DNA of 64,000 bases, taken from the NCBI GenBank assembly GCA_017513085.1, contig JAFWDK010000003.1, forward strand, positions 48,573 to 112,572. Direction: 5' to 3'. Positions 1 through 64,000 of this stretch are shown piece after piece. A program made the position numbers and the translations under genes. How positions within the stretch are numbered: the stretch's first letter is position 1; every line of letters starts with the position of its first letter. Under the pieces are notes generated by a model that made no database searches, was not told the origin of the DNA, and saw only the letters and a program-made list of their open reading frames with translations. The stretch comes from Clostridiales bacterium. GTDB taxonomy: Bacteria; Bacillota; Clostridia; Saccharofermentanales; Saccharofermentanaceae.

Positions 1-2
1 CT

Positions 3-2216
3 CTTCTGCTCCTTCTTTCCCTTGGCATATCCTACTGTCACGGGCAGAAAGAAAAACTGACTTCCTTTCTTCTGGCAGGTCTTCTCGCATCGACCGTATG
101 GTGTTTTTTCATGACGGATCTGTTCCACACCAACGCGCAGACGAGACTCGTGTATTCCACCTTGCAGCAACGTGTCTTTCACGCATGGAAGCCAATGTGG
201 GAAGCTGATCTATTGATTGAAAGACGGCGCGATGTTACGATTCTGATGTGGCTTGTCAACTTTATCCCCACATACTTTACATCTCTTACGATCGAGAAGC
301 GCCGGAGCATCTTTCTTTCGCTCATCTGGTATATTCCGCTTCTTTTCGGCGCAACTGTCACTTCGAGCATGACCCCGAAAGCCATTCCCTGCCAGCTTGC
401 TGTAGCAGGCATATTGCTGCTTCTCATCTTCCATTTCGTCCGACGACTTGGAGATACAAGCACTGACAAACGAATGCTCATGATCACGGCACCGGTCCTT
501 ATCCTGAGTTTCCTGATCGGCGGTCTCTTCCCGAAAGAAAGTTATTCGTATGACAAGCTGGCCGCGTCCCATTTTCAGGAACTGCGCGGATTCATCCAAG
601 ATCTGCGAGGAAGACTGAAGATCGGCGGAGAACCTGAAAAGGAGGAAGAGCAGGAAGAGAAAGGGCCAGGATACGTCGGCAGCATCTCGTTCTCCGAGGA
701 GGAAAACCCGATCCCTTTCATGAACGTTTTTGAAGAGGACCTGAGCAAAGTCGGTTTTTTCGAACCGGATGACACGAAGCTCATGACTATTTCCCGCTAT
801 TTTAATGACACAGAGAACCATTCCGTTCTCGTCAACAATCGTATGATCTATCTGCGCAGCACATGCATGGAAATAATGGGCGGAAACTCCTGGCGCACCT
901 TCTCTCCTTCCGAAGAACGGGAACTCACTGATTTTTATTCCGAAGATAACGAATGCCCGCAGCGCGAGGCTGATTTTGTACTCCGCGTGCGCACGCTTTA
1001 TCCTTTTGAAGCATATCTGGTCCCCTACTACACAGATCATTTCTATATCTCAGAAGAAAGCAAGTATTCGGATCTTGATATCATTACGCACACAACCTGG
1101 AATCTCTACGAACGAATCCCGAATTCCGGTGTTCAGGACTACGACTACGCGTTCAATACAACGCCCCGGAAATCTCAACCGGAATGGAATCCGGATTATC
1201 TCGAAGAAGAGGTATACGGAGTATGTCTTGAAGTTCCGGAAAAGACCAAAAACAGCATTCTTAAGATCAAAAAACTCCCTGACTGGTACAAAGAACTGCT
1301 TGACGGAACACGCACGATGACTACGTCGGAAAAAGTCAATGCGGTAGTCGAATATGTAAGGAAACTTCACCCTTACGACCCCAACACCCCCTATCCGCCG
1401 GAAGGGGCCGATTTTGTGACCTGGTTCATCACACAGAGCAAAACCGGATTCTGTGTACACTATGCCACTACTGCCGCGGTCCTTCTCCGCCTTATCGGTG
1501 TTCCGACCAGGTATGCAACCGGCTATCTTGTCGGCAGCGATCCTTTTGTTGCCTCAAACGATGTTCTGATGAGAGACGCTCACGCCTGGTTTGAATTCTT
1601 CGATCCGGATTATGGATGGATCCTGGATGATCCGACACCCGGAAATGTGTTTAACGTCAGTTACTACAACGCCTATGCAATCGCAAAAGAATATGGTGAC
1701 ATGAATTACGATTACCGCGAAACACCGACCCCTAGTCCTACGCCTTCGCCTACACCTACCCCGACCGTAGCACCTGTCCAGGGAACCATTTACGGCCCGA
1801 CATTGTCACCGACCCCGACTGTGACTCCGATTCCGGAATCGACATTCGGCCTGCCTTTCAAGCTCCCTCCGGTCATTCTTGTCATCCTGCTCGTGCTCGT
1901 GATCGTTGCCGCCGTGCTTGCGCTTCTGCGTCTTCTCTACGTCCTGTCCTGGAAGATACGGTTTAAGAAAGATCCTCTGAGCCGTCGCGCGATCGAGTAT
2001 ACCCGTTACTTCAATATGCACCTGCACATTCTTGAAGCCGCAGATTCCCGCGTCGTCCGCTCGATCTTCACCAAAGCCGAATACAGTAATGAAAACATCA
2101 CCGAAGAAGAACTCAAAAAACTGATCCGGTTTGGTCTTCACAACCTCGACAAACAGATCCCCGGACGAAATGTATTACGGAGAATGCTTTCCAAGATCTT
2201 ACGCGTTTCTCTCTAA
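3..2216 (+). CDS. Membrane transglutaminase-like domain protein (5' end truncated by window)
   Basis: GFCVHYAT...HAWFE...DDPTP Cys-His-Asp triad motifs, N-terminal TM helices, Pro-Thr linker and C-terminal TM. The frame is open from position 3 to the ATG at 111, so the true start is likely left of the window. Confidence 0.8.
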   Translation, partial: LLLLLSLGISYCHGQKEKLTSFLLAGLLASTVWCFFMTDLFHTNAQTRLVYSTLQQRVFHAWKPMWEADLLIERRRDVTILMWLVNFIPTYFTSLTIEKRRSIFLSLIWYIPLLFGATVTSSMTPKAIPCQLAVAGILLLLIFHFVRRLGDTSTDKRMLMITAPVLILSFLIGGLFPKESYSYDKLAASHFQELRGFIQDLRGRLKIGGEPEKEEEQEEKGPGYVGSISFSEEENPIPFMNVFEEDLSKVGFFEPDDTKLMTISRYFNDTENHSVLVNNRMIYLRSTCMEIMGGNSWRTFSPSEERELTDFYSEDNECPQREADFVLRVRTLYPFEAYLVPYYTDHFYISEESKYSDLDIITHTTWNLYERIPNSGVQDYDYAFNTTPRKSQPEWNPDYLEEEVYGVCLEVPEKTKNSILKIKKLPDWYKELLDGTRTMTTSEKVNAVVEYVRKLHPYDPNTPYPPEGADFVTWFITQSKTGFCVHYATTAAVLLRLIGVPTRYATGYLVGSDPFVASNDVLMRDAHAWFEFFDPDYGWILDDPTPGNVFNVSYYNAYAIAKEYGDMNYDYRETPTPSPTPSPTPTPTVAPVQGTIYGPTLSPTPTVTPIPESTFGLPFKLPPVILVILLVLVIVAAVLALLRLLYVLSWKIRFKKDPLSRRAIEYTRYFNMHLHILEAADSRVVRSIFTKAEYSNENITEEELKKLIRFGLHNLDKQIPGRNVLRRMLSKILRVSL

Positions 2217-2285
2217 AGGCAAAAAAGAAAGCCCGGATTCCCATGCTCCGGCCTTCTCTCTGTATCCCATCCATAAATCGATTTA

Positions 2286-2966
2286 TTAATGAATAAGTCC
2301 GTCAGAGTATGCCGCCACGCCATGGGAATAGTTATCCAGGATTCCTTTCTCGAGCGAGAAGATCCAGAATACATTTTTCTGTTCGCGGTAAAATGCATCC
2401 GGTTCCATGCTTTGAAGGAAGGTTACACTCCACACTTCACTATCTCCGTATGGCCCACCGGCTCCGACCCGTCCGAATTCCAGACGGTAAGATTTCCCGG
2501 GGCCGAGAGAATGTAGAACCACTACCAGATCTCTCTTCTGAAAAAAAGCTTCATCTAAGCCGCTCAAAAACTCTTTGATGGATAGATCCTCGCTGTTATT
2601 CTCAATGAATTCCATATTCTGATCCAAAAGCAGAAGGAAAGCATCTCTTTGTTCGATGTTCCGCACGGTAAAGGCCGGAAAACTCCAAACAAGATCTGCC
2701 CCCAGATCGCCGTAATTCTCTGCTTTACGGTATATCTTCTGCAGTCCCTCACCAGAGGTTTTACCACCCGATGCAGTTCTATACATGACTTCATCTTGAT
2801 TCTCGTCTACTCTCGTGAACAGATCGGGATCGCTTGTTACAGGCCGGGAATTATCTTTCTTCTGAAAAAGCACTCCAACTTTCCACGCAATCAGAATTAC
2901 GGTAGTGATGACTAACACTACCGTAACAATAGTGAGAAGCATTAGTTGAGTCTTTTTGTGCCGCAT
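2286..2966 (-). CDS. Hypothetical membrane-anchored protein
   Basis: 226-aa ORF with a single N-terminal hydrophobic helix; no recognisable motif. Confidence 0.6.
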   Translation of the reverse strand: MRHKKTQLMLLTIVTVVLVITTVILIAWKVGVLFQKKDNSRPVTSDPDLFTRVDENQDEVMYRTASGGKTSGEGLQKIYRKAENYGDLGADLVWSFPAFTVRNIEQRDAFLLLLDQNMEFIENNSEDLSIKEFLSGLDEAFFQKRDLVVVLHSLGPGKSYRLEFGRVGAGGPYGDSEVWSVTFLQSMEPDAFYREQKNVFWIFSLEKGILDNYSHGVAAYSDGLIH

Positions 2967-3019
2967 AAATCACAAACCCGGTTTCCAAATCTATTACAAA
3001 TATAATAGTGCAACTGAGT

Positions 3020-4573
3020 TTATCCGACAAGTTTCCCGCTCTCGATATGGATCACTTCATCACAGCATAAAGCTAAGAGCTCAGGATCGTGAGTACTGAC
3101 CAATATCGTGCTTCCTGACTTAGCCAGTTTTTTAAGCATATCTCCGACTTGCTTCATATGAGCATAATCAAGACCGGATGTCGGTTCGTCGAAAAGGAGG
3201 ATCTTCGCCCCGGCTGCCATTGCCGAAGCAATGGCCACTCTTTGCTTCTGTCCACCGGAAAGTGCCATCGGATGCTTATCTTTAAAAGGGAGAAGTCCCA
3301 GCCTATCCAGGATCTCGTCACAACGCTTCTCATCGTCTTCTTCCATCGAGAGCATCACTTCCGCTTTCACACTATCCGTAAAAAGCTGATGATTCACATC
3401 CTGCATGACCATATAGGTTATTTTCAAACGTTCCTTGCCGGCATACTGCTTCCCGTCAACCTCAATCTTACCTGGGCAGCGCTTCTCAAGCCCGCAAACG
3501 CAACGCAAAAACGTGGATTTTCCTGTTCCGTTCCTGCCGATCACACCGACTACTTTTCCGGCAGGAAGAATGAGATTCGGAATACATAATTGCAGACCGT
3601 CACACTCGCCGGTTATTCCATTCTGTATACATTTCCGAAGGCGTCTGCCGCTGTGTTTTTTATCGTAAGAAAAGCAAAACTCGGAAAGTATCACTTTCTC
3701 CCCTATGTCAGATGCTTGAGTCAGATTTCCATTACGCTTCGGTTTCTCCCTCGCAGGCATCTGTTTTGAAGTGATCTGACCCTTTTCATCTGTAAACGCA
3801 TCGATGTATTTCTCTTCCAGCGAAATCGGGCGAAGCTTCAGTTCCGCCACTTCCGATTCAGAAAGAGTACGGAATTCTTCACCGCGCCACTCCTTCTTTA
3901 CTGCTCCGTCAGAAAGATAAAGGACCCGGTCGATCAGGTCTTTCACATACCAGAGTCGGTGCTCCGAGATGATGATCGTCTTTCCTTCTTCTTTCCACCT
4001 GCGGATCGAATCCCGAAGATCGGAGATTGCATTCCAGTCAAGATTCGAAGATGGTTCATCAAGAAGAATGATTCCCGGAAGCAGTGCCGACACTGAGGCA
4101 CAGGCGATCTTCTGCTTCTCCCCTCCTGAAAGCTCGAAAAGCGAGCGGTTCAGAAGTTTTTCGATTTTCATCTCCGAGACGGCCAAGTTTTTTCTCTTCA
4201 CAATTTCCTTAGGAGAAAGTCCGATATTCTCCGGACCAAAAACGATCTCTCCATCCGTATCTACAGAGAAGAATTGGGATCTTGGATTCTGAAAGACCGT
4301 GCCCACTACTCCGGCCAGTTTATAAAGTTCCGTCTCCCGAATATTGTTTTCCGCCACGATCACATTCCCCGTCAGATCCCCGGAATAATAATGGGGGATC
4401 AGGCCATTGATCAGTCGTAGGATCGTCGTCTTTCCACATCCTGAAGCCCCGCAGAGCAGCACTGTTTCTCCTTTAGTAAAAGAGAGAGAAACATCTGAAA
4501 GAAGCCCCTCCGTGCTCCCTTTATATTTGAAAGAGACATGATCGATCTTAATGATAGATTCTTGATTTTCCAT
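3020..4573 (-). CDS. ECF transporter duplicated ATPase (A-A' fusion)
   Basis: Two Walker A motifs (GASGCGKT, GRNGTGKS), two LSGG signatures, FQNP Q-loop; follows T and S components. Confidence 0.9.
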   Translation of the reverse strand: MENQESIIKIDHVSFKYKGSTEGLLSDVSLSFTKGETVLLCGASGCGKTTILRLINGLIPHYYSGDLTGNVIVAENNIRETELYKLAGVVGTVFQNPRSQFFSVDTDGEIVFGPENIGLSPKEIVKRKNLAVSEMKIEKLLNRSLFELSGGEKQKIACASVSALLPGIILLDEPSSNLDWNAISDLRDSIRRWKEEGKTIIISEHRLWYVKDLIDRVLYLSDGAVKKEWRGEEFRTLSESEVAELKLRPISLEEKYIDAFTDEKGQITSKQMPAREKPKRNGNLTQASDIGEKVILSEFCFSYDKKHSGRRLRKCIQNGITGECDGLQLCIPNLILPAGKVVGVIGRNGTGKSTFLRCVCGLEKRCPGKIEVDGKQYAGKERLKITYMVMQDVNHQLFTDSVKAEVMLSMEEDDEKRCDEILDRLGLLPFKDKHPMALSGGQKQRVAIASAMAAGAKILLFDEPTSGLDYAHMKQVGDMLKKLAKSGSTILVSTHDPELLALCCDEVIHIESGKLVG

Positions 4574-4614
4574 TTATTTTCTGTCCATACGCGGATACAT
4601 ATTCAAACATCCGC

Positions 4615-5316
4615 TCATCTGAAATATTTACAGTATACAAAGACCCCGAGCACTGCAGTAAATACCAGCATCAGAAGAATGTCCGCGGCATGAAGTTTCA
4701 GTTCTACAACACTGGTTCTTTTCACATTGCCGTCAAGGCCGCGCGTGATCGCTGCAGCCGAGAGCTCATCTCCGATATTGACACAAGAGAATAGCAGCGG
4801 GATCATGCGATATTCTACCATCTTCAGTACATTTCCACTTCCGAAAGTGATTCCTCTCATCTTCATGGCGTCTCTGATCGATCCGTATTCTTCTTTGATC
4901 GTCGGAAAGAAACGCATCACGACAGCAAGAGAAATAGCAATTCCGTTAGGAATATGGAGTTTTTGCATCGCAGACATAAACTCATCGATCTTCGTAGTCC
5001 TCACACAGTACCAGGCGGTGATCATGGACGGCATGAACTGCACGACGATTCCGCAGTAGCCGATCAGGATAGCGGTGATTATTCCTGAAGACTCCTCAGA
5101 AAGAAAGAAAAAAGTCAATACAAGCGCCACGCCATAGAAGATCAGGAACCGTATTGCACTCGCATATTTCTTTTCTATAAAAAGAAGCGTGATCGGCACC
5201 AACGTCATAAAAATGCGAACGCCCCATAGAAATGGCGTCGTGGCCGTCATGAGGACGACCATCGACACCACCAGGATCATATATAGCTTTGTTCGGGGGT
5301 CCAGTGCAACATGCAT
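4615..5316 (-). CDS. ECF transporter transmembrane T component
   Basis: LDPRTK N-terminus, MRFFPTI, AMKMRG and AAITRG Arg motifs; ATG at 5316 overlaps upstream TGA (TGATG). Confidence 0.88.
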   Translation of the reverse strand: MHVALDPRTKLYMILVVSMVVLMTATTPFLWGVRIFMTLVPITLLFIEKKYASAIRFLIFYGVALVLTFFFLSEESSGIITAILIGYCGIVVQFMPSMITAWYCVRTTKIDEFMSAMQKLHIPNGIAISLAVVMRFFPTIKEEYGSIRDAMKMRGITFGSGNVLKMVEYRMIPLLFSCVNIGDELSAAAITRGLDGNVKRTSVVELKLHAADILLMLVFTAVLGVFVYCKYFR

Positions 5317-5906
5317 CAGACAATACCCGCCTTTTCGAAATGCTTCTTTACTACTTTCTTGCCGATCACTGCGCCGATACAACCGAATACGAAGCAAAGG
5401 ATCAGAAGAACCGCAATCGTCTTTTCATTGATAGCCCGGAAAAGATCGTCACAATATTCCGCAGAGTAACCTCCGTCAAGAAGATCCTTTCTGTATGAGT
5501 CGGCAGTCACAATGACCGGGAAATAATTCGCACAGATCCACAGACAGAACACACCATAGCTTATGATCGTTTTCTTAAAACTCTTATATTTTCCGGACTT
5601 GGCAATCAAATCTGCGACTACACCGGCACAAACAATGAGCGGAGCACCGAGATATCCCATGCCCAGGACAAACATGAGGATCGCAATAAGCACTGACATG
5701 ATCGTGATCATGCCGAACTTTTCGACTTTCGTGTAAAAGAGCATCATCGGGATCGCGCCTACCAGCGGGATCATGATGACATACGATGCCACAATATACG
5801 GGTGAATGTATCCGAGCATACCGCACAAGAACTCCACCACGATCAGGATCGCCGTAAAAATACCAACTGTTATAAAGTCTTTTGCTTTCAACTTATTACT
5901 GTTCAT
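5316..5906 (-). CDS. MptD-family putative ECF transporter S component
   Basis: LKAKDFITVGIFTAI start, six TM helices, KHFEKAGIV C-terminus typical of the family. Confidence 0.85.
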   Translation of the reverse strand: MNSNKLKAKDFITVGIFTAILIVVEFLCGMLGYIHPYIVASYVIMIPLVGAIPMMLFYTKVEKFGMITIMSVLIAILMFVLGMGYLGAPLIVCAGVVADLIAKSGKYKSFKKTIISYGVFCLWICANYFPVIVTADSYRKDLLDGGYSAEYCDDLFRAINEKTIAVLLILCFVFGCIGAVIGKKVVKKHFEKAGIV

Positions 5907-5927
5907 ATAAACCCTCTACCTTCATTA

Positions 5928-5974
5928 GTTATCATTAGCTAACTTGCGATCGCTAACAGTTAGCTTTTGCTAAC
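5928..5974. promoter_or_regulatory. Three tandem GTTAGC-N4-GCTAAC-type boxes upstream of ECF operon
   Basis: GTTATCATTAGCTAAC 5928-5943, ACTTGCGATCGCTAAC 5942-5957, GTTAGCTTTTGCTAAC 5959-5974 (exact). Confidence 0.8.
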
Positions 5975-6062
5975 CAATAATAAAATATAAGTAGAGAAAA
6001 ATCCAGTAGTAATTGAACACTTTTTTAGATTTGTTCAGTAAAATCGTCATATTTCACGAAAA

Positions 6063-7799
6063 TCATGTTCCGGATTGCAGTGTTACCATACGTGCATACA
6101 TACCGTTTTCCGAAAGTAATTCATCATGACTTCCCCGCTCTATGATATTTCCATCAGATACGACCAGTATCTGATCCGCATCTTTAATCGTCTTCAGGCG
6201 ATGCGCAATGACCAGAAGCGTCTTATTCCGGCACAGTTCCGATATTGCTTCCTGAATCGCCCTTTCATTGTCAGCATCTACACTGGCCGTTGCCTCATCC
6301 AGAATAACGATCGGTGCATCTTTTAATATACATCTGGCGATAGAGATACGCTGCTTCTCACCACCGGAAAGAGACGCTCCGCCCTCTCCGATCACAGTAT
6401 CAAAGCCATCCGGAAGTGCCATGATGAAATCGTAGCAGCGTGCTTTTCGGGCAGCTTCGTAAACTTCCTCTTTCGAAGCATCCGGGCGGGCCATCGCAAT
6501 ATTGTTATAGATCGTATCCTGGAAGAGATACACACGCTGGAATACCATACTGATGTGATCCATCAGATCTCCCATCGGCACCTTCCTGATATCTTTCCCG
6601 TTCACCATGATCCTTCCTTCTCCGATATCCCAGAACCGTGCAAGAAGCGAAGCGATCGTTGATTTGCCTCCTCCGGACGGGCCGACCAGAGCGCACATTT
6701 CGCCGTTTTTTACCTTGAAGGAGACATGCTTAAGTACATCTTTCTCAGTATATCCGAAAGTGACATCATCATATTCGATTGCCGCCACACTTCCATTTTC
6801 CGCGGATGCCTCCGAGAGCGTCTCTTTTCCGGTATCCGGCATTTCTTTTTCCGCAAAAAGCGCTTCGATGCGGTCCAGACTGGCAGAAGTAACTGTGAGA
6901 CGTGCCATCTGGGAATAATAACTTTTGACCGCACTGAAAAGGTCAAAGAGAAATAGTGCCATGCCGACCATATACACATTCGAGATCATTCCATTATGAA
7001 AAAGATAAGCACATGCAATAAGCACAAGCGAAGTACCGATTCCATATGTAAGATGCAGAGCTCTTGACCAGGGAGTGTAATCCACTTCAAATGCGATGCT
7101 CTCCTGACAGTTTTTCTCAAACTCATCCGTTAGTTTCTTTGAGTTTTCTCCCAGAAGATTATAGGTCTTAATGATTCCCATTCCTTCTGCAAAATCCAGC
7201 ACTTCGTTGGTCAATGATTCGCTATACTCCTGCTTCTTGCGGGAATGCTCCATAGTATGACGGAGCATAAGATTTCCGACTACAAAGAAAACCAGCACGA
7301 CAAGCAGAGACAAAAGCCCCAGCCGTATGTCCATATAGAACATCATGAGGATCATCAGCGCCTGGGAAATAATGAAGGAGACCAATTCCGAAAGGACACC
7401 CATGCAGTTTTCTTCTATAAAGACCATATCGGTGGATAAGATCGAACTGATCTTACCTATATTTCCTTCGGTGAAATACCCCATCGGTAGTTTTCTCAGA
7501 TGGTCACCCAAACGGATACGCATATCCGCAAATACTTTATACCCGGCCGATGACTGAAGGATATTCGTCAGATGTTCGAATCCTGCCTGAAGGAGCACAC
7601 TTGCAGCAAGAACGATACCGAAGATCAGGCAGGTCTTCTTATCCATGGTTCCTTCCATAAAATACTTGATCATCAGGAAACTCAGCATCAGCGGCATTTT
7701 CATCAGGCACCCTTTGAAAAAGGATGTTATATAGGATGCCCGGATCGATTTTTTATACTTTCCCGTCATACGGATCAGTCGATGCATGATCTTGATCAT
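6063..7799 (-). CDS. ABC transporter fused permease/ATPase, IrtB/YbtQ-like
   Basis: TMD plus NBD (GPSGGGKS, LSGGEKQR, LDEATASVD); ATG 7799 overlaps partner stop (ATGA). Confidence 0.88.
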   Translation of the reverse strand: MIKIMHRLIRMTGKYKKSIRASYITSFFKGCLMKMPLMLSFLMIKYFMEGTMDKKTCLIFGIVLAASVLLQAGFEHLTNILQSSAGYKVFADMRIRLGDHLRKLPMGYFTEGNIGKISSILSTDMVFIEENCMGVLSELVSFIISQALMILMMFYMDIRLGLLSLLVVLVFFVVGNLMLRHTMEHSRKKQEYSESLTNEVLDFAEGMGIIKTYNLLGENSKKLTDEFEKNCQESIAFEVDYTPWSRALHLTYGIGTSLVLIACAYLFHNGMISNVYMVGMALFLFDLFSAVKSYYSQMARLTVTSASLDRIEALFAEKEMPDTGKETLSEASAENGSVAAIEYDDVTFGYTEKDVLKHVSFKVKNGEMCALVGPSGGGKSTIASLLARFWDIGEGRIMVNGKDIRKVPMGDLMDHISMVFQRVYLFQDTIYNNIAMARPDASKEEVYEAARKARCYDFIMALPDGFDTVIGEGGASLSGGEKQRISIARCILKDAPIVILDEATASVDADNERAIQEAISELCRNKTLLVIAHRLKTIKDADQILVVSDGNIIERGSHDELLSENGMYARMVTLQSGT

Positions 7800-9538
7800 A
7801 CGTTCTTTTCCTCCTTGATTCTCCATGTGCTGGCGCTCACCGAGGCGTCCCACAGATTTTTATACTCAGGACATGAGAGCAGAAGCGCTTCGTGGCGATC
7901 CGACGCAATACATTCACCATCTTTCATTACACATATCGTATCGGCGTTCCTGATCGTAGATAAACGATGAGCAATGACCAGAACCGTTTTGTTCTTCATG
8001 ATCTCATCGATCGCCCGATTCATCTTTTCTTCGTTTTCCGGATCCATAAATGCCGTAGCCTCATCCAGCACGATGATCGGAGCATTTTTCAAGATCGCTC
8101 GCGCAAGTGAGATCCTCTGCCGTTCTCCTCCGGACAACTGTTTTCCTCCATCACCGGCAAGAGTCTCAATACCATTTGGAAGTCTTTCCAGAAATTCATC
8201 ACACTGCGCCCGTGATGCGGCTTCAAGCACTTCTTCCTTGGTAGCTTCCGGATTTCCGATATGGATATTCTCATATAGAGAAGTATTGAAAAGAAACTGC
8301 TCCTGAGAAACAAATGCAACCTGATCATTCAGTGCACGGAGCGACATATCCGTAATATCCTGTCCGCCGATCGAGATATGTCCCGAAGAAAGATCGTAGT
8401 AGTGGACCAGAAGTTTTGCCAGTGTGGATTTACCGGACCCGGATTCACCAACCAGCGCGGTGGTCGTTCCCTGTTTTAATGAAAGAGAAACACCATGTAG
8501 CACTTCTTTCTCGTCATATCCGAAGTGTATGTCTTCAAAGATTACATCGGAATTATTCCCGGTAAAATCCGATGTTCCTTCCTTCAGCGGCGGAAATTCC
8601 ATCATCTTTTCCAGAGCATCGATCTTAAAGTTCAGCTGAGGAAACTTTCCCGCGAAGTTCAGTGCTTTTAGCACGGAAGGACCCACCGCAAACGACATGC
8701 AGATGACCAGGACCAGTTTATCCAGAGCGATCACCTCGTTGATGACCAGGAGAGATCCGACAGGCAGTATCAGAAGTGCCAGACACGGCAATACACTTGC
8801 ATAGATCGCCATCCACGGCCAGCAGACTTTGTACCAGGCAAGCGTAAAGTCTCTGTAGCTTCTAACGACTTCTCCGAACCGTTTATAGGAGTCGCCGTCC
8901 TTATTAAACACTTTCACGACTTCCATTCCATTGACGTATTCGATGATCGTGTTGTTCATCTTCGTCGCGGATGCATAATAGTCGTTCATTTTCGACATGC
9001 CGGCTTTCATCATCATGCTCATGGCAATCATTCCGACTATAAGTGGTACCAGAGACAGCAATCCTAATCTCCAATCCGCGACAAACATCAAAACCAGTAT
9101 CAGAACCGGTATTGCCACATTCGCAATGCCTTCCGGGATTGCATGAGCCAGCAGAAGTTCGATCTGATCGATATCATCTGTAAACACTTTCTTGATCCGT
9201 CCGGTCCCCATATCCTGGATATGGCCGAGAGGCTGTTTTTCCAGTTTTCCTTGAAGAGATACACGAAGATTTTTCAGCGTGTGATAGGCACTGTAATGCG
9301 AAAATGACAGGCCCTGCGTGTATAACACCGCGAAGAGGATCTTACAGACAGCAACTGCCGCCACCCGGTATAAAATATAGGAAGTACTGACGGATTCCCC
9401 ACGGATCAGCGGGGAAATGATCTGAAACACAAAAAAATACGGAAGTACATTCGCAATGATACCCAGACTCATACAGATCACGGCCCAGATCGTGTACTTC
9501 TTGTATTTCCCGATATAGGGAGCAACTTTCTTAAACAT
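7796..9538 (-). CDS. ABC transporter fused permease/ATPase, IrtA/YbtP-like
   Basis: IELLLAHAIPE, IEYVNGMEVVKVF, GESGSGKS, LDEATAFMDPENE; RBS GAAAGGA before ATG 9538. Confidence 0.88.
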   Translation of the reverse strand: MFKKVAPYIGKYKKYTIWAVICMSLGIIANVLPYFFVFQIISPLIRGESVSTSYILYRVAAVAVCKILFAVLYTQGLSFSHYSAYHTLKNLRVSLQGKLEKQPLGHIQDMGTGRIKKVFTDDIDQIELLLAHAIPEGIANVAIPVLILVLMFVADWRLGLLSLVPLIVGMIAMSMMMKAGMSKMNDYYASATKMNNTIIEYVNGMEVVKVFNKDGDSYKRFGEVVRSYRDFTLAWYKVCWPWMAIYASVLPCLALLILPVGSLLVINEVIALDKLVLVICMSFAVGPSVLKALNFAGKFPQLNFKIDALEKMMEFPPLKEGTSDFTGNNSDVIFEDIHFGYDEKEVLHGVSLSLKQGTTTALVGESGSGKSTLAKLLVHYYDLSSGHISIGGQDITDMSLRALNDQVAFVSQEQFLFNTSLYENIHIGNPEATKEEVLEAASRAQCDEFLERLPNGIETLAGDGGKQLSGGERQRISLARAILKNAPIIVLDEATAFMDPENEEKMNRAIDEIMKNKTVLVIAHRLSTIRNADTICVMKDGECIASDRHEALLLSCPEYKNLWDASVSASTWRIKEEKNV

Positions 9539-9559
9539 AAGCTCGTCCTTTCCAAAAAG

Positions 9560-9599
9560 ATAATCCACATAGTTAGCATTTGCTAACTATGTGGATTAT
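9560..9599. promoter_or_regulatory. Box GTTAGCATTTGCTAAC (9572-9587) at the centre of a perfect 19-bp-arm inverted repeat
   Basis: ATAATCCACATAGTTAGCA-TT-TGCTAACTATGTGGATTAT; followed on the minus strand by CTTTTT. Confidence 0.85.
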
Positions 9600-9626
9600 A
9601 CTCGTTTCACTATCCGATTCCACCAT

Positions 9627-10619
9627 TTACAAATCGTTTTCTAACACTTTTCGCTCACGGTATTCTTTGGGACTCATTCCGAACCGTTCCCGGAAAGACT
9701 TGGAGAAATAACTCATATTGTTATACCCTGCACGTGTTGCGGCTTCAGAAACATTCATCCGGGTCTCGCAAAGAAGAGATGCCGCATACTCCAGCCGCAT
9801 CTCCTGCACGTATGCATGCAGGGATGTATCATACATCATCCGGAACAAACGGTTGAGCTTACTAAGACTCATGGCCAGGGACTTTGCGATATTCGGCGCG
9901 CTGTAGTCATCGTACGGGACCAGCTGGATCTTCTCTCGGAGATGCTCGACCGAAAGACGGTCCTGAGGATCGATATATACTTCCTTTTTCACGTTTCCAC
10001 TCTCTCCATTAACAATACCGAAAAGCACCTGTGCCGTCAGTTCGATCATTTTTGTCTCCAGATAGACATCTTTAAACTCCGCATAGCGGTCGGCACTGTC
10101 GATCTCAGATAGGATCCTGAACATCTCCGGCGTAATACGTGTTTTCATTACCCGAGCAAAAACCAGCTTCTCGATCCGATCGCTCTCTCCCTTCGGAAAA
10201 AGCATATGAAGAAGTTCGGAAAAGCGCGATGTTTTCATCTGCAGGCTACGGAACTGATAATGCCGTCCGCTGGGGTAAAACATAGAGGTGCCGATGTTAT
10301 CATTCCTGTAGATACACACCTCCCCCCGTTTCATGATCACCTTCTGAAAACGTGGCGAGGCGGGATCCTCTCCCACCTGCCACTCGATATCCTGATTAAG
10401 ATTGAATATGATCTGCACTTCATCCATCCCTGCATTATCACATTTCTTTGCGTCCGTATCCTTGGTAAAGGACAGATCCCAGCGGTAGTACAGGACATCA
10501 TTCCTGGACTTTTCCTTCCGGATCTTCGCCGTGCCGATCTCCTCAGGAAACCCGGCCGCGCCATCCATATACTGATACAGTTCTTCCGTGCTGATCATGT
10601 TTTTTCTTTCTTTACTCAT
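9627..10619 (-). CDS. AraC-family regulator (PchR/YbtA-like)
   Basis: C-terminal double HTH: LNRLFRMMY...RLEYAASLL...AGYNNMSYFSKSFRERFGMSP. Confidence 0.9.
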   Translation of the reverse strand: MSKERKNMISTEELYQYMDGAAGFPEEIGTAKIRKEKSRNDVLYYRWDLSFTKDTDAKKCDNAGMDEVQIIFNLNQDIEWQVGEDPASPRFQKVIMKRGEVCIYRNDNIGTSMFYPSGRHYQFRSLQMKTSRFSELLHMLFPKGESDRIEKLVFARVMKTRITPEMFRILSEIDSADRYAEFKDVYLETKMIELTAQVLFGIVNGESGNVKKEVYIDPQDRLSVEHLREKIQLVPYDDYSAPNIAKSLAMSLSKLNRLFRMMYDTSLHAYVQEMRLEYAASLLCETRMNVSEAATRAGYNNMSYFSKSFRERFGMSPKEYRERKVLENDL

Positions 10620-12355
10620 TACTCCATCTTCCAGTTCTGTGAAAGCATCTGCTGCTCTGTCATATGACGGTAGAGACTGTCTTTTCCCATCAATTCCGAA
10701 GGGGTTCCTTCTTCTGCGACGACACCGTCCTTCAGCACAACGATATGATCCGCATTAGCGATCGTACGCATACGGTGGGCGATAATCATTACGGTCTTAT
10801 TCCTGATCAGGCGGGAAAGCGCTTCCTGGATCACTGTCTCATTTTCAGCATCGAGAGAGGCTGTCGCTTCATCGAGAAGAATGATCGGTGCATCCTTCAG
10901 AAAAGCTCTTGCGATAGAGATACGCTGACGTTCTCCTCCGGAAAGTTCACTTCCGTTTTCTCCGATCCTTGTGTTGTATCCTTCCGGAAGGAGCGATACG
11001 AACTCTTCACAGTTGGCTAATCTCGCCGCTTCCTTTACTTCATCATCAGTTGCTCCTGCCTTACCGATGCGGATATTCTCCAATACACTGTTATTGAACA
11101 GCGTGACATCCTGGAACACAATGGAATACTTCTGCAAAAGAGTCTCCGGATCAATACCGGAAATATCCGTGCCTCCCAATGTGATCTTACCTTCCGTCGG
11201 ATCCCAGAAACGGGCTGCCAGTCGGGAGATCGTCGTTTTTCCTCCACCTGAAGGACCGATCAATGCAGTCACCTCGCCCTGCTTGGCTGTAAAGCTTACA
11301 TCCTTCAGGACCGTAGTATCATCCGAATACTGAAAACCTACATGATCGAAAGTAATATCATATCCGGTGTTCGACAGGTGATCCGTTCCAGTCTGGATCT
11401 TATGTGAAAGCACTTCATCCAGACGTTCACTCTGGATTCCGATGGAAATGATCGCAGCAAAATTCTGTAGTGTGATCTGCATCGGATCGTAAAGCCGCGA
11501 AACCAGCATAAGGAACATAAAGAAGGTAAGTATCGATATACTTCCATCAGCAAACAGAGCTCCTCCAACCAAAGCCGTCGTTCCGATACCGAGTTTCAGG
11601 ATAATGGCTGCGGAATTGACATATACGGCCATTTTCAGTTCAGTGAAAAGAGCCATTTTTTCCACTTTCCGGATCTTGTTCTCCAGGCCGTCCATATATT
11701 TTCCCTCCGCATTATTCGCGCGCAGGTCACGGATCGATTCCAGGCACTCCTGGATCCCATCTGCCATATCCATTTTGATCGCTGTATTTTTCCGAATAGC
11801 TCTTTTTTCTGCACCGGAGCAACTGAGCACGATCAGAAACGCTATCGGGATCACCCAGAAACTGGCAAGTGCCATACGCCAATCGAAGAAGAAGAAGAGA
11901 CTGATTCCGACCAGACTTGTAGAAATGAGTGCGCCGATCAGTTCAGGGATCCAGTGACTGGAAGCTGTTTCGATCGATGCACAGTCTCCCATGATATTGG
12001 TGGTAAGATCCGCAATATTCTTCTTCCCGAAATACGATAGCGGCAATTTACGGAGCTTCTCGGCAAGAGCCGTTCTTCGTACTCCGCTTTCCCGATATGT
12101 AGATAAGAATGTGGCATTATACTGAAGATAATTCGTAAAAGCAATCAGCGCGAGAATAACAGCGCTGGCTATTAAATAGATCCCCAGACGGTCACGGGAA
12201 AGATTATCTTCCAGAAGATCCTTAATAAGCATATAAAGCACACCCGAAGGCATCATCAGGCAGATATTGGTCAGCGCACAGAAAAAACATGCTTTCACCA
12301 TATCTTTAGCGCCTTGTTCTGAAAGCGCATATTTATGCATAAGTTTCTTTATCAT
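10619..12355 (-). CDS. ABC transporter fused permease/ATPase, IrtB/YbtQ-like
   Basis: LAEKLRKLPLSYF, GPSGGGKT, LDEATASLDAENE. Confidence 0.88.
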   Translation of the reverse strand: MIKKLMHKYALSEQGAKDMVKACFFCALTNICLMMPSGVLYMLIKDLLEDNLSRDRLGIYLIASAVILALIAFTNYLQYNATFLSTYRESGVRRTALAEKLRKLPLSYFGKKNIADLTTNIMGDCASIETASSHWIPELIGALISTSLVGISLFFFFDWRMALASFWVIPIAFLIVLSCSGAEKRAIRKNTAIKMDMADGIQECLESIRDLRANNAEGKYMDGLENKIRKVEKMALFTELKMAVYVNSAAIILKLGIGTTALVGGALFADGSISILTFFMFLMLVSRLYDPMQITLQNFAAIISIGIQSERLDEVLSHKIQTGTDHLSNTGYDITFDHVGFQYSDDTTVLKDVSFTAKQGEVTALIGPSGGGKTTISRLAARFWDPTEGKITLGGTDISGIDPETLLQKYSIVFQDVTLFNNSVLENIRIGKAGATDDEVKEAARLANCEEFVSLLPEGYNTRIGENGSELSGGERQRISIARAFLKDAPIILLDEATASLDAENETVIQEALSRLIRNKTVMIIAHRMRTIANADHIVVLKDGVVAEEGTPSELMGKDSLYRHMTEQQMLSQNWKME

Positions 12356-12357
12356 TA

Positions 12358-14121
12358 TTACGCACCTACCTTCCACTCGATCGACCGGCTGTATTCATCA
12401 ACCATCCGCTTGTAGAGACCGTTCTGATCCATAAGATCTTTATGTGATCCGCTTTCTACGAGTTTTCCATCTGACAAGACAAAGATCCTGTCCGCGTCGG
12501 CCACGGTACTAAGACGATGTGCGATCATGATCACCGTCTTATCCTTTGCCATTTCCGAGAAAGCCGCCTGAACTTTCGTCTCGTTATCCGGATCGGCAAA
12601 TGCCGTCGCCTCATCCAGGATCAGGATCGGCGCATCTTTTAAAACAGCACGGGCGATCGTGATCCGCTGCTGTTCTCCTCCGGACAGATAGGTTCCCTTT
12701 TCACCCAGGACCGTATGGATCCCGTTCGGAAGCTTATTGATAATGTCCATGCACTGTGCTTTTTCCAGAGCCGCCAGAACCTCTTCTTCCGTCGCGGAAG
12801 GTCTTCCCATCCGAACATTTTCCAGGATCGATGTCTTGATCAACCGGCTGTCCTGAAATACGAAGGACACCTGTCCCATCAGTTCCGACGAAGACATATC
12901 CTTGATATCCACTCCACCGATAGATATCTTTCCCTCACTCACATCGAAAAAGCGCACCAGAAGCTCCGCCAAAGTAGTTTTTCCTGATCCTGAAGGTCCG
13001 ACCAGTGCAACATGTTCGCCGGGACGGATCGAAAGAGAAATATCCGATACCGCATCTCTTGTTGCATCTTTATAACGATAGCTGACATGTTCCAGTTCAA
13101 TACTGCTGTCCTTGGCCGAAAGCGAGCTTTTCGATTCCGGGAGAGGTTCAATAGCCAGGACCTGATCTACACGTTTCAGCGCATCGATCAACGTCATTTC
13201 CGCTTCGCCGGAATAAGCAACCTTGGTTAGTGCTACCGTGATCAGCGGTGTTACGATAATGTAGTACATGACATTCAGAATATCGGCATTGGCGATACCG
13301 TCGCCTGTAATAAGAAAAGCCGATACAACGAGTGCCAGAAAAATCGCATTTATACAAGTCATGAATGCGATCATGGGTTTACGGAGCATGAGCGTGTAGT
13401 CTGTCGACCATTTTCCGAAATCATCGATCGATTTTTTAAATCTTGCAAATGAATGCACGGTCTGACCGAAAGTCTTCACTACCGGGATTCCGCGTACGTA
13501 CTCTGTCGCTTCACTGCTCATGACCTCAAGGGCACTCTGATACTCCCCCATTTTTTCCTGCATGTTCTTCCCCATCATAGTCATCATAAAGCAAAACCCG
13601 ATGATTGCAGGGATCACGCAGATCAGACCGATCTTCCAGTTAAATGCAAGTACCAGAACAATAAGACCCACAGGGGTAACTGCCGCGACGGTCTTATCTG
13701 CCAGATTATGGGCGATATATGTTTCAGTTGCCGCGGTCGAATCATTCACGATACGGCGGATCTTGCCGGTTCCGTCTTCATCAAAAACGCCCAAAGGCAG
13801 CGTAATGATCCTTCTCATCAATGCGCTCCTCATATTCGCTTGAACCCGGAACGCAGCAATGTGCGTGCACAACAGCGCCAGAATATAAACCAGAAGCGCT
13901 CCGATGATCAATCCTACCGCCAGCCATGCGTGTCCGGTGATCAGATCCGGGTCCTGTCCCTCTACCGCGATCTTAATGATCTTCCATAACTCATAAAACG
14001 GGATAAGTGTCATAACACCACTAACACCGGCCAGGACCCTTCCTATCAGGATCAGGTTCTTGTGACCGCCTGCATAATTCCGTATGAGCTTCATGTGATC
14101 ATACTTTTCAACTTTTGCCAA
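12358..14121 (-). CDS. ABC transporter fused permease/ATPase, IrtA/YbtP-like
   Basis: TETYIAHNLAD, EYVRGIPVVKTF, LDEATAFADPDNE; TTG start with AGGAG RBS. Confidence 0.88.
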   Translation of the reverse strand: MAKVEKYDHMKLIRNYAGGHKNLILIGRVLAGVSGVMTLIPFYELWKIIKIAVEGQDPDLITGHAWLAVGLIIGALLVYILALLCTHIAAFRVQANMRSALMRRIITLPLGVFDEDGTGKIRRIVNDSTAATETYIAHNLADKTVAAVTPVGLIVLVLAFNWKIGLICVIPAIIGFCFMMTMMGKNMQEKMGEYQSALEVMSSEATEYVRGIPVVKTFGQTVHSFARFKKSIDDFGKWSTDYTLMLRKPMIAFMTCINAIFLALVVSAFLITGDGIANADILNVMYYIIVTPLITVALTKVAYSGEAEMTLIDALKRVDQVLAIEPLPESKSSLSAKDSSIELEHVSYRYKDATRDAVSDISLSIRPGEHVALVGPSGSGKTTLAELLVRFFDVSEGKISIGGVDIKDMSSSELMGQVSFVFQDSRLIKTSILENVRMGRPSATEEEVLAALEKAQCMDIINKLPNGIHTVLGEKGTYLSGGEQQRITIARAVLKDAPILILDEATAFADPDNETKVQAAFSEMAKDKTVIMIAHRLSTVADADRIFVLSDGKLVESGSHKDLMDQNGLYKRMVDEYSRSIEWKVGA

Positions 14122-14143
14122 ATTAAATCACTCCTTTTTTCTA

Positions 14144-14159
14144 GTTAGCTATCGCTAAC
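14144..14159. promoter_or_regulatory. Box GTTAGCTATCGCTAAC upstream of ABC pair
   Basis: Exact match to the recurring palindrome. Confidence 0.85.
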
Positions 14160-14182
14160 CGTCAAACGATAACTTATACAAT

Positions 14183-14203
14183 AAAAAAGAGCCTTGCGGC
14201 TCT
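14183..14203 (-). terminator. Intrinsic terminator after TetR gene
   Basis: AGAGCC-GCAA-GGCTCT stem followed by a T run on the minus strand. Confidence 0.6.
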
Positions 14204-14206
14204 CTT

Positions 14207-14824
14207 CTATTTCACACCCATGATCTTCAGCCATCCCGGCATGAAGAACTCTTCTAATGTATTCAGATAACTTAGGATCTTTTCGTCTTCCTCTTCATGG
14301 AGGATCGACTCAAAGCAAGCCGATAAATACGCAGTGAGCAGCATATGTAATTCTGTTTCACTGATTTCTTTTACCGGATAACCTTTCTCTTTAAAATACT
14401 CCAAAGCACGCATAAATTCCTTCTGATTCTCGATGACGAAATCATGTACGAAATTCTCATATTTCGTTCCCTTCGAACCATTGAGCAAAAGGCGGAATTC
14501 TTCTTTCTTCGGAAGGATCACAGTCTTGATCAGATCCATGATCGTTTCATCAAAAAGCTTCTCTTCACTTTCCTTGCGTGCTGTCATTTCGTATTTGATC
14601 CGGATATGCCGTTTGGTCCAGTTTTCAATTTCTGAAACCAGGGGGGAAACAATTGCCTCAAACATGGATGCCTTGTCGGGATAATGCCGATAAAGTCCGG
14701 CGGAAGTCATGCCCGCACGGGAACCGATGCTACGGATCGATGCAGCTTCAAATCCTTTTTCAAGAAACTCTTCCTTGATCGCCCGGTTCACTTTGATGTG
14801 ACTTGCAGACTTATCTCTTGGCAT
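14207..14824 (-). CDS. TetR/AcrR-family regulator
   Basis: EFLEKGFEAASIRSIGSRAGMTSAGLYRHY HTH. Confidence 0.9.
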   Translation of the reverse strand: MPRDKSASHIKVNRAIKEEFLEKGFEAASIRSIGSRAGMTSAGLYRHYPDKASMFEAIVSPLVSEIENWTKRHIRIKYEMTARKESEEKLFDETIMDLIKTVILPKKEEFRLLLNGSKGTKYENFVHDFVIENQKEFMRALEYFKEKGYPVKEISETELHMLLTAYLSACFESILHEEEDEKILSYLNTLEEFFMPGWLKIMGVK

Positions 14825-14918
14825 GAACAACAGACTTCCTTTCATTGTGATCATCGTTAGCTATCATTGATAACCTACATAATCATGCACCATAAAAGGA
14901 AGTCTGTCAAGTTCATGA

Positions 14919-15665
14919 TCAAGCTTTTTTACCCTGATTTGCCACAGCTTCCATCTTCGCTTTCAAAGCTTCCTGATCACCGAGATAGTAGTGATTCAGA
15001 ACACGGAAATCATCATCAAATTCATATACCAGTGGAACAGCTGTCGGAATATTGACGCCGATGATCTCTTCGGAAGACAGGTTATCAAAATACTTCACAA
15101 GAGCACGGAGCGAGTTACCGTGAGCCGCGATCACCACTCTCTTTCCCGCCTTCATTTCCGGCTTGATCACCTCTTCAAAATACGGGATCACGCGCTCTAT
15201 CGTCGTTTCCAGACTTTCATTCTTCGGAAGAAGCGAAACATCCACATCCCGGAACATAGCCTGCTTTGTCGCAGAACGCTCATCGTCGTCAGAAAGCTCC
15301 GGCGGTTTTACGTCGAAAGAACGTCTCCAGATCTTTACCTGCTCCTCACCGTATTTTTCGGCAGTTTCAGACTTATTCAACCCCTGTAGCGCACCGTAGT
15401 GGCGTTCGTTCAGTTTCCATGACTTCACGACAGGGAGCCAGGCTCTGTCCATCTCATCCAGCGCAATATTCAGCGTATGGATCGCACGCTTCAGATAGGA
15501 AGTGAAACAAATATCAAAGTCATATCCTTCAGCAAGAAGCATCTGTCCTGCCGCCTTTGCCTCCTCTCTTCCCTTTTCGCTCAGATCCACATCTGTCCAC
15601 CCGGTGAACAGGTTGAGCTTATTCCATTCACTTTCTCCATGTCGGATCAATACTAATTTCATCAT
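14919..15665 (-). CDS. gpmA: 2,3-bisphosphoglycerate-dependent phosphoglycerate mutase
   Basis: [30 protein letters not shown]. Confidence 0.96.
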
Positions 15666-15694
15666 GATTCATCTCTCCTTTATATATGATTCTA

Positions 15695-15949
15695 TTAACC
15701 AAACAATCCGAAAAGTTTTTTCTCATAAGGAGCCGCCTGAACCGACAGGACCGTATATCCTGTCTCGCGGATCGCTTCTTTGAGTTGTTGCATATCTGGT
15801 CTTTCTTCCGCGACAAAAGAACTCTCCCCTTTGCTATGGGAGCTCTTGACCTTCTTGGCTCCCGGGATGGTTTTCCTTATCACTTCATTGATATGCGCCT
15901 CACACATACTGCATGCCATACCTTCAATTTTCATCGTGATCTGATACAT
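15695..15949 (-). CDS. Heavy-metal-associated (HMA, CopZ-like) small protein
   Basis: IEGMACSMC (GMxCxxC) motif, 84 aa. Confidence 0.85.
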   Translation of the reverse strand: MYQITMKIEGMACSMCEAHINEVIRKTIPGAKKVKSSHSKGESSFVAEERPDMQQLKEAIRETGYTVLSVQAAPYEKKLFGLFG

Positions 15950-15959
15950 ATTGACTCCT

Positions 15960-17828
15960 TTACATAAACAAAGCTGCTACATGATAAACAATGCAGGATA
16001 GGAGCAGTGCTGATCCGAAATAGAAGATGGCTACCCGTGCTGTCCACTTTAAGGAATGGGACTCACGATAAGTCGTAGAGAGAGCCATCACGCACGGAAT
16101 ATTGAACGTCACGGCAAACATGAATGCCAGAGCTTCTGCCGAAGAGACCGCATTACTCATGACCGTAGAAAGCGTACCTGCATCCGCTCCACTTGTTTTA
16201 GCATTAAATGTCGCATTGAGGAGTGAATTATCACCTACAAATACAGAGTTCAGGACACCGAGAACTGCTTCTTTTGCAAAGGCCGAGCTTAAGAATGCCA
16301 TAAAAGTACGCCATCCCATACCGAAGAACTTGGTCACCGGCTCGATCGCCGTACCGGCTTTATAAAGGATACTGTCTTCAACTTTTCCGCTTCCACTGTA
16401 TGAAAGTGCCCAGAACAGAAGCGAGATCAAGGTCACCGTCCGAAGCGCACGGAAGAAGATATCGGAAGACTTAAAGAAGGATTCTTTCCAGATATGTTTC
16501 CAGTGAGCTTTGTGATACGGCGGAAGCTCCATGATCATACCGGTACGGCTCTCAATAGGTGCAAGTTTTTTACCGAAGATCTTGGATACAAGAAAGATCA
16601 TCACAAAGATATAAAGAAGGATCCCGATGCAGATCAGCAGCGTTCCCCATGCCGGGAAGAACATACCGGAAATGACCGGCACGATCGCCCAGATCGATGC
16701 ACACGGGATGGCCCATACTGCTGCCATCGCCAGCATCTTCTGTCCCCAGTTATCCATGACACGGGTACCACAGGAACCTCCGATCGTACAGCCGAACCCC
16801 ATAAGAAGCGGAGCGACCGCCTTGCCTTGAAGGCCGATCTTGCTTAATACGCCATCGAACTGATATGCGGCTCTTGCCAAAAAACCAACTTCTTCCAGGA
16901 AGCCGAAAACAAGATTTACACCAAGTACAAAAGCGGCCATAGAAAGAGAGAAATAGACTACATTCGGCAGCATCAGACTGAATATCGATACCAGCCATGG
17001 ATGAACGTTCCATCCCGTCAAAGCATCTGCGATCGGCCCGCTGGTATACTGTGGAATCATGGATCCAATGCTCATAAACGGAATACAAATGATCATCGCC
17101 ACCAAGAAAGCTAGAAGAATAATACCGATAGTAACAACTTTTCCAAGGACCGGACGGATCGCGATACGGTCAAATTTAGATAAGGAATACTTTTCATCTT
17201 TGGTTTTCGTTACGCCATCGAGGATCTCCGAAACCCACTGGAATTTCGTTTCACTTTCTGCCTTCAGCTGATCCGCGCTCATCTTATCCTTTGCTCCATT
17301 TCCCGAAGCCAGATAGGGAGCCGAGGAAAGAGTATGCGGAGCAGAGAGTTCCTTCACGATCAACTCTTTCAGTTTCCCATATTCTTTTCCTTCCGCCGCT
17401 GTGAACGGAAGGACCGGGATACCCAGACGCGAGGAAAGAAGATCAACATCAATAGTTTTGTTCTGCTTTTCCGCCACGTCCATCATGTTCAGGATCAGGA
17501 TCGCAGGTTTCCCCATCGAGGCAAATTCCGATACCATATACATGCTTCTCTCAAGCTGGGAAGCATCGACCAGTATACATACCAGATCAGCTTTCCCGCT
17601 TTTTATAAAATCCTCTGTGATGATCTCTTCATCCGAGTTTCCGGAAAGCGCGTAGCTGCCGGGAAGGTCAACCAGATTATATTTCGTTCCGTTATAAGAA
17701 AAAGAACCATCCTTCTTTTCGACAGTCTTACACGGCCAGTTACCAACATGCTGACGGGCACCGGTCAATTGATTAAATACAGTGGACTTACCGGAGTTCG
17801 GCTGTCCCAGAAGTGCAATCGTGCTCAT
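15960..17828 (-). CDS. feoB: Ferrous iron transporter FeoB
   Basis: GQPNSGKS G1, DLPG G3, NMMD G4, LMGFGC, MELPPY, AKE gate motifs. Confidence 0.93.
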   Translation of the reverse strand: MSTIALLGQPNSGKSTVFNQLTGARQHVGNWPCKTVEKKDGSFSYNGTKYNLVDLPGSYALSGNSDEEIITEDFIKSGKADLVCILVDASQLERSMYMVSEFASMGKPAILILNMMDVAEKQNKTIDVDLLSSRLGIPVLPFTAAEGKEYGKLKELIVKELSAPHTLSSAPYLASGNGAKDKMSADQLKAESETKFQWVSEILDGVTKTKDEKYSLSKFDRIAIRPVLGKVVTIGIILLAFLVAMIICIPFMSIGSMIPQYTSGPIADALTGWNVHPWLVSIFSLMLPNVVYFSLSMAAFVLGVNLVFGFLEEVGFLARAAYQFDGVLSKIGLQGKAVAPLLMGFGCTIGGSCGTRVMDNWGQKMLAMAAVWAIPCASIWAIVPVISGMFFPAWGTLLICIGILLYIFVMIFLVSKIFGKKLAPIESRTGMIMELPPYHKAHWKHIWKESFFKSSDIFFRALRTVTLISLLFWALSYSGSGKVEDSILYKAGTAIEPVTKFFGMGWRTFMAFLSSAFAKEAVLGVLNSVFVGDNSLLNATFNAKTSGADAGTLSTVMSNAVSSAEALAFMFAVTFNIPCVMALSTTYRESHSLKWTARVAIFYFGSALLLSCIVYHVAALFM

Positions 17829-18052
17829 TATACCTTCACCTCCACTTCGATCCTCTCGCAATCCTTACGATTCAAAGCCAGAAGTGTTTCCCGCGCATAA
17901 ATCAGAAGCGGCATCTTCTTATCATTACGAACGACCTGTATACGAGTCCCTTCAGTTAATCCGATCGAAGTTACGCGTGACAGGAAATGCGTATCCGAAC
18001 CCAGCGTCCGTATAGTCGCCATCTGATCCACTCTTACATCACTAAGTCTCAT
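17828..18052 (-). CDS. feoA: Ferrous iron transport protein FeoA
   Basis: 74-aa SH3-like, SIGLTEGTRI...PLLIYARETLLAL; stop overlaps feoB start. Confidence 0.9.
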   Translation of the reverse strand: MRLSDVRVDQMATIRTLGSDTHFLSRVTSIGLTEGTRIQVVRNDKKMPLLIYARETLLALNRKDCERIEVEVKV

Positions 18053-18072
18053 TCATTCATCCCCCTTGCATC

Positions 18073-18088
18073 GTTAGCATATGCTAAC
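18073..18088. promoter_or_regulatory. Box GTTAGCATATGCTAAC upstream of feoA
   Basis: Perfect 16-bp palindrome. Confidence 0.9.
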
Positions 18089-18148
18089 CCGTATATATTG
18101 ATTAGCCATATTGAAAACGAAAGAAATATATTTTTGCGGAATTTCGCA

Positions 18149-18180
18149 GTTAGTATATGCTAACCGTTGTGCAAATGCAA
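18149..18180 (-). promoter_or_regulatory. feoAB promoter (TTGCAT-17-TATACT) overlapped by second box GTTAGTATATGCTAAC (18149-18164)
   Basis: -35 at 18180-18175, -10 at 18157-18152; box has one mismatch. Confidence 0.7.
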
Positions 18181-18203
18181 GGGCATTTTAAAGATTTTCT
18201 TTC

Positions 18204-18836
18204 TCATTTTTCACAGAACGAAGCATTTCGAAGAGTAATATATCTATTGTCTCCTTCCATATAGGTATCAAATACTCCCCTCACCATACACTCTTCGCCA
18301 ATATCCGGATAATCATCCGGGAAAGTTCCTTCTTTTTCCATTTCAAATTCGATTCCCTGGGCACAACACTGTGTTGCATCCTGGATCACGCAGGCATAAT
18401 AACGGATGCCGTTGCTCTCATCGTATGCCGTTGCAAAAGCGCCCTTCATCTTAACTACTGTGCCTACATACTTTTCCGGATCGATGGACATACTATACAC
18501 CGTTGCATATACTGCACCTGAAGAAAGCACAGTAAGATCGATATCTACACCTTCTTCGTTCTTAGCAAAAGACGGAACAGGCTCAGAAGGAAGTGCCGCG
18601 GCTGAAGTATAGGCCGGCAAAGACGTAAAATCCTGCACGATCTGTTCAGTTTCTATTCCCGATCCCGAAGATCGTCCTTCCAATCCTGATTGAAGAATAT
18701 CTCCCACACCCGTCTGCTTGCTGGAAGCATGTCCTCCTGCCACCGCACCTGTTTGCGTATTTCCGCATCCTGGCAAAGAAAGAACGATAAGACATATTAT
18801 AGAAACAATTCTTACTCTTACGATAATCCTGCTCAT
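18204..18836 (-). CDS. Lipoprotein with CxxxDATxCC motif, last gene of Zn-uptake operon
   Basis: Lipobox LPGC; YACVIQDATQCCAQGIEF; overlaps znuB stop. Confidence 0.7.
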   Translation of the reverse strand: MSRIIVRVRIVSIICLIVLSLPGCGNTQTGAVAGGHASSKQTGVGDILQSGLEGRSSGSGIETEQIVQDFTSLPAYTSAAALPSEPVPSFAKNEEGVDIDLTVLSSGAVYATVYSMSIDPEKYVGTVVKMKGAFATAYDESNGIRYYACVIQDATQCCAQGIEFEMEKEGTFPDDYPDIGEECMVRGVFDTYMEGDNRYITLRNASFCEK

Positions 18837-19675
18837 GCCCGCACACCTCCTTTAGTTTTTCCTATCAGAAAGCAAATCAAAAAACCAACCACATCAACTG
18901 TCACGATCGTAGATCCTACCGGTGTCGAATACATAAGCGCAATCACGATTCCGGCAAGTGTACAGATCAGTGACAACAGAGCAGCAAAAACCGTGACTGA
19001 ACGAAAACTCTTGAAGATCCTCATCGACGACAGAGCCGGAAAAATCACCAGTGCAGAAATAAGAAGTGATCCTACGAGATTCATCGCGAGAACGATAATA
19101 ACAGCAATCATGACCGCAATGAGGAAATGATACAGTTCCACTTTCATTCCGATGGCTCGTGAAAACTGTTCATCGAATGTTACACAGAAGATTTTGTTAT
19201 ATAACAAAATGAATCCGATAAAAACAAGAATGGAAAGGACCACACAAAGCCAAACTTCGGTCACCGATAATGTTAAGATCGAGGTCGAACCGAAGAGCGT
19301 AGTACATACATCCCCGGAAAGATTTGACGAAGTGGAAAACAAGTTCATCAGAAGATACCCGAATGCCAACGCTCCCACAGAGATCATCGCAATCAGGGCA
19401 TCCCCCTTCAGCTTCGCATTTTGTCCGGTACGAAGAAGAAGGATCGCGCAGATTATCGTAACCGGAAGGACAAGAAGCATCTCATTCGTAAGTCCGACCA
19501 CTGCCGCAACACTCATCGCGCCAAAAGCCACGTGTGACAGACCATCTCCGATATAGGAATACCGTTTCAAAACCAACGTCACACCCAGAAGCGCGGAGCA
19601 AAAAGCAATCAGAACACTGACGATCAAGGCTCTTTGCACCAAAGGCAACTGTAAATACATCCAGAGTTTATCCAT
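18833..19675 (-). CDS. znuB: Zn/Mn ABC transporter permease
   Basis: IGDGLSHVAFG, LFGS, VGSLLISAL motifs (ABC-3 family). Confidence 0.88.
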   Translation of the reverse strand: MDKLWMYLQLPLVQRALIVSVLIAFCSALLGVTLVLKRYSYIGDGLSHVAFGAMSVAAVVGLTNEMLLVLPVTIICAILLLRTGQNAKLKGDALIAMISVGALAFGYLLMNLFSTSSNLSGDVCTTLFGSTSILTLSVTEVWLCVVLSILVFIGFILLYNKIFCVTFDEQFSRAIGMKVELYHFLIAVMIAVIIVLAMNLVGSLLISALVIFPALSSMRIFKSFRSVTVFAALLSLICTLAGIVIALMYSTPVGSTIVTVDVVGFLICFLIGKTKGGVRA

Positions 19676-20375
19676 CGTAGCCCACCTCCTTTAAAAAATT
19701 GCTTCCGATATCGCTGTTCATATATTCATTTTTCGTGCCGAAGTGCACTGTCGTTCCAATATGCAGAATATGACTCGCATAGCGAAGTGCTGCAGCAATA
19801 TCGTGGGAGATCATGATCACCGTAAGGCCTTGTCCATGTAGTTCCTCAATTAAGTCATACATTTCACATGTCACTTTAGGATCCAATCCTGATACCGGTT
19901 CATCCATCAGCAAAAGTTTTCCTGATGCGCAAAGTGCCCTTGCAAGAAGGACCCGCTGTTGCTGTCCACCGGACAATTCACGGTAACACCTTTTACCAAG
20001 ATCTGTGATGTGCATCCTCTCCATAGCGTGATATGCTTTTTCTTTCTCGTCTTTCAGGTAAAAAGGCCGAAATCCGGCGCGTCCCTGACATCCGGACAGA
20101 ACAACTTCTGTCACGGATGCGGGGAAATCGCGCTGAACCAGAGTCTGCTGCGGAAGATATCCGATTTCATCGGCCTTCAGACCATCACCCATAATAATCT
20201 GTCCGGAAATCGGAGGTTGAAGGTGAAGAACCGTACGTATCAGAGTTGTTTTTCCGGATCCGTTCTCCCCGACAATACACAGATAATCTCCTCTTTGGAC
20301 TTGAAAACTCAAAGGCGGCAGGATAGCTTTTGATTCATATCCCAGCACCAGTTTCTCGATAGTCAGAAACGCCAT
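19668..20375 (-). CDS. znuC: Zn/Mn ABC transporter ATPase
   Basis: GENGSGKT, IGYLPQ, DFPASV, LSGGQQQRVLLARAL. Confidence 0.88.
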   Translation of the reverse strand: MAFLTIEKLVLGYESKAILPPLSFQVQRGDYLCIVGENGSGKTTLIRTVLHLQPPISGQIIMGDGLKADEIGYLPQQTLVQRDFPASVTEVVLSGCQGRAGFRPFYLKDEKEKAYHAMERMHITDLGKRCYRELSGGQQQRVLLARALCASGKLLLMDEPVSGLDPKVTCEMYDLIEELHGQGLTVIMISHDIAAALRYASHILHIGTTVHFGTKNEYMNSDIGSNFLKEVGYDG

Positions 20376-20392
20376 GATCCTCTCCCCCTGCT

Positions 20393-21445
20393 TTATGCGC
20401 CCAAGGCCTCTTTTAGTGCTTTTAGATTGGATTTCATCACGGAAAGATATGTTTTCCCATTTTTCACGTCGTCTCCGGTCGTCGACTGCAAAGAATCCAT
20501 CACCAGGATCTTTTTTCCTGACCCGGAAGCATTCTCCAAAACCGTTTCTGCGATTTTGTGTTGAGTTCCCTCAATCGTCAATACTGCCGGAAGATTCAGT
20601 TCATCCACTTTCCCTGACAGGAAGACGATCGTTTCGAAGCTGGCTTCACTCTCTGCCGAGCATCCGGTAAAAGCAGCATAATAAGTGAGGCCATAATCAT
20701 CTGCCATATATCTGAAAGGGAATCGGTCTGCAAACAGTATTGTCTTACAGGATGACTTCTCCACAACCTCTTTATACTCATTATCCAGAGTTTCCAGTTC
20801 GGAAATATAGGCATCCAGATTTTTCTTATAAATTCCTTTATGTTCCGGTATCAACTTCTCCAGTTCTGCTTCGATCTTCGTGCAGATCACCTTGGCGTGA
20901 CGAAGTGAAAGCCATACATGCTCATCATATTCAGGTTCCTCATGCTCATGATCATGATCGTGTTCTTCCTCATGGTCGTGGTCTTCGTCATGGTCATGTT
21001 CTTCCTCATGGTCATGTTCTTCCTCATGGTCGTGGTCATGTTCGTGTTCCATACCTTCGACCACTTCTTCTATTTTAACGTTGTCGCCAAGCACCTCAAG
21101 GAGATCGATCACGACCATATCTTTATTGGAAGCCTGTTTCAAAACATCGTCTACCCACTCGTCAGACTCTCCCCCTACATACACAAACATATCGCACGTT
21201 GTGATCTTAAGGATATCTTCCGCAGTAGGTTGATACGAGTGAAGATCCACTCCTTTATCCAAGAGCATCGTGACATCCGCATCTTCTTTATTCTCTCCAA
21301 GGATCGACATGACCCAGTCATATTCCGGGAAGATCGTTGTCACGATCGAGATTTTTTTCGAATCTTTTTTCTTTGTGTTTTGGCAAGCAGAAAAGCTCAC
21401 TGCAGTCGCTACTGCAGCAAGAAAACCGATTAATCTTTTATTCAT
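20393..21445 (-). CDS. znuA: Zinc ABC substrate-binding lipoprotein with His/Asp/Glu-rich loop (ZnuA/AdcA)
   Basis: Lipobox FSAC, DLHSYQP, (HDHEEE)n loop, DEHVWLS; GGAGG RBS before ATG 21445. Confidence 0.9.
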   Translation of the reverse strand: MNKRLIGFLAAVATAVSFSACQNTKKKDSKKISIVTTIFPEYDWVMSILGENKEDADVTMLLDKGVDLHSYQPTAEDILKITTCDMFVYVGGESDEWVDDVLKQASNKDMVVIDLLEVLGDNVKIEEVVEGMEHEHDHDHEEEHDHEEEHDHDEDHDHEEEHDHDHEHEEPEYDEHVWLSLRHAKVICTKIEAELEKLIPEHKGIYKKNLDAYISELETLDNEYKEVVEKSSCKTILFADRFPFRYMADDYGLTYYAAFTGCSAESEASFETIVFLSGKVDELNLPAVLTIEGTQHKIAETVLENASGSGKKILVMDSLQSTTGDDVKNGKTYLSVMKSNLKALKEALGA

Positions 21446-21450
21446 TTTTT

Positions 21451-21495
21451 TCCTCCACGAATTGATATATGAGTTAGAATCAAATCGTGGATGGA
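21451..21495 (-). promoter_or_regulatory. Hairpin sequestering the znuA Shine-Dalgarno
   Basis: mRNA UCC-A-UCCACGA-U-UUGAU...AUCAA-U-UCGUGGAGGA starts immediately after the upstream TGA. Confidence 0.6.
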
Positions 21496-21813
21496 TCAAT
21501 TATTCAATTGTATCTTACGGGAAACCGGAGTCGGACGCACCTGCACCCACACGGAAAAGGTAAGGATCGCATAAAAAACGGAAAGGCCGATAACCGCCAT
21601 ACCCGCATGACAGCATACTTCTTTCATGCCGGAGAGAACTTTCTCACACTGCGCCATGATCTCGCAGATCGGGCAATGTTCCTCTTCACACTCGTGATTC
21701 ATCTCCACGAACAAAAATAATCCAGAGAAAAGAATGGAGAATGTGATCAATAAACCGAGAAAAACGGAAGCCAATCGTAGAAGTTTCGAAGTCTTCTTTT
21801 GCCCTTTCTCCAT
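21496..21813 (-). CDS. Small two-TM Cys/His leader protein (HECEEEHCPIC) heading the Zn operon
   Basis: 105 aa, AAGGAG RBS, TM-HxCxxxHCPIC-TM, C-terminal PTPVSRKIQLNN. Confidence 0.75.
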   Translation of the reverse strand: MEKGQKKTSKLLRLASVFLGLLITFSILFSGLFLFVEMNHECEEEHCPICEIMAQCEKVLSGMKEVCCHAGMAVIGLSVFYAILTFSVWVQVRPTPVSRKIQLNN

Positions 21814-21842
21814 TTTTTCTCTCCTTTTTCCTTTTCAAAAGC

Positions 21843-21898
21843 GAAGCGTATAATTGCGAATCATTCGCAATTATACGCTTCCGTAAAATCTCTGTCAA
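21843..21898 (-). promoter_or_regulatory. Consensus sigma-A promoter (TTGACA-17-TATAAT) overlapped by Zur-like box inside a 39-bp perfect palindrome
   Basis: GAAGCGTATAATTGCGAAT-C-ATTCGCAATTATACGCTTC 21843-21881; -35 at 21898-21893, -10 at 21875-21870. Confidence 0.8.
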
Positions 21899-21922
21899 AC
21901 CTGTTTTTCTATAATCTCACTT

Positions 21923-24157
21923 CTATTCCTGATTATTCTTCAGGCTCTCCACCATCTCTACCTTTTTCACCTTCGAAGACAGGAGGAACATGGAGATCAC
22001 ATAGGATGCAAGAGTGATTCCCACACAGATCAGGAGCGACTTGGGCGTGACATAGTTCTCAATAAAGGAATTATACTTCGCCGTCTGGGATTCAAAGTTC
22101 AGCCGGTTCAGAACCGTGCCCAGCCAGATACCCAGAGCGATACCGATCGGCAGAAGCAGATGATAAATATAGGTCACGATGCGGTTGATCTCCCCGTCCC
22201 TATAACCCAGCACCTTCAGCATCGAGATCACCGAAGTACTCTCATTGAGAAGGATATTTACCATCAGGTATGTCGTGATGACCGAGATAATGACTGCGAT
22301 CACCGTGATCGGCATCAAAAGATCTTTCATGCCCTGATTGATCGTCTTATCCAGCGCTTCCGAAAGAGAAGATTTGCTCACTTCACGCAGAAGCTCCGAA
22401 TCTCTGTATGGCAGCTTCTCCTTGCTCATGACCAGCGTATAGGCGTTCTCCGGCATAGAAAGGAGCTTGTTGACCGAGGATCGGGATGCAACCATCAAAG
22501 ACTGCGAACCGTTGACAAAAACTCCATCCACATGGACCGGATACTCTTTAAGATCCGCGATATTTCTTATAGTAATGGTATCTCCGGCTTTCACGTGATA
22601 TGCAAAAGCACTCATCTCGGAGATATAGAATTTGTCCTCATCAAGTGGGAACTCATTTCCATCCGAGTCTTTTACATGGATCATCGAAGTATCGTCGATT
22701 CCCATCAGGGTGATCAGGTCCGGGTTATCCTTGACTTCAAAGGAAGCTGCCATCACTGCCGCTCCCTTATCCGGAACTCCGGTCTTTACCGAAGAAAGAA
22801 AGTATTCGTATTCAAATTCACCTGTCTCTTTCACGCTGGTGTCGACATATCTCTGGATCGAGTCCACGCAGGCGAAGGTAAATGCCACCAGTGTGCCGCC
22901 CAGCGCGATGCCGCAGATGACCAGAAGGGTTCTGGGGAGATGGCCGAACACAGCGCGAAGCTTATACTTTGTTCTGAAACTTAACTTCGCCTTTCGAAGT
23001 CCCATCCTCTTCTTCTTATTCTTCTTAAGGCCCTTGATCATGTCGATCGCTGACCCGCGCATGTTGATAAGCGCAGTAATAAAAACTGCGATCACATAGC
23101 ACGCGGTAGGAAGCACAAGTGCAATAAGAGAGGATTTCCAGGTGATGTGTGTCACTTTATAGAAGACTTCCATCTTATCCTCGATCAGCATATCTGAAAG
23201 AGGAGCAAGTGCCGGGATCGAAAAAAGAACACCCAGGATACCACCAAGAATTCCCGGAATTGCGCCCAGCACACTGTAATGCAGAGCCAGTTCATACCGC
23301 TTATATCCCAAGGCATGGAGGACACCGATCATCTTTCTCTCGTTTTTGATCTTACGACCCAGCACGACCGCGATCAGAAGCACCATGAACACCATCGTTG
23401 TCGGCAGGATGATTTGCACGGTATAACTTAATTCATCGAACTGATCTTTCGGGCTCTGAATACGGGAGTTATTACTGACATCCACATAGGACAGCGTCCC
23501 GTACTTCTCGTTCAGTGCTTTTCGAAAAGCCGTCACGTCAGTCTTATCACTATATCGAACAGCATAAACTGTCGCCATATCCTTTTTCTCATATGTGACA
23601 AAAGCACTTTCCTTCACCACACCGATGCCAAACCGGTCGCTGTCGGAAAAGGTATCCGTGATGTTTTTCAGGCAGAAAAGATAGTCCGTGCGGATGACTT
23701 CGCCACAGATGTGATAGGTCCTTCCGTCAAGATCGATACTATCGCCGATCTCGAGGTTCTGGCGTTGCATAAAAAGCCCATTTAGAAGAATATCTGTATC
23801 GGACTCAAGATCCCTGCCATCCTGCACCCTGTATAGATTGATCGCTGAAGAGGGAGCAAAGATTCGGACCTCCGCTTCCGAGTTTTCCATATGAAGATCG
23901 ATATAAGGCTGTGTTTCCACAGTAACGTGGTGCTTTTCTTCCAGTTCCTGTACATCATCGATCGGCAGCAGTGTCATAAACTGCGCGTCTTCCAGCTGTG
24001 CCTCATCCAGAAGCTTATTAAAACTTTCCTGTTGTACCCCGTAAGAGGAATCGAATGCCACATACAGACATACCACAAGTGCCGTCAGTATCGTTATACT
24101 CAAGAAAAATGACAAATTACTTCGGAAATTCCGGATATATCTTTTATTCAGTACCAT
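21923..24157 (-). CDS. FtsX/MacB-like ABC permease (two permease domains)
   Basis: IGVLHALGY and ISMLKVLGY repeats, large extracellular loops, C-terminal ESLKN. Confidence 0.85.
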   Translation of the reverse strand: MVLNKRYIRNFRSNLSFFLSITILTALVVCLYVAFDSSYGVQQESFNKLLDEAQLEDAQFMTLLPIDDVQELEEKHHVTVETQPYIDLHMENSEAEVRIFAPSSAINLYRVQDGRDLESDTDILLNGLFMQRQNLEIGDSIDLDGRTYHICGEVIRTDYLFCLKNITDTFSDSDRFGIGVVKESAFVTYEKKDMATVYAVRYSDKTDVTAFRKALNEKYGTLSYVDVSNNSRIQSPKDQFDELSYTVQIILPTTMVFMVLLIAVVLGRKIKNERKMIGVLHALGYKRYELALHYSVLGAIPGILGGILGVLFSIPALAPLSDMLIEDKMEVFYKVTHITWKSSLIALVLPTACYVIAVFITALINMRGSAIDMIKGLKKNKKKRMGLRKAKLSFRTKYKLRAVFGHLPRTLLVICGIALGGTLVAFTFACVDSIQRYVDTSVKETGEFEYEYFLSSVKTGVPDKGAAVMAASFEVKDNPDLITLMGIDDTSMIHVKDSDGNEFPLDEDKFYISEMSAFAYHVKAGDTITIRNIADLKEYPVHVDGVFVNGSQSLMVASRSSVNKLLSMPENAYTLVMSKEKLPYRDSELLREVSKSSLSEALDKTINQGMKDLLMPITVIAVIISVITTYLMVNILLNESTSVISMLKVLGYRDGEINRIVTYIYHLLLPIGIALGIWLGTVLNRLNFESQTAKYNSFIENYVTPKSLLICVGITLASYVISMFLLSSKVKKVEMVESLKNNQE

Positions 24158-24168
24158 ACTCCGTCACC

Positions 24169-24867
24169 TCAGATCTCAAGGTCCGAAACCGGAAGTTTCT
24201 TTCTGTTCATGCTGTTCTCGACGATCTTTCCGTCATGGATCCGTATGATCCTGTCCGCCATTCCGGCGATACCTTCGTTGTGGGTAATGATCAGTATCGT
24301 CGTCTTAAATTCCCTGTTGATCTTCTCCAGCATCATCAATACATCCCGTGACGATTTCGAATCCAGCGCGCCGGTCAATTCATCGCAAAGGAGGATCTGC
24401 GGATTCTTCACCAGCGCACGGGCAATTGCGCAGCGCTGCTGCTGACCGCCGGACAGTTCCCGCGGGAACTTATGTTTATGCTTGGCAAGATTCAACGTTT
24501 CCAGAAGATCGTCGATCGACAGAGGCTCTTTCGATATATCCGCCACCACTTCCACATTCTCCCGCACGGTCAGATCCGGGATCAGGTTATAGGATTGAAA
24601 AACAAATCCCACATGTTTTCTCCGATACTCCGAAAGGCCGCTCTTCCCTTGGGATGTGAGTTCCGTTTTTCCGATCCGTATCACACCGGAATCCGGTGAA
24701 TCGATTCCACCCAGCATATTTAACAGCGTGGATTTTCCCGAACCGGAAGGTCCCAGGATCACTGTAATTTCTCCTTGTTCCGCGGAAAAGTCCACCCCGT
24801 CCATAGCACGGATCAGGCTCTCTCCGCTCCCATACTGTTTAACCGCATTTTTCACTTCAATAAACAT
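24169..24867 (-). CDS. ABC ATPase (LolD/MacB-type)
   Basis: GPSGSGKS, GFVFQSYNL, LCDELTGALD. Confidence 0.9.
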   Translation of the reverse strand: MFIEVKNAVKQYGSGESLIRAMDGVDFSAEQGEITVILGPSGSGKSTLLNMLGGIDSPDSGVIRIGKTELTSQGKSGLSEYRRKHVGFVFQSYNLIPDLTVRENVEVVADISKEPLSIDDLLETLNLAKHKHKFPRELSGGQQQRCAIARALVKNPQILLCDELTGALDSKSSRDVLMMLEKINREFKTTILIITHNEGIAGMADRIIRIHDGKIVENSMNRKKLPVSDLEI

Positions 24868-24958
24868 CGCTTCTTCTCCTTTTTTCGTGTTTTGGGACGT
24901 AGGAAACTCCACCCTTACATTCGTAAAGGCACTTGTTTCACTGAATGTCCATTCATTC

Positions 24959-25963
24959 TTAAGTATGTAATCGACGATATTCGGTCGGTGTCACTCCATA
25001 TGTCTTCTTAAAAAGCGCACAGAACTTACTCGGATTGCTGTATCCGGCTTCTTCCGCCAGATCCGCGATACTTTTTCTCGTTTTCCGAAGATCTTCTTCC
25101 GCCTTTTGCAGCCGGACATTCTGAAGGAATGTATAGATCGGAGCACCATATACTTTCCGGAAATACATCTTCAGCGCCGGTGCTGTACAATGAAGTTCTT
25201 CTGCCAGTTCTTCCGCCGTCAGATGAATGCTTGGATCCTGTAGTATCCGTCTTCTCGCGTCTTCTGCGATCTTCCTTTGACCGGAAGTGGTATATTCGCT
25301 TTTCCGGAGCGGTTCCACATCTTCGTGAAGAAGAAGATAAAGAAGTCTCGTACTCTGCATCCTTGCCCGCGGTAGATCCATGGTCCGGTCATCGATCCCC
25401 TTCGCCAGATCCTCCACGATCTGGCGGAATTCAGCAGATGCATTTCCCACGAAGCATTCTCTATCCCTTTCGATCAGGTTCATACAGGCTTCTTTAGTGA
25501 TGCCATAGTAAGAAAGCGTGGTCCGGTCATTGTCACTCATGAGTTCGAAGTTAAAATACAGACCGAATCCTTGATAGTATTCTTTCCGGAACGTCAGCAT
25601 GACTTGAGGATCATTCTCATCGAATCCGATCATACCTTTATCCAGATAGGCATACTTTCCTTTCCCCCTCATGAATACTTCGACGCGTCCGTCCATGCAA
25701 TAGTTCAGTTTAAAGAAACGGAGCCGGTCTGTAAGAACAGGACGCCGTCCATCAATATGTGCACCAAATTCAAGTTCTCTCGGGATCGTGTAGTAGAATA
25801 TCCCCATACCTTCGAAGGGCATCACCACATACGCCTCGACCGCTTCATCATCACGAGGTGATGCTTTTAGCTCCATCTTGGTAATCCATTCAGATGCACG
25901 TGCAAAATGCACTATATCATCCAAAGGAACCGGGGAAACTTTTTTGACCAGATCTTCAAACAT
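24959..25963 (-). CDS. AraC-family regulator (PchR/YbtA-like)
   Basis: LKMYFRKVYG...RLQKA...AGYSNPSKFCALFKKTYGVTP. Confidence 0.9.
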   Translation of the reverse strand: MFEDLVKKVSPVPLDDIVHFARASEWITKMELKASPRDDEAVEAYVVMPFEGMGIFYYTIPRELEFGAHIDGRRPVLTDRLRFFKLNYCMDGRVEVFMRGKGKYAYLDKGMIGFDENDPQVMLTFRKEYYQGFGLYFNFELMSDNDRTTLSYYGITKEACMNLIERDRECFVGNASAEFRQIVEDLAKGIDDRTMDLPRARMQSTRLLYLLLHEDVEPLRKSEYTTSGQRKIAEDARRRILQDPSIHLTAEELAEELHCTAPALKMYFRKVYGAPIYTFLQNVRLQKAEEDLRKTRKSIADLAEEAGYSNPSKFCALFKKTYGVTPTEYRRLHT

Positions 25964-26005
25964 CTTCTGCTCCTTACTTCGTTATGATCGCATTGTAACA
26001 CAGAA

Positions 26006-26021
26006 GTTAGCATATGTTTAC
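26006..26021. promoter_or_regulatory. Degenerate box GTTAGCATATGTTTAC upstream of AraC gene
   Basis: Two mismatches to consensus, intergenic. Confidence 0.6.
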
Positions 26022-26051
26022 TCCATTTGAACAAAAATAGCCCAAATGATA

Positions 26052-26552
26052 TCACAATAATGTACAGATCCATGCAAGGATCGCACAAGCCGGGAAAAAG
26101 CAGATCACATGGGTAATATGTGTTTTCTTGTTATATCCGAACAGGCTCCTGTTATAGACAGATCCGACTTGCGGATAGTAATGGGTAAAGAATCCGAAAC
26201 CCTGATTACAAAGAAGCACCCAGTCAAAGAAGATCACATCAAATGCCTTAAGCAAAAGCAGCATGACCAGAAATCTTACGAAAAACTGCCAGAAGCTGTA
26301 CTCGTGAATTATGCCATCCCATGCGCCAAGAACAACTGCACCGCCCATAAGCACCATCGAAAGTGCTGCCATAACATAGCCCACAGCGTGCTGTCCCTTA
26401 AACCGTTCCGGGACATAGTCAGGTGTCACCTCAATGGCTTCTTTGGGCGCGGAAGAGAAAAATTTCTTGTCTTGGATAAACCCGACGCCACTCCAGAGCA
26501 TCAGAAAAAGCCCTGCCATCATCATAAGTGAAAGTAAAATCGTAACTAGCAT
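26052..26552 (-). CDS. Hypothetical four-TM membrane protein
   Basis: 166 aa hydrophobic ORF with AAGGAG RBS. Confidence 0.7.
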   Translation of the reverse strand: MLVTILLSLMMMAGLFLMLWSGVGFIQDKKFFSSAPKEAIEVTPDYVPERFKGQHAVGYVMAALSMVLMGGAVVLGAWDGIIHEYSFWQFFVRFLVMLLLLKAFDVIFFDWVLLCNQGFGFFTHYYPQVGSVYNRSLFGYNKKTHITHVICFFPACAILAWICTLL

Positions 26553-26587
26553 TTTTAAAGCTCCTTTACTATTATCCGATACACCAT

Positions 26588-26603
26588 GTTAGCATAAGCT
26601 AAC
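26588..26603. promoter_or_regulatory. Box GTTAGCATAAGCTAAC between divergent genes
   Basis: Exact match; extended -10 TGCTATAAT at 26610-26618 on + strand. Confidence 0.85.
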
Positions 26604-26660
26604 CATTTGTGCTATAATCGGCAAGAAAAAAGTGGGAAACAGTATAGAAAGGAACGGCAC

Positions 26661-27545
26661 ATGGGTAAGGATGGCTTTGCACAATCTTTCCTGATTCGTC
26701 GTGATGGGTTTCACGGTCACTTATTTCTTCCTCATCAGGATAAATACCCGGGACTGGCTCTTCTGGTCCTCGGTGGCGGCAGTATGCCATATTCATTCAC
26801 GAGAAAGGAAGCGGATGCTTTTTCCGAAGAAGGCATCTCCTCACTCGCTGTCGGCTACTTCGGTGTAAAGGATGCACCGAAAACGATCGTCCATGTACCC
26901 ATCGAGTATGTGGAAAAAGCTGCCGCCTATCTTCATGCTTTCGGATATACGAAGGTGATTGCAGTCGGGATCTCCAAAGGCTCGGAGCTGGCGCTGACCG
27001 CCGCCTCCTTTCTTCCTGACATAGACGGTGTCATTGCCTTTGCTCCATCTTGCCGGGTGTACATGGGCATCGGATCCGGAATATCCTGGGTAGATCGTTC
27101 TTCATGGACATTCCGCGGGGTCCCGCTCTCTTTTGCTTATCATCGGTCTTCCGGTATCAAGGCAGTTCTTCACAGCCTGAAAGCACGAGAACTGACCTTT
27201 CGTCCGGTATATGAAAAAGCAGATCAGGATGCAGAAGAGGGAACCATCATCCCTGTAGAGAGAATACATGGTCCCCTACTTCTTATTGCCTCTTCACAGG
27301 ATTCCCTTTGGTCCAGCGAAAATGCCTGCCGCATGATTCGTCAGAGGCTTATTGCCCAGCCATTCCGGTATCCTGTAAAAACATTGATCTATCCGTACGC
27401 TTCCCACATACTTCTTCCGTTCGAAAGCGGCTTTGAAAGATTTTTCCGGGTCGCAAGGAAACATCCGGAAGAATGCCGTCAGACGATCCTTGATGTGAGA
27501 CACGAAGTATTTACATGGCTAAGAGATCTTATTCCCGATTCTTAA
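26661..27545 (+). CDS. Alpha/beta hydrolase, acyl-CoA thioesterase/BAAT family
   Basis: GISKG nucleophile elbow, IPVERI..PLLLI, D-x-x-W, YPYASH; 3' end overlaps convergent gene by 17 bp. Confidence 0.8.
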   Translation: MGKDGFAQSFLIRRDGFHGHLFLPHQDKYPGLALLVLGGGSMPYSFTRKEADAFSEEGISSLAVGYFGVKDAPKTIVHVPIEYVEKAAAYLHAFGYTKVIAVGISKGSELALTAASFLPDIDGVIAFAPSCRVYMGIGSGISWVDRSSWTFRGVPLSFAYHRSSGIKAVLHSLKARELTFRPVYEKADQDAEEGTIIPVERIHGPLLLIASSQDSLWSSENACRMIRQRLIAQPFRYPVKTLIYPYASHILLPFESGFERFFRVARKHPEECRQTILDVRHEVFTWLRDLIPDS

Positions 27546-29793
27546 GTGCTTCGGTCATATCGATCTTACGGACTTGCTTTACATGGATCGCATTTGTAAT
27601 CAGACAGGTGGCCGTACCAAGCACAACAATGATTGCAAGAACCAGTGGTGTCACCCGGAAGTAGAAGTATCCGCTCATCGAATTAAGCATACCCGGCCAG
27701 AGCTTGCCGATCAGGAAATACTGAAGAGGCAGGAACACGATCACAGATAGAATAATGATCCATTGTGTCTGAGACAGGTAAAGCTTATTCACTTCTTTAT
27801 TCCGGTACCCAAAAACTTTCAAAAGCGAAATATTCAGTGCATTTTTTTCAATAACCATTTTGGTAAGCATAAACATAACGATAACATAGCAGATGATTCC
27901 TACTGCAGTTAACATCACAATGAGTGAGGCCATAAGCGTCTTCATCTGTTTCGCGCTGTCCGCCACCTTCTCTTTCGTGACAACAGTTGATATGAAACGT
28001 TCATCGATCCCCTGGATCTCACTGTCAGAAAAAACAGTATTATAATATCCTTCGCCTTTTTCCAGATACGCATTCAGCGTATCCTGTGAAGTAAAAGCAT
28101 ATACTCCCAGTTCGAAGTCAACGATTTTCAAAACTTTAGCGTTCCATGTATGAAGTGTCAGTTTGTTGCTGATTTCGATGGTATCTCCGGTATGTATACC
28201 GATTTTGGCTGCCATAATATCGGAAATGATGATCTCATCTTTCGAAAGCGAGGCGACATCTATACTTTGCAAATACTTTGAATCACTGCTGATGCCAAGG
28301 ACATTCACCGGAAGCATTCTGCCATTGTACTCTGTCTCATAGGTGCTGATCGTATCTTTTTCCACATCGGACGGAAGGACAGACGGATCCGGAAGCGGTG
28401 ATTTCAGAACATATTGATACTCTGCTACTGCGGAACCCGGAAGGGTATCGATGTATTTATCAAAGGAGGATCGCATGCCCACGCCGAACATGCAAAGGAG
28501 TCCAGCGAGGAAAACACCAATGATCAGGGAGATATACTGTCCCTTGCTTCTTACGACTGTACGGACACGGAAACGGTTGAGGAAACCGAGTTTTTTCATC
28601 TCATGAGCATTCTTCACCCGCTTCTCTTTTTTCGTATCTTTTCGGATCAGGCGAAGCGGAGTAAGGTTGAGTTTTTTCCCGAAAACGATCAGGTTAATAA
28701 GGATCACAGAAAGGATCGGGAACCCGATCATGAGGGCCATTCTGACCGGATCGATCGTATAAAGCATTTTCGGGACCACATAATAGGCATATACACTTTC
28801 CAGAGGAATCTTATAGACGAATGTTAAGGCAAGAAGAAGACCTATACCGGTAGAGATAAGGGTAACCAGAACCGGAATCGTCAGATAATGACGCAGGATC
28901 GATTTCTTCTTATATCCAGTGGCAATCAGAACTCCGACAAAAGAACACTCGTCTTCGAATGTATGGACCGATACAAGTGCGAAAAGGAAGGCAACGATCA
29001 CCATTGAAAGGAGCATAAAATAGGTCGACATATTAATATTCAGTTCCAATTTGGAGATCAGATTATTCACTCTGTTGTTATCTCCGATTGCACAGAAGTC
29101 AGTCAGAATACCCTTATCCCCGAGTTTTTTGATGATTTCCCGGTTCTCCTGGTTGACTTCTTCTCTGGACAGTTCATTTTTGAACTTATATGCATACTGG
29201 TAGATCATGCTCTCTTCATCCAGTTTGGAGAAAAAACCGTCGCTGACGATTGCGACACCGAAGACTTCACGGTCCGCCAGAAGATCACCCAGTTCCCTGA
29301 AGCTGACGATATATTCAGGAAGTCCGATAATACCCGAAACTTCCATTTCCTCTGTTCCGACTTGAAAATGGTCACCGAGTTTCAGATCATGCGTTTCTGC
29401 ATAGAGACGATCCAGTGCAATCTCCTTATCACTGTCCGGAAAGCTTCCTTCCAACAGGAACGGAACATCAATGGAATTCCGCATCCGAAACACACGGATA
29501 TCCGACTCTTCCACAGAAGGAAGATCAACATACGGCTGATATTCGAGTTCGAGAGTATCCCCTAACAGACCAGAAACCTCAGATTGATCCATCGGTACAG
29601 CAAGTGAGAAGAAACCGTCTTCCAGACCATTCTTATCTTTCATATCATGAAAAGCCGCCCGGATCCCCTGATTTCCGACCACATAGGCAGCACAAAGGCA
29701 GATCACAAGTATAATGAACAGTGCGATTCCCCCATAGATTCCGATGTTTCTTTTAAAGAAACGGGGAAGTCTTTTCTTAAGAACATTTCTCAT
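27529..29793 (-). CDS. FtsX/MacB-like ABC permease
   Basis: VGVLIATGY and ISLLKVFGY repeats, C-terminal EALKNRE. Confidence 0.85.
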   Translation of the reverse strand: MRNVLKKRLPRFFKRNIGIYGGIALFIILVICLCAAYVVGNQGIRAAFHDMKDKNGLEDGFFSLAVPMDQSEVSGLLGDTLELEYQPYVDLPSVEESDIRVFRMRNSIDVPFLLEGSFPDSDKEIALDRLYAETHDLKLGDHFQVGTEEMEVSGIIGLPEYIVSFRELGDLLADREVFGVAIVSDGFFSKLDEESMIYQYAYKFKNELSREEVNQENREIIKKLGDKGILTDFCAIGDNNRVNNLISKLELNINMSTYFMLLSMVIVAFLFALVSVHTFEDECSFVGVLIATGYKKKSILRHYLTIPVLVTLISTGIGLLLALTFVYKIPLESVYAYYVVPKMLYTIDPVRMALMIGFPILSVILINLIVFGKKLNLTPLRLIRKDTKKEKRVKNAHEMKKLGFLNRFRVRTVVRSKGQYISLIIGVFLAGLLCMFGVGMRSSFDKYIDTLPGSAVAEYQYVLKSPLPDPSVLPSDVEKDTISTYETEYNGRMLPVNVLGISSDSKYLQSIDVASLSKDEIIISDIMAAKIGIHTGDTIEISNKLTLHTWNAKVLKIVDFELGVYAFTSQDTLNAYLEKGEGYYNTVFSDSEIQGIDERFISTVVTKEKVADSAKQMKTLMASLIVMLTAVGIICYVIVMFMLTKMVIEKNALNISLLKVFGYRNKEVNKLYLSQTQWIIILSVIVFLPLQYFLIGKLWPGMLNSMSGYFYFRVTPLVLAIIVVLGTATCLITNAIHVKQVRKIDMTEALKNRE

Positions 29794-29814
29794 AATGACA
29801 CCTCTTCCCCTCTC

Positions 29815-30513
29815 TTACCAGACCAGATCCTTAGCACAGATCTTTGCCTTATTCACTTCATCCTTCGTAATACGGCCGTCTTTTAAGTGGATGATCCGGT
29901 CAGACATCCGGCTGATCGCTTCGTTATGTGTTACGATCAGGATCGTCGTATTATATTCGTGATTAACTCTCTCAAGGAGCTCCAAGATCTCCTTGGATGT
30001 ATCATAGTCCAGAGCTCCGGTCGGCTCATCACAAAGAAGCAGTGTCGGAGCCTTAACCAGTGCTCTTCCAATTGATGTTCTCTGTTGCTGTCCTCCGGAA
30101 AGCTGTCTCGGATACTTATTCTGATGCTCTTTCAAGCCCAGATCCTTCAGTAGTTTCTGGATGTCCAGAGATTTCTTTCCCAGGAAACCGCAAACTTCGA
30201 TATTCTCTTTGACTGTCAGATCCGGGATCAGGTTATAAAACTGGAACACAAAGCCCAAGTGATCTCTTCGGTACTCCAGAAGACCGTCCTTATCATCCAG
30301 TTCGATTTTCTTGCCATTGATACGGATCTCTCCGGATGTGAGTGTATCGATACCGCCAATCAGATTAAGAAGTGTTGACTTACCTGCACCGGATGGTCCG
30401 AGGACCGTGCAGACCTCCCCTTTTTCAAGCTGAAAGTTCAGGCCCTTCAATACATGGACAACATTCTCACCAATCCCATAGTCCTTCTTTAAATCCTTTA
30501 CTTCTACAAACAT
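29815..30513 (-). CDS. ABC ATPase (LolD/MacB-type)
   Basis: GPSGAGKS, GFVFQFYNL, LCDEPTGALD. Confidence 0.9.
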   Translation of the reverse strand: MFVEVKDLKKDYGIGENVVHVLKGLNFQLEKGEVCTVLGPSGAGKSTLLNLIGGIDTLTSGEIRINGKKIELDDKDGLLEYRRDHLGFVFQFYNLIPDLTVKENIEVCGFLGKKSLDIQKLLKDLGLKEHQNKYPRQLSGGQQQRTSIGRALVKAPTLLLCDEPTGALDYDTSKEILELLERVNHEYNTTILIVTHNEAISRMSDRIIHLKDGRITKDEVNKAKICAKDLVW

Positions 30514-30613
30514 TTTCCGTACATCCTTTCTGTGTTTTTTCGCGCACTATACCCGGGGAAGGTGTTTTTCTCGTTGCCTTTCCCTGTATAGTGTTTCTTT
30601 ATCTGTTTTTTTC

Positions 30614-32353
30614 TTATTCGGCGATCTTCCAGGAAGCAGCCTCTTGCCTGTCGTGAATAAACTGCTTATAGATGCCCTCTGCTTTCACAAGTTCCTCATG
30701 ACTTCCATGCTGGACGATCCGCCCGTCATCGATCACAAAGATCTGATCAGCGTGGCGCACAGTCTTTAGGCGGTGCGCAATCATGATGATCGTCTTCTCC
30801 CTTGTCAGTTCCTCGATGGCCGATGTGAGCTCTGCTTCATTTTCCGGATCCACATTCGCCGTTGCTTCATCGAGAATGATGATCGGTGAATCTTTCAGGA
30901 TCGCTCTTGCAATGGAGATACGCTGCTTCTCACCTCCGGAAAGACTGGCTCCACCTTCTCCGATCACAGTATCATATCCATCCGGCAGAGTTCTTATGAA
31001 ATCATCGCAACGGGCTTTTTTCGCAGCAGCAATCACTTCGTTCATACTTGCATCGGGTTTGCCGAAACGGATGTTATTGGCGATCGTATCTTCGAAAAGA
31101 TATACTCTCTGAAATACGAAACTGAAGTTTCTCATCAGCGAATCGAAGCTATAGTCTTTCACGTTTCTTCCACCTAATTTGACTGCACCTTCATCCACAT
31201 CCCAGAAACGGGCAAGAAGATTGCACAGTGTCGTCTTTCCGCCTCCGGAAGGGCCGACGAATGCGGTAGTCGTCTTCTCCGGGATCGTAAGAGAAACATC
31301 GTTGATGATCTTCTTTTTGTCATATGAAAAACCGATATGCTCGACTGTGATCGAATGATCCTTCGGAGTGATCTCCTCCCCGTCAATATCCATCGGCGGC
31401 ATGTCCATGATCTCTTTTGCCTTGGTAACGGCAATGTTGATATTCCGCATCAGCGCAGAGAATATACCCATGATCTCAAGGCTTTCATATACCATAAAGG
31501 AAGAGATCATCATCATGATGCAGTAAAGAAGGGACATACTTCCATCAAAATAGAACTTCAACGATGCTATACACATCAGAACACCGGTGAGTTTAGTTGT
31601 TAACCCCTGAAGGAAGACATGAGGCATGACACAGAACTCCAGTTTAGTATCCGTCTTCACCTTGCCTGCTATGGCTTTTTCCAGTTTCTTTGCTGTCTTA
31701 TCCGTGAGATTATAGTTTTTTACCTCTGCAATCCCCTGAACATATTCGATCACTGCGGTAACGATTGCTTCATCCGCCTCATGCTTCATCGGCGCTACGG
31801 TCTTCGTACTTCTCTGCATAAACGTATTCCAAAGAATAAATACCACAATACCGGCAAGAAGGATCAGGCCGATCCTCCAGTCGAAGGCAAATACAAAAGC
31901 AGCGATCACAGCAGTGGTAAGAATTCCCTGCGAGACGACCATTACGATACGTGTTGCAATATCCGAGAGGCTTTCCATGACATTGGTCGTAACATTCGTG
32001 ATGGAACCAAGACTGTTATGATTGAAGAATCCCATCGGCAGATAGCGGAGATGTTCGGCGATCTCTATGCGTTTATGAGCACAGGAATGGTAGCCGGCCT
32101 CTGTCTGAAGCATCGTGATTTTCAGTCCGATCAGGATCTGACCGATCACGGATACCAGCATGATGCCTAAGGAAAGAAGGATCCTTCGGTTCGTCATGTC
32201 ATCTTCGATCACCCCTTGTGCGAAAACGGCAACAGCAGAAATCCGAAGGGCCGCAAACACGGCTTTCACCACACTGAGAACAATGGCCAGATAAAGTTTC
32301 TTTCTATCTCCTTCATTACAAAAATCGAAGAATTTTCTAAGTGTCGAAAACAT
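30614..32353 (-). CDS. ABC transporter fused permease/ATPase, IrtB/YbtQ-like
   Basis: IAEHLRYLPMGFF, GPSGGGKT, LDEATANVDPENE. Confidence 0.88.
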   Translation of the reverse strand: MFSTLRKFFDFCNEGDRKKLYLAIVLSVVKAVFAALRISAVAVFAQGVIEDDMTNRRILLSLGIMLVSVIGQILIGLKITMLQTEAGYHSCAHKRIEIAEHLRYLPMGFFNHNSLGSITNVTTNVMESLSDIATRIVMVVSQGILTTAVIAAFVFAFDWRIGLILLAGIVVFILWNTFMQRSTKTVAPMKHEADEAIVTAVIEYVQGIAEVKNYNLTDKTAKKLEKAIAGKVKTDTKLEFCVMPHVFLQGLTTKLTGVLMCIASLKFYFDGSMSLLYCIMMMISSFMVYESLEIMGIFSALMRNINIAVTKAKEIMDMPPMDIDGEEITPKDHSITVEHIGFSYDKKKIINDVSLTIPEKTTTAFVGPSGGGKTTLCNLLARFWDVDEGAVKLGGRNVKDYSFDSLMRNFSFVFQRVYLFEDTIANNIRFGKPDASMNEVIAAAKKARCDDFIRTLPDGYDTVIGEGGASLSGGEKQRISIARAILKDSPIIILDEATANVDPENEAELTSAIEELTREKTIIMIAHRLKTVRHADQIFVIDDGRIVQHGSHEELVKAEGIYKQFIHDRQEAASWKIAE

Positions 32354-32354
32354 C

Positions 32355-34115
32355 TCATTCCACCTCCTTTGAAAGAATATGGGCATCCCACATCTTACGG
32401 TACAGTCCGCTTTCACGGAGAAGTTCTTCCTGTTTACCGCATGCTTCGATGCTGCCCTGGTTCACAAGGATGATATTGTCTGCCGAAGCGATCGTAGAAA
32501 GGCGGTGCGCGATAACGATCAGCGTTTTCCCCCGGACCAGTTTCGCTACGCTCTTTTGTACCAGTGCTTCATTCTCCGGGTCTGTATAGGCCGTTGCTTC
32601 GTCAAGTATCACGACCGGAGCATCTTTCAGCATCGCACGCGCAATGGAGATCCTCTGGCGCTCTCCGCCGGACAGATGAGATCCGGCACCGCCGCAAATC
32701 GTCTGATATCCGTCTTCAAGACGCATAATGAAATCATGGCATCCGCATCTTTTCGCAGCATCAATTACCTGCTCATCTGTCGCTCCGGGATGACCCATAC
32801 GGATATTTTCCATGACTGTTTCATCAAAAAGATAGTTATCCTGTGAAACATACGCAATGTTCTGATTGTATACATCCAGCGGGATCTTACGGATATCTAC
32901 TCCACCGAGAAGAATCGCGCCTTCATTTACATCCCAGAAAGAAGCGATGAGCTTGGCGATCGTCGACTTTCCCGATCCCGAAGGGCCGACCAGTGCATTG
33001 ACTGTGCCTTCTTTGATATGAAGGTTTACACCGTGAAGCACTTCTTCTTTTTCATAGGCAAAATGGACATTTTTCAGTTCGATATCATAACCTTCGGGAA
33101 GTTCGGATACTTTATCCGGACGTTCCAGTTCCGGTTTGACGATAATGGATGTCGCCTCGCCGATAATTACCTGACATTTCTTCAGATCATCCAGATAATT
33201 GGCAATGACCAGAAATGGTGATACCAGACCAAGGGCAAGAATGATCAGCATAAAAGCATCACTTCCGCTGACCCATCCGCGGCTATAGAACCATCCCGCA
33301 AAAGGAACCAGAGAAAGAAGCTGCGCAGGAAGCATCGTCAGCGCCACATTCTGATACACGTTGCAGCTTCTCATCCACTCTATAAAACAGTCCGCGCCTT
33401 CCTTCGCCGCCGTGACAAACTTGGCGTAAGAGGTCTTTGCTTTACCGAAAGCCTTGATCACTTCGATACCGTTTATATACTCGACAGCAGTATCATTCAG
33501 CGCTTTTGTCTTATCAATGGTATTCTGGAAACGCTCTCCGGCACCGATAAATTCAAAACTGAAGAAAAGAGCACCAATCGGAAGTGAAAGGAGAGAAAGA
33601 AGCGCGAGTTTCCAGTTGATCGTCAGCATATATACGAAGACGACGATCGGGATCAGGAGATTCGAGGTCACTTCCGGAAGAATATGTGCCATAGTTGTCT
33701 CCACTGAATCGACACGCTCGATAATGATGTTCTTATATGTTCCGGACGATTCAGAAAGAACGTCTCCGAGTGGCATCTTCGCCATATGCTTCGTTATCCT
33801 TCTTCGGATATTCCCGAGTACTTCAAAGGTCGCTCTATGAGAGAGCGCTGTTGAGATCGTATGCATCAGTCGGTTCAGTACCCAGCAGATCGCAACAAAG
33901 AGCAGCTGACGATAGCAGAATGTGCTATCCGCATTTCCGGAAAGGAGTTCTTTGACGATCCTACCGATAAAAATATATGGCAAAAAGCCAAAAGCAACGC
34001 TGAGTATAGCAAGTACTATACTTGCGACATAATAACTTTTCTTTGTCCCGGCAAATTCCACGACCCAGCTTACCGTTGACCTTGGTTTTACCTTTGATGT
34101 GTTTTTTTCCATCAC
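32355..34115 (-). CDS. ABC transporter fused permease/ATPase, IrtA/YbtP-like
   Basis: VETTMAHILPE, VEYINGIEVIKAF, LDEATAYTDPENE. Confidence 0.88.
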   Translation of the reverse strand: MMEKNTSKVKPRSTVSWVVEFAGTKKSYYVASIVLAILSVAFGFLPYIFIGRIVKELLSGNADSTFCYRQLLFVAICWVLNRLMHTISTALSHRATFEVLGNIRRRITKHMAKMPLGDVLSESSGTYKNIIIERVDSVETTMAHILPEVTSNLLIPIVVFVYMLTINWKLALLSLLSLPIGALFFSFEFIGAGERFQNTIDKTKALNDTAVEYINGIEVIKAFGKAKTSYAKFVTAAKEGADCFIEWMRSCNVYQNVALTMLPAQLLSLVPFAGWFYSRGWVSGSDAFMLIILALGLVSPFLVIANYLDDLKKCQVIIGEATSIIVKPELERPDKVSELPEGYDIELKNVHFAYEKEEVLHGVNLHIKEGTVNALVGPSGSGKSTIAKLIASFWDVNEGAILLGGVDIRKIPLDVYNQNIAYVSQDNYLFDETVMENIRMGHPGATDEQVIDAAKRCGCHDFIMRLEDGYQTICGGAGSHLSGGERQRISIARAMLKDAPVVILDEATAYTDPENEALVQKSVAKLVRGKTLIVIAHRLSTIASADNIILVNQGSIEACGKQEELLRESGLYRKMWDAHILSKEVE

Positions 34116-34184
34116 TCACCCCTCCTTGTCTTATCTCAACCGGCAGATGGAATACCGGAGAGAAAATCTGGTGAACATTATGTG

Positions 34185-34200
34185 GTTAGCGTACGCTAAC
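34185..34200. promoter_or_regulatory. Box GTTAGCGTACGCTAAC upstream of ABC pair
   Basis: Perfect 16-bp palindrome. Confidence 0.88.
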
Positions 34201-34208
34201 TGCTGTAC

Positions 34209-34242
34209 AAAAAGAAAAGCGACCAGGTCGCTTCTTTTGTTT
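34209..34242. terminator. Short intrinsic terminator after TetR gene
   Basis: AAGCGAC-CAG-GTCGCTT stem with A/T runs on both sides. Confidence 0.55.
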
Positions 34243-34857
34243 TCAGAAACCAAGCACCGCCCGCCATCCGGGGATGAAGAATTTCTCAAGAGTCTTCGCA
34301 TAGTGCATCGCCTGCTCTTTGGTGAAATCATGTTCTACCGCCGCTACAACTGCATCGATGTTCATAGTCACCAAAAGATGCATCTCCTCATCTGAAACCT
34401 CATTGACCGTGAATCCATTCTTCCTCGCATTCGCTATATATTCATGGGTATTTTTTTCTTCCATAAGAGCAATATCATGAACGAAATTGGCATACCTTGT
34501 TCCCTGGGAAGAGCAGATGATCAGTTTAAATGCATCAAGGTGCGAATAGATATAATCCAGCATGATCGAAGTGGAAGAAGAATCTTCCCACACGCGCGTT
34601 GTTTCCGGAAGATTCAGTGTCTCATTTTCTTTCTTTGCCAGATCATCGTACAAAAGCATCATGCCGTCGATAGCCGGATCCACAAGTGCCGAAAACATCT
34701 CTTCTTTACTCTCGAAATGTTTGTAAAGACCGGATGCACTCATTCCGGCAGCAGAAGCGATCCTGCGCATAGATGCGTCCATAAAACCGTATGTACGAAA
34801 CTCTTCGTATGCCGCTTTCATGATCAGATCGTGATGTGCTTTCTTATCGCGAACCAT
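34243..34857 (-). CDS. TetR/AcrR-family regulator
   Basis: EFRTYGFMDASMRRIASAAGMSASGLYKHF HTH. Confidence 0.9.
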   Translation of the reverse strand: MVRDKKAHHDLIMKAAYEEFRTYGFMDASMRRIASAAGMSASGLYKHFESKEEMFSALVDPAIDGMMLLYDDLAKKENETLNLPETTRVWEDSSSTSIMLDYIYSHLDAFKLIICSSQGTRYANFVHDIALMEEKNTHEYIANARKNGFTVNEVSDEEMHLLVTMNIDAVVAAVEHDFTKEQAMHYAKTLEKFFIPGWRAVLGF

Positions 34858-34886
34858 TTATCTTCCTTTCCAGATATTCAAAACAT

Positions 34887-34946
34887 ATTTAGCGAACAGT
34901 GTTTACTAACCGTAGTTAGAGTACACCGTTCGCTAAATCTTGTCAA
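34887..34946 (-). promoter_or_regulatory. TetR gene promoter (TTGACA-17-TACTCT) within a 52-bp imperfect inverted repeat, probable autoregulatory operators
   Basis: ATTTAGCGAAC(34887)...GTTCGCTAAAT(34938), containing two TTAGnGnAC-N3-GTTnnCTAA units. Confidence 0.55.
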
Positions 34947-34974
34947 CATGTTTTTTTCTTCTTTCAGGAAATCA

Positions 34975-35023
34975 TTGACGGATTTGGATGAACCCGATAA
35001 GATTGTAGTTAGCATACACTAAC
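34975..35023 (+). promoter_or_regulatory. xylA promoter (TTGACG-17-TAAGAT) followed by box GTTAGCATACACTAAC (35008-35023)
   Basis: -35 34975-34980, -10 34998-35003; box has one mismatch and spans the predicted +1. Confidence 0.75.
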
Positions 35024-35063
35024 TCGTTGTGCAAATTCACTATTATAAAATGGAGGTATCACT

Positions 35064-36392
35064 ATGAGTGAAATTTTTAAGGGTATCCCTCAGATCAAGT
35101 ATGAAGGACCAGAAAGCAAGAATCCGATGGCATTTAAGTACTATGATCCTGACCGAGTCGTTCTGGGAAAGAAAATGAGCGAGCAGCTTCCGTTTGCTAT
35201 GGCATGGTGGCATAACCTTTGTGCCAATGGCGTAGATATGTTCGGACGCGGCACGGCAGACAAACGCTTCGGGGCTGAGACTGAAGGAACAATGGAGCAC
35301 GCCAAGGCGAAAGTAGACGCCGGTATCGAGTTCATGAAGAAACTCGGCATTAAATACTTCTGCTTCCATGATGTCGATCTCGTTCCGGAAGCGGATGATA
35401 TTAACGAAACCAACAAAAGACTGGATGAGATCACGGATTATATCCTTGAGAAGACTTCCGGTACCGACATTAAGTGTCTCTGGGGTACAGCCAACATGTT
35501 CAGTAATCCCCGTTTCATGAATGGCGCCGGTAGTACAAATGATCTGGATGTTTATTGCTTTGCCGCAGCGCAGGTCAAGAAAGCCATCGAACTTACTGTA
35601 AAGCTCGGCGGACGAGGATACGTTTTCTGGGGTGGCCGCGAAGGCTACGAGACCCTTCTGAATACCAAGGTCAAATTCGAGCAGGAGAACATCGCCAACC
35701 TGATGAAAATGGCCAGAGATTATGGAAGAAAAATCGGATTTACCGGGACTTTCCTGATCGAACCGAAGCCGAAAGAGCCGATGAAGCACCAGTATGACTT
35801 CGATGCGGCAACAGCGATCGGATTCCTGAAAGAATACGGCCTGGACAAGGACTTCATGATGAATATTGAAGCGAATCACGCAACTCTGGCAGGTCATACA
35901 TTCCAGCATGAACTTCGTATCAGCCGCATCAACAACATGCTCGGTTCCATCGATGCGAACCAGGGCGATATCATGCTGGGCTGGGATACGGACTGCTTCC
36001 CGAGCAACGTATATGACACGACACTTGCTATGTATGAGATCCTGAAGAATGGCGGCCTTCCGGTCGGCATCAACTTCGACTCGAAGAACAGACGTCCGAG
36101 CAATACCTATGAGGATATGTTCTATGCGTTCATTCTGGGTATGGATTCCTTTGCTTATGGTCTTCTGAAGGCTGCAGAGATGATCGAGGACGGCCGCCTC
36201 GAGAAGAATATCGAAGAACGTTACGCTTCCTTCTCTTCCGAACTCGGACAGAAAGTAAGATCCGGAGAGTCCACGCTTGAAGAACTGGCAGCAAGAGCTG
36301 CCGAACTGAAGGCTCCTCAGAATCCTGTATCCGGTAAACAGGAATACCTCGAGGGTGTTCTCAATAATATTATTCTATCGAATAACGATTGA
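35064..36392 (+). CDS. xylA: Xylose isomerase (class II)
   Basis: AWWH, FHDVD, FWGGREGY, IEPKPKEP, NIEANHATLAGH, GWDTD; GGAGG RBS. Confidence 0.97.
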   Translation: MSEIFKGIPQIKYEGPESKNPMAFKYYDPDRVVLGKKMSEQLPFAMAWWHNLCANGVDMFGRGTADKRFGAETEGTMEHAKAKVDAGIEFMKKLGIKYFCFHDVDLVPEADDINETNKRLDEITDYILEKTSGTDIKCLWGTANMFSNPRFMNGAGSTNDLDVYCFAAAQVKKAIELTVKLGGRGYVFWGGREGYETLLNTKVKFEQENIANLMKMARDYGRKIGFTGTFLIEPKPKEPMKHQYDFDAATAIGFLKEYGLDKDFMMNIEANHATLAGHTFQHELRISRINNMLGSIDANQGDIMLGWDTDCFPSNVYDTTLAMYEILKNGGLPVGINFDSKNRRPSNTYEDMFYAFILGMDSFAYGLLKAAEMIEDGRLEKNIEERYASFSSELGQKVRSGESTLEELAARAAELKAPQNPVSGKQEYLEGVLNNIILSNND

Positions 36393-36444
36393 CAAAAGAA
36401 CTCCTCGATGGTATAAAGAAATGAGTTAGCATATGCTAACTCAT
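36389..36444 (+). promoter_or_regulatory. Orphan promoter (TTGACA-17-TATAAA, extended TG) followed by perfect box within 24-bp palindrome
   Basis: -35 36389-36394, -10 36412-36417, ATGAGTTAGCATATGCTAACTCAT 36421-36444. Confidence 0.8.
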
Positions 36445-36608
36445 ATCTTAATTCTAAATTCCCTCCCGCGAGTGCTTTTCTGGAATGGGCACAGGGAGGG
36501 AATTAATTATTCTAAAAAAGTTTCACATCGATCCTTCGTCAAATATACGAAAGAAACGGTCCTGTCAGTGATATCCTCACCGCAGGACCGTTTCAGCGTA
36601 TATCTTTT
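36424..36608 (+). ncRNA. Candidate metal-repressed small RNA between convergent xylA and eno
   Basis: Promoter and operator with no downstream sense gene; hairpins at 36457-36504 and 36543-36603; 3' end uncertain. Confidence 0.45.
36543..36608. terminator. Long bidirectional terminator-like hairpin between xylA and eno
   Basis: GAAACGGTCCTG(36553-36564)...CAGGACCGTTTC(36583-36594), extended by ATATACG/CGTATAT. Confidence 0.7.
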
Positions 36609-36618
36609 CCTAGAAGAG

Positions 36619-38063
<1,445 letters not shown>

Positions 38064-38173
38064 CAGATCATCCACGAATACTTTTGGGAGCAACAATGTC
38101 AAAAGGTTTACCCCATGAACTCTTCGCCTGGTCTGCAGTCAATTCAGTAGTTTCTATCACAGACAAAGCTATC

Positions 38174-39172
38174 TCATTCGAACTCAGAGATGGAAACATG
38201 CTCTCCTTTCCGGATCCTGTTCCGAAGGGTCATCAGTTCATGATCCTTTTTCTCTGCCAGGAGCAGAACGGCCGCTTCCTGATCATCCCGATGGATGATC
38301 TTATCAATACGGCCATTTCTGATCACGATACGTTTCGGAGACATCAGGGAAAGAATCGGGTCATGGGTCGCGATCAAGACGATCTTATCATTACCTGTCA
38401 GAAGCTCCATCGCCTTTCTTCGATCGATACCTGCATTTTCGATCTCATCGATCAAAACGATCGGCGCACGTGAGAGGTAGGCACAGTCTGCAATCATCAG
38501 CGCACGTGACTGTCCTCCGCTTAAGGCTGTCACCGCGGTATCCCGGGAAAAAGGCTCACCAGCCAGGGAAACAGCTACCTCATACACTTTCTGCACTTTC
38601 CCGGGGATCTCTTCCTTTCTGAGGAAACACTCGGCATGCATGGTAAGAAATTCTTCCACATTCATATCCAGGACGAAATTCATATTCTGCGAAAGCTGAG
38701 CGATCGAACGTCTTCTTTCGCCTGTTTTGAGCCATTCTTCCTTATTTTTTCCGTCAATCAGTATCGTTCTCTGTGTCGGAGTGTCCTTTAGTGCCTGCCA
38801 CTCGATATCTTCCAGGAGGCGGCTCTTTCCGGAGCCGGTTTCACCGACAATGGCGATCATTTCACCTTTTCGGATAGTTATAGGATCGAAGCACTCACTC
38901 GCACCATCTTTCCCAACTCCCGGAATGATCGTGATGGATCCGACACTTCGGATCTCCTCGGAGAGACATTCCGACGCACTTCGGAGATAGGCAGAAAATT
39001 CCTCTTCCACTTCGTTTCGGCTCATCTTTCTCTGCTCGAAAAATGAATCCGGAAGCTCCATCAGGTTTTCAGAAAAGCTCTTTTCCTTATCCCAGATCAC
39101 CTCAAAGTCATCCAGATAGTATGGCAGATAGGGGTAGTCCTTCTCCAGTTGCAAAAGCGGGATCGTCAGCAT
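38174..39172 (-). CDS. Stand-alone ABC-type ATPase with N-terminal extension
   Basis: GETGSGKS, LSGGQSR, LIDEIE, ATHD; no cognate permease of its own. Confidence 0.8.
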   Translation of the reverse strand: MLTIPLLQLEKDYPYLPYYLDDFEVIWDKEKSFSENLMELPDSFFEQRKMSRNEVEEEFSAYLRSASECLSEEIRSVGSITIIPGVGKDGASECFDPITIRKGEMIAIVGETGSGKSRLLEDIEWQALKDTPTQRTILIDGKNKEEWLKTGERRRSIAQLSQNMNFVLDMNVEEFLTMHAECFLRKEEIPGKVQKVYEVAVSLAGEPFSRDTAVTALSGGQSRALMIADCAYLSRAPIVLIDEIENAGIDRRKAMELLTGNDKIVLIATHDPILSLMSPKRIVIRNGRIDKIIHRDDQEAAVLLLAEKKDHELMTLRNRIRKGEHVSISEFE

Positions 39173-39188
39173 TCATGTACCTTCTTTC

Positions 39189-39872
39189 TCAGATCTTGAT
39201 GTGTTTAACGTTTCCGATCTGGTACTCGGTTCCTATCTTTGTTTCACCTAAACAATAGGAACAGAGCGCCATAGGCATCGGAAAACGAAGCGTCTCATTT
39301 TCGATTTCTCTCTCCATAGCCATATTCCGGATCGCCCGTGTGATCTCTGAAATTCCCTGTCCGGTAAGCCCGTTGACAGGAAATATCAGTGCTTTTGGAT
39401 TAGAGGTCTCAACTCTTCGCATGAACACTTCTCTTTCTGCTTGAGAAACGATATCTCCTTTTGTAATAAGTACAATATCTGCCAGTTTCAGGAGAGGACC
39501 GATTTTTCTGGGAGCCCGGATCCCGCTTAACTGATCGATCACACAGACAGCCAGCACATTTTTGATGTAGGGCGAGCATCGGTTACAAAGGCCGGCACTC
39601 TCCGTAAAAAGATAGTCCAGCTCTTCCTTTTTCCCCCAATCATAGACAGTCTGAATATTCGTGATGTAATAGTGATCGGGACAAAGTTCGGAAGAAAGTC
39701 CCTTTGCCGATGGGATCCCGGCCTGACTATAGGTCTTGTCGTCTTCGGTCTGGAGGCAGTCAAACTTACACGCCCCCACTTTACTTCCATCTCTCATAAT
39801 TTCTTTTAAGATCCGCGTCATAACGGTAGTTTTGCCCGTTGCAGGCGGTCCGGCAAAGGTTACCAGCTTCAT
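39189..39872 (-). CDS. HypB/UreG-like (G3E) Cys-rich GTPase
   Basis: GPPATGKT, KFDC, LCPDH, ESAGLCNRC, ITKGD, C-terminal CSYC. Confidence 0.8.
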   Translation of the reverse strand: MKLVTFAGPPATGKTTVMTRILKEIMRDGSKVGACKFDCLQTEDDKTYSQAGIPSAKGLSSELCPDHYYITNIQTVYDWGKKEELDYLFTESAGLCNRCSPYIKNVLAVCVIDQLSGIRAPRKIGPLLKLADIVLITKGDIVSQAEREVFMRRVETSNPKALIFPVNGLTGQGISEITRAIRNMAMEREIENETLRFPMPMALCSYCLGETKIGTEYQIGNVKHIKI

Positions 39873-40798
39873 TACTTTTCCTCCGTCATGATCTTCTTAC
39901 ATCTTTGGATTATTTCCGGAAGGGAGGGATCATAGAGATACTCCCAGCCGACAAAGCGAAGACTTCCGGGAAGAGCATTGACAACACCTGTAATGTTACT
40001 CGGGAAGAATCCCTTCTCTCGGAAGATCCTGCCGGCCTCCTCGCGGCAGAGGATGGACATGAGCCTTTCCGCCTCGGGATTTGATTTTGAAGTTACAACA
40101 AGTGGCAGGATCGGTGCACCATCGCTGAACCAGATGAGTTTCATTCCCTTCTGACGGGCTTTGATCTCCCCGAAGATCCAAGGCATCAGGTAGATATATG
40201 GTTTTTCGCCTTCGATTCCACCCGGCTTGATCATCTGTGAGGGATGCACGATCGCACAGATATTCTTTCTTAATCGTCTGATTCCCTCGTCTCCCGCAAC
40301 TTGATGAATATATGTCAGAATGATCCCGTCAAACATGTGGCCGTCATCCGGAAATGCAATACTGTTTTCAAACTCACCCGAAAGCAGGTCAGAAAAAGCC
40401 TTCGGTTCACTTCTTCCCTTCGACTGATCGGTATCCACGACCATGACCAGAGGAATGCACGAATAGATATCAAACATTCCTTTCGGATCAGAAAAGGAAG
40501 CAAACGCCGGATTCCCGAGAAGTGTTTCTCCTGATGCATGAAATCCTTTTTCTTTTATGACAGGATGATTGACGAGACCTTCGATACCTGTCCCCATGAA
40601 AACATCCGGATCACACTCTTTAAAGATCTTATCGACCCAGGATAAACCGAACTCCGCTAATGCGATGTTATATTCTTTCCGGTCAGAGATATACTCATCC
40701 AGATAATCCTGAAAAGGAAGCTGCACCACACATGGAACACGTCCGACCAGTTTCGCTTCTTTATTCTCTGCTGTGTAATGAAGTTCTTCTTCTCTCAC
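39872..40798 (-). CDS. Substrate-binding-fold protein lacking a signal peptide
   Basis: GRVPC, PLVMVVD, PKAFSDLL, HPSQM, WFSDGAP; GTG 40798 after GGAGG, start uncertain. Confidence 0.6.
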   Translation of the reverse strand: MREEELHYTAENKEAKLVGRVPCVVQLPFQDYLDEYISDRKEYNIALAEFGLSWVDKIFKECDPDVFMGTGIEGLVNHPVIKEKGFHASGETLLGNPAFASFSDPKGMFDIYSCIPLVMVVDTDQSKGRSEPKAFSDLLSGEFENSIAFPDDGHMFDGIILTYIHQVAGDEGIRRLRKNICAIVHPSQMIKPGGIEGEKPYIYLMPWIFGEIKARQKGMKLIWFSDGAPILPLVVTSKSNPEAERLMSILCREEAGRIFREKGFFPSNITGVVNALPGSLRFVGWEYLYDPSLPEIIQRCKKIMTEEK

Positions 40799-41636
40799 GA
40801 AATCGATTCCTCCCTTCGACAACTGTCACCTGTTCGCTTATGTCCCGACTGAGTACATCAATGGGTAGTACACATACATGTCTTTTCTCTTCGATCATAA
40901 AATCACGGATCCGCACATCAACATCAAAAGCCCTGCAAAGATTTTCTTCGGAAATCACTTCGTTTGCATTTCCGAATGAATTGCTTCCATCACGATTCAG
41001 GATCAGGGCTTTATCGGATATAGCCAGCGCGTGCTCCGGATAGTGAGTATTTACAATGGATGAGATGCCCCGTTCTCTGCACAGCTTATGGATCGTATTG
41101 ATGACGATCAGCTGGTTTTTAAAGTCGAGATTCGACTCCGGTTCATCCAGTATCAGAAGTTCAGGATCTGTAGCTAATGCTCTGGCAATAAGGACCATCT
41201 GCAGTTCACCACCGGAGATCTCATTACACAGCTTCCCGCGAAGCCGGCTCATCCCGACCATATCCAGACATTCTTCCGCAAAGCGGTAGTCTTTCTTCGT
41301 CGGCTGCGCCAGTATTCCCAGGTGGGCATTTCGTCCGAGAAGAACCATCTCTTCTGTGGTATAGGAGAATGCGGAGCGCTTTGCCTGCGGCACATATCCT
41401 ATCTTCTTCCAGATCTCCTGGTTCTTCCATTCGTGCCATGGTTTACCATTGATATATGTACTGCCGGCACGCCATGGAAGGAAGCCGAGCGTGCATTTCA
41501 GCAGAGTCGTCTTGCCGACACCATTTGATCCCAGGATCGAAAGGATCTCTCCCTCTTTGACAGAGAAAGAAAGGTTTTTAAGGATGTCAGGTCCTTTCTT
41601 ATATCCGAATGATGCATCTTTCACCTCAAAGATCAT
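40761..41636 (-). CDS. Iron-chelate/cobalamin-type ABC ATPase (FecE/BtuD-like)
   Basis: GSNGVGKT, IGYVPQ, VLLGR, ISGGELQ, LDEPESNLD. Confidence 0.88.
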   Translation of the reverse strand: MIFEVKDASFGYKKGPDILKNLSFSVKEGEILSILGSNGVGKTTLLKCTLGFLPWRAGSTYINGKPWHEWKNQEIWKKIGYVPQAKRSAFSYTTEEMVLLGRNAHLGILAQPTKKDYRFAEECLDMVGMSRLRGKLCNEISGGELQMVLIARALATDPELLILDEPESNLDFKNQLIVINTIHKLCRERGISSIVNTHYPEHALAISDKALILNRDGSNSFGNANEVISEENLCRAFDVDVRIRDFMIEEKRHVCVLPIDVLSRDISEQVTVVEGRNRFRERRRTSLHSRE

Positions 41637-42631
41637 GTTTTTACACCTCCTGTCCGACGAAGCAGAATAATAAATACCGGGGCGCCGATAATCGCAGTAA
41701 GGATTGAGATCGGCAGTTCCGCAGCGGTTGCAGATCTCGCAACTGTATCAATAAGCAGAAGGTACGTCGCTCCCAGTCCGATGCTGGCCGGAATAACATA
41801 TTTATTATTGTTTCCGAACATCATACGGGAGATATGCGGGATCAAAATACCGATCCATCCGACCTTTCCGCACATGGCGATGACAGATCCGGTAATCATG
41901 GTAGAGGATACGATCGTAAGTCCCCTCATCAGTTTCAGGTTGATTCCCATTGCCCTTGCCTCATCATCGTTTAATGAAAGAACATTCAGTTTCCATCTAA
42001 GACAGAAGAGAATGATGATACCGATAAGCATCGGGATCGTTCCGATCCACAGTTTTTGGAAACTGGTTCCGGATAAACTGCCCATAAGCCAGTATGTGAT
42101 TTCCGGAAGTACATCCTGCGGATCCGCTACATACTTTATAAGAGAAACCAGAGCTTCAAAAAGTGAGCTGATCACCATACCGGATAGGATCAGCATGACA
42201 AGCGAAGACTCACCTTTCACACGGCTGATCATGTACACCAGCCATACGGATAAGAGACCCATAGCAAAAGCCGTTCCCTGAATTCCAAGAGATGGAAGCC
42301 GCAGCATAATTCCGAGCGTCGCCCCAAAAGAAGCGCCCGTGGCGACTCCTAAAGTATCAGGAGTCGCCAGGGGGTTGGAAAACATACTCTGAAAGGCTGC
42401 ACCGGCAACGGCCAGACCCGCGCCTGCGATAATCGCCAGGATCGATCTGGGAAGACGGATCTTATACAGTACCGTCTTCACATTCGGATCATCGACCTTC
42501 ATGCCCAGGAGGACTTTTACGCAGTCTTTGATGGGGATCGAGTACCGGCCCACACCTAACGCGATCAGAAAAGATGCGACAAGTGCAATAGTAATGCCGA
42601 TCACCCAGATTAATTCTGTTTTCTTTTTCAC
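41633..42631 (-). CDS. Iron-chelate ABC permease (FecCD/BtuC family)
   Basis: IRLPR, FSNPLATPDTLGV..GA, WLMGSL, GWIGILIPH, IIGAP. Confidence 0.9.
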   Translation of the reverse strand: MKKKTELIWVIGITIALVASFLIALGVGRYSIPIKDCVKVLLGMKVDDPNVKTVLYKIRLPRSILAIIAGAGLAVAGAAFQSMFSNPLATPDTLGVATGASFGATLGIMLRLPSLGIQGTAFAMGLLSVWLVYMISRVKGESSLVMLILSGMVISSLFEALVSLIKYVADPQDVLPEITYWLMGSLSGTSFQKLWIGTIPMLIGIIILFCLRWKLNVLSLNDDEARAMGINLKLMRGLTIVSSTMITGSVIAMCGKVGWIGILIPHISRMMFGNNNKYVIPASIGLGATYLLLIDTVARSATAAELPISILTAIIGAPVFIILLRRTGGVKT

Positions 42632-42652
42632 GTGTTCACCTTTGTCCCCGGA

Positions 42653-43909
42653 TCAGAGGCCTCTTGCCGCATCACGTGACGGAATGAACATCATATCCAG
42701 CTGCTCGTCAGAAAGATCATATCCGCACATTTCCTTATAGTATTCCTTTGCGATCTTACGGATATCCGTATCCTTGAAAAGATCCGGATAGATCACAGAA
42801 GCCATCCACTGCATAGTAACCGGAGAATCTCCACCCGGTGTATAGCTTCTATAAAGACCAAGAGGCATCTTATAGACACGCTTGTTCTTTACTGCATTGA
42901 TCGTGCTCCAATCATCTGTACCGATAGCATTGTTATAGAGATCTTCCGGCTGTGTGCCGCAGAAATTGGTGATAATGATAATATCCGGATTCCATTCATA
43001 TACCTGTTCCATCGATATCTTCAGGATAGAACCATCCGGCACTTCGCTGGCAACATTGTATGCATTTACGGACTCACACCACCACTGGCCGAAGAAGTTC
43101 ACACCGGAGGCCACCATCGCCGCATCTGTGTACTTGAAGAGAACCAGGACGCGTGCCTTCTGATCATCCGGAATGTCCTTTGTTTTTTCGATGATATCCG
43201 CATGGACAGCATCACTCTTCTCCATAGCCTTCTTTGCAAAATCCGAACCGCCGAAGATTTGGTCGAGAAGGTCGATCCAATGTTCATAGGTCTCGATAAT
43301 GTCATACTTCCAGGCAGAAGCAGATGTAGTAACTGCCGGGATGCCGGCTTCACGGATCGCTTTTGCCTGTTCCTGTCCGACACCAATGACAATATCCGGC
43401 TTAAGGATCAGGAGTTCCTCCAGATTTACCTCATCACCACTGATAAAAGCTGTATTTGCGTTTAAGATCTCCGGGTAGATCTGTCCAAGAAGGCCGTTTT
43501 CCGCAGCACTCATAGATACCGGATGGATACCCACGATCTTTTCCGCAGAACCAAGATACTCTGCAATAACAGATGCCAGCGGATAGAAAGACCCTACTGC
43601 AATTCGATTGATCGTATTAGGAACCTCAACGGTATCTCCGGCATGGTCGACAACAGTATGTGTGCCATTGGGATCACCAAACGGGTTCTCGGAATCTTTG
43701 CTTTCTCCTTTGACCTCTGTGCTGGTCTCGGAAGACTCCTCCGAAGAACTTTCGGAAACACTCTCCGACGTCTCCGCACTGGTCTCCTCGATCGTTTGCG
43801 TATCAGAAGTCGACGAAGCGCTCGTTTCCTCATCTTTCTTTGCACAGGCCGACAGGGCGCAAAGTGCAATAGCTACCGACATTAAGCCGGCAAGAAGTTT
43901 TTTCTTCAT
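42653..43909 (-). CDS. Iron-chelate/B12-type substrate-binding lipoprotein
   Basis: Lipobox LSAC, Ser/Glu/Thr linker, NLEELLILKPD, ISMEQVYEWNPD, AVKNKRVY. Confidence 0.88.
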   Translation of the reverse strand: MKKKLLAGLMSVAIALCALSACAKKDEETSASSTSDTQTIEETSAETSESVSESSSEESSETSTEVKGESKDSENPFGDPNGTHTVVDHAGDTVEVPNTINRIAVGSFYPLASVIAEYLGSAEKIVGIHPVSMSAAENGLLGQIYPEILNANTAFISGDEVNLEELLILKPDIVIGVGQEQAKAIREAGIPAVTTSASAWKYDIIETYEHWIDLLDQIFGGSDFAKKAMEKSDAVHADIIEKTKDIPDDQKARVLVLFKYTDAAMVASGVNFFGQWWCESVNAYNVASEVPDGSILKISMEQVYEWNPDIIIITNFCGTQPEDLYNNAIGTDDWSTINAVKNKRVYKMPLGLYRSYTPGGDSPVTMQWMASVIYPDLFKDTDIRKIAKEYYKEMCGYDLSDEQLDMMFIPSRDAARGL

Positions 43910-43985
43910 AATAATCCTCTTTCTACTTACTTTAGTAAGAACTATGTATATTTTTAAGCCGGTCGTTTAAAAGCGCCGAACGGGC

Positions 43986-45125
43986 TTACAGATCATGTTC
44001 AAGCCATTTATTTTCATCCAGGTAATTCCAGTAACTGTTTTTCCCTACACGGCTTGAGACGGAGTACTGCGGAAAAGGTATCTGATCTTTTACCCCTCCC
44101 GAAAACTCTATAAATAACGGGTCCGCGATCAGAAGATCCTTCTGATCCTTCACTACGGAAAGGATCGTATCTTCATCACTTAGATAAGTGGATACATCAT
44201 CTTCATGTTCGATCGTATATAGCTTGCAGTCTATATTCTCTGACCGCAGGAAGTTTCGTATCGAGTCCCCGATCACCGAGTCAGCAATAATGACTCCGGA
44301 TCGTCGGGAAGTCTTAGGACTAAGCACCTTAAACACAGCGGTCTTCCCTTCGCGGACCAGTTCAAGATACGAACTCATCTGTTTCTGTCCTATCGGGAAA
44401 TTCACGATATAAGGTGTCTGATACTTTTTTTCCATAGCTTTGGCGATCGCAAGTCCCGCCTGGTTCCAAACCAGGTTCAAAGTGACTTTCTCCGGATACT
44501 GGTAAAACAAAAGAGAGCCGTACATGCCCTGTTCCTGCATCAGACAGATACCATTCTCCGTAAGTCTGCCGCAAAGGCTGTCATACACTTCCTGATGCAT
44601 ATCCAGCGGGGAGATGCCCGGAATAGCTACTGTTCCTCCATCTTTCCAGGGTTCGCGCTTCTCCGGGTTTTTCTCGTAATAGTCTGTGAGTGCAAAGTAA
44701 GCCATAAGAATACCGTCATAGTAAGAACCTTTAATTCCCGCGGTCGGAAATCCGAAACAAGGGATACCGGTTCTATTCTCGACCGCTCTGGCGACTCCGT
44801 TAAAATCAAAACCGATGACATTCGGCACCGGACTTCCGACAATAGCTATAAACTTCGGATGTCGTTCCAAAGCATTCTTTGTGATCTTACCGATCAGTTT
44901 CTCATCGTCACCGAGGATAGCATCCACCTTTCGAAGGCTTGTGCAATACACCATAGAATGACTGCCGTACCATCTCGGCTCATCGAAATGGGTATAATTT
45001 CCCGTGCAGCCTGCCGCATCATGAATGCAGATCATACCGCCGAGATCAAAAAGCGCGGAGCATACCCCTGAATAATCTCCTGCAAAAGGAGGAAGATACA
45101 TACAAACTTTATGTTTTTTATTCAT
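43986..45125 (-). CDS. Nitrogenase component-1-like protein (second subunit, NifK/N-like)
   Basis: PPFAGDYSG, HDAAGC, DAILG, VGSPVP.VIG.D oxidoreductase-nitrogenase pattern; 379 aa. Confidence 0.78.
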   Translation of the reverse strand: MNKKHKVCMYLPPFAGDYSGVCSALFDLGGMICIHDAAGCTGNYTHFDEPRWYGSHSMVYCTSLRKVDAILGDDEKLIGKITKNALERHPKFIAIVGSPVPNVIGFDFNGVARAVENRTGIPCFGFPTAGIKGSYYDGILMAYFALTDYYEKNPEKREPWKDGGTVAIPGISPLDMHQEVYDSLCGRLTENGICLMQEQGMYGSLLFYQYPEKVTLNLVWNQAGLAIAKAMEKKYQTPYIVNFPIGQKQMSSYLELVREGKTAVFKVLSPKTSRRSGVIIADSVIGDSIRNFLRSENIDCKLYTIEHEDDVSTYLSDEDTILSVVKDQKDLLIADPLFIEFSGGVKDQIPFPQYSVSSRVGKNSYWNYLDENKWLEHDL

Positions 45126-46372
45126 CAGACGATTCCTCCGTATTCATCGATCAGTTTTCGGATATCCGCTTTTTCTTTCATCGCGAACCGCATAGTATCC
45201 ATAAGGATCCTTATTCCCTGATATCCGAGCATTCCTTCATCAGAAGAGATATCTGCAACATATCGCGCATTGCTTAAGTAGGCAGCTTCTTCGCCTACTG
45301 CCAAAGCTATTGTTTCCGTTTCCGAACGGAAAACCGAATCCGGATGATCCCCCTGAATGATCTCGACCTGCGGATACTCGTTAAGGAGGATATCGGCATA
45401 CTTCTGATCGGGTCCCACCACTTCAGAAAGATAGACACGCGTTACACGGAAACCGTATTCCAGAAGTGCTACGGCCAGAGATAGGGGAAATACGGTTGCA
45501 CTGTCAGAAACAAAGACCGGCACATCCGCAACTTCTTCTCTGGCATAATAGATCGCCTGTTCACATAAGGAACGGTCGTCTTTAATCTTTTCAGAAAGAT
45601 CTTCTCCCAAAAAGTCAGACAGATCCTGATACTCTTTAGTGACAGTATCAATATCATAGGATATCGGCATTTCCACGTGTGTAGCGCCGGTTCTTTTCTC
45701 CAGACGTCTCAGCGCATATCTCACAAATGGTTTTATCACTATAGATCTTCCGGAGCGGGACATCTCCTCATACTCTGAAAAAGTACTGCACGAGGAAATC
45801 TGGCGGACCATATGGCCATTTTGATTCAGGACCCGGATCAGCTCGTTATCTTCCGGGATCCCGACGAAGTTTCCCCAGAGCGTTACACCATCATCCGTCT
45901 TCTCCCAATCGGGTAGCACACTTAACATCGCATCAAACGTCGTGACTGCCGGTGGCATCTTGGTGGAAGATGCAATTGGATTCATATGTCCGGCACGGAA
46001 AAGGATATCCGGATATCTTTTCCCGAGGATCGCGGTCACTTTCTCCATATCCGTACCGATAAAATCATCCAGGCAGGAAACATAAATAAAGAGAAGACGG
46101 ATGTCCTTTTCCGTTCTTTCCAGAAGCTCATCCACGCCATCCAGGATCTCCTGATCGTATCCCTCCACGATGTCGCTCTGGTCAATATAAAGATAAGAAA
46201 TACGGTCTTTATAGTGATGCTGGATCGCGCCGAGCGCCCCATGCCGGAAGCACGCTGACGGGCAGACAAACAAAAGATAAGATCCGGGGATAAGTGCAGC
46301 GACACGGATGATTCCCCATCCGTCATGCGCAGGATTGCAGTAACAAAGGTTCGGTTCAAATCGCATGTTCAT
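45125..46372 (-). CDS. Nitrogenase component-1-like protein (first subunit, NifD/E-like)
   Basis: PAHDGWG, VCPSACFRH, DIVEG, VSCLDDFIGTD, GYQG; TGATG coupling at both ends. Confidence 0.78.
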   Translation of the reverse strand: MNMRFEPNLCYCNPAHDGWGIIRVAALIPGSYLLFVCPSACFRHGALGAIQHHYKDRISYLYIDQSDIVEGYDQEILDGVDELLERTEKDIRLLFIYVSCLDDFIGTDMEKVTAILGKRYPDILFRAGHMNPIASSTKMPPAVTTFDAMLSVLPDWEKTDDGVTLWGNFVGIPEDNELIRVLNQNGHMVRQISSCSTFSEYEEMSRSGRSIVIKPFVRYALRRLEKRTGATHVEMPISYDIDTVTKEYQDLSDFLGEDLSEKIKDDRSLCEQAIYYAREEVADVPVFVSDSATVFPLSLAVALLEYGFRVTRVYLSEVVGPDQKYADILLNEYPQVEIIQGDHPDSVFRSETETIALAVGEEAAYLSNARYVADISSDEGMLGYQGIRILMDTMRFAMKEKADIRKLIDEYGGIV

Positions 46373-47184
46373 CACCTCCGAAGCAGATAAATCAATTCTT
46401 CGGTATACGGATCTTTTTGTATGGACGTATCATCGCCATGGCAGAGACTGATTATTCTATCTGCCAATTTTTCATAATCCTTAGCGATCGACGATCGGGG
46501 AAACTTCTCGATAACAGTCTTTCCCTCCTGTTCCGCCGCCTGCACCATCTTACTTCTATGGATATGTGAAATAACCGGAAGGTCGTGTTCTCTGGCAAAG
46601 CGGGTAACAAGATCCTTTTCATTCTCAACAAGCCGCTCATTTAAAATCAGGCCACGTACACGGGCGTATCCGCGCTCTTTGAAATTGTCTACGGCACGGG
46701 AAATATTATCTGCGGCAAAAAGAGCCATCATCTCACCGGAAGTAACGATAAAGACATGTTCCGCATATCCGTCACGGATCGGCATGGCAAAACCGCCACA
46801 GACTACATCGCCGAGAACATCATATAGAACGATATCCGGGGCGTATTTTTCAAAAGCACCGAGCTCTTCCAGTTTCTGGAGAGCCGATATGATACCAAGA
46901 CCAGCACATCCGATACCGGGCGTCGGTCCACCCGATTCTACACAGAGGACACCGTTATATCCATCGTGAACGAGATCAGAAAGCTCGACGTCTTCACCCT
47001 TCTCCTTGATCATTCCGAGGACCGTGCTGATCTTCTCGCCCCCCATCAGGTTTTTAGTAGAGTCCGCTTTCGGATCGCAACCGATCTGCATGACTTTATA
47101 ACTGCGTGAAAGAGCGGCTGCAAGATTCGACGTTGTGGTTGATTTGCCTATTCCGCCTTTACCATAAATAGCTATCTTTAACAA
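46372..47184 (-). CDS. NifH-like Fe protein (nitrogenase-like reductase component)
   Basis: [50 protein letters not shown]; TTG start. Confidence 0.93.
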
Positions 47185-47238
47185 TTTTCTACCCCTGTAT
47201 TGCCTTTTCTATAAAATTGAATATAATAATCTCAATCG

Positions 47239-47254
47239 GTTAGCCACTGCTAAC
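47239..47254. promoter_or_regulatory. Box GTTAGCCACTGCTAAC between nifH-like operon and Crp/Fnr gene
   Basis: Exact match; minus-strand -10 TATACT at 47266-47261, plus-strand TATAAT at 47222-47227. Confidence 0.85.
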
Positions 47255-47288
47255 TGTGACAGTATACTAAAAAGGAGTTTCAAAAAAA

Positions 47289-47302
47289 GTTGCCTGTGCA
47301 AC
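47289..47302. promoter_or_regulatory. Candidate Crp/Fnr-family site GTTGC-N4-GCAAC
   Basis: 5-4-5 palindrome centred at -41.5 from the predicted nifH-like +1. Confidence 0.55.
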
Positions 47303-47313
47303 ATCTCAAAAAA

Positions 47314-47979
47314 ATGTTAAAAAACGAAATACACGCATTACAATCAGATCTATTTCGAGGATTCAACCCGGACGAAATCGATAGCATCCTGTCTCGGACC
47401 TGCTCATGCAGGAGAAAATTTACGAAGAATGTCGATATTTTTTCTCCCGGGGAGGTCATATGCCACACCGGCATGATCCTGTCCGGGAATATCGATGTTC
47501 AGTTTTCCGGATTTTCCGGCAAAGAGGAACTAGTCGTCCGGGAATCCCCCGGTGAACTGATCGGTCAGGCGTTTTCTCTCACAAAAACAGAAAACTCTTT
47601 TATACACTTCCGTTCTGTCGGAGATACTGAGATCCTCTTCATGAATCTTGATCTGCTCTTCTCTAAACCCGAGATCGATCCGGTCCTCGGGAAGCTCTCT
47701 GTCAATCTCATGAGGATCCTGGCCAGCACGAATATTCAGCTTAATAAGAAGATCTGCCTGCTTACGCAAAAATCACTCCGCGATAAACTTCTCCTCTTTT
47801 TTGAAGAAGGCGCTACAGAGGGGCCGGAAGGAAAAACCTGCCGTTTAACTCTGACTCGGGAGGAACTGGCTTCCTATATCAGTGCGGAAAGATCTTCTGT
47901 CTGCCGGGAACTCGGACGGATGCAGGACGATGGCTGTATCCGCTTAGTAGGTAAAAAAGTGATCCTTGCCACCGGCTAA
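47314..47979 (+). CDS. Crp/Fnr-family transcriptional regulator
   Basis: cNMP-like domain (ILSG..PGELIG) and HTH LTREELASYISAERSSVCREL; start 47290 (TTG) or 47314. Confidence 0.88.
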   Translation: MLKNEIHALQSDLFRGFNPDEIDSILSRTCSCRRKFTKNVDIFSPGEVICHTGMILSGNIDVQFSGFSGKEELVVRESPGELIGQAFSLTKTENSFIHFRSVGDTEILFMNLDLLFSKPEIDPVLGKLSVNLMRILASTNIQLNKKICLLTQKSLRDKLLLFFEEGATEGPEGKTCRLTLTREELASYISAERSSVCRELGRMQDDGCIRLVGKKVILATG

Positions 47980-48017
47980 GGATCACTTCTTTCTTCTTTT
48001 CTTTTTATTGCTTTTCT

Positions 48018-48818
48018 TTACTTTTTCCCTATCAGGATCTTCGATCCGGAAAGTCCCATCCACATCGCTTCAAAAGGCGTCATGAACTTGCCCTTGGTGG
48101 TATCTATCAGTTCTACTTTCTCGTATCCCATGGATCGGAGTTTGGCAGCAAAGGCTTCCATTTCCCCGTACTTTGCTTTTGACATGATATCGTGGATGAC
48201 AAATGTTCCGCCTTTTTTCAGAGTGCGAAGTGATTCAAGGAGGATCTTCTGGCGGTCGGACGAAGGAATATTATGGTACACATAATTACTGGTTACCGCG
48301 TCAAAACTTTCATCATCGAAATCCAGTTTCACCGCATCTCCTTTTCTAAACTCCGTATTCTCACTAACACCTTCTGCGATAGCATTCTTCTTACAAAGCA
48401 GAAGATTGAAAGAAGCATATTCCTTTCCCCAACGGTCGACGCCGACCATCGCAGCTTTTGGATTTCTTTTCGCACAGGCGATCGTTAAAGCGCCGCTTCC
48501 ACATCCTACATCAAGACCGACTCCTCCATCCGGGATGTTAACATACCGGGCCAATCCTTCAATGATCTGTCTGGACATCTGCCGTTTCCCGTCATAGGAG
48601 AATGCACGGTACATCATAAACATCCATAGCGTTACAAAAACAAACAGAATCGTTAAGGCAGAAAAAACTATGGTCAGTCCTGTTTTCAATCCACCACTCG
48701 GTAGTAAAGGTGACAATCCAAAAACAATGAGTAGAACAAGGGAAACTCCTGCCCCGATTCCAAATCCTGCAACCATTCCTTTTGGCATCCAGTTTTTATA
48801 GTCCGCTTTCATACTCAT
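48018..48818 (-). CDS. Membrane-anchored class I SAM methyltransferase
   Basis: Two TM helices then LDVGCGSG, FDDESFDAV.SNYVYH. Confidence 0.85.
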   Translation of the reverse strand: MSMKADYKNWMPKGMVAGFGIGAGVSLVLLIVFGLSPLLPSGGLKTGLTIVFSALTILFVFVTLWMFMMYRAFSYDGKRQMSRQIIEGLARYVNIPDGGVGLDVGCGSGALTIACAKRNPKAAMVGVDRWGKEYASFNLLLCKKNAIAEGVSENTEFRKGDAVKLDFDDESFDAVTSNYVYHNIPSSDRQKILLESLRTLKKGGTFVIHDIMSKAKYGEMEAFAAKLRSMGYEKVELIDTTKGKFMTPFEAMWMGLSGSKILIGKK

Positions 48819-49444
48819 ACCCCTTTCCTGGCCAGAACAGATATCCACGGCTTATTCTCGTGATGATTGACTTGCACATCGGTAAAACCGGCATTTTTCA
48901 ATGCCTCATCGATCTCATATGCTGTGTAACACCTCATCCCTTCGATGATCTTCTGGAATTTCAAACTGGTCTCATCTGTACCATCCGATTCATTGACGAT
49001 CAGAAATGCCCCTCCGGGCTTTAATACTTTAAACACCTCTGAAAAGCATCTTTCCAGACCCGGCCAGAAATAAATCGTCTCAAAGGCTGTTGCCAGATCA
49101 AATTTCCCGGAAGGAATACGAAGCTGACTGACATCTCCTTGTTTTACCAGCATTCTCCCTTCTTCGATCCATTTGCGGTTGTATACGGAAGCTTTTTCCA
49201 CCGATACGGAAGAATAATCGATGGCGATCACATGCGAGTTCTGATACCTTTTTGCGAGTTCTCCTGCATTTCTTCCACCGCCACATCCGATATCAACAAT
49301 ATCTCCCGGGGTAAGCCTGGGGAGAAAGGACATGCCCCAGTCTGCCATCTTGGCATGTCCTCCGTTCATCCCGTTCACCATCAGCTTTCCTAAGACACCT
49401 TCCGGCTTTCGCGTCTGGTTTACAAACTTCTTATAAAGTCCCAT
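48815..49444 (-). CDS. Class I SAM methyltransferase
   Basis: RKPEG..G..MN, VDIGCGGG, FDLATAFETIYFW. Confidence 0.87.
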   Translation of the reverse strand: MGLYKKFVNQTRKPEGVLGKLMVNGMNGGHAKMADWGMSFLPRLTPGDIVDIGCGGGRNAGELAKRYQNSHVIAIDYSSVSVEKASVYNRKWIEEGRMLVKQGDVSQLRIPSGKFDLATAFETIYFWPGLERCFSEVFKVLKPGGAFLIVNESDGTDETSLKFQKIIEGMRCYTAYEIDEALKNAGFTDVQVNHHENKPWISVLARKGV

Positions 49445-49493
49445 AGTTATTCAATGCTCCTTTTTTCATCTGCAGAGCATTGTATCACATTTG

Positions 49494-49509
49494 GTTAGCG
49501 TATGCTAAC
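49494..49509. promoter_or_regulatory. Box GTTAGCGTATGCTAAC upstream of methyltransferase pair
   Basis: Exact match. Confidence 0.85.
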
Positions 49510-49513
49510 TATT

Positions 49514-51736
49514 TTACTCTCTGTTCTTCAAAATTTCTGCAGGTGAGATTCGTTTGATCTTTCCGACAAGAAGTGAACTGACGACAAAATAGATCAGGAT
49601 CACCCCCGCTGCAATCAGAAGATACAGATACCAAGAGTACGAAAGATTCATGGAACAGGCCACATTGGCGATGAAATTCGGGTAGATCGTATCGATGATC
49701 TTCTTCGCGATCGGGAAAGCCAGGATCCCGCCGATAAGTACCACATAGAAATTGCCATTGAGATAAAGCTTTCTGATTTCTCCCGGACGGTATCCGAAGA
49801 TTTTGATGAGTGAGATACCCATAGTCGAACGATCGATCATGACAGCCAGCATCAGATACATGACCACCATGAAGATCACCGATCCTGCAGAAAGAAGTGT
49901 TACTGTCAGAGGCGCCATTGTTTCCAGAAAGATAGATGAGCTTTTCTCGATATCCTGCTTACTCGTAACAGAATAGAGACGGCTTTCCTCAATGGAAAGA
50001 GCTGTATCGGAATATACGGCATTGAAGTAATCTTCCTTTTCTCCGAACAGTTCTCTCATGCTCGCCGTATCCATGAAGACAGTAAATCCGACTGAATATT
50101 CACTGATGCCGGTCACGGTAAAGCAGTAATCCATATCTTCTACAGAATCTGTCAGGATGATCTTATCTCCGACCTTATACCCGTATCTTTGCACCATGGA
50201 GCGGTTGATGACACACTTGCTCTTCCCTGCTTCAGGATGAGCATCGAAGAACCGGCTTTCCCCATCGATACCGATGACAGATACATCCAGTGTGTAGCCG
50301 AGGCAGTCGATAGAAAGATTCTTCACGAAAGTAGCTTCCCCGCCTTCCGGTGCCTTTTCATCTGGAAATTTATAAAGATACATGTATTCATATTTCGTAT
50401 CTTCCGTATTCTTATCTTTGACGGATGAACAGAGTACATACGTATTGATGCCAAGGGAAATGATCATAAACGTGATCAGCATGCCGACCACGATCGTGAT
50501 CGCCGAGCGCTTTTCACGAAGAAGCTGGCGGATACTGAAGAGCACCGTAAACTTCTTACACTTGAGATTCACCTGCTTATAACTTCCAGCCGTCTGTTCG
50601 TTCCGAAGAAGAGACAGCGCGGTCTTGGAAAGCTTGCGGTTCACTGTCCAGAGGTTTACGATCAGGCAGATAAAAGCCGGCAGCACCGCTCCGTAAATGA
50701 TCAGGTAAGGAGCATATACGATCGGAAACTGTGGAATCGAAAAGTATTCATAATGGGTCCTTCCCATAAATCCGACGCCCAACGGAGAAAAACCGGCCAG
50801 AAGACCGAGGAGACCGCCCATAAGCGCAGTTACCGTCGGAAGGATCACATAATGTGCTAAAAGATTTCTCTTCTTGACTCCGAGAGCGTAAAGAGCACCG
50901 ATCACAGGCTGTTCTCTTTCGATCTGGTGAACGACGAACACAGAGATCACATATGCGAATAGGAACAGGACGATCACACCGGCGATCAGACCCACTTTCT
51001 TATCCATGATGACATCGCCTGCCGCCCCTTCGATACGGATGTTATCCGCATAGGTGACAAAAGAAGTCAGACCCTCGATCCTTTCTTTCAATTCTTCGGA
51101 AGTTTCATTTCCCAGACGATAGGCATACGTATACGTCTCCACCTTGTCCGGAAGACTATCTTTCAGTTTCCTATATCCATCCTTCGAGACGAACATGATT
51201 CCGAAGCTCTCCGCATCTACGGCCGGTGAAGCAAATGTCTTCAGCATCTGGTCATAATCCGGTACGGATCCGGTCCCCACTACGCTAAAAGCACTGTTCT
51301 CGATCGTAATGCTGTCGCCGATAGATAGATCGTGGACCCGGGCATAGTTCTTTTCGAGAACCACCTCATTCTCGGAAGAAGGAAGCTGACCATCATCGAG
51401 CATGATCAGATCGATCTTCTCTCTCACGGCAAAAGCACGAAGTTCCGATCCGTCGCTGGCACGAAGATCCATGGAAGACATCTTCTCCACGCTTGTTCCC
51501 TTCGAGGTGAGTTCCTTTTCCTGTTCTTCACTCAGAGGAAGAAAAACAGAAAACTGTCCGTCTTCCACCTGATTTTTCTCTTTCCATTTTTCTGTTCCGT
51601 CAATAACGATCTCAGCTGATCCAACTATTCCGACCACAATGTAAATCCCCAGGAAGATCATGAACATCAGCGCCAGATAGCGGCCTAAATTTGATTTCAG
51701 ATCCCGAAGGAGTCTTTTATTCAATACACGATTCAT
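49514..51736 (-). CDS. FtsX/MacB-like ABC permease
   Basis: IGALYALGV and ISLIKIFGY repeats, C-terminal EILKNRE. Confidence 0.85.
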   Translation of the reverse strand: MNRVLNKRLLRDLKSNLGRYLALMFMIFLGIYIVVGIVGSAEIVIDGTEKWKEKNQVEDGQFSVFLPLSEEQEKELTSKGTSVEKMSSMDLRASDGSELRAFAVREKIDLIMLDDGQLPSSENEVVLEKNYARVHDLSIGDSITIENSAFSVVGTGSVPDYDQMLKTFASPAVDAESFGIMFVSKDGYRKLKDSLPDKVETYTYAYRLGNETSEELKERIEGLTSFVTYADNIRIEGAAGDVIMDKKVGLIAGVIVLFLFAYVISVFVVHQIEREQPVIGALYALGVKKRNLLAHYVILPTVTALMGGLLGLLAGFSPLGVGFMGRTHYEYFSIPQFPIVYAPYLIIYGAVLPAFICLIVNLWTVNRKLSKTALSLLRNEQTAGSYKQVNLKCKKFTVLFSIRQLLREKRSAITIVVGMLITFMIISLGINTYVLCSSVKDKNTEDTKYEYMYLYKFPDEKAPEGGEATFVKNLSIDCLGYTLDVSVIGIDGESRFFDAHPEAGKSKCVINRSMVQRYGYKVGDKIILTDSVEDMDYCFTVTGISEYSVGFTVFMDTASMRELFGEKEDYFNAVYSDTALSIEESRLYSVTSKQDIEKSSSIFLETMAPLTVTLLSAGSVIFMVVMYLMLAVMIDRSTMGISLIKIFGYRPGEIRKLYLNGNFYVVLIGGILAFPIAKKIIDTIYPNFIANVACSMNLSYSWYLYLLIAAGVILIYFVVSSLLVGKIKRISPAEILKNRE

Positions 51737-52437
51737 CAGAGATCCTCCAATTCCGCCGCAGGAGTCCGGACTTCGTTTTCGTAGTCTTTCCTGATCATGC
51801 CGTCTTTCAGAAGGATCACCTTATGCACCATATTCTTGATGGAATTGTTATGGGTGACGATCAGCATAGTGGTATTGTATTTTGCATTGATCTTCTCCAG
51901 AAGGACCAGAATGTCTCTGGAAGTTTTTGAATCCAGCGCGCCCGTCGGCTCATCGCAGAGGAGGAGCTTCGGATTCTTGATCAATGCTCTGGCGATCGCG
52001 CATCTCTGCTGCTGACCGCCACTTAACTGGGACGGAAACTTATTCTGATGCTCCGTCAGTCCTAACGTATCCAGAAGCTCATCCATATCCAGCGGATCAT
52101 CGGCAATATGCTGACAGATCTGGATATTCTCACGAACGGTCAGGTTCGGGACCAGATTATAGAACTGGAACACGAAGCCAAGATTCTCTCTTCTGTACTC
52201 AGATAGAGCCATCGGTTTCAATCCGAAAATCTCTTTTCCTTCAACTTTTACAGATCCGGAATCCATTGTATCCAGGCCTCCGATACAGTTCAGGAGTGTC
52301 GATTTACCGGAACCACTGGTTCCTTGGATGACACACATCTGTCCTTTCTCCACTTCCGTACTGATCCCTTTCAGCACCTGAATATAACTTCCGTTTTCTC
52401 CGTAACTTTTCTTCACATCTTGAATCGTCAAATACAT
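51736..52437 (-). CDS. ABC ATPase (LolD/MacB-type)
   Basis: GTSGSGKS, GFVFQFYNL, LCDEPTGALD. Confidence 0.9.
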   Translation of the reverse strand: MYLTIQDVKKSYGENGSYIQVLKGISTEVEKGQMCVIQGTSGSGKSTLLNCIGGLDTMDSGSVKVEGKEIFGLKPMALSEYRRENLGFVFQFYNLVPNLTVRENIQICQHIADDPLDMDELLDTLGLTEHQNKFPSQLSGGQQQRCAIARALIKNPKLLLCDEPTGALDSKTSRDILVLLEKINAKYNTTMLIVTHNNSIKNMVHKVILLKDGMIRKDYENEVRTPAAELEDL

Positions 52438-52476
52438 GGCTGTCTCTTCTCCTTCGCTATTAATACCTTATAACCA

Positions 52477-52492
52477 GTTAGCATCCGCTAAC
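52477..52492. promoter_or_regulatory. Box GTTAGCATCCGCTAAC upstream of FtsX-type ABC operon
   Basis: Exact match. Confidence 0.85.
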
Positions 52493-52542
52493 CGTCGTAT
52501 ACTTTTTTCAGTGATTTTGTTTCATCATGAAAATCTTCCCCT

Positions 52543-53163
52543 TTACTTATCCTTATCTTCGAGAATAAAGTTCATCCATCCCAGGATCAGATGCTCCATC
52601 GCAGGCTTCATGAACCGCAACGCCTTCTTCTCATCTTTAACGTGGGTCAAAAGATGAACGAAAGTCATGATCGAAAGATGCGATAGCCAGTGGACCATCG
52701 GCCGGTTCAGCTGTTTTCCCGGAACCGACTTGGCATAGTTCTCCGCCAGTCCCATAAAGTTCTTCTCGATCATCTCGATAAACTCATCGACCACATGCTC
52801 ATATTTCGAGCCGGTCGATTTCGAGATCAGGAGAGTCACCGCATCGTGGTTCTGATAAAGAACATGGATCAGTTCTTCGACAAAAGGATCGTGGTCACCG
52901 GGCTTATGTACATATTGAGCCAGGTCTTCCTCCATATCCTCTTGAAGGTGATGGATAAGCGCGCCCAACACGCCCTGATAGGTAGGTTCCACCAGAGCCG
53001 AAAAGAGCCCATCCTTATCCTTGAAGAAGAAATAGACTGCTCCGGTCGTCACACCTGCTTTACTGCAGATCTGACGCAGAGAGGCATTCTGAAAACCCTT
53101 CTCCATGAACTCTTCCTTCGCACAGGAAAGAAGCTTTTCTCTCGTTTCATTATCGTTTTTCAT
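52543..53163 (-). CDS. TetR/AcrR-family regulator
   Basis: EFMEKGFQNASLRQICSKAGVTTGAVYFFF HTH; start chosen by GAGG RBS. Confidence 0.9.
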   Translation of the reverse strand: MKNDNETREKLLSCAKEEFMEKGFQNASLRQICSKAGVTTGAVYFFFKDKDGLFSALVEPTYQGVLGALIHHLQEDMEEDLAQYVHKPGDHDPFVEELIHVLYQNHDAVTLLISKSTGSKYEHVVDEFIEMIEKNFMGLAENYAKSVPGKQLNRPMVHWLSHLSIMTFVHLLTHVKDEKKALRFMKPAMEHLILGWMNFILEDKDK

Positions 53164-53191
53164 GATCATCCTCACAATTTGCGTCATTCAC

Positions 53192-53244
53192 ATAACGCTG
53201 TTACGTAACACCGTTATCTTACTTCGGTTATTCTGAATTGTCAA
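53192..53244 (-). promoter_or_regulatory. TetR gene promoter (TTGACA-17-TAAGAT) with 26-bp palindromic operator
   Basis: ATAACGCTGTTACGTAACACCGTTAT 53192-53217; -35 53244-53239. Confidence 0.6.
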
Positions 53245-53368
53245 CACCGTTTTCAGCAATTTTTGTATACCAGAACGGTATAGGATGGTGTTTGGCAGGA
53301 TGGTATAATAAGTCAAGCAATTCCGGCAAGAACCATACCGCTCTTACGAGATGCGAGGAAAATAAACT

Positions 53369-54796
53369 ATGAATAAGACTTTCGTTACTAAAATGCCTAA
53401 CCATATTGGTGCTTTTCTCAAGGCAAGCCGTTGCTTCGCGTCACTCGGGATCAACATTACCCGCGTCAGTTACAACAAAGCCGTAGATTCCCACATGCTG
53501 TTTATCGATGCCGAGGGCACGCCGGAACAGCTTTCCAAAGCGACAGAAGAACTTACCGCGATCGGATATCTGCAGTGTGACGAAGAAGACAGAAGCGTCG
53601 TTCTTCTCGAGTTCAAGCTCAAAGATGAACCGGGAAGCGTTACTTCGGTACTGGAACTGATCAGTGCCTATAACTTCAACATCTCCTATATCAGTTCGCA
53701 GGAAAACGGAACCGAATACCAGCTTTTCAAAATGGGTCTGATCGTGGATAAGCAGGACCGGATCAAAGAATTCATCGAGGAAGCGAAGAAACTCTGCGAT
53801 GTCCGTCTGATCGACTATAACCATGCCGATAAGATCTACGATAACAGTATCTTCTACCATACCTTTGTGGATGAGCTCAGTTCTTCCATGGAGATCTCAC
53901 CGGATTCGAAAAATGAGCTTCTGATCAATACGAACCTCGCTATGCAGATCCTGGATGAGACAGGCGTTTCCCCATATCGGACCTTTGATAGTATCAGCCG
54001 CTTTGCCGAGCTTCTGGCGCTCTCTCGAAAGTCTTCTTTCGAACCCCGGATCACGGAGCATAAGATCTCGGATAATACAGTCATCACCTTGATTGAACCA
54101 CCATGCGGAAGCAATACAGCCATTATCCGAAGTGAAAATGAATACCTGTTCATTGATACCGGATATGCGTGCTACAAGGAAGAAATGCTGGAGATTTTTA
54201 AGAAACTGATTCCGGATTTCGACACAGTCAGAAAGTCAGCCCTGATCACTCATGCTGACGTGGATCACTGCGGACTTCTTCCCCTCTTTGACGAGGTATA
54301 TGCCAGCGCCAAGAGCGCTGCCTGCGTCCGTCTGGAATACGAAGGTAATGACGGATATCGAGAGGTCAATCCTCTCCACAAGCCCTATGTCCGTATTTGC
54401 AAAGCACTGACTTCCTACACTCCGGTATCTCCTGAGAAAGTCACGATCATCGGAGAGGACCGAGAGATCCGTCATCCGCTCGAACAGACCGGATTCTTCG
54501 ATTTCGGCGATCTGCATTTTGAGCTTTACGAAGGCCGCGGCGGTCACCTCAAAGGTGAAACAGTGCTTCTGGATTATGAGCATCACATCGCTTTTACCGG
54601 AGATATTTTTGTAAACCTTAAGGATATGACTCCCCGCCAGCTGCAGTATAATACTTATGCGCCGATCCTGATGACTTCCGTAGATACGGATAAGGAGCTC
54701 TGCACCGAAGAGCGGCAGGCGCTTTTCCAGCGGCTGGGAACCGGGTCCTGGCAGATCTTCGGCGGACATGGTGGCAAGAAAGAGTATAATGTCTAA
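53369..54796 (+). CDS. Tandem ACT-domain plus metallo-beta-lactamase-fold protein
   Basis: MPNHIGAFLKA..INI and LKDEPGSV..FNISYI ACT-like units; IDTG, THADVDH, GH, FTGD, GGHG. Confidence 0.75.
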   Translation: MNKTFVTKMPNHIGAFLKASRCFASLGINITRVSYNKAVDSHMLFIDAEGTPEQLSKATEELTAIGYLQCDEEDRSVVLLEFKLKDEPGSVTSVLELISAYNFNISYISSQENGTEYQLFKMGLIVDKQDRIKEFIEEAKKLCDVRLIDYNHADKIYDNSIFYHTFVDELSSSMEISPDSKNELLINTNLAMQILDETGVSPYRTFDSISRFAELLALSRKSSFEPRITEHKISDNTVITLIEPPCGSNTAIIRSENEYLFIDTGYACYKEEMLEIFKKLIPDFDTVRKSALITHADVDHCGLLPLFDEVYASAKSAACVRLEYEGNDGYREVNPLHKPYVRICKALTSYTPVSPEKVTIIGEDREIRHPLEQTGFFDFGDLHFELYEGRGGHLKGETVLLDYEHHIAFTGDIFVNLKDMTPRQLQYNTYAPILMTSVDTDKELCTEERQALFQRLGTGSWQIFGGHGGKKEYNV

Positions 54797-54826
54797 AAGC
54801 GGACAGGCAAGAAACGGAGAACACAT

Positions 54827-55636
54827 ATGGCACTGGACTATCGGCAGGAACTGGGCGGCACTTTTGATACAGCGGTATCCCTCTATGAGAAGATGCGTCC
54901 CGGCTATGTGGATGAACTATATAAAGTAATCTTCGATTATATTTCCATCAACGAGAACAGCTCGGTGGTAGAAGTCGGAAGCGGAAGCGGACATGCAACT
55001 CTCCCTATTCTTAAGACGGGCTGCGCCCTTACAGCTGTAGAATATGGCGAGAACTTCTCCACGCTTCTCAAGGACAAGTTTAAGGAGTTCAGTAAATTCA
55101 AAGTCCTCACCGGCAAATTCGAAGACGTGGAACTGGAAAAAGACGCTTACGATCTCATCTTCTCTGCCACCGCGTTTCACTGGGTGCCGGAAGAGATCGG
55201 GTATCCCAAGGTTTTTTCATTACTGAAAGAAGGCGGTGCTTTTGCCAGATTTGCCAACCGTCCCAGAAACAGTAAAAACGATCCCGAACTTGCGGAAGAG
55301 ATCGACGCAATCTATAACGATCACTATAACAAATACTATGGCGTCAAGCCCGGAACGAAAGCCTGGTTTACCGAAGATACCGCACGGGAGATCTCGCAGA
55401 TCCCAGGAAAATACGGATTCACCGATATCACGTATCACCTGTTCTACAGAGAAAGAGTCTTCACAGCAGAAGAATACATCCAGCTTCTCGGCACCTACTC
55501 GGATCACATTGCCATCGAAGAAAGCATCCGCAAAGTGTTTTTCAGTAGAATCGAGGAAGCGATCCTCCGCCACGGCGGCACGATCACGATTAGCGACACC
55601 CTGGACCTGGAGCTCGCCAGAAAACCGCACAAGTGA
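54827..55636 (+). CDS. Class I SAM methyltransferase
   Basis: RPGY, VEVGSGSG, YDLIFSATAFHW. Confidence 0.87.
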   Translation: MALDYRQELGGTFDTAVSLYEKMRPGYVDELYKVIFDYISINENSSVVEVGSGSGHATLPILKTGCALTAVEYGENFSTLLKDKFKEFSKFKVLTGKFEDVELEKDAYDLIFSATAFHWVPEEIGYPKVFSLLKEGGAFARFANRPRNSKNDPELAEEIDAIYNDHYNKYYGVKPGTKAWFTEDTAREISQIPGKYGFTDITYHLFYRERVFTAEEYIQLLGTYSDHIAIEESIRKVFFSRIEEAILRHGGTITISDTLDLELARKPHK

Positions 55637-55640
55637 TCCT

Positions 55641-57410
55641 TCAGGCAAGTTTCCAGTTTCCTGCTGACTGTTGCTCTTTCCAAAGTGCAGCATATCTTCC
55701 GTTTTTCAGAAGAAGTTCTTCATGATTTCCTTCTTCGATGATCCTACCGTCATCGAGAACGAGGATATCGTCGGCATTCATGACGGACTGCAGACGGTGG
55801 GCAATGACCAGGACTGTTTTATTCTTCACAAGCTCATCGATGGCTTTCTGAATAAGCACTTCATTTTCCGGATCAAGACTTGCTGTCGCTTCATCCAGAA
55901 ATACGATAGGCGCATCGGAAAGGATCGCTCTTGCAATCGATATCCGCTGCTTCTCTCCTCCCGAAAGAGTGGAACCGCCTTCACCGACCATCGTGTCATA
56001 GCCGTCCGGAAGCGAAAGGATAAAGTCGTGGCAGGCAGCGGCTCTGGCCGCGGAATAGATCTCCTCATCCGTCGCATCCGGTTTACCGATGCGGATATTC
56101 TCCGCGATCGTATCCTTGAACAGATAGACATCCTGAAAAACCATGCTGATCTTCGACAGCAGATGTTCCTGTGTCATGGCATTTACAGGAACCCCGCCAA
56201 TACTGATTCTTCCTTGAGAAATATCCCAGAATCGCGCAAGAAGCCTTGCGACCGTTGTTTTTCCGGAACCGGAAGATCCGACCAGCGCGACGAAATTTCT
56301 CTCCGGAATTTCGAAACTGATTCCTTTGATCACGTCATTTTTCCCATCGTACGAAAAGTGTACATTCTGAAAGGAGATGTCACTGCGGTCTGTGGTTCTT
56401 GCCGGCTCTTCCACGCTTAATTCTTTTTCCTCTTTCAGCCGGATCAGCTTATCTACACACTGATTCATTCTTGCCATACTGATCACAAAGACAAACAGCT
56501 GCATGATCGGCTCATATACCTGAAGTGCCGCCAGAAGCGACATAATGTAGAAGAACGGTGAGATTTCTCCGGATGACAGAAGATATGCACCGGTGCCCAT
56601 GACGATACTGATCCCCAGAAACAATATCGCCCTGCCATACATGGATACGGCACCTCCGGCCTTTTCCTGTTTTTTCGAATCATCCCGAAGTTTGGCAAAG
56701 CTTTTTTGCAATCCTTCAAAAGCACTGCCAGCCCGGTCATAGGCCTGAAGTGTGGTGATACCGCCTGCATATTCGATCACATTCGCAGCTGTCTTCTGAC
56801 GGATGGCGATCAGTTCCGAACTTGTATGTGCGATCCTTTTATAGCTGATCACGGCAAAGGGGATCGCAAGAGGAATGACAACAAACATCGCAAGCGTCAT
56901 TTTCACACTGAATATACTGAGTACGATCAGGGCGATAAGAAGTCTCATCAGGATCACGGCGGCATTGGCCACAACGCTGGAGGACAGGTTTTCGATTTCT
57001 TCGTAATTGGCCATCAAAAGGGTGGAAAGTTCACCGGCATCGTGGTCAGCGAAAAATCCCATCGGAAGTCTTCGAAGCTTATCCCCCAGGCGTAGTTTCT
57101 CCCGCTGCTGAAGGGATACATGCCCAACACAGATATCGAGATAGGATTTTCTTCTCACGATTGCATAGATGATCGTCTGCGCCAGAAGGATTCCGACAAG
57201 GATCCAGAACGGTCTCTGCTCGAATGCTTTTGCCGTATCTAATACCGGAGCAAGAAACATATACACGGCAACCATAAGTATGCTGGAAGGGATCGAGGCC
57301 ACAAAGCTGTCCAGGAAAAGCCATGCGATGAATTTCCCATACCGCTTCTTATCCCCGTAAGTGATTATATTCCACCATTTTGAGAAGTGTTCGCGCTTAG
57401 TCATTTTCAT
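55641..57410 (-). CDS. ABC transporter fused permease/ATPase, IrtB/YbtQ-like
   Basis: LGDKLRRLPMGFF, GSSGSGKT, LDEATASLDPENE. Confidence 0.88.
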   Translation of the reverse strand: MKMTKREHFSKWWNIITYGDKKRYGKFIAWLFLDSFVASIPSSILMVAVYMFLAPVLDTAKAFEQRPFWILVGILLAQTIIYAIVRRKSYLDICVGHVSLQQREKLRLGDKLRRLPMGFFADHDAGELSTLLMANYEEIENLSSSVVANAAVILMRLLIALIVLSIFSVKMTLAMFVVIPLAIPFAVISYKRIAHTSSELIAIRQKTAANVIEYAGGITTLQAYDRAGSAFEGLQKSFAKLRDDSKKQEKAGGAVSMYGRAILFLGISIVMGTGAYLLSSGEISPFFYIMSLLAALQVYEPIMQLFVFVISMARMNQCVDKLIRLKEEKELSVEEPARTTDRSDISFQNVHFSYDGKNDVIKGISFEIPERNFVALVGSSGSGKTTVARLLARFWDISQGRISIGGVPVNAMTQEHLLSKISMVFQDVYLFKDTIAENIRIGKPDATDEEIYSAARAAACHDFILSLPDGYDTMVGEGGSTLSGGEKQRISIARAILSDAPIVFLDEATASLDPENEVLIQKAIDELVKNKTVLVIAHRLQSVMNADDILVLDDGRIIEEGNHEELLLKNGRYAALWKEQQSAGNWKLA

Positions 57411-59196
57411 TCCTCCTCATGATCCATCTGTCGCGATGATCGTTGGCATCGACCATATTCCTGTAGAGTTCACATCGCTGCATAAGTTCATCATGTTTTC
57501 CGATGTCTTCCAGTTTTCCCCCGTTCATTACAAGGATATTATCCGCATTCTGAATGGTTTTCAGTCTGTGGGCGATCATGATGACGGTCTTTCCTTCCGA
57601 AAGCTTAGAGAATGCCTTCTGTATCTTCGCTTCATTTTCTGCATCGGCATAGGCGGTCGCTTCATCGAGAACTACTATCGGTGCATCCTTAAGGATCGCC
57701 CTTGCAATGGCAATGCGCTGTTTTTCACCTCCGGAAAGGCCGGTGCTGTCTGATACGACTGTCTTATACCCGTTAGGAAGGGATTCGATCATCTCGTCGA
57801 TATTGGCAGCTTGTGCGGCTGCTTTTACCTCTTCGAAAGTAGCCTTTTCATTCCCCATGCGGATGTTGTTCTCGATCGTATCGTTAAACAGAAACGAATC
57901 CTGAAACACATACGCGATATTCTTCACCAGATGAGAGTGGGTCACTTCTTTTATATCGACTCCTCCGATCCGGACCGATCCGCTTCCGATCTCATAGAAA
58001 TGAAGAAGCAGTTGCGCGATCGTACTCTTTCCTCCTCCTGATGGACCGACCAGCGCATTGCAGCTTCCCTGAGGGAGATGAAAACTGACATCATTACAGG
58101 CCTTCAGCTCATTTCCGGGATACGAGAAAACTACATGGTCGAATTCGATATCGAATGCCGGGAATGTTTTTCCTTCTCCATTAAGAACGATCTCCGGCTC
58201 ATAAAGCATCTCATCGATCCTCTTCATGCCAACGTTGATCTTCATGCTGTCGATGGATACGTTCATCATGTTCTCGAGAGGTTCTTTTAGGCCTGCACAT
58301 ACAATAAGGAAAAAGAGCACCTTGGGAAGGACTTCCGCATAGTTTCCTGCACCATTCATCATCAGGATCGCCGCGGGAAGCAGGAAAAGCACCTGCGCTC
58401 CGAAAAAGGCATAATACAGTCCCATTCCGTTCGCGTTGTAATAAGCCGTGTCATGGACGGCTTTCGTAAAGGAATTCAGATCTGTCTCATACCGTTTAAA
58501 AGCATTTCCCGTACCACCGAATATCTTGATGACATTCATGCCGTGGATATATTCGACGATCGTTCCCTCCATTTTCGTCTTACTGTCTGCCATACCTTTC
58601 TGAAACGCAGCTCCTTCAGGCTTACGCAGCGCCATCGCCAGTATGATGAATGAACAGATGATCGGAATCAGCGAGACAAGTGTCAGACGCCAGTCCGTAA
58701 TAAATAGCACGATGATCGTAAAAAGCGGTGTTGCGATGGCTGCGGCCACTTCACACATACTGTGGGCAATAAAGACTTCGATCTGTTCGACATCCTCAAT
58801 AAGTAGTTTCTTGATACTGCCCTGCGTATTGGAAGTGTAATACCCCGAGGAGATCCTCCCCATCTTCTCCATCAGTTTCATACGAAGCGCATAGAGAATA
58901 TCGAATGCGGCACCATGGGAAAGCATGGCCGAAGCATACGCACATATGCCATATAGTACTGCACTTGCGGCGGTAATATACACCAGGATCTGCACGGAGC
59001 CGAAGGTAAATCCGGTACCGGTATTATAGGCGCGGATCATTTTCTGCAGTATGGAATAGATCGTAAAAAACGGCACGATCTTAAAAAGACTCAATAAGAC
59101 CGAAAGGGTGCAGGCAGCAGCGAGTTTTCCGCGGTTAGCAGATGCTAACTCGAAGAGACGAGCGATTCCTTCCTTCTTTTTCTGTGATTTATTCAT
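57397..59196 (-). CDS. ABC transporter fused permease/ATPase, IrtA/YbtP-like
   Basis: IEVFIAH, VEYIHGMNVIKIF, LDEATAYADAENE; GGAGG RBS before ATG 59196. Confidence 0.88.
   Translation of the reverse strand: MNKSQKKKEGIARLFELASANRGKLAAACTLSVLLSLFKIVPFFTIYSILQKMIRAYNTGTGFTFGSVQILVYITAASAVLYGICAYASAMLSHGAAFDILYALRMKLMEKMGRISSGYYTSNTQGSIKKLLIEDVEQIEVFIAHSMCEVAAAIATPLFTIIVLFITDWRLTLVSLIPIICSFIILAMALRKPEGAAFQKGMADSKTKMEGTIVEYIHGMNVIKIFGGTGNAFKRYETDLNSFTKAVHDTAYYNANGMGLYYAFFGAQVLFLLPAAILMMNGAGNYAEVLPKVLFFLIVCAGLKEPLENMMNVSIDSMKINVGMKRIDEMLYEPEIVLNGEGKTFPAFDIEFDHVVFSYPGNELKACNDVSFHLPQGSCNALVGPSGGGKSTIAQLLLHFYEIGSGSVRIGGVDIKEVTHSHLVKNIAYVFQDSFLFNDTIENNIRMGNEKATFEEVKAAAQAANIDEMIESLPNGYKTVVSDSTGLSGGEKQRIAIARAILKDAPIVVLDEATAYADAENEAKIQKAFSKLSEGKTVIMIAHRLKTIQNADNILVMNGGKLEDIGKHDELMQRCELYRNMVDANDHRDRWIMRRNEND
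59134..59149. promoter_or_regulatory. Intragenic box GTTAGCAGATGCTAAC
   Basis: Exact match about 50 nt inside the ABC gene (encodes part of ELASAN). Confidence 0.65.
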
Positions 59197-59788
59197 TCGT
59201 ATCCTCCTTGAAAATACAGTCGAAAAGCACGCCAAACAGTTTTTCCTGGGTGCGTGTGTATCCACTTTCGTGAAGCATGGATCTGTTTTCTGCTGTCATA
59301 GCAAGAATCTTGAGCATATTCGCGATCACGGCAACATCAATGTCTTCGCGAACGTTCTCAAACATGGAAAATAATCTGCTAAGCGTTTCGGTCTCTTCAC
59401 CGATATCCGCCTTTCCTTTATCCGGCGATGCTTGAGCAAGTTTCTCTTCATCTTCCGGTGTCAGATACTGATATACACTGTCCTGATTATTGATAATGGC
59501 AGTAAGAACTTTCTTGCTCTCGTCCACAGTCAGCTTTTTCCGTCCGCCAAGCATATCCTTCACGGCTTTCCAGAAACGCATACGGTTAAACTCGATAAGC
59601 TGCAGGACAAAATCTTCTTTAGACAAAAAGAAGTTATAGAATGTACTCTTCCCGATACCGGCTTCCGAGGTGATCTTCTCTACGGACATGTGGGTCATGC
59701 CATACTCTTTCAGAAGCTTCAACCCGGCATGGAACATCTGCTCCTTCAGTCTTTCTTTCTCTTCTAACGTAAAGATCTTCGGTGACAT
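59189..59788 (-). CDS. TetR/AcrR-family regulator
   Basis: YGMTHMSVEKITSEAGIGKSTFYNFF HTH; upstream TTGACA-17-TAGAAT at 59883-59855. Confidence 0.9.
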   Translation of the reverse strand: MSPKIFTLEEKERLKEQMFHAGLKLLKEYGMTHMSVEKITSEAGIGKSTFYNFFLSKEDFVLQLIEFNRMRFWKAVKDMLGGRKKLTVDESKKVLTAIINNQDSVYQYLTPEDEEKLAQASPDKGKADIGEETETLSRLFSMFENVREDIDVAVIANMLKILAMTAENRSMLHESGYTRTQEKLFGVLFDCIFKEDTNE

Positions 59789-59896
59789 ACAATACCTTTC
59801 GCGACCATTCTATAAATTTTTACCGACCATTTTATCTAAAATAGTCGCAAAATGATTCTAGAACAATTTGCCTCTACTGTCAACAACGAAGTTCAT

Positions 59897-61216
59897 CTAC
59901 AAAAACATAACCATATAATGCGGTATCGATAGTTTTCCATCTGCCTCACCAACATTACCACTTATAACTTTATAGGCTATGGACGGCTCGTACTTTGCTA
60001 TATAACGATTGAGAGATTTTGTAGCGGTGTTTCCGGCCTTTACTTCTATAGGCCGCACCTCTCCGTCTTTTTCAATGAGGAATTCCAATTCGGATTCTTC
60101 ATCCGGCTTATAGTAATGAAGGAAGTAACCTTTTTTCACCAGCGCTTCAGCAACAAAATTCTCATAGATTCCGCCTTTTGCAAATCCAACAAGGGTATTA
60201 TTCAAGACTGCAAGTTTTGTTTCAAATCCAAACAATCCCATCAAAAGACCGGTGTCATTCAAGTAAATCTTGAATTCATTATCTTTCTCGTTATATCGTA
60301 ATGGCAATTGAGGCACACGTAGATTCTTACATGAAAATGCCATATTCGCATCCACAAGCCATTGAATACTATCACCATATTTCTTTGCTGTTGACTTCTT
60401 TTCTACTTCTGAATACTTAAATTTCTTGTTTTCTCTGGCTAATTGATTAGGAATAGAATCATAACACTTCCTAACTTTGGTTGTTTCTACCCCCTTCGCA
60501 TGCTGCGCTATATCATCCTCATAATCAGCGATCAATCTAATCTGAATATCATGCACACGGTTGTAATCCTTATGTTCCACAAAATCAGCCACAACCTCAG
60601 GCATACCGCCGACTACGATAAACTCCCTTACCAGATTCTCGTATTGCTGATGTATCCCATCTGGGACAGCGATTCTCTTATCATAAAACTCCTTCAAATA
60701 AGAGATAGCATCTTCGGAATAACCGTGTGCCCAGAGGAACTCCTCAAAATCTAAAGAGTACATCATTACAGGTATCTCATACCCTACCGGGATAGACTCG
60801 ACTTCTTCAACCTCTTTATCCGCATCTTTACCATAAGATAACCCCAATAATGATCCTGATGCAATGACATCAAACCTGCCATCCTCTGCTAGGAATTTTA
60901 ATGCTGTTCTTGCAGCTGCACATTTCTGGATCTCATCAAGAAAAACCAGTGTCTTTCCCGGGATCAATTTAATACCCGGCATACTCGCAGTCATTCTCTT
61001 ATAGATTTCTTCTCCTGAAAGACCGCCGCTGAAGACCTGTTTTAATTCAGGCTGACGATAAAAGTTTATTTCTATGAAACTTTCGTACTCAGCTTCACCA
61101 AATGCGCGAATCACATATGTCTTTCCAACTTGCCTTGCCCCTTTAAGAATCAGACACTTCTTGTTGTTACTGTTTTTCCATTTTAGAAGTTGACTATATA
61201 CTTTGCGTTTTAGCAT
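59897..61216 (-). CDS. AAA+ ATPase with DUF4143/nuclease-fold C-terminus
   Basis: GARQVGKT, FLDEIQ, ASGS, VGGMPE, DTGL, ELEF..PIEVK; GGAGG RBS before ATG 61216. Confidence 0.85.
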   Translation of the reverse strand: MLKRKVYSQLLKWKNSNNKKCLILKGARQVGKTYVIRAFGEAEYESFIEINFYRQPELKQVFSGGLSGEEIYKRMTASMPGIKLIPGKTLVFLDEIQKCAAARTALKFLAEDGRFDVIASGSLLGLSYGKDADKEVEEVESIPVGYEIPVMMYSLDFEEFLWAHGYSEDAISYLKEFYDKRIAVPDGIHQQYENLVREFIVVGGMPEVVADFVEHKDYNRVHDIQIRLIADYEDDIAQHAKGVETTKVRKCYDSIPNQLARENKKFKYSEVEKKSTAKKYGDSIQWLVDANMAFSCKNLRVPQLPLRYNEKDNEFKIYLNDTGLLMGLFGFETKLAVLNNTLVGFAKGGIYENFVAEALVKKGYFLHYYKPDEESELEFLIEKDGEVRPIEVKAGNTATKSLNRYIAKYEPSIAYKVISGNVGEADGKLSIPHYMVMFL

Positions 61217-61278
61217 AATGGCTCCTCCTAACTTTTCATATATTAAGAATAGCACAAAAACAGGGTCTATTAAACATT

Positions 61279-61360
61279 TTGCCGATTTTAGGATGTTTAT
61301 TTTGAGCAAATTTGCCGATTTTAGGATGTTTGCTTCGAGGAAAATTGCCGATTTTAGGAT
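61279..61360. repeat. Three identical 16-bp direct repeats, 33-bp period
   Basis: TTGCCGATTTTAGGAT at 61279, 61312, 61345. Confidence 0.9.
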
Positions 61361-61381
61361 ATTTTCTCAAGAAATCAAACG

Positions 61382-61939
61382 TCAAACGTCAAACTCCACG
61401 GTGCCGTCTTCGATCCGATAGATCGCGCCGACGACCTTCAGTCCGGTTTCCTCGTCTTTCTGGATCATAAGACTGGATTTGATGATCTCCACGCTTCTTC
61501 TCACATTGAGAAGGGCCGCCTGATAATCGTCGGTTTCACTTCCGATCGCCTGCTTGATCTCATCAGTGATGAACTTGATGTAGCCCTCTGGATCATGGTG
61601 GATCGCCGCCGTGACAGCACCACACTGAGTATGCCCGAGCACAACGATCAGATTCGTTCCCAGATGCCCCGCCGCGTATTCGATGCTTCCCAGCTGATGA
61701 TCGTCGATCACATTTCCGGCCACACGTATCGTAAACAGATCTCCGATGGCCGCATGGAAGATCCTTTCCGGGATCACGCGGGAATCCGAGCATCCGATAA
61801 TGATGGCATACGGCTCCTGTCCGTTCTTCGCGAAATGCTCCAGCGTCGTCGGGGATACATCCATCTGAAAGGTATCCGCAGCAACATATTGCTTATTTCC
61901 TTCTTTTAGACGTTTGATCGCTTCTTCCGCCGAGATCAT
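61382..61939 (-). CDS. Beta-class carbonic anhydrase
   Basis: LKEGN, GCSDSRV, RVAGN, SIEYA, LGHTQCGA. Confidence 0.93.
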   Translation of the reverse strand: MISAEEAIKRLKEGNKQYVAADTFQMDVSPTTLEHFAKNGQEPYAIIIGCSDSRVIPERIFHAAIGDLFTIRVAGNVIDDHQLGSIEYAAGHLGTNLIVVLGHTQCGAVTAAIHHDPEGYIKFITDEIKQAIGSETDDYQAALLNVRRSVEIIKSSLMIQKDEETGLKVVGAIYRIEDGTVEFDV

Positions 61940-62352
61940 TGGGATTCTCCTTCGCTGTCTTTGTTACTCTCTCTTTTCTCTCTTTTCTTTCTTCTCTGTT
62001 CCCGGTTATTCTTTTCGGATTCAAAGATCTCTACTGCGGCATCAGTCAGTTCATCCGGCCATACCCGGCCACTGGGTTTCACGTTTGCCCAGGGACAGAG
62101 TTTCTCGTAATCATCATCGAAAACCACCGTATATGGCGGACCGCACCGGTCATTGACATCCATGTAGAGGTGCCGTCCCTCAGTAATCAGCTTGTATGTG
62201 TCTTCATCACTCATCCCATCCCCAAGACCCGTAAAGATCTCTTCTGTTATTTCGTAGAGGTCGTGATATCCACATCCTTTGCGTTCGGCCGTGTATATCC
62301 CCGTCTTCTCATCATAGCAGGCTCTCCAACCTGATCCTTCTTTAAATTGCAT
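61936..62352 (-). CDS. Hypothetical protein
   Basis: 138-aa ORF with GAGGT RBS, ATGA overlap with carbonic anhydrase. Confidence 0.7.
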   Translation of the reverse strand: MQFKEGSGWRACYDEKTGIYTAERKGCGYHDLYEITEEIFTGLGDGMSDEDTYKLITEGRHLYMDVNDRCGPPYTVVFDDDYEKLCPWANVKPSGRVWPDELTDAAVEIFESEKNNREQRRKKREKRESNKDSEGESQ

Positions 62353-62410
62353 TTTTCACACACCTCTTGTAATAAATAAAAACATCTGGCATTGACATTA
62401 CATCAAATAA

Positions 62411-63664
62411 TTAAAGCCCAATCATCCCTACAGGACAATAATATGCATTTCGGTTCAGGGGTAATATTGATTCTCCCGTATCAATGATCAATCCGGTTGC
62501 AACAGGCATCTTATATTGATCAAGGATACTGAAATTCTTGTTCGCATTATCCTTCCCAATACCCTTTTTAATCTCAATCGGATATATTGTCTGATCCTTG
62601 ATATAAAGGATATCCACCTCTTTCTGATCTCTGTCTCTGTAATAGTATAGAGTATACTCAACTCTTTTGCCGTCATTACGTAAGCTCTTGACAATCTCGC
62701 TCACAACATAAGTTTCAAAGAATGCTCCGGACATTGGTGAAGCCTCTAAGATTCTCGAGTCAGACCACCCGCAAAGATATGCGCATAATCCTGTATCCAG
62801 AAAATATAACTTAGGAGTCTTGATGATCCTTTTTGCCATATTATTCGCGTACGGCTGTAGAAGCATTGTTATCCCTGAAGCTTCAAGTATGGATAGCCAA
62901 CCTTTCGCTGTTCTGGAATCAATTCCGACCGCTCTTCCTATTTCTGTGTAATCTACTTGCTGTCCCGTTCTAAGTGCTGTTATTGTCATAAACCTGCGGA
63001 AGTCATCCATTTTGTCAACATTGATCATTCTGCTGACATCTTTTTCCAGATATGTTGATATGTAACTTTCAAAAAAAGTTGTTCTGTCCGTATTATTGAT
63101 CCAATATTCCGGCATGCCACCTTTGAATATCTCCTCAAATACTTCAAATCTGTTTTTCTTCGAAAGCTTTGATTGTTTCCTTTTGATTATCTTGATGTCA
63201 GGGACAAAAGCTTCTCCCTCGACTTGCCTTTTCTCACATTCTGTTAGTGATCCAACTTCGATTATTGCTGTTCTTCCGGCCAGAGTTTCTGATGCTTGCT
63301 GTCTTATCTCGTGTGTATTAGAACCTGTCAAAATGTACATTAAGCCAATGTTCTCTCCGGTCTTCACACTATTAAGTTTCGCTTCATCAATTTTGATCTT
63401 AATAGCTTCCATTAAAATGTCGGCTTTCTGTATCTCATCTATGATCAAGGGCATTCCGTGAGACTCAAGAAACAGCTCAGGATCTTGTTTTGCAAGTGCA
63501 CGCTCTCTGCTATTATCCAAAGTTACGTATTCAATATGATCAAACATGGTTCTCACCATTGTTGATTTTCCTGTCTGTCTGGCGCCATAAAGGGTAATGC
63601 ATGCAAACTCACCGGCAGCTTTCAATATAGTCTTTTCCAATTGTCTGTGGTAATACACTGTCAT
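62411..63664 (-). CDS. AAA+ ATPase with DUF4143/nuclease-fold C-terminus
   Basis: GARQTGKS, IIDEIQ, LTGS, GGMPE, KLYFLDTGL, FFET, EVD..PIEIK; GGAGG RBS before ATG 63664. Confidence 0.87.
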   Translation of the reverse strand: MTVYYHRQLEKTILKAAGEFACITLYGARQTGKSTMVRTMFDHIEYVTLDNSRERALAKQDPELFLESHGMPLIIDEIQKADILMEAIKIKIDEAKLNSVKTGENIGLMYILTGSNTHEIRQQASETLAGRTAIIEVGSLTECEKRQVEGEAFVPDIKIIKRKQSKLSKKNRFEVFEEIFKGGMPEYWINNTDRTTFFESYISTYLEKDVSRMINVDKMDDFRRFMTITALRTGQQVDYTEIGRAVGIDSRTAKGWLSILEASGITMLLQPYANNMAKRIIKTPKLYFLDTGLCAYLCGWSDSRILEASPMSGAFFETYVVSEIVKSLRNDGKRVEYTLYYYRDRDQKEVDILYIKDQTIYPIEIKKGIGKDNANKNFSILDQYKMPVATGLIIDTGESILPLNRNAYYCPVGMIGL

Positions 63665-63706
63665 AACCTCCACTTGCTTAACTGAGATGATTATAATTCA
63701 AATTCA

Positions 63707-63740
63707 CGGCAAAAACAACATCGCGATGTCGTTTTTGCCG
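63707..63740. repeat. 34-bp near-perfect palindrome upstream of AAA+ ATPase
   Basis: CGGCAAAAACAACATCG-CGATGTCGTTTTTGCCG, one mismatch. Confidence 0.8.
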
Positions 63741-64000
63741 AAGTTTGTTCACCACAACTGCAATTGAGATTTGTCATAATTTCAACATCTTTTAATACAA
63801 AAAATGTCATTTCTTCACTATTTTTATCACACTGACAATTTATTGATCCAGCCATTCTCTTAGTCGAATAAATACTTCTTCCTTATCTTTAGCAGGTATT
63901 ACCCCGCTCTTTTTCAACGCATAATGATGTCCAAACTCGCTATCAGTATAAATGCTCTCGTTTAGCATTACGGGCTTATCATATCTTGGCCTTACATGAA

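Follow-up and report, generated by a model that had tools for sequence, protein, structure and literature searches.

A recurrent palindrome at transporter and metal-related promoters of a rumen Clostridia bacterium has the layout of a repressor operator

A single palindrome, GTTAGC-N4-GCTAAC (16 bases, hereafter M1, with a conserved 10-base core GTTAG-N6-CTAAC), sits on the promoters of about 14 transporter and metal-related operons spread over 53 kb in a rumen Clostridia bacterium, within the 64,000-nucleotide stretch of DNA that we analyzed (the window). We propose that M1 would be the operator of one dimeric helix-turn-helix repressor which, when bound, would block RNA polymerase. The reading that we favor, held tentatively and at somewhat less than an even chance, is that M1 is recognized by a metal-loaded (Fe2+ or Mn2+) single-dimer repressor of the DtxR/IdeR/MntR family encoded outside the window, with the Crp/Fnr protein encoded beside one of the sites reading a second palindrome, M2; here we infer both the identity of the repressor and its metal.

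Results

To quantify the abundance of M1, we compared the window with 100 dinucleotide-preserving shuffles of itself. Twelve exact copies were found, compared to none in any shuffle (0 expected), and 16 copies were found when up to two mismatches were allowed, against 0.99 expected and a top shuffle value of 3 (Table 1). The original prediction had listed these 12 exact copies and judged the pattern far too frequent for chance, and both statements were borne out. In the class of zero to three mismatches, 21 matches were found vs. 13.3 expected, and the 5 of these with exactly three mismatches are at chance level, with no excess. Among the five near copies that had been named, those at 5928, 18149, and 35008 (one mismatch each) and at 26006 (two) were retained, whereas that at 5942 has three mismatches and was not; since such matches occur at chance level, this site counts only by its place between two good ones.

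Table 1. M1 and M2 sites and associated genes in the window
Feature	Position	Strand	Context
M1, 1 mismatch	5928..5943		First of three tandem sites ahead of ECF transporter operon
Half-site only, 3 mismatches, right half intact	5942..5957		Between two M1 sites; chance-level alone
M1 exact	5959..5974		Upstream of ECF operon 2286-5906 (minus)
M1 exact	9572..9587		33 nt before ATG (9538) of ABC exporter-type pair
M1 exact	14144..14159		22 nt before ABC pair 12358-14121/10619-12376 (plus AraC 9627-10619); after TetR1 terminator
M1 exact	18073..18088		20 nt before feoA of feoA-feoB-HMA protein-gpmA (14919-18052, minus)
M1, 1 mismatch	18149..18164		76 bp upstream of feoA-proximal site
M1, 2 mismatches	26006..26021		Followed after 8 nt by TACAAT; before AraC2 and MacB-like ABC (21923-25963, minus)
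Membrane protein gene	26052-26552		On minus side of M1 site 26588
M1 exact	26588..26603		Divergent region; plus side, 9 nt then TGcTATAAT (BAAT_C hydrolase)
M1 exact	34185..34200		After TetR2 terminator; 69 nt before ABC pair 32355-34115/30614-32416 and downstream MacB-like ABC
M1, 1 mismatch	35008..35023		TTGACG-17-TAAGAT ends 4 nt before; xylA (35064-36392, plus) downstream
M1 exact	36425..36440	+	7 nt after TTGACA-17-TATAAA; heads ORF-less copy of enolase leader
M1 exact	38011..38026	-	8 nt after TTGACA-17-TATAAA, at start site of enolase promoter (eno 36619-about 37905)
Nitrogenase-like operon, conserved core target	38174..47184	-	Content given in the text
M1 exact	47239..47254		Between nitrogenase-like operon and Crp/Fnr gene
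M2, GTTGC-N4-GCAAC	47289..47302		Overlaps TTG start of Crp/Fnr gene
Crp/Fnr-family regulator, HcpR2-like	47290-47979	+	HTH_Crp_2 and cNMP_binding; recognition helix ERSSVCRELGRMQ
M1 exact	49494..49509		Minus strand, 9 nt then TGaTACAAT; before two SAM methyltransferase genes (48018-49444)
M1 exact	52477..52492		After TetR3; 39 nt before MacB-like ABC (49514-52437)
M1 exact	59134..59149		Within ABC gene, about codons 16-21, just after TetR4

As had been claimed, all sites but one are wholly intergenic (15 of 16), with intergenic DNA making up 5.4% of the window in our gene map (binomial P = 1.3e-18). The exception, at 59134, lies about 45 nt into an ABC transporter gene that probably starts at the ATG near 59195, and in L006 this M1 is kept at the DNA level despite changed amino acids. 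When three orthologous promoters were compared, each in up to seven related genomes, the M1 half-sites were invariant, while the central N4 drifted; the genomes keeping the half-sites include L008 and L010, in which the Crp protein shares only 50% and 47% identity, respectively, with that of the window. Within the window, the sequences flanking M1 are unrelated between copies, indicating that M1 is not a mobile repeat.

We then examined how M1 is placed relative to promoters. The sites overlap either the -35/spacer region or the start site of sigma-70-like promoters, with M1 centered either on the start or some 29 bp upstream of it (start sites predicted from sequence). Hexamers resembling a -10 box begin 8-10 nt after M1 in 6 of 32 oriented flanks, compared to 0.36 expected; at 47239, they stand on both sides, 8 nt off (plus) and 10 nt off (minus). 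In addition, the near-consensus promoter TTGACA-17-TATAAA ends 7-8 nt before M1 at 36425 and 38011. Several copies do, then, overlap recognizable promoters, as originally predicted, and this overlap, together with conservation at orthologous promoters in other species, supports the earlier view of M1 as an operator. Promoter overlap combined with fixed half-sites around a drifting center is the anatomy of a dimeric-repressor operator. At about one-third of the targets, the left half-site TTAGCn would double as the -35 element, followed after 8-10 nt by the -10 box. At others, a near-consensus promoter would lead straight into M1, which would then cover the transcription start. Two or three M1 sites are present at each of the strong targets.

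Among the target genes, feoB, gpmA, xylA, eno, and the MptD S component were named by curated models above cut-offs, and FeoA and the HMA protein were identified by Pfam. The ECF operon comprises an MptD-family S component, a CbiQ-type T component, and a double ATPase, and the nitrogenase-like operon encodes a NifH-like protein, two NifD/K-like proteins, Peripla_BP_2, FecCD, an ABC ATPase, SBP_bac_6, a CobW/HypB-like GTPase, and an ABC ATPase. The metal-related character that had been ascribed to the targets is thus seen in feoA-feoB-HMA-gpmA, the MptD-type ECF transporter, the FecCD/Peripla_BP_2 importer, and the CobW/HypB-like GTPase; in L029, a ZIP transporter gene also has a one-mismatch M1 site 18 nt upstream. 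The regulon would then be a metal-acquisition and metal-sparing set, containing a nitrogenase-like reductase operon with a heme/corrinoid-type importer and a metallochaperone-like GTPase, along with numerous ABC pairs of the exporter fold and MacB-like ABC systems, all of which have a local regulator (TetR, AraC, or Crp) of their own. Further members would be enolase, xylA, and a possible small RNA; the ORF-less copy of the enolase leader at 36425 may give rise to such a small RNA or to an antisense RNA. In an iron or manganese regulon, xylA and enolase are unexpected, and they count against a metal reading.

We also considered other metal boxes. A search for a Fur box returned four matches at three mismatches, compared to 5.85 expected, with none at the M1 promoters, in agreement with the earlier statement that set M1 apart from Fur boxes. 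A 7-1-7 box was seen only at the Zn operon, where this Zur-like palindrome directly follows a perfect promoter; the operon was correctly described as having a different box in place of M1.

Which protein, then, reads M1? According to an excerpt of a published study (PMC8464063), the IdeR/DtxR consensus is TTAGGTTAGSCTAACCTAA, in which one dimer contacts repeats 1 and 3, TTAGG-N4-SCTAA. The M1 core TTAGC-N4-GCTAA agrees with this one-dimer site at 8 of 10 bases and in its spacing. The DtxR likeness originally seen in the half-sites holds, and the spacing conflict with the 19-bp DtxR box raised alongside it falls away, since one dimer reads repeats 1 and 3. The same excerpt states that a single dimer has a similar affinity for a half site and that repeat position 1 is tolerant, which fits the variation found in Lachnospiraceae M1 sites at positions 6 and 11 (C/T and G/A/T, respectively). 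Against a DtxR-type reader, the sequences around the 12 exact sites lack the additional pair of repeats, shifted by 5 bp, that would make up a full 19-bp two-dimer box, and no DtxR-, Fur-, or MntR-family gene was found among the 65 ORFs of the window (Pfam) or the 156 locus ORFs scanned.

The operator anatomy would be the same if M1 were read by a trans-encoded repressor of another family, for example, a PrfA-like Crp/Fnr protein without Arg180 or a member of an undescribed family, which we consider rather unlikely. The PrfA box differs from the M1 core by one base per half-site. Exporter-type ABC systems partnered by TetR or AraC make up most of the targets, joined by xylA, enolase, and methyltransferases; these are not classical metal-regulon members, and our search of the literature found no description of the M1 motif in print. 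Such a repressor may respond to heme/tetrapyrrole, redox state, carbon state, or envelope stress instead of iron or manganese. However, feoAB-HMA-gpmA, the ZIP transporter of L029, the FecCD importers, and the CobW/HypB-like GTPase point to metals, and the agreement with the one-dimer IdeR site noted above also argues against it.

We next turned to the Crp/Fnr gene beside the M1 site at 47239, assigned by Pfam and a PDB profile search. The claim that the window holds no cognate regulator had missed this gene, whose start is 35 nt downstream of M1; the claim may nonetheless survive in that its product more likely binds M2. The M1 core lies upstream of the orthologous Crp gene in 21 of 22 loci, mostly at a fixed distance of 32-39 nt, for orthologues down to 34% identity, and the 22nd is one mismatch off, giving an adjoining M1-type site in 22/22 loci of the clade. 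Moreover, the nitrogenase-like operon, M1, and crp stay together in all eight distant loci annotated, while the outer flank changes, and in about 10 Lachnospiraceae loci, M1 occurs almost only at this pair. L010 has crp and enolase in divergent orientation, with two sites of M1 and none of M2. Within the clade, there is almost no variation in the recognition helix; a quick tree gave the clade full support and placed it as sister to an hcp-linked clade.

These observations favor a reading in which the Crp/Fnr protein itself recognizes M1, a local regulator of the nitrogenase-like operon having become the repressor of a large transporter regulon in this lineage; so do the Crp/Fnr geometry of the 14-bp core, with a family gene alongside, and the constant spacing of the M1 and M2 centers (49-52 bp). 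M2 would then be the site of an HcpR-type paralogue or a second, weaker site of Crp, a proposal that we regard, like the reading itself, as unlikely. The 21/22 association, the L010 layout, and the Lachnospiraceae restriction count against a DtxR-type reader and would also fit Crp as the reader of M1. Conversely, M1 is centered near -29 or on the start, which is not an activator position; no M1 center was found near -41.5 or -61.5 relative to the predicted starts. To our knowledge, no Crp-family repressor of a metal regulon has been described.

M2 itself provides further evidence against Crp as the reader of M1. This palindrome, TGTTGC-N4-GCAACA, has its only 5-4-5 copy of the window at the start of the Crp/Fnr gene, and it overlaps the crp start in 19 of 22 loci, conserved at the base level and not at the residue level. 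The box is common to HcpR-like relatives: cTGTTGC-N4-GCAACA is present by 28 of 51 more distant Crp homologues, and in 5 of 12 distant loci annotated, the M2-type regulator is next to hcp. In three loci of a separate clade (L029, L041, and L057), the recognition helix is of the HcpR type, yet a FecCD importer operon is preceded by M2 as well as by M1-like sites, so that M1 follows function, not helix; one scan found no group-A homologue in these three genomes, an absence that weighs little in MAGs. Finally, an excerpt of one comparative paper (PMC1274295) describes a correlation between Arg180 and a G as the third base of the motif. Residue 180 of the window Crp protein is Arg, and the third position is G in M2 but T in M1, so that the rule disagrees with M1. 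Since M2 is also found beside HcpR-like relatives, we consider it more likely, from sequence, that the Crp protein binds M2 rather than M1. It would then locally regulate both the nitrogenase-like operon and its own gene; that its effector is heme, as in HcpR, is only a guess.

Lastly, it is very improbable that M1 acts in RNA, as a 6-bp stem with a tetraloop (5' stabilizer, processing site, or terminator), or as a REP-like repeat: the copies at 36425, 38011, 35008, 14144, and 18073 would form part of the 5' end of the transcript, predicted folds are stable, and the copy at 9572 is the tip of a hairpin with an 18-bp stem followed by CTTTTT, but only this 1 of 16 copies has a T-run, flanks are unrelated, at least five promoters have M1 upstream of the -10 box, where it would escape transcription, Rfam gave no match at gathering thresholds, and an invariant stem with a free loop and no compensatory changes is the pattern of protein-DNA half-sites.

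Discussion

Returning to the DtxR-type reading, the M1 repressor and Crp on M2 would form a two-tier circuit resembling Fur with its local activators. More speculatively, and in our view doubtfully, this could be a starvation circuit whose core, the uncharacterized nitrogenase-like reductase with its heme/corrinoid-type ABC importer, is an ATP-driven anaerobic tetrapyrrole- or chelate-reducing enzyme salvaging iron. In that case, ample metal would lead to repression of the core through M1, and M2, read by the HcpR-like and possibly heme-binding Crp, would turn it on when substrate is present. In three other loci, a BcrAD/DUF2229 activase replaces the nitrogenase-like enzyme, and on the salvage reading, it would do the same job as the nitrogenase-like clade. 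An excerpt of a recent review (2026 Chem Rev, PMC13474568) describes the functions of most nitrogenase-like groups as the main open problem of the field; the salvage reading, if true, would give a testable function to one orphan group.

Our analysis connects metal-uptake genes with an orphan family of nitrogenase-like enzymes and defines a sharp, testable regulon for uncultured rumen Clostridia, with a single operator common to about 14 promoters in 53 kb. It also illustrates how one box can act as the -35 element for two promoters placed back to back. In addition, it tells apart two similar palindromes that would easily be pooled in a motif scan, and this alters the protein-site pairs to be tested.

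Among known systems, Fur regulons likewise combine one global repressor box over many uptake promoters with local, substrate-specific AraC, TetR, and Crp regulators, and the possible M1-controlled small RNA resembles the repressor-controlled RyhB or FsrA; the M1 promoters differ in being without the 7-1-7 AT-rich Fur box. The PrfA box and the CprK dehalobox are 14-bp palindromes that share with M1 a 5-N4-5 layout beginning with TTA, but these proteins activate from about -41.5, whereas M1 is placed around -29 or over the start. With the DtxR/IdeR operators of Actinobacteria and those of MntR, SirR, and TroR, M1 has in common the xCTAA/TTAGx pentamer and 4-bp gap (excerpt of PMC8464063), and DtxR-type systems are alike in placing the operator on the promoter and targeting metal uptake genes. 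The differences are the host, a rumen Clostridia bacterium, the single repeat pair, and the sharpness of the sites, of which 12 of 16 are perfect; this is more than is usual for Fur or DtxR regulons and counts against a DtxR-type reader. The window regulator, in turn, shares its family fold with the HcpR2 branch (Rodionov et al. 2005, PMC1274295; P. gingivalis HcpR, PMC12750200), and its recognition helix has Arg180-Ser181; as excerpted from PMC1274295, C. thermocellum and C. difficile have the Ser181 variant, which is accompanied by an altered motif. It differs from HcpR2 in its helix, which is ERSSVCR in the window clade compared to NRSALSR in HcpR, and in its setting: a Pfam scan of the window ORFs found no Prismane gene, and in 8/8 loci, the neighbor is the nitrogenase-like operon, not hcp.

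M1 copies and the genes behind them

The palindrome GTTAGC-N4-GCTAAC (M1; core GTTAG-N6-CTAAC) occurs in 12 exact copies, each found where the original prediction had placed it, while 100 dinucleotide-preserving shuffles of the window yielded none. Allowing up to two mismatches gave 16 sites against 0.99 expected, with a very sharp distribution: 12 perfect, three with one mismatch and one with two. Exactly three mismatches gave five matches, which is chance level (21 against 13.3 expected for the zero-to-three class), and a near copy proposed at 5942 turned out to be a half-site only. It had also been claimed that all sites but one are intergenic, and this held: 15 of the 16 lie in intergenic DNA, which makes up 5.4% of the window on our gene map (P = 1.3e-18), the exception lying ~45 nt into an ABC transporter gene. 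Since the flanking sequences are unrelated among copies, M1 is no dispersed repeat.

The genes of the window, which comes from a rumen Clostridia bacterium, were annotated with Pfam and NCBIfam; nearly all lie on the minus strand, and Mageeibacillus sp. UBA3781 is the nearest genome record (97% identity over one protein). M1 stands upstream of an ECF transporter whose S component is of the MptD family (three sites in tandem), feoA-feoB-HMA protein-gpmA (two sites), four heterodimeric exporter-fold ABC pairs, three MacB-like ABC systems, xylA, enolase, two methyltransferases, a membrane protein with a divergent hydrolase, and a nitrogenase-like operon encoding a NifH-like and two NifD/K-like subunits, Peripla_BP_2, FecCD, an ABC ATPase, SBP_bac_6 and a CobW/HypB-like GTPase. 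The heavy-metal-associated (HMA) protein of the feo operon has 84 aa. The phosphoglycerate mutase GpmA depends on a cofactor and on no metal, and within the feo transcription unit its gene looks like one for a metal-sparing isozyme. Toward the end of the window, two AAA_14/DUF4143 ATPase genes enclose one for a carbonic anhydrase and one for an orphan of 138 aa; over the final 4 kb the GC content is down to 0.41, from 0.45-0.48 in the rest.

The ZnuABC operon (small membrane protein, ZnuA, ZnuC, ZnuB, lipoprotein) lacks M1 and, as predicted, has a different box. Its 12-of-12 promoter is followed directly by a 7-1-7 palindrome, TGCGAAT-G-ATTCGCA, a Zur-like box of the Fur family and not a form of M1; no Fur-like box was found at the M1 promoters.

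Positions of M1 sites and other features (window coordinates unless a locus is named)
Feature	Position	Strand	Remark
M1, then 8-10 nt, then -10-like hexamer	9572, 26006, 26588, 49494, 47239		47239 on both sides
M1 after TTGACA-17-TATAAA	36425, 38011		promoter ends 7-8 nt upstream of M1
M1 after TTGACG-17-TAAGAT	35008		promoter ends 4 nt upstream of M1
M1 between -10-like box and ribosome-binding site	18073, 14144		
M1 within ABC transporter gene	59134		
M1-tipped hairpin	9560-9599	minus	
feo operon	14919-18052	minus	
Zn promoter region	21830-21898	minus	
Copy of enolase promoter and leader	36390-36510	plus	
Nitrogenase-like operon	38174-47184	minus	very divergent
M2	47289-47302		sole 5-4-5 copy in window
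Crp/Fnr-family gene	47290-47979		
Carbonic anhydrase region	59897-63673		
Locus L029	5858-13774		Crp-like gene between activase and Peripla_BP_2/FecCD/ABC importer
Locus L041	4614-12549		same order
Locus L057	353-5176		same order

M1 at promoters

Because a generic promoter and terminator scan showed no enrichment (32 promoter-like sites against 30.2 expected in 5000-24999), motif-to-(-10) offsets were measured directly. A -10-like hexamer stood at the tabulated distance past M1 in six oriented flanks, against 0.36 expected, and in these the left half-site TTAGCn fills the -35 position; at 47239 a single palindrome is common to two back-to-back promoters. The offset rule required T at -10 position 6, which places the two TATAAA promoters outside it, and these were read by eye. 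At the remaining sites examined M1 follows the promoter or its -10-like box. Both arrangements, with start sites inferred, are repressor positions, and M1 is very likely a promoter-occluding operator of one regulon. A role for M1 in RNA or as a structural element is highly improbable, since several copies precede the -10 box, a T-run is present at one copy only (9572), and the stem is invariant while the loop varies; Rfam at gathering thresholds had no match in the window.

At 9572, between an AraC gene and the next ABC pair, M1 caps a perfect hairpin 40 nt long with an 18-bp stem, and CTTTTT comes next; this is the only copy that is also terminator- or attenuator-like. Near the 3' end of enolase, M1 and a strong hairpin (AATTCCCTCCC...GGGAGGGAATT) come after a perfect promoter. 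Alignment showed this stretch to be a paralogue of the promoter and leader of enolase, and folding gave z = -5.8 and -4.3. Its promoter is directed into the enolase 3' end with no recognisable ORF behind it, and the stretch is a candidate for a repressor-controlled small or antisense RNA.

We then compared M1 across relatives, using loci numbered from a genome scan with the window Crp/Fnr protein. Three promoters, those of the methyltransferases, a MacB-like ABC system and enolase, were compared in up to seven related genomes each: the half-sites were the same throughout, and almost every genome differed in the four central bases. Two of the genomes compared belong to distant relatives, with 50% (L008) and 47% (L010) Crp identity to the window protein, and L010 retains the enolase promoter with M1 on the start site. 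At 47239, 49494 and 38011, the orthologues in L001-L006 have nearly identical flanks and a centre that differs in almost all close relatives; either the centre alone seems free of constraint, or it is unusually mutable.

A Crp/Fnr neighbour and a second palindrome

The original prediction saw no cognate regulator in the window. A Crp/Fnr-family gene is in fact present, divergent from the nitrogenase-like operon with M1 in between; M1 is probably read by another protein. We aligned 21 Crp homologues, and the genome scan gave 75 loci. The M1 core lies upstream of the Crp gene in 21 of the 22 loci of the window protein's clade (L001-L022, 34-97% identity; L021 is one mismatch away), mostly 32-39 nt from the conserved Crp N terminus, and in all eight distant annotated loci the gene is divergent from this nitrogenase-like operon while the opposite flank changes. 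The other 53 loci (840 kb) hold eight core matches, three of them in L029, L041 and L057. The constancy of core and gene pair favours the window Crp protein as the M1 reader, which had been the first reading; a second palindrome and these last three loci demote it, and we now regard it as unlikely.

This second palindrome, M2, (T)GTTGC-N4-GCAAC(A), lies over the Crp start codon in 19 of the 22 loci, with two of the remaining three one mismatch away, and its centre keeps a constant 49-52 bp from that of M1. Its conservation is at the base level and not the residue level: the bases are fixed (TTG, C.., ..G, CAA, C..) while the encoded residues change. The form cTGTTGC-N4-GCAACA also occurs near 28 of 51 more distant homologues (within L023-L070, upstream of HcpR-like genes). 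Among 12 such loci annotated, five adjoin hcp (Prismane) and two are near haemerythrin/DUF438 genes; the regulators there are HcpR-type. Since M2 adjoins hcp-linked relatives too, this Crp family probably has M2 as its true site. Passages of Rodionov et al. 2005 (PMC1274295) describe an HcpR2 branch with GTAAC-N4-GTTAC, an altered motif in Ser181 variants, and a link of Arg180 to G as the outer motif base. In the window Crp, the helix ERSSVCR carries Arg180-Ser181, and in the Arg180 register M2 has G and M1 has T.

Loci L029, L041 and L057 have an HcpR-type helix and, in a quick tree (which left out L021, L022, L067 and L073), fall into a clade of their own, closer to the hcp-linked group. Here M2 and then M1-like sites stand before the Peripla_BP_2/FecCD/ABC operon and before the regulator gene, and in L029 a one-mismatch M1 lies 18 nt ahead of a ZIP transporter. 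The activase is a 1280-aa BcrAD_BadFG/DUF2229 'CoA enzyme activase', and the gene order points to a different ATP-driven reductase in place of the nitrogenase-like enzyme. Together with the M2 distribution, these loci indicate that M1 tracks the kind of genes regulated and M2 the protein family; on this basis the window Crp protein is predicted, with good likelihood, to read M2. It would then regulate the nitrogenase-like operon locally, sitting ~80 bp upstream of the operon promoter and also at its own 5' end, with M1 read by another protein.

The NifD-like subunit of this operon has no solved PDB relative better than E = 7e-4 and weak NCBIfam matches to BchN; the NifH-like subunit is below the NCBIfam cut-offs for CfbC and NifH, yet comparison with PDB structures shows a typical Fe protein. 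The operon is coupled to a Peripla_BP_2/FecCD importer in all eight distant loci. For most nitrogenase-like groups, function is not known, according to sections of a 2026 review (PMC13474568). As HcpR of P. gingivalis is described as haem-binding in part of PMC12750200, haem or tetrapyrrole sensing by an M2-reading Crp may be a reasonable guess; text searches on Butyrivibrio turned up no link between nitrogenase-like enzymes and haem or iron.

A putative metal sensor for M1

According to Marcos-Torres et al. 2021 (PMC8464063), the IdeR/DtxR consensus TTAGGTTAGSCTAACCTAA consists of four CCTAA repeats, each tolerant at its first base; a single dimer touches repeats 1 and 3, and one dimer binds a half site with about the strength seen for the full site. 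On that description, repeats 1 and 3 read TTAGG-N4-SCTAA and share both the spacing and 8 of 10 bases with the M1 core TTAGC-N4-GCTAA, and positions 6 and 11, variable in Lachnospiraceae M1, are the tolerant ones. The DtxR likeness of the half-sites had been predicted, along with an objection about spacing; the likeness persists, and the objection is resolved by the one-dimer match. Given the half-site match, sites placed as for a repressor, and the nature of the targets (uptake of ferrous iron, a phosphoglycerate mutase that needs no metal, importers of metal type, a metallochaperone-like GTPase), the best candidate for the putative M1 reader is a DtxR/IdeR/MntR-type metal sensor binding as a single dimer. 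None of the 65 window ORFs or 156 locus ORFs scanned is a gene of this type. The full explanation, in which such a repressor encoded outside the window would read M1 and the Crp neighbour M2, is the one we favour, tentatively.

xylA and enolase are unexpected targets of a metal regulon; a reader from another family, or another signal, is about as doubtful as the Crp neighbour. Regulator genes in or beside M1 units comprise four TetR and two AraC genes. The TetR genes, which lie immediately ahead of M1 sites, were rejected as common reader: their mutual identity is only 21-36% and their recognition helices differ, which makes them local regulators. Small unknown proteins, being membrane, secreted or family-less, were likewise rejected as hidden regulators.

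In limited text searches with several written forms of the motif, the M1 box was not found in print, and the papers retrieved dealt with classical DtxR boxes or unrelated topics. Under the favoured metal-sensor reading, M1 would place a nitrogenase-like orphan enzyme within a regulon for metal uptake. Control of uptake promoters through one global repressor box, under which local regulators operate, is a known kind of arrangement; M1 differs from the classical two-dimer DtxR box, and the near-perfection of its sites is unusual for a DtxR-type reading.

Follow-up and report, generated by a model that had tools for sequence, protein, structure and literature searches.

A small Cys/His membrane protein and a Shine-Dalgarno-masking hairpin ahead of znuA in Bacillota: a candidate zinc-responsive translational leader

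Among the closest described systems are two copper leaders of the DUF2946 family. CutF of Rhodobacter capsulatus is a copper-sensing nascent exported protein that is encoded upstream of cutO and must act in cis (PMC9973294; 10.1101/2025.02.05.636593). In Bordetella pertussis, perception of the metal through the CxxC of the uORF CruR alters translation arrest, and the importer is off when the metal is present (PMC9426467). MifM, CliM and SecM, by comparison, precede yidC or sec genes and serve as monitors of insertion or secretion capacity; in these systems, the stalled ribosome opens a stem-loop (PMC4423224, PMC13183943, PMC10987492). 'Motif-stop' classes of arrest peptides exist (PMC10987492), and termination-stage arrest has been documented in Clostridia for Cd CliM, whose arrested ribosome has the stop codon in its A site (PMC13183943). 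Lastly, zinc-dependent folding of the ADR1a zinc finger fused to SecM releases the arrest in vitro (PMC4571824). The literature searched on bacterial zinc uptake describes control at transcription, by Zur; riboswitches or sRNAs add layers for other metals, and no nascent-peptide zinc sensor was found.

The locus described here lies in a window of 64,000 nt, the whole stretch of DNA analyzed, from contig JAFWDK010000003.1 of a Clostridiales bacterium (Table 1). As with CutF, a small protein with an N-terminal targeting segment and a putative extracytoplasmic Cys metal motif is encoded before a metal-homeostasis gene, a C-terminal stalling-like motif is conserved, and a stem-loop shields the next ribosome-binding site (RBS) (PMC9973294). 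However, CutF has a cleavable signal peptide, a CxxxC and a proline-rich motif, while the leader has two helices, an H-C-C-C pattern and no proline-rich motif. Unlike CutF, its motif abuts the stop codon and it has no match to PF11162. CutF belongs to copper detoxification in Pseudomonadota or Bacteroidota, whereas the leader belongs to a zinc importer in Bacillota, and the main text of PMC9973294 mentions neither zinc, ZnuA, Firmicutes nor Bacillota. The initial annotation had named CruR among its precedents. Both the leader and CruR precede metal importer operons (PMC9426467), but the nearest counterpart for the SD-shielding stem-loop is CutF; CruR uses Rho-dependent termination and a RAPP motif (PMC9426467, PMC9973294). 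CruR also differs in its metal, copper, and its TonB-dependent transporter, and has no sequence relationship to the leader. By analogy with CruR, an off-with-metal logic would also be expected for znuA. The leader further displays several features of CutF/CruR/CopL-type leaders: fewer than 150 aa, a targeting segment, a Cys/His motif and a same-strand metal gene after a short spacer.

Like MifM, CliM and SecM, the leader starts with a transmembrane (TM) segment, continues with a spacer of variable sequence and ends in a conserved motif, and a stem-loop sequesters the SD that follows (PMC4423224, PMC13183943, PMC10987492), but it is located upstream of znuA and carries a candidate metal site. 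An N-terminal TM segment, a conserved C-terminus and a spacer of >30 aa, which PMC10987492 uses as in-silico criteria for arrest peptides, are all present; the spacer is about 66 residues, from the end of TM1 near residue 39 to the C-terminus at 105. The uORFs described there precede sec or yidC genes and lack an annotated function; the leader also lacks one, but its downstream gene is znuA. The critical Arg79, Met80 and Asn81 of MifM recall the R-L/M-N of the leader's tail but lie in the constriction, at a distance of 8-10 residues from the P site (PMC4423224), and the resemblance is treated as coincidence. In the ADR1a-SecM fusion, a small Cys/His domain folds with zinc at a defined distance from the arrest point, pulls on the chain and cancels the arrest (PMC4571824); the same physical principle is proposed here for the leader. 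The fusion is, however, engineered and has its optimum at 24-26 residues, while in the leader the spacing is 55 residues, mostly predicted helical, and the domain is membrane-flanked. CbtB resembles the leader in being a small membrane protein, in having a stretch of metal ligands behind a TM helix and in being encoded beside a metal transporter, but its family description holds neither a conserved tail nor a hairpin.

Table 1. Features of the leader-znuA region, in positions of the window.
Feature	Position	Strand	Remarks
sigma-70-type promoter	21870..21898	-	TTGACA 21898..21893, 17 nt, TATAAT 21875..21870; predicted from a consensus match (12/12) only
palindrome, candidate Fur/Zur-type operator	21842..21882	.	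41 nt, near-perfect; core AATTGCGAAT-G-ATTCGCAATT; overlaps the -10 hexamer
leader SD (GGAG)	21821..21824	-	7 nt 5' of the leader ATG; read from the sequence
leader ORF	21496..21813	-	105 aa, ...VEMNHECEEEHCPICEIMAQCEKVLSGMKEVCCHAG...VRPTPVSRKIQLNN-TGA; TGA 21498..21496; K/R stretch at N-terminus; two-helix protein
HECEEEHCPIC, codons 40-50	21664..21696	-	putative zinc site, on the tip of the predicted helical hairpin
last 11 leader codons, TPVSRKIQLNN	21499..21531	-	family-wide C-terminal motif abutting the stop
hairpin	21451..21495	-	5' arm (anti-SD) 21495..21479; 12-nt loop; 3' arm 21466..21451, including the SD
znuA SD GGAGGA	21451..21456	-	all six bases paired in the hairpin; 6 nt before the znuA ATG (21445)
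znuA	20393..21445	-	PF01297, E 2.6e-67; lipoprotein substrate-binding protein with a long His/Asp/Glu-rich loop
znuC-like ABC ATPase	19668..20375	-	PF00005
znuB-like ABC-3 permease	18833..19675	-	PF00950; named after homologues
210-aa Cys-containing lipoprotein	18204..18836	-	last gene of the cluster; 4-nt overlap with znuB; without family; DUF1980_C-like, as a lead only

A two-TM protein of 105 aa had been noted as the first gene of a zinc operon, and this observation is confirmed. The AF2 model, a helical hairpin with a mean pLDDT of 88.9, places helices at residues 10-39 (TM1) and 48-92 (a polar half followed by TM2), a turn at 40-47 and a coil tail at 93-105. The family consists of 1202 representative clusters and has no above-threshold match in the Pfam and NCBIfam releases searched; the leader is annotated only as 'hypothetical protein'. 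DUF2946 (PF11162) gave no match at E<=10 to the leader or three relatives, and it is absent from the 25 Pfam families most often matched by 111 members (E<=10). Judged by these profiles, the leader family is not part of DUF2946. The nearest named cluster to the leader in the ESM Atlas is nevertheless DUF2946 (0.86, 120 shared features), which is a lead only. CbtB (PF09489) gave sub-threshold matches with 31 of the 111 members, at 15-21 bits against a gathering cut-off of 27; even the best (E 4e-4, 20.9 bits) does not reach it. These matches span just the N-terminus and TM1 of the relatives, and the leader of the window has none. Among solved structures, the leader found no sequence match at E<=1 and its model no Foldseek match at E<=0.001. 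A predicted complex with two copies of ZnuB, run without controls, scored 0.00 against a mark of 0.32 and speaks neither for nor against an interaction.

The transporter genes have the ZnuABC-type composition of binding protein (PF01297), permease (PF00950) and ATPase (PF00005). All their NCBIfam equivalog scores fall short of the cut-offs, so the assignment to zinc relies on the family name, the His-rich loop and the way homologues are named. The arms of the operator-like palindrome are 19 nt long with at most one mismatch. In 22 of the 45 loci with upstream DNA, the same box, or one of the TGAGAAC-N3-TTCTCA type, is the top-ranking palindrome of the 130 nt that precede the leader. Two FUR-family (PF01475) genes are present in the genome.

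The gene after the leader is a znuA homologue in 56 of 57 unique loci and znuB in the remaining one; another candidate, L037, was dropped as a weak match with three stops and no leader by HMM. Of the 57 loci, six belong to other families within the same class, and three to other classes within the phylum. Four sister species without a leader match possess five apparent znuA orthologues (52-59% identity over the best matched segments), each directly behind a Fur-type box with no leader ORF between. The leader looks like an optional module, the sister species running a seemingly orthologous znuA without it. The carriers are rumen and gut anaerobes, in which extracytoplasmic thiol ligands stay reduced.

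Residues H40, C42, C47 and C50 are invariant in 111 sequences and C56 is conserved at >=90%, and the pattern H.C.{3,6}C..C occurs in 146 of the 150 best of 1202 representatives. The CCH triplet of the window, which the initial annotation had listed, is not conserved, and the family-wide candidate ligands are instead these four residues plus C56. The positive-inside charge pattern puts the loop outside the cell, and the H40/C42/C47/C50 loop is a candidate metal site. Of 146 representatives, 116 have the last Cys of the CxxC 55 residues from the C-terminus and 144 have it at 53-57 residues; the segment between the CxxC and the tail is barely conserved in sequence despite its constant length.

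The tail of the family reads T-P/L-V-S-x-K-V/I-R/Q-L/M-N-N/D-stop and aligns ungapped from the C-terminus. In the 150 best of 1202 representatives, its positions -11 to -1 carry 2.8-3.8 bits of information, with the exception of -7, and positions -24 to -12 carry at most 1.02 bits; a loose form of the motif is the extreme C-terminus in 143. This conservation reaches well beyond close relatives, which was a test set by the initial annotation. Synonymous codons vary in the tail, with T, P, V, S, K, R and L using two to five each among 55 unique loci (for K, AAG 28 and AAA 26), and the constraint is thus at the amino-acid level and not at the nucleotide level. The same 150 sequences hold a single Pro at -10 in 112 cases and Leu in 36, and none has a PP, PPP or RAPP element in the last 15 residues, the region that PMC9973294 filters for such motifs, which counts against arrest; the C-terminus had been called non-RAPP, and this description applies family-wide. 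The tail motif ends a single ORF in the whole genome, which has no second such leader. Two proteins with the tail on unrelated N-termini, P0010 and P0011, come from contigs of 632 and 1128 nt; they are likely assembly chimeras and were excluded.

In the window, the hairpin begins on the first base 3' of the leader TGA and pairs the whole znuA SD, as initially annotated, with a minimum free energy (MFE) of -19.4 kcal/mol for the fold of 21430-21515 (minus strand). Two of 200 dinucleotide shuffles were as stable (mean -10.61, sd 2.77, z = -3.17). The duplex between the 20 nt from the stop and the 24 nt before the znuA start has an energy of -20.0 kcal/mol, and -18 was reached by none of 276 background pairs, defined as co-directional genes of the same genome with a gap of 40-140 nt (mean -5.73, sd 2.80). 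Both the znuA starts and the background genes come from heuristic calls. An in-frame TTG overlapping the stop was considered as a longer znuA start and rejected, being open in only 4 of 30 loci. No terminator-like element was found between leader and znuA in the window, and nothing in 21300-22000 came near any Rfam gathering score.

Conservation of the hairpin in homologues, the other test set earlier, was likewise found. The MFE structures of 45 of 57 loci pair at least 3 nt of the SD with the first 18 nt counted from the stop, as against 42 of 276 background pairs, although the counts overstate the number of events because related loci are not independent. An SD-sequestering stem-loop placed where a stalled ribosome would disrupt it, as described in PMC10987492, is thus found in the window and in these 45 loci. 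The partners of the SD lie at nt 5-14 from the leader stop. Arm duplexes average -12.15 kcal/mol when the arms are cognate and -8.15 when they are swapped; shuffling the 5' arms gives a mean of -6.6, and the genome background one of -5.73. None of 5000 arm permutations reached the cognate mean, and the same was true with 45 mutually dissimilar loci; by this measure, the hairpin arms co-vary. In 12 of the 57 loci the SD has no partner in the post-stop segment of the MFE structure. Six of these (L024, L027, L029, L033, L034 and L046) have a helix that ends immediately 5' of the SD; L035, L057 and L071 have no such helix in the MFE structure, and that of L063 is only marginal (-1.2 kcal/mol). Under a looser criterion, any of nt 1-12 paired with the last 45 nt, 54 of 57 loci qualify, yet so do 135 of 276 background pairs, so only the SD-specific measure and the energies discriminate. 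The alignment-free comparison of cognate and swapped arms was used because alignment-based covariation and a covariance model gave little. MAFFT with RNAalifold returned no pairs for 25 short-spacer loci, because the anti-SD shifts register, and nine pairs, two with compensatory changes, for five close relatives; a covariance model built from these five found the same five alone at significant E-values. Since tail and hairpin are both conserved, the architecture of leader stop, SD hairpin, Cys/His loop, non-RAPP tail and putative Fur-type box is real and family-wide.

Spacers between the leader and the next gene range from 46 to 232 nt (median 69) over the 57 loci. The intergenic region measures >=69 nt in 31 loci, and 17 of these have a stable inner hairpin followed by a U-rich tract, nested in the anti-SD:SD helix and starting 15-20 nt from the stop in 15 loci and 36-39 nt from it in two. 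A terminator scan flags the inner hairpin in L018.

The best reading of the 105-aa ORF is a regulatory leader, more than the operon's first structural gene. Leader and hairpin together look, from comparative sequence data, like an undescribed zinc-responsive translational switch. It is an evenly balanced proposition that the ORF is a cis-acting leader on which a terminating or stalled ribosome unmasks the znuA SD, with tuning by zinc. Transcription would start from the promoter whose -10 hexamer overlaps the Fur/Zur-type palindrome, and the znuA RBS would be locked in an mRNA helix with its partner strand about 4-14 nt after the leader stop. A ribosome on that stop would cover the partner strand and free the SD, so that ZnuA synthesis would depend on the frequency and duration of leader-stop occupancy. 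The last 11 residues would then lie between the peptidyl-transferase center and the tunnel constriction, where they could slow or arrest termination. The H-C-C-C knuckle, 55 residues upstream at the extracytoplasmic tip of the helical hairpin, would bind zinc and, once bound, might shorten or lengthen the pause through membrane insertion or a folding force on the nascent chain. ZnuA output would in this way be coupled to zinc availability on top of Zur. The more specific proposal is tentative and leans toward doubtful: a first natural zinc-sensing arrest peptide, in which the tail would hinder the release factor at the stop and folding or insertion of the knuckle with zinc would set the time for which the SD is open. 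On that proposal, a helix of conserved length and free sequence would hold the knuckle exactly 55 residues from the C-terminus, and the knuckle would reach the tunnel exit or the membrane as the ribosome arrives at the stop.

The same observations could be explained if the leader were an ordinary mature subunit of the zinc importer and the hairpin just enforced translational coupling, the parts being made together. The membrane-anchored knuckle would capture zinc or pass it to ZnuA or ZnuB, or would stabilize the permease, and the cytoplasmic tail would serve as a protein-protein contact or sorting motif. This explanation is unlikely on balance, though it is the most serious of the alternatives. 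The helical hairpin is confidently predicted, its four ligands are invariant, its positive-inside charges are typical of a stable membrane protein and its linkage to znuACB is strict, and the conserved cytoplasmic tail and constant helix length would also fit. The partial resemblance to CbtB at the N-terminus and TM1 points the same way, but every one of those matches is under the Pfam cut-off, and the sister species have a seemingly orthologous znuA without the leader. Genes are commonly coupled by an SD that the 3' end of the preceding gene masks, which requires no arrest, and some such masking is seen in the 42 background pairs noted above; the leader arms are nevertheless much stabler than the background coupling cases (means of -12.15 and -5.73 kcal/mol). 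In addition, the tail is as conserved as the metal ligands and shows no single-residue indel relative to the stop in 143 of the 150 best representatives, which argues against a simple subunit.

A role of the intergenic structure mainly at the level of the transcript, through attenuation, termination or stability, with leader translation gating RNA polymerase into znuA as in CruR, is improbable. The inner hairpins and U-rich tracts of the 17 long-spacer loci, with the one flagged by the terminator scan, would suit it, and CruR does use transcription termination (PMC9426467). However, terminator-like elements are missing from the leader-znuA interval of the window and from most loci with short spacers (46-58 nt), and the feature shared by the family is the pairing of the SD rather than the U-tract. 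It is hardly credible that tail and hairpin are unrelated neighbors, the tail with a function of its own and the hairpin chance or generic. While the two equally stable shuffles of the window region would permit this, the stop-adjacent hairpin recurs in distant lineages with different arms, and the cognate energy is matched by none of the 5000 permutations; the comparative data come close to refuting it.

If the arrest-peptide proposal is true, the leader would be the Bacillota equivalent, for zinc, of the copper leaders CutF and CruR, evolved independently of them, and nature would have its own version of the synthetic ADR1a-SecM force sensor. The CutF/CruR principle would then hold for a further metal, a further phylum and a protein family unrelated to DUF2946, which would suggest repeated evolution of metal-sensing leaders. 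From the constant 55-residue spacing follows a geometric prediction for co-translational force sensing that can be tested directly. Should the tail stall ribosomes, it would represent a new termination-stage arrest sequence, proline-poor and ending in Asn or Asp, for which more than 1000 natural variants form a ready-made mutational scan.

The leader stops of the 57 loci are TGA in 47 cases, TAA in 10 and TAG in none, against 1072, 938 and 191 genome-wide, a bias that is suggestive at most because the loci are related. One homologue of the leader, P0006, bears the precomputed label PF28574, which may be a recent Pfam entry for the leader family.

The leader feature that precedes znuA is real and strongly conserved, and its open reading frame (ORF) was confirmed as the initial annotation had read it from the sequence. 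The protein had no above-threshold match in Pfam or NCBIfam, and 'hypothetical protein' is the sole name that any source gives to its relatives, one of which carries the precomputed label PF28574. A profile built from ten close relatives matched 1202 representative clusters among 1.84 billion (E <= 1e-3). The best 150 of these 1202 are nearly all about 100 aa long, with a match that extends to the last residue. Stacked ungapped from the C-terminus, these 150 have an information content of at most 1.02 bits at positions -24 to -12 and of 2.8-3.8 bits at positions -11 to -1, except -7. The tail consensus is T-P/L-V-S-x-K-V/I-R/Q-L/M-N-N/D-stop. The loose motif forms the C-terminal end in 143 of the 150 and the strict pattern in 87, the remainder being near variants; conservation of this end in homologues had been set beforehand as a condition for the proposal that the leader and its hairpin act as a translational zinc sensor.

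The same 150 sequences carry H-x-C-x(3-6)-C-x-x-C in 146 cases. From the last Cys of the CxxC to the C-terminus there are exactly 55 residues in 116 of these 146, and 53-57 in 144, with little conservation between the CxxC and the tail. In an alignment of 111 sequences, H40, C42, C47 and C50 are invariant and C56, T95, V97 and K100 reach 90% or more; the CCH that the initial annotation had also singled out in the window's leader is not conserved. An AlphaFold2 model based on this alignment (mean pLDDT 88.9) consists of a helix (10-39), a ligand-bearing turn (40-47), a second helix (48-92) and a coil tail. Average counts of K+R versus D+E in 120 members are 3.4/0.6 before the first helix, 1.5/6.2 in the loop and 2.9/1.0 in the tail, so that by the positive-inside rule both termini are predicted to be cytoplasmic and the metal knuckle outside. 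Two database proteins, P0010 (113 aa) and P0011 (64 aa), carry the C-terminal half of the leader on unrelated N-termini, one of them with FabZ-type Pfam labels, and lie on contigs of 632 and 1128 nt; a ZnuB homologue, P0180 (404 aa), is duplicated internally over about 124 residues. These oddities are probably assembly artefacts.

At the conserved tail positions most synonymous codons are in use across 55 unique loci, with ACA 26, ACT 18, ACG 4 and ACC 3 for T, AAG 28 and AAA 26 for K, and five codons each for R and L. Because synonymous codons vary, selection on the tail acts on amino acids. The last sense codon (21499..21501 in the window) is an oddity. Over the 55 loci it is AAT (37), GAT (10), ATT (6) or ATC (2), ending in T or C, nearly always T, and never AAC or GAC, while the penultimate Asn is encoded by both AAT (31) and AAC (16). 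T follows the stop in 48 of 55 loci, and a TAG stop was never seen. This pattern points to a constraint at the level of nucleotides or of tRNA where the ribosome terminates.

The second part of the feature is the hairpin between leader and znuA. The window's spacer folds at -19.4 kcal/mol (z = -3.17; 2 of 200 shuffles as stable), and the fold bears out the initial description, with all six bases of the znuA Shine-Dalgarno (SD) sequence GGAGGA paired and the stem beginning at the base after the TGA. After removal of duplicates, 57 unique loci were left, with spacers of 46-232 nt (median 69) between the leader and the next gene. Retention of the hairpin in homologues had likewise been set beforehand, and it was observed: when the segment between stop and start is folded, the minimum free energy (MFE) structure pairs three or more SD bases with nt 1-18 (counted from the stop) in 45 of 57 loci, the typical partners being nt 5-14. 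The same pairing occurs in 42 of 276 pairs of genes from the same genome that run in one direction with a gap of 40-140 nt, their genes crudely called as ORFs of at least 150 aa with an SD. A looser criterion was uninformative (54/57 versus 135/276). For the duplex of the first 20 nt counted from the stop with the last 24 nt ahead of the start, mean energy is -12.15 at leader loci, -5.73 (sd 2.80) in the background, -6.6 with shuffled 5' arms and -8.15 with arms swapped between loci. The loci are not independent events, and the cognate mean was reached in 0 of 5000 permutations, with the same outcome for 45 loci in which any two differ at over 12 of the 44 arm positions. Shared descent cannot make two parts of a locus complementary to each other, and the match between the arms therefore represents covariation. 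In six of the 12 loci whose SD is not paired with nt 1-18, a helix begins at the stop and closes a few bases 5' of the SD. L063 has only a marginal helix (MFE -1.2 kcal/mol), and no stop-adjacent helix was seen in L035, L057 and L071. Alignment-based tools gave no family-wide support for the hairpin, owing to register shifts between loci.

A stable inner hairpin followed by a U-rich tract is present in 17 of the 31 loci with spacers of at least 69 nt (-9.7 to -26.4 kcal/mol). Its 5' end lies 15-20 nt beyond the stop in 15 of these loci (L009, L010, L012, L013, L015, L016, L018, L019, L021, L033, L034, L047, L053, L055 and L065) and 36-39 nt beyond it in L056 and L059. This terminator-like element, which the short spacer of the window lacks, is nested in the anti-SD:SD helix just past the expected ribosome footprint, and may add transcription attenuation in those long-spacer species.

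The regulatory architecture of leader and hairpin is well supported. By toeprint geometry, a ribosome whose A site holds a stop codon covers about 12-13 nt from the first stop base. The anti-SD arm lies within this footprint, and therefore it is likely that complete translation of the leader opens the znuA SD. The 11-residue tail is fixed relative to the stop codon and conserved as strongly as the metal ligands; it reaches from the peptidyl-transferase centre towards the constriction. Stop-anchored conserved tails, 'motif-stop' classes included, nominate arrest peptides in in silico screens (PMC10987492), and arrest at termination is documented for Cd CliM in Clostridia (PMC13183943). The chances that ribosomes pause or arrest on this tail appear about even. 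Alternatively, the leader may be an accessory subunit in its mature form, its translation simply coupled to that of znuA. This account, kept alive by sub-threshold matches to the cobalt-transporter subunit CbtB in 31 of 111 members, seems the less likely.

The fixed distance of 55 residues between the invariant knuckle and the C-terminus suggests a ruler. Taken together, some 13 residues of extended tail and a helix of 45 residues would roughly equal the length of the exit tunnel, and the knuckle would then emerge as the ribosome reaches the leader stop. In vitro, SecM arrest is cancelled when a zinc finger folds in a zinc-dependent manner (PMC4571824). Arrest and zinc sensing are plausible for the leader; zinc may either shorten the pause, turning the importer off as in CruR, or lengthen it, as copper does for CutF.

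The closest known systems are the DUF2946 copper leaders CutF and CruR, with which the leader has architecture and logic in common (PMC9973294 and a 2025 preprint, 10.1101/2025.02.05.636593, for CutF; PMC9426467 for CruR). It falls outside DUF2946 on two counts, having neither a PF11162 match nor a proline-rich motif, and differs in metal, topology and phylum and in the position of its motif at the stop. The main text of PMC9973294 mentions neither zinc, ZnuA nor Firmicutes, although its supplementary lists could hold such cases. No leader or arrest peptide that responds to zinc is described for znuA in the literature searched, and no earlier description of the feature was found.

The distribution of the leader is patchy. 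It occurs in 50 of 142 genomes of its own GTDB family (three of eight genera), in 9 of 400 in an even class sample, including one broken weak match that was later dropped, and in 5 of 401 in a phylum sample; named records are rumen MAGs (Ruminococcaceae, Clostridiales, Saccharofermentans). At 56 of 57 loci the leader is followed by a znuA homologue. The exception, L065 in genome G052, has a permease gene (znuB homologue, 63% identity) and retains the post-stop arm and inner hairpin. A znuA match was found in 9 of 16 searched family genomes without a leader hit. Five znuA orthologues from four g8 genomes (52-59% identity over the best matched segments) lie immediately behind a TGAGAAC-N3-TTCTCA box and lack the leader ORF. 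A box of this or the TTGCGAAT type is the best palindrome within 130 nt 5' of the leader at 22 of 45 loci, where the script reported one palindrome per locus and misses are not absences. Leader and hairpin thus have the look of a cassette that was inserted between znuA and a promoter of the Fur/Zur type. The genome has two FUR-family genes.

Features of the zinc locus and its neighbours in the window
Feature	Position	Strand	Remarks
FtsX/MacB-type permease (744 aa), its ABC ATPase, AraC-family regulator	21923..25963	-	directly 5' of zinc promoter
Predicted promoter TTGACA-17-TATAAT	21898..21870	-	12/12 consensus matches
41-nt near-perfect palindrome	21882..21842		core AATTGCGAAT-G-ATTCGCAATT; overlaps -10 of predicted promoter
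Leader ORF, 105 aa	21813..21496	-	own SD and ATG
Leader-znuA spacer		-	50 nt
znuA	21445..20393	-	PF01297, E 2.6e-67
ABC ATPase, ABC-3 permease, lipoprotein, in order		-	3' of znuA
Lipoprotein, 210 aa	18204..18836	-	closes zinc cluster; 4-nt overlap with znuB
FeoA-domain ORF	17828..18052	-	PF04023, E 7.9e-14; just 3' of zinc cluster

In ZnuA, a run of about 40 residues (about 130-175) alternates His with Asp/Glu, a kind of loop known from cluster A-I binding proteins specific for zinc; every NCBIfam equivalog score fell under its cut-off. The lipoprotein, Cys-rich in its C-terminal half, has no family in Pfam or NCBIfam, and an ESM Atlas lead points to DUF1980_C and to clusters fusing DUF1980_C to ABC-3 permeases. 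With the FeoA-domain ORF beside the zinc cluster, the neighbourhood is rich in metal uptake. The stop of the FtsX/MacB-type permease (21923) and the -35 hexamer of the zinc promoter are only some 25 nt apart.

Follow-up and report, generated by a model that had tools for sequence, protein, structure and literature searches.

A candidate metal-repressed small RNA paralogous to the eno leader, located between xylA and eno of a Clostridiales bacterium

Small RNAs under metal repression are familiar from Proteobacteria, Bacillus and mycobacteria; RyhB, PrrF, FsrA and MrsI are iron-repressed sRNAs. The ANTAR-binding hairpins of eut leaders recur in EutX/Rli55, and GlmY is a mimic of GlmZ. MicL and DapZ are 3′-end sRNAs whose own promoter lies inside the upstream gene or immediately downstream of it. 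In the part of the literature that our search covered, no metal-repressed small RNA was found described for Clostridia of the rumen or gut.

The region considered here lies between the 3′ ends of xylA and eno in a 64-kb window, by which we mean the whole stretch of DNA analysed. The original prediction had described an orphan promoter with a perfect operator at this place, followed by two hairpins, as a candidate metal-repressed sRNA; promoter, palindrome and both hairpins are all present where it had located them. On balance, the orphan unit probably specifies a small noncoding RNA of ~90 or ~190 nt, repressed by iron or manganese and derived from the eno leader. This is the best reading because the promoter is conserved and regulated, its operator belongs to a metal regulon, no ORF is conserved and the unit is conserved above the neutral level.

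The orphan promoter and its metal regulon

The orphan promoter, P_O, begins on the plus strand with the −35 hexamer TTGACA (nt 36389–36394), which overlaps the TGA stop codon (nt 36390–36392) of xylA (xylose isomerase; nt 35064–36392, plus strand; NCBIfam TIGR02630, 661 bits). This hexamer is invariant in the 6 species that have xylA, despite a one-codon difference at the xylA C-terminus. An extended −10 element, TGG (nt 36409–36411) and TATAAA (nt 36412–36417), follows, its hexamer 17 nt downstream of the −35; GATGGTATAAAGA does not vary in the same 6 species, and the spacer is fixed at 17 nt in length while its sequence drifts. Another 7 nt separate TATAAA from the box GTTAGC-N4-GCTAAC (GTTAGCATATGCTAAC, nt 36425–36440), the core operator of a perfect 24-bp palindrome (nt 36421–36444). 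The half-sites are invariant among relatives in the alignment and N4 varies. Transcription is predicted to start near nt 36424.

The same architecture is seen upstream of eno (enolase, 432 aa; nt 36619–37917, minus strand, ATG at nt 37917; Pfam Enolase_N and Enolase_C; 97–99% identical in 7 relatives). The eno promoter and operator (nt 38011–38063, minus strand) consist of TTGACA (nt 38063–38058), 17 nt, TATAAA (nt 38040–38035), 8 nt and the box (nt 38026–38011), so that both promoters read TTGACA-17-TATAAA with TGn. When 17 box/promoter rows within the window were scored by our own count of consensus matches, P_O and the eno promoter, both with 11/12, were the best of the 17. P_O was missed by the consensus promoter scan because the scan demands T at position 6 of the −10, where TATAAA has A; the eno promoter, with the same hexamers, must be a working one. 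The promoter of xylA (nt 34975–35023, plus strand) has TTGACG, 17 nt, TAAGAT and 4 nt before its box GTTAGCATACACTAAC (nt 35008–35023). A minus-strand promoter at the orphan palindrome was considered and rejected, as it has no −35 and its TAAGAT-like hexamer is not kept.

The box is far too frequent for a random motif. With at most one mismatch, GTTAGC-N4-GCTAAC occurs at 15 sites in the window against 0.07 expected; exact copies number 19 genome-wide, 12 of them within the window, and the reversed control pattern has 0. By these counts the palindrome is a real operator and not a chance occurrence. In this genome it lies 5′ of feoAB, a P1B ATPase, xylA, eno, an operon encoding DUF3793-like, flavodoxin and MntR-like proteins, and a FecCD/Peripla_BP_2/NifH-like/CobW cluster. 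Similarly, in two genomes of other families the box lies 5′ of feoA-feoA-feoB, flavodoxin, Peripla_BP_2, a ZIP transporter and eno. The proposed metal control is borne out by this company of genes (feoAB, flavodoxin, the Peripla_BP_2/FecCD importer, ZIP and the P1B ATPase), which places the palindrome in an iron/manganese regulon. A box that is not random and a unit conserved above the neutral level likewise uphold the view that promoter and palindrome form a genuine, conserved and regulated promoter.

A Fur-type assignment of the operator is not supported. Compared with the Fur consensus, it has instead the even 6-4-6 geometry of MntR/TroR (DtxR-family) operators, and no box was found near the two Fur-family genes of the genome. 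In the part of the source drawn on here (PMC1698941), the enterobacterial MntR consensus is AACATAGCnnnnGCTATGTT, or AACATAGC-nnnn-GCTATGTT, a 6-4-6 arrangement that GAGTTAGC-ATAT-GCTAACTC of the box repeats. TroR operators, as they appear in the oligonucleotides of Table 2 (PMC2628430), are TTTGAT-N4-ATCAAA with the same geometry; TroR itself was rejected as the regulator type by sequence, since the half-sites differ (TTTGAT vs GTTAGC). A MntR-like gene of 126 aa (G000 C6:14004–14381) is the third gene of the flavodoxin operon, behind two boxes, an arrangement that fits autoregulation. A close homologue of it occurs in 16/17 box-bearing and 0/6 box-less genomes of the genus, a co-occurrence that does not count as independent evidence since the genomes are related. 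We infer that the candidate regulator of the box belongs to the DtxR/MntR family, both the protein and its metal being suggested by operator geometry and gene neighbourhood. The neighbouring Crp/Fnr gene (nt 47290–47979) was rejected as the box binder, its close orthologues being present in 7/23 genomes and the box in 17/23.

The regulon extends to enolase. The same box is present 5′ of eno in 56/79 related eno loci from several families, and the wider eno leader in the 56 box-bearing loci runs from the box through AAUAAAUCAU to a hairpin. Box-bearing eno genes carry a conserved structured leader, for which a search of 7 eno loci against Rfam at gathering score returned no family.

Structure, conservation and origin of the orphan unit

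Downstream of the palindrome, the linker CAUAUCUUAAUUCU (nt 36445–36456, plus strand) is conserved and, by alignment, common to the eno leader. It is followed by hairpin O (nt 36457–36504, plus strand), recognized by folding and covariation, with the arms AATTCCCTCCC (nt 36457–36467) and GGGAGGGAATT (nt 36494–36504). Hairpin O comprises an 11-bp outer stem (AAUUCCCUCCC/GGGAGGGAAUU), a 4×1 internal loop, an inner stem of 4–5 bp and a conserved apical loop, CUUUUCUGGAAUGG. The orphan region folds better than shuffled sequence on either strand (z = −7.3 on plus, −9.0 on minus). When orphan and eno-leader copies are aligned, compensatory changes are seen at 6 of the 22 predicted pairs, although these stand for few independent events, since most of them separate the two paralogue types, and only ~5 distinct orphan lineages are available. 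Paired cells make up 96.2% of the hairpin alignment, compared with 44–59% when the partner is slid, and 0/500 shuffles reach the observed value. Among the orphans the inner stem covaries (GUGC/GCAC, UGUC/GACA, GGGACU/AGUCCC), and compensatory variants of the outer stem include CCCUCCC/GGGAGGG, CCUCUCC/GGAGAGG and CCCCUC/GAGGGG. The covariation in related genomes on which the prediction was to be judged is therefore present, and the RNA structure of the unit is conserved.

The same stem bears on the proposal that CCCUCCC serves as an accessible anti-SD seed. This tract is one arm of the 11-bp stem kept by compensatory changes; its partner is GGGAGGG whether the minimum-free-energy, the centroid or the consensus structure is taken, and the two arms covary. 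Since the C-rich tract is always base-paired, a RyhB/FsrA-style anti-SD action is unsupported. Nor does the region belong to a known family: with Rfam 15 and E-values up to 10, the best match in nt 36300–36700 reached 23.2 bits where the gathering score is 80, and no iron sRNA was among the matches.

After hairpin O comes the tail AAUUAUUCU (nt 36505–36517, plus strand), which may be a weak intrinsic terminator; termination here would possibly give an RNA of ~90 nt. The tail is moderately U-rich, and its counterparts are U-rich in three relatives (G002, G021, G005) and poor in U in two (G010, G017). A long GC-rich hairpin (nt 36543–36603) folds on both strands. It had been counted among the parts of the orphan unit but is instead the intrinsic terminator of eno on the minus strand: its sequence is not conserved, relatives carry a hairpin of different sequence there, and BLAST conservation ends near nt 36519. 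Every species has a strong GC-rich hairpin in the interval from P_O to eno, and the one seen here may additionally stop transcripts of P_O or xylA at ~nt 36612.

Hairpin O has a paralogue, hairpin E (AAUUCCUCUCC...GGGGAGGAAUU, nt 37943–37995, minus strand), in the 5′ leader of eno. On the minus strand the order of parts is the same as in the orphan, namely promoter, box, linker and hairpin E, and then come the SD and the ATG. In all three parts (promoter, operator and 5′ leader hairpin) the orphan unit is paralogous to that of eno. When 142 family genomes were searched with a covariance model of the hairpin (R1), 7 of them (G000 plus 6 relatives) had exactly two copies each, G003 had one, and the remaining 134 had none. 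The model matches the hairpin only beside eno. No eno locus outside the clade was matched, the one match, L081, belonging to the clade, and no orphan copy was seen downstream of eno in 73 other eno loci. A scan of metagenomes for further orphan copies yielded 4 contigs only, three like G021 and one like G005.

The relatives differ in arrangement. The single copy of G003 has the orphan-type loop and lies directly 5′ of eno, with xylA downstream of eno; in the other seven genomes xylA is inverted or lost and the second copy is present, the orphan and eno-leader copies flanking eno as inverted repeats. In G005 and in the metagenome contig L078, xylA is absent, and its promoter and box run straight into the linker of hairpin O. 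The hairpin has thus survived the loss of xylA, being kept behind a box-controlled promoter in G005 and in an independent contig. Relatives carrying a gene directly after the promoter had been named as evidence against a small RNA. Half of this picture was found: eno does follow the promoter in G003, and no gene comes after the orphan in any of the seven species that retain it.

The orphan unit is held about as tightly as the working leader. Between species, identity is 75–88% for the orphan unit and 75–89% for the eno leader, compared with 58–73% for eno third-codon positions and 38–63% for the spacer just 3′ of the hairpin. Gene conversion is not the cause of this conservation, since orphan-type and eno-type copies remain distinct in every species of the alignment. 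Judged from these alignments, the orphan promoter, operator and hairpin are evidently under purifying selection. The selected product does not appear to be a protein. The only plus-strand ORF (nt 36433–36720, 95 aa) starts inside the palindrome, runs antisense into eno, lacks an RBS and is not conserved in relatives, which agrees with the earlier statement that no sense-strand gene with an RBS follows the promoter; no conserved ORF was found on either strand of the orphan unit and its relatives.

Possible roles of the orphan unit

These observations can be assembled into a working model, in which nt 36389–36517 would form a complete and functional transcription unit, duplicated from the eno promoter, operator and leader and standing alone between xylA and eno. 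A metal-loaded repressor of the DtxR/MntR family would bind the palindrome at about +1 to +16 and block P_O. Because the repressor box is shared, we propose that P_O is active at low iron and/or manganese, along with eno, xylA, feoAB and flavodoxin. The RNA would start near nt 36424 and carry the operator palindrome as a 5′ hairpin, the conserved linker and the 48-nt hairpin O, ending at the U-rich tail (~90 nt) or at the bidirectional terminator of eno (~190 nt). Its 3′ end is uncertain, since transcription of eno must pass the homologous hairpin of the leader. As to function, the candidate RNA could be a trans-acting mimic of the eno leader that is co-induced with eno, titrates a factor binding the leader hairpin and so sets the enolase level; this extension, suggested by analogy, is the role we favour but is tentative and rather unlikely. 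The titrated factor would be a protein, an RNase or the ribosome.

In the search for partners, the linker and loop were compared with 2274 candidate translation starts by a crude duplex scan, in G000 only. The 10 top linker matches are a Wzt-like ABC protein, RF, M1 peptidase, UxuA, type I R-M, GNAT, iPGM, EAL and two unknowns; no enrichment of Fe-S proteins was seen among these ten in this one genome, and the scan of its translation-initiation regions found no conserved target. The iPGM mRNA was rejected as a metal-sparing target, as its 10-nt perfect match in G000 is absent in G002 and G005, and the same start region also occurs in genomes without the RNA. A kissing loop between GGAAU of the orphan and AUUCC of the eno leader (−5.0 to −6.1 kcal/mol) is not significant, since 5–33% of shuffled loops reach those duplex energies. 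A CsrA sponge using the GGA of the loop was also rejected, PF02599 being present in 0/24 genus genomes and control genomes having given matches.

Alternatively, the orphan unit can be read as a rearrangement relic, an eno promoter-and-leader duplicate left over from inversion of xylA or eno. It may fire and make an RNA without a role; its hairpin would be kept for terminating xylA, and its palindrome either as one more binding site for the repressor or for looping with the eno operator, at a distance of 1.6 kb. Such a history fits the single copy and the eno-xylA operon of G003 beside the second copy and the inverted or lost xylA of the seven others; it also fits the inverted repeats around eno, the failure to find an RNA target and the position of hairpin O, 65 nt past the stop codon of xylA, as a terminator would be. 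Nevertheless, neither a terminator nor a bare operator needs a −35, TG and −10 held invariant at a fixed 17 nt, and the conserved apical loop CYGGAAUR is not required of terminators. Moreover, loss of xylA has left the hairpin in place downstream of a box-controlled promoter, and a relic would not be expected to be conserved as much as the working eno leader. We regard it as possible but doubtful. A cis-acting convergent promoter is less easily reconciled with the data and is improbable. P_O faces eno, whose 3′ end is 175 nt away, and P_O transcripts could get that far and damp eno on derepression through antisense pairing or transcriptional interference, the more so as weak plus-strand U-tracts follow hairpin O and the eno terminator in several species and the homologous eno-leader hairpin evidently lets transcription pass. 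Interference, however, accounts for the promoter and not for the hairpin or its loop, right after which conservation ends; the GC-rich hairpin common to all species stands in the way, and induction of sense and antisense by one signal has no obvious logic.

The model of the original prediction, an iron-sparing riboregulator like RyhB or FsrA whose CCCUCCC pairs with the SD of mRNAs for iron-rich proteins, is in our judgement quite improbable. A metal-regulated promoter and a C-rich tract complementary to GGAGG are what it calls for, and the part of the literature that our search covered yielded no iron-repressed sRNA of Clostridia. That tract, however, forms the 5′ side of an 11-bp stem whose pairing is kept by compensation, and the presence of the same stem in the eno leader indicates a structural part; the lack of a Rfam match, the absence of Fe-S enrichment among the ten top linker matches and the loss of the 10-nt iPGM match, the best-looking one, from G002 and G005 speak against it as well. 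A small protein encoded after P_O is hardly credible at all: GGGAGGG is SD-like and there are short ORFs (for instance, 28 aa from the ATG at nt 36485), yet no canonical start codon lies 5–12 nt past GGGAGGG, and ORF frame, start and length differ among the 7 species, the linker having indels. A metal-repressed noncoding RNA derived from the eno leader thus remains our preferred reading.

If real, such an RNA would have a visible origin, as a wholesale copy of the promoter, operator and leader of an mRNA, and the sister species still display both the single-copy state (G003) and the duplicated one. The context may outweigh the RNA itself, since a DtxR/MntR-type operator appears to govern a large iron-limitation regulon that unexpectedly includes enolase. 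Taken with the structured eno leader, the box suggests that metal status and lower glycolysis are connected in anaerobes in a way not yet described. Should the orphan RNA truly mimic the leader, it would belong to a broader circuit, so far undescribed, in which a repressor of the DtxR/MntR type and a structured 5′ leader control enolase in rumen and gut Clostridia.

Relation to known systems

The unit resembles RyhB, PrrF, FsrA and MrsI in having an orphan promoter under a metal-dependent repressor and a short, structured, predicted noncoding RNA with no ORF. It departs from them in its lack of a Rfam match, in its MntR/DtxR-type operator and in the placement of the C-rich tract within a stem; no iron-protein targets were found in the scan of G000, and the predicted RNA has an mRNA leader as its paralogue.

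As with EutX/Rli55 and GlmY, a free-standing RNA would copy a structured element of a regulated transcript and respond to the same signal. Orphan and eno leader, however, have different apical loops in 7/8 genomes, and a decoy action of the orphan RNA is conjectured purely by analogy. The promoter overlaps the end of the upstream CDS at the xylA stop, as in MicL and DapZ, and a terminator might likewise be shared with the upstream mRNA; however, promoter and RNA are copied from the 5′ region of another gene and not taken from the xylA 3′ end.

With MntR and TroR operators the box shares an even palindrome of 6-bp half-sites and a 4-bp spacer, an overlap with the promoter core and a location before metal-uptake genes, and with MntR in particular a half-site of the form xTAGC. 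Its half-site is nonetheless GTTAGC, not CATAGC or TTTGAT. The regulon is far larger than those of MntR and TroR (19 exact sites) and bears the iron hallmarks feoAB and flavodoxin in addition to eno. Even the inclusion of a glycolytic gene, here eno, has a counterpart, since the T. pallidum tro operon, in the part of the source drawn on here (PMC2628430), carries the glycolytic gene gpm.

The promoter, operator and hairpins between xylA and eno

The elements described in the original prediction are all present in the sequence where it had placed them, and its observation is confirmed. The orphan promoter, on the forward strand between the convergent xylA and eno, consists of TTGACA (nt 36389–36394), inside which lies the xylA stop codon, and, 17 nt past it, TATAAA (nt 36412–36417) with TGG in front. 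After 7 nt it is followed by the box GTTAGC-N4-GCTAAC (nt 36425–36440), the core of a perfect 24-bp palindrome (nt 36421–36444). Hairpin O, with the arms AATTCCCTCCC...GGGAGGGAATT, occupies nt 36457–36504 of the same strand, and a long hairpin nt 36543–36603; eno ends at nt 36619 on the opposite strand. Measured against shuffled sequence, the region is much more strongly folded, with z = −7.3 on the forward and z = −9.0 on the reverse strand. A consensus promoter scan that demands T at the final −10 position did not list the orphan promoter, because TATAAA has no T there. The eno promoter is of the same form, TTGACA-17-TGnTATAAA, and by our own scoring the two, with 11 of 12 matches each, are the best of the regulon within the window. 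As predicted, no sense-strand gene with a ribosome-binding site follows: the sole forward-strand ORF past the promoter (nt 36433–36720) starts within the palindrome, overlaps eno in antisense and has no such site. No conserved ORF was found in the orphan unit of relatives on either strand.

The orphan unit as a copy of the eno leader

The same series of parts recurs upstream of eno on the reverse strand: TTGACA-17-TATAAA, 8 nt, the box, the linker UGUGUCUUGAUCUUU, a hairpin, the Shine-Dalgarno sequence and the ATG at nt 37917. The hairpin has 11 bp, AAUUCCUCUCC...GGGGAGGAAUU, with the inner stem GCGCC/GGCGC, and the two promoter spacers have 10 of 17 bases in common. This shared series makes the orphan unit a paralogue of the eno promoter, operator and leader. 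A covariance model of the hairpin (R1), built from 15 copies and searched across 142 genomes of the family, has matches confined to 8 genomes, which are exactly the 8 of 24 genus genomes with any enolase (PF00113). Seven of them contain two copies, of which one is the orphan and the other the eno leader; the relative G003 contains one, with an orphan-type apical loop and an eno-type tail, directly ahead of eno, xylA and TetR on one strand. A gene directly after the promoter, which had been named as evidence against a small RNA, is thus found in G003, but the orphan copy stands apart in the seven others. In the genome of the window (G000) and in G001, G002, G010, G017 and G021, xylA is inverted with its own upstream box promoter, and the orphan unit lies downstream of xylA, aimed at the 3′ end of eno. 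xylA is absent in G005 (L032/L075) and in the independent metagenome contig L078, where the xylA promoter and box are joined to the orphan linker and hairpin. The deletion runs exactly from the xylA box to the orphan box, as would be expected of recombination between the two. In G005, eno is matched as two segments (residues 1–256 and 252–432) in different frames, so that it is either broken or mis-assembled.

Between species, the orphan unit (133 nt) is 75–88% identical and the 150 nt upstream of eno 75–89%, compared with 58–73% at eno third-codon positions and only 38–63% in the spacer from hairpin O to the eno stop codon; BLAST matches to relatives stop at ~nt 36519. No orphan copy has a change in the −35, in GATGGTATAAAGA or in either operator half-site; the spacer of the promoter and the N4 of the operator vary. 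This is the pattern that function would predict. The RNAalifold consensus has compensatory changes in 6 of 22 pairs of the hairpin, although most of them split the two paralogue types and only ~5 independent orphan lineages exist. By a structure that we assigned ourselves, 96.2% of cells pair, versus 44–59% with a slid partner, and none of 500 shuffles reached the observed pairing or covariation score. Among orphans the inner stem varies (GUGC/GCAC, UGUC/GACA) around a constant loop, CYGGAAUR. Gene conversion does not account for the conservation, because in every species the two copies keep their separate types, orphan and eno.

The box and its probable regulator

With at most one mismatch allowed, the window has 15 boxes where 0.07 are expected (5928, 5959, 9572, 14144, 18073, 18149, 26588, 34185, 35008, 36425, 38011, 47239, 49494, 52477 and 59134). 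Exact boxes number 19 in the 3.06-Mb genome, where the reversed control pattern has none, and 12 of the 19 fall in the window, an 'iron island'. The sites are intergenic and lie over promoter cores, directly past the −10 (eno, xylA, orphan, ABC exporter pair) or covering the −35, except 59134, which is within the longest reading frame of an exporter gene. In the window, boxes precede feoA-feoB with gpmA downstream, an ECF-type transporter, methyltransferases, xylA and eno, four TetR-box-ABC exporter modules (14207–14854, 34243–34857, 52543–53187 and 59189–59788, reverse strand), and a cluster of NifH-like, two NifD/K-like (NifDK-like), Peripla_BP_2, FecCD, ABC ATPase, SBP and CobW GTPase genes. 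Elsewhere in the genome they precede a P1B-type ATPase and, as a pair, an operon of a 187-aa protein, a flavodoxin and an MntR-like regulator. FeoAB and flavodoxin are classic marks of the iron-limitation response. Two genomes of other families, chosen via their eno loci (records labelled Butyrivibrio and Ruminococcus), have the box ahead of feoA-feoA-feoB, DUF3793-flavodoxin, Peripla_BP_2, a ZIP transporter, a Fur-family gene, an ABC exporter and eno.

Several neighbors of the boxes deserve mention. The Nif-like cluster forms a long operon (38174–47184), separated by a box from a Crp/Fnr-family gene (47290–47979), and is a putative nitrogenase-like reductase tied to metal or tetrapyrrole import. 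CGTTGTGCAAAT lies directly 3′ of the distal feoA box (18149) and the xylA box (35008), at 18165–18182 and 35024–35040, and may be a second shared site. A further TetR gene adjoins a box at C6:8713–9405 of this genome. The P1B-type heavy-metal ATPase lies with an HMA-domain protein behind a perfect box (C6:43080–45670, L057) and reads as two overlapping ORFs of 365 and 354 aa, which may reflect a frameshift or an assembly error. Unlike its neighbors, the tro-like ZnuA/ABC-3 operon adjoining feoAB (18204–21499) has no upstream box at up to one mismatch; its last gene (18204–18836, 210 aa) has no Pfam or NCBIfam match.

Fur operators are of an odd 7-1-7 or 19-bp type. The box, an even palindrome of 6-bp half-sites and a 4-bp spacer, differs from it and has the 6-4-6 geometry of the enterobacterial MntR consensus AACATAGCnnnnGCTATGTT as given in PMC1698941 and of the Treponema TroR operators in the Table 2 oligonucleotides of PMC2628430. 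The genome contains two MntR/DtxR-like and two Fur-family genes, and one MntR-like gene belongs to the box-controlled flavodoxin operon. A close homologue of this gene (at least 63% identity) occurs in 16 of 17 box-bearing and 0 of 6 box-less genomes of the genus, the sole exception being G018, which is 88% complete. Since the genomes are related to one another, this co-occurrence is support, not proof, for the MntR-like protein as the binder. The Crp/Fnr gene beside one box fits worse, as just 7 of 23 genomes have a close orthologue of it. We infer, with good support, that box promoters are repressed by metal (Fe, Mn or both).

Enolase, glycolysis and the candidate RNA

The enolases closest to this one (81–93% amino-acid identity) come from records that bear the labels Lachnospiraceae, Butyrivibrio, Ruminococcus, Blautia and, in some cases, Treponema. 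Because most of the genus is without eno and the nearest relatives belong to other families, eno was probably acquired horizontally, and xylA looks to have come along with it. In the other 16 species of the genus no enolase was found for the step from 2-phosphoglycerate to PEP. Of 79 related eno loci, 56 have a box with at most 2 mismatches in the 300 nt ahead of the gene. Most box-bearing leaders share a conserved AAUAAAUCAU motif, after which comes a long hairpin with a pyrimidine-rich, CUCCUUUC-like 5′ arm, located 60–160 nt upstream of eno in loci L082–L160; together these are possibly an undescribed eno leader RNA motif. Seven eno loci searched against Rfam gave nothing at the gathering score, none of the related leaders matched R1 except L081, a clade member, and no orphan copy was found downstream of eno at 73 other loci.

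iPGM is present in 24 of 24 genus genomes at 96–98% identity. It is Mn-dependent, and gpmA encodes a cofactor-dependent, metal-independent phosphoglycerate mutase. In the window gpmA comes after the two feoA boxes and feoB (14919–17861), in the same orientation as feoB and 295 nt beyond it, and may be a metal-sparing substitute for iPGM (C24:5838–7466 of the same genome). Its position recalls gpm of the T. pallidum tro operon, a precedent described in PMC2628430 for a DtxR-family metal repressor over a glycolytic gene.

The best-supported reading of the orphan is a metal-repressed transcription unit that would yield a non-coding RNA. The RNA would begin near nt 36424. The operator palindrome would form a hairpin at its 5′ end, the linker and hairpin O would come next, and the RNA would end at a U-rich tail (~90 nt) or at the eno terminator (~190 nt). 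G002, G021 and G005 have a fair tail, G010 and G017 a poor one. The long hairpin, described at first as terminator-like, is the terminator of eno, being followed by UUCUUUCGUAUAUUU on the reverse strand; a different hairpin replaces it in relatives. As to how such an RNA might act, the anti-Shine-Dalgarno role proposed for its CCCUCCC tract fails because the tract is always base-paired. Loop-loop pairing with the eno leader was not significant, and a CsrA-linked role is rejected, CsrA being absent from all 24 genus genomes. In a scan of 2274 candidate translation starts, the 10 top linker matches had no Fe-S enrichment; the iPGM start region has a 10-nt match, but this is not conserved and the target was dropped. 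A mimic of the eno leader is favoured, since the RNA would copy that leader and answer to the same inducing signal. The original interpretation as a metal-repressed sRNA is therefore partly supported, in its metal-regulon operator, conserved structure and want of an ORF, but not in its anti-Shine-Dalgarno mode. As a candidate small RNA the orphan belongs to a known, metal-repressed kind, but its origin is unusual and traceable: a duplicated mRNA promoter, operator and leader.
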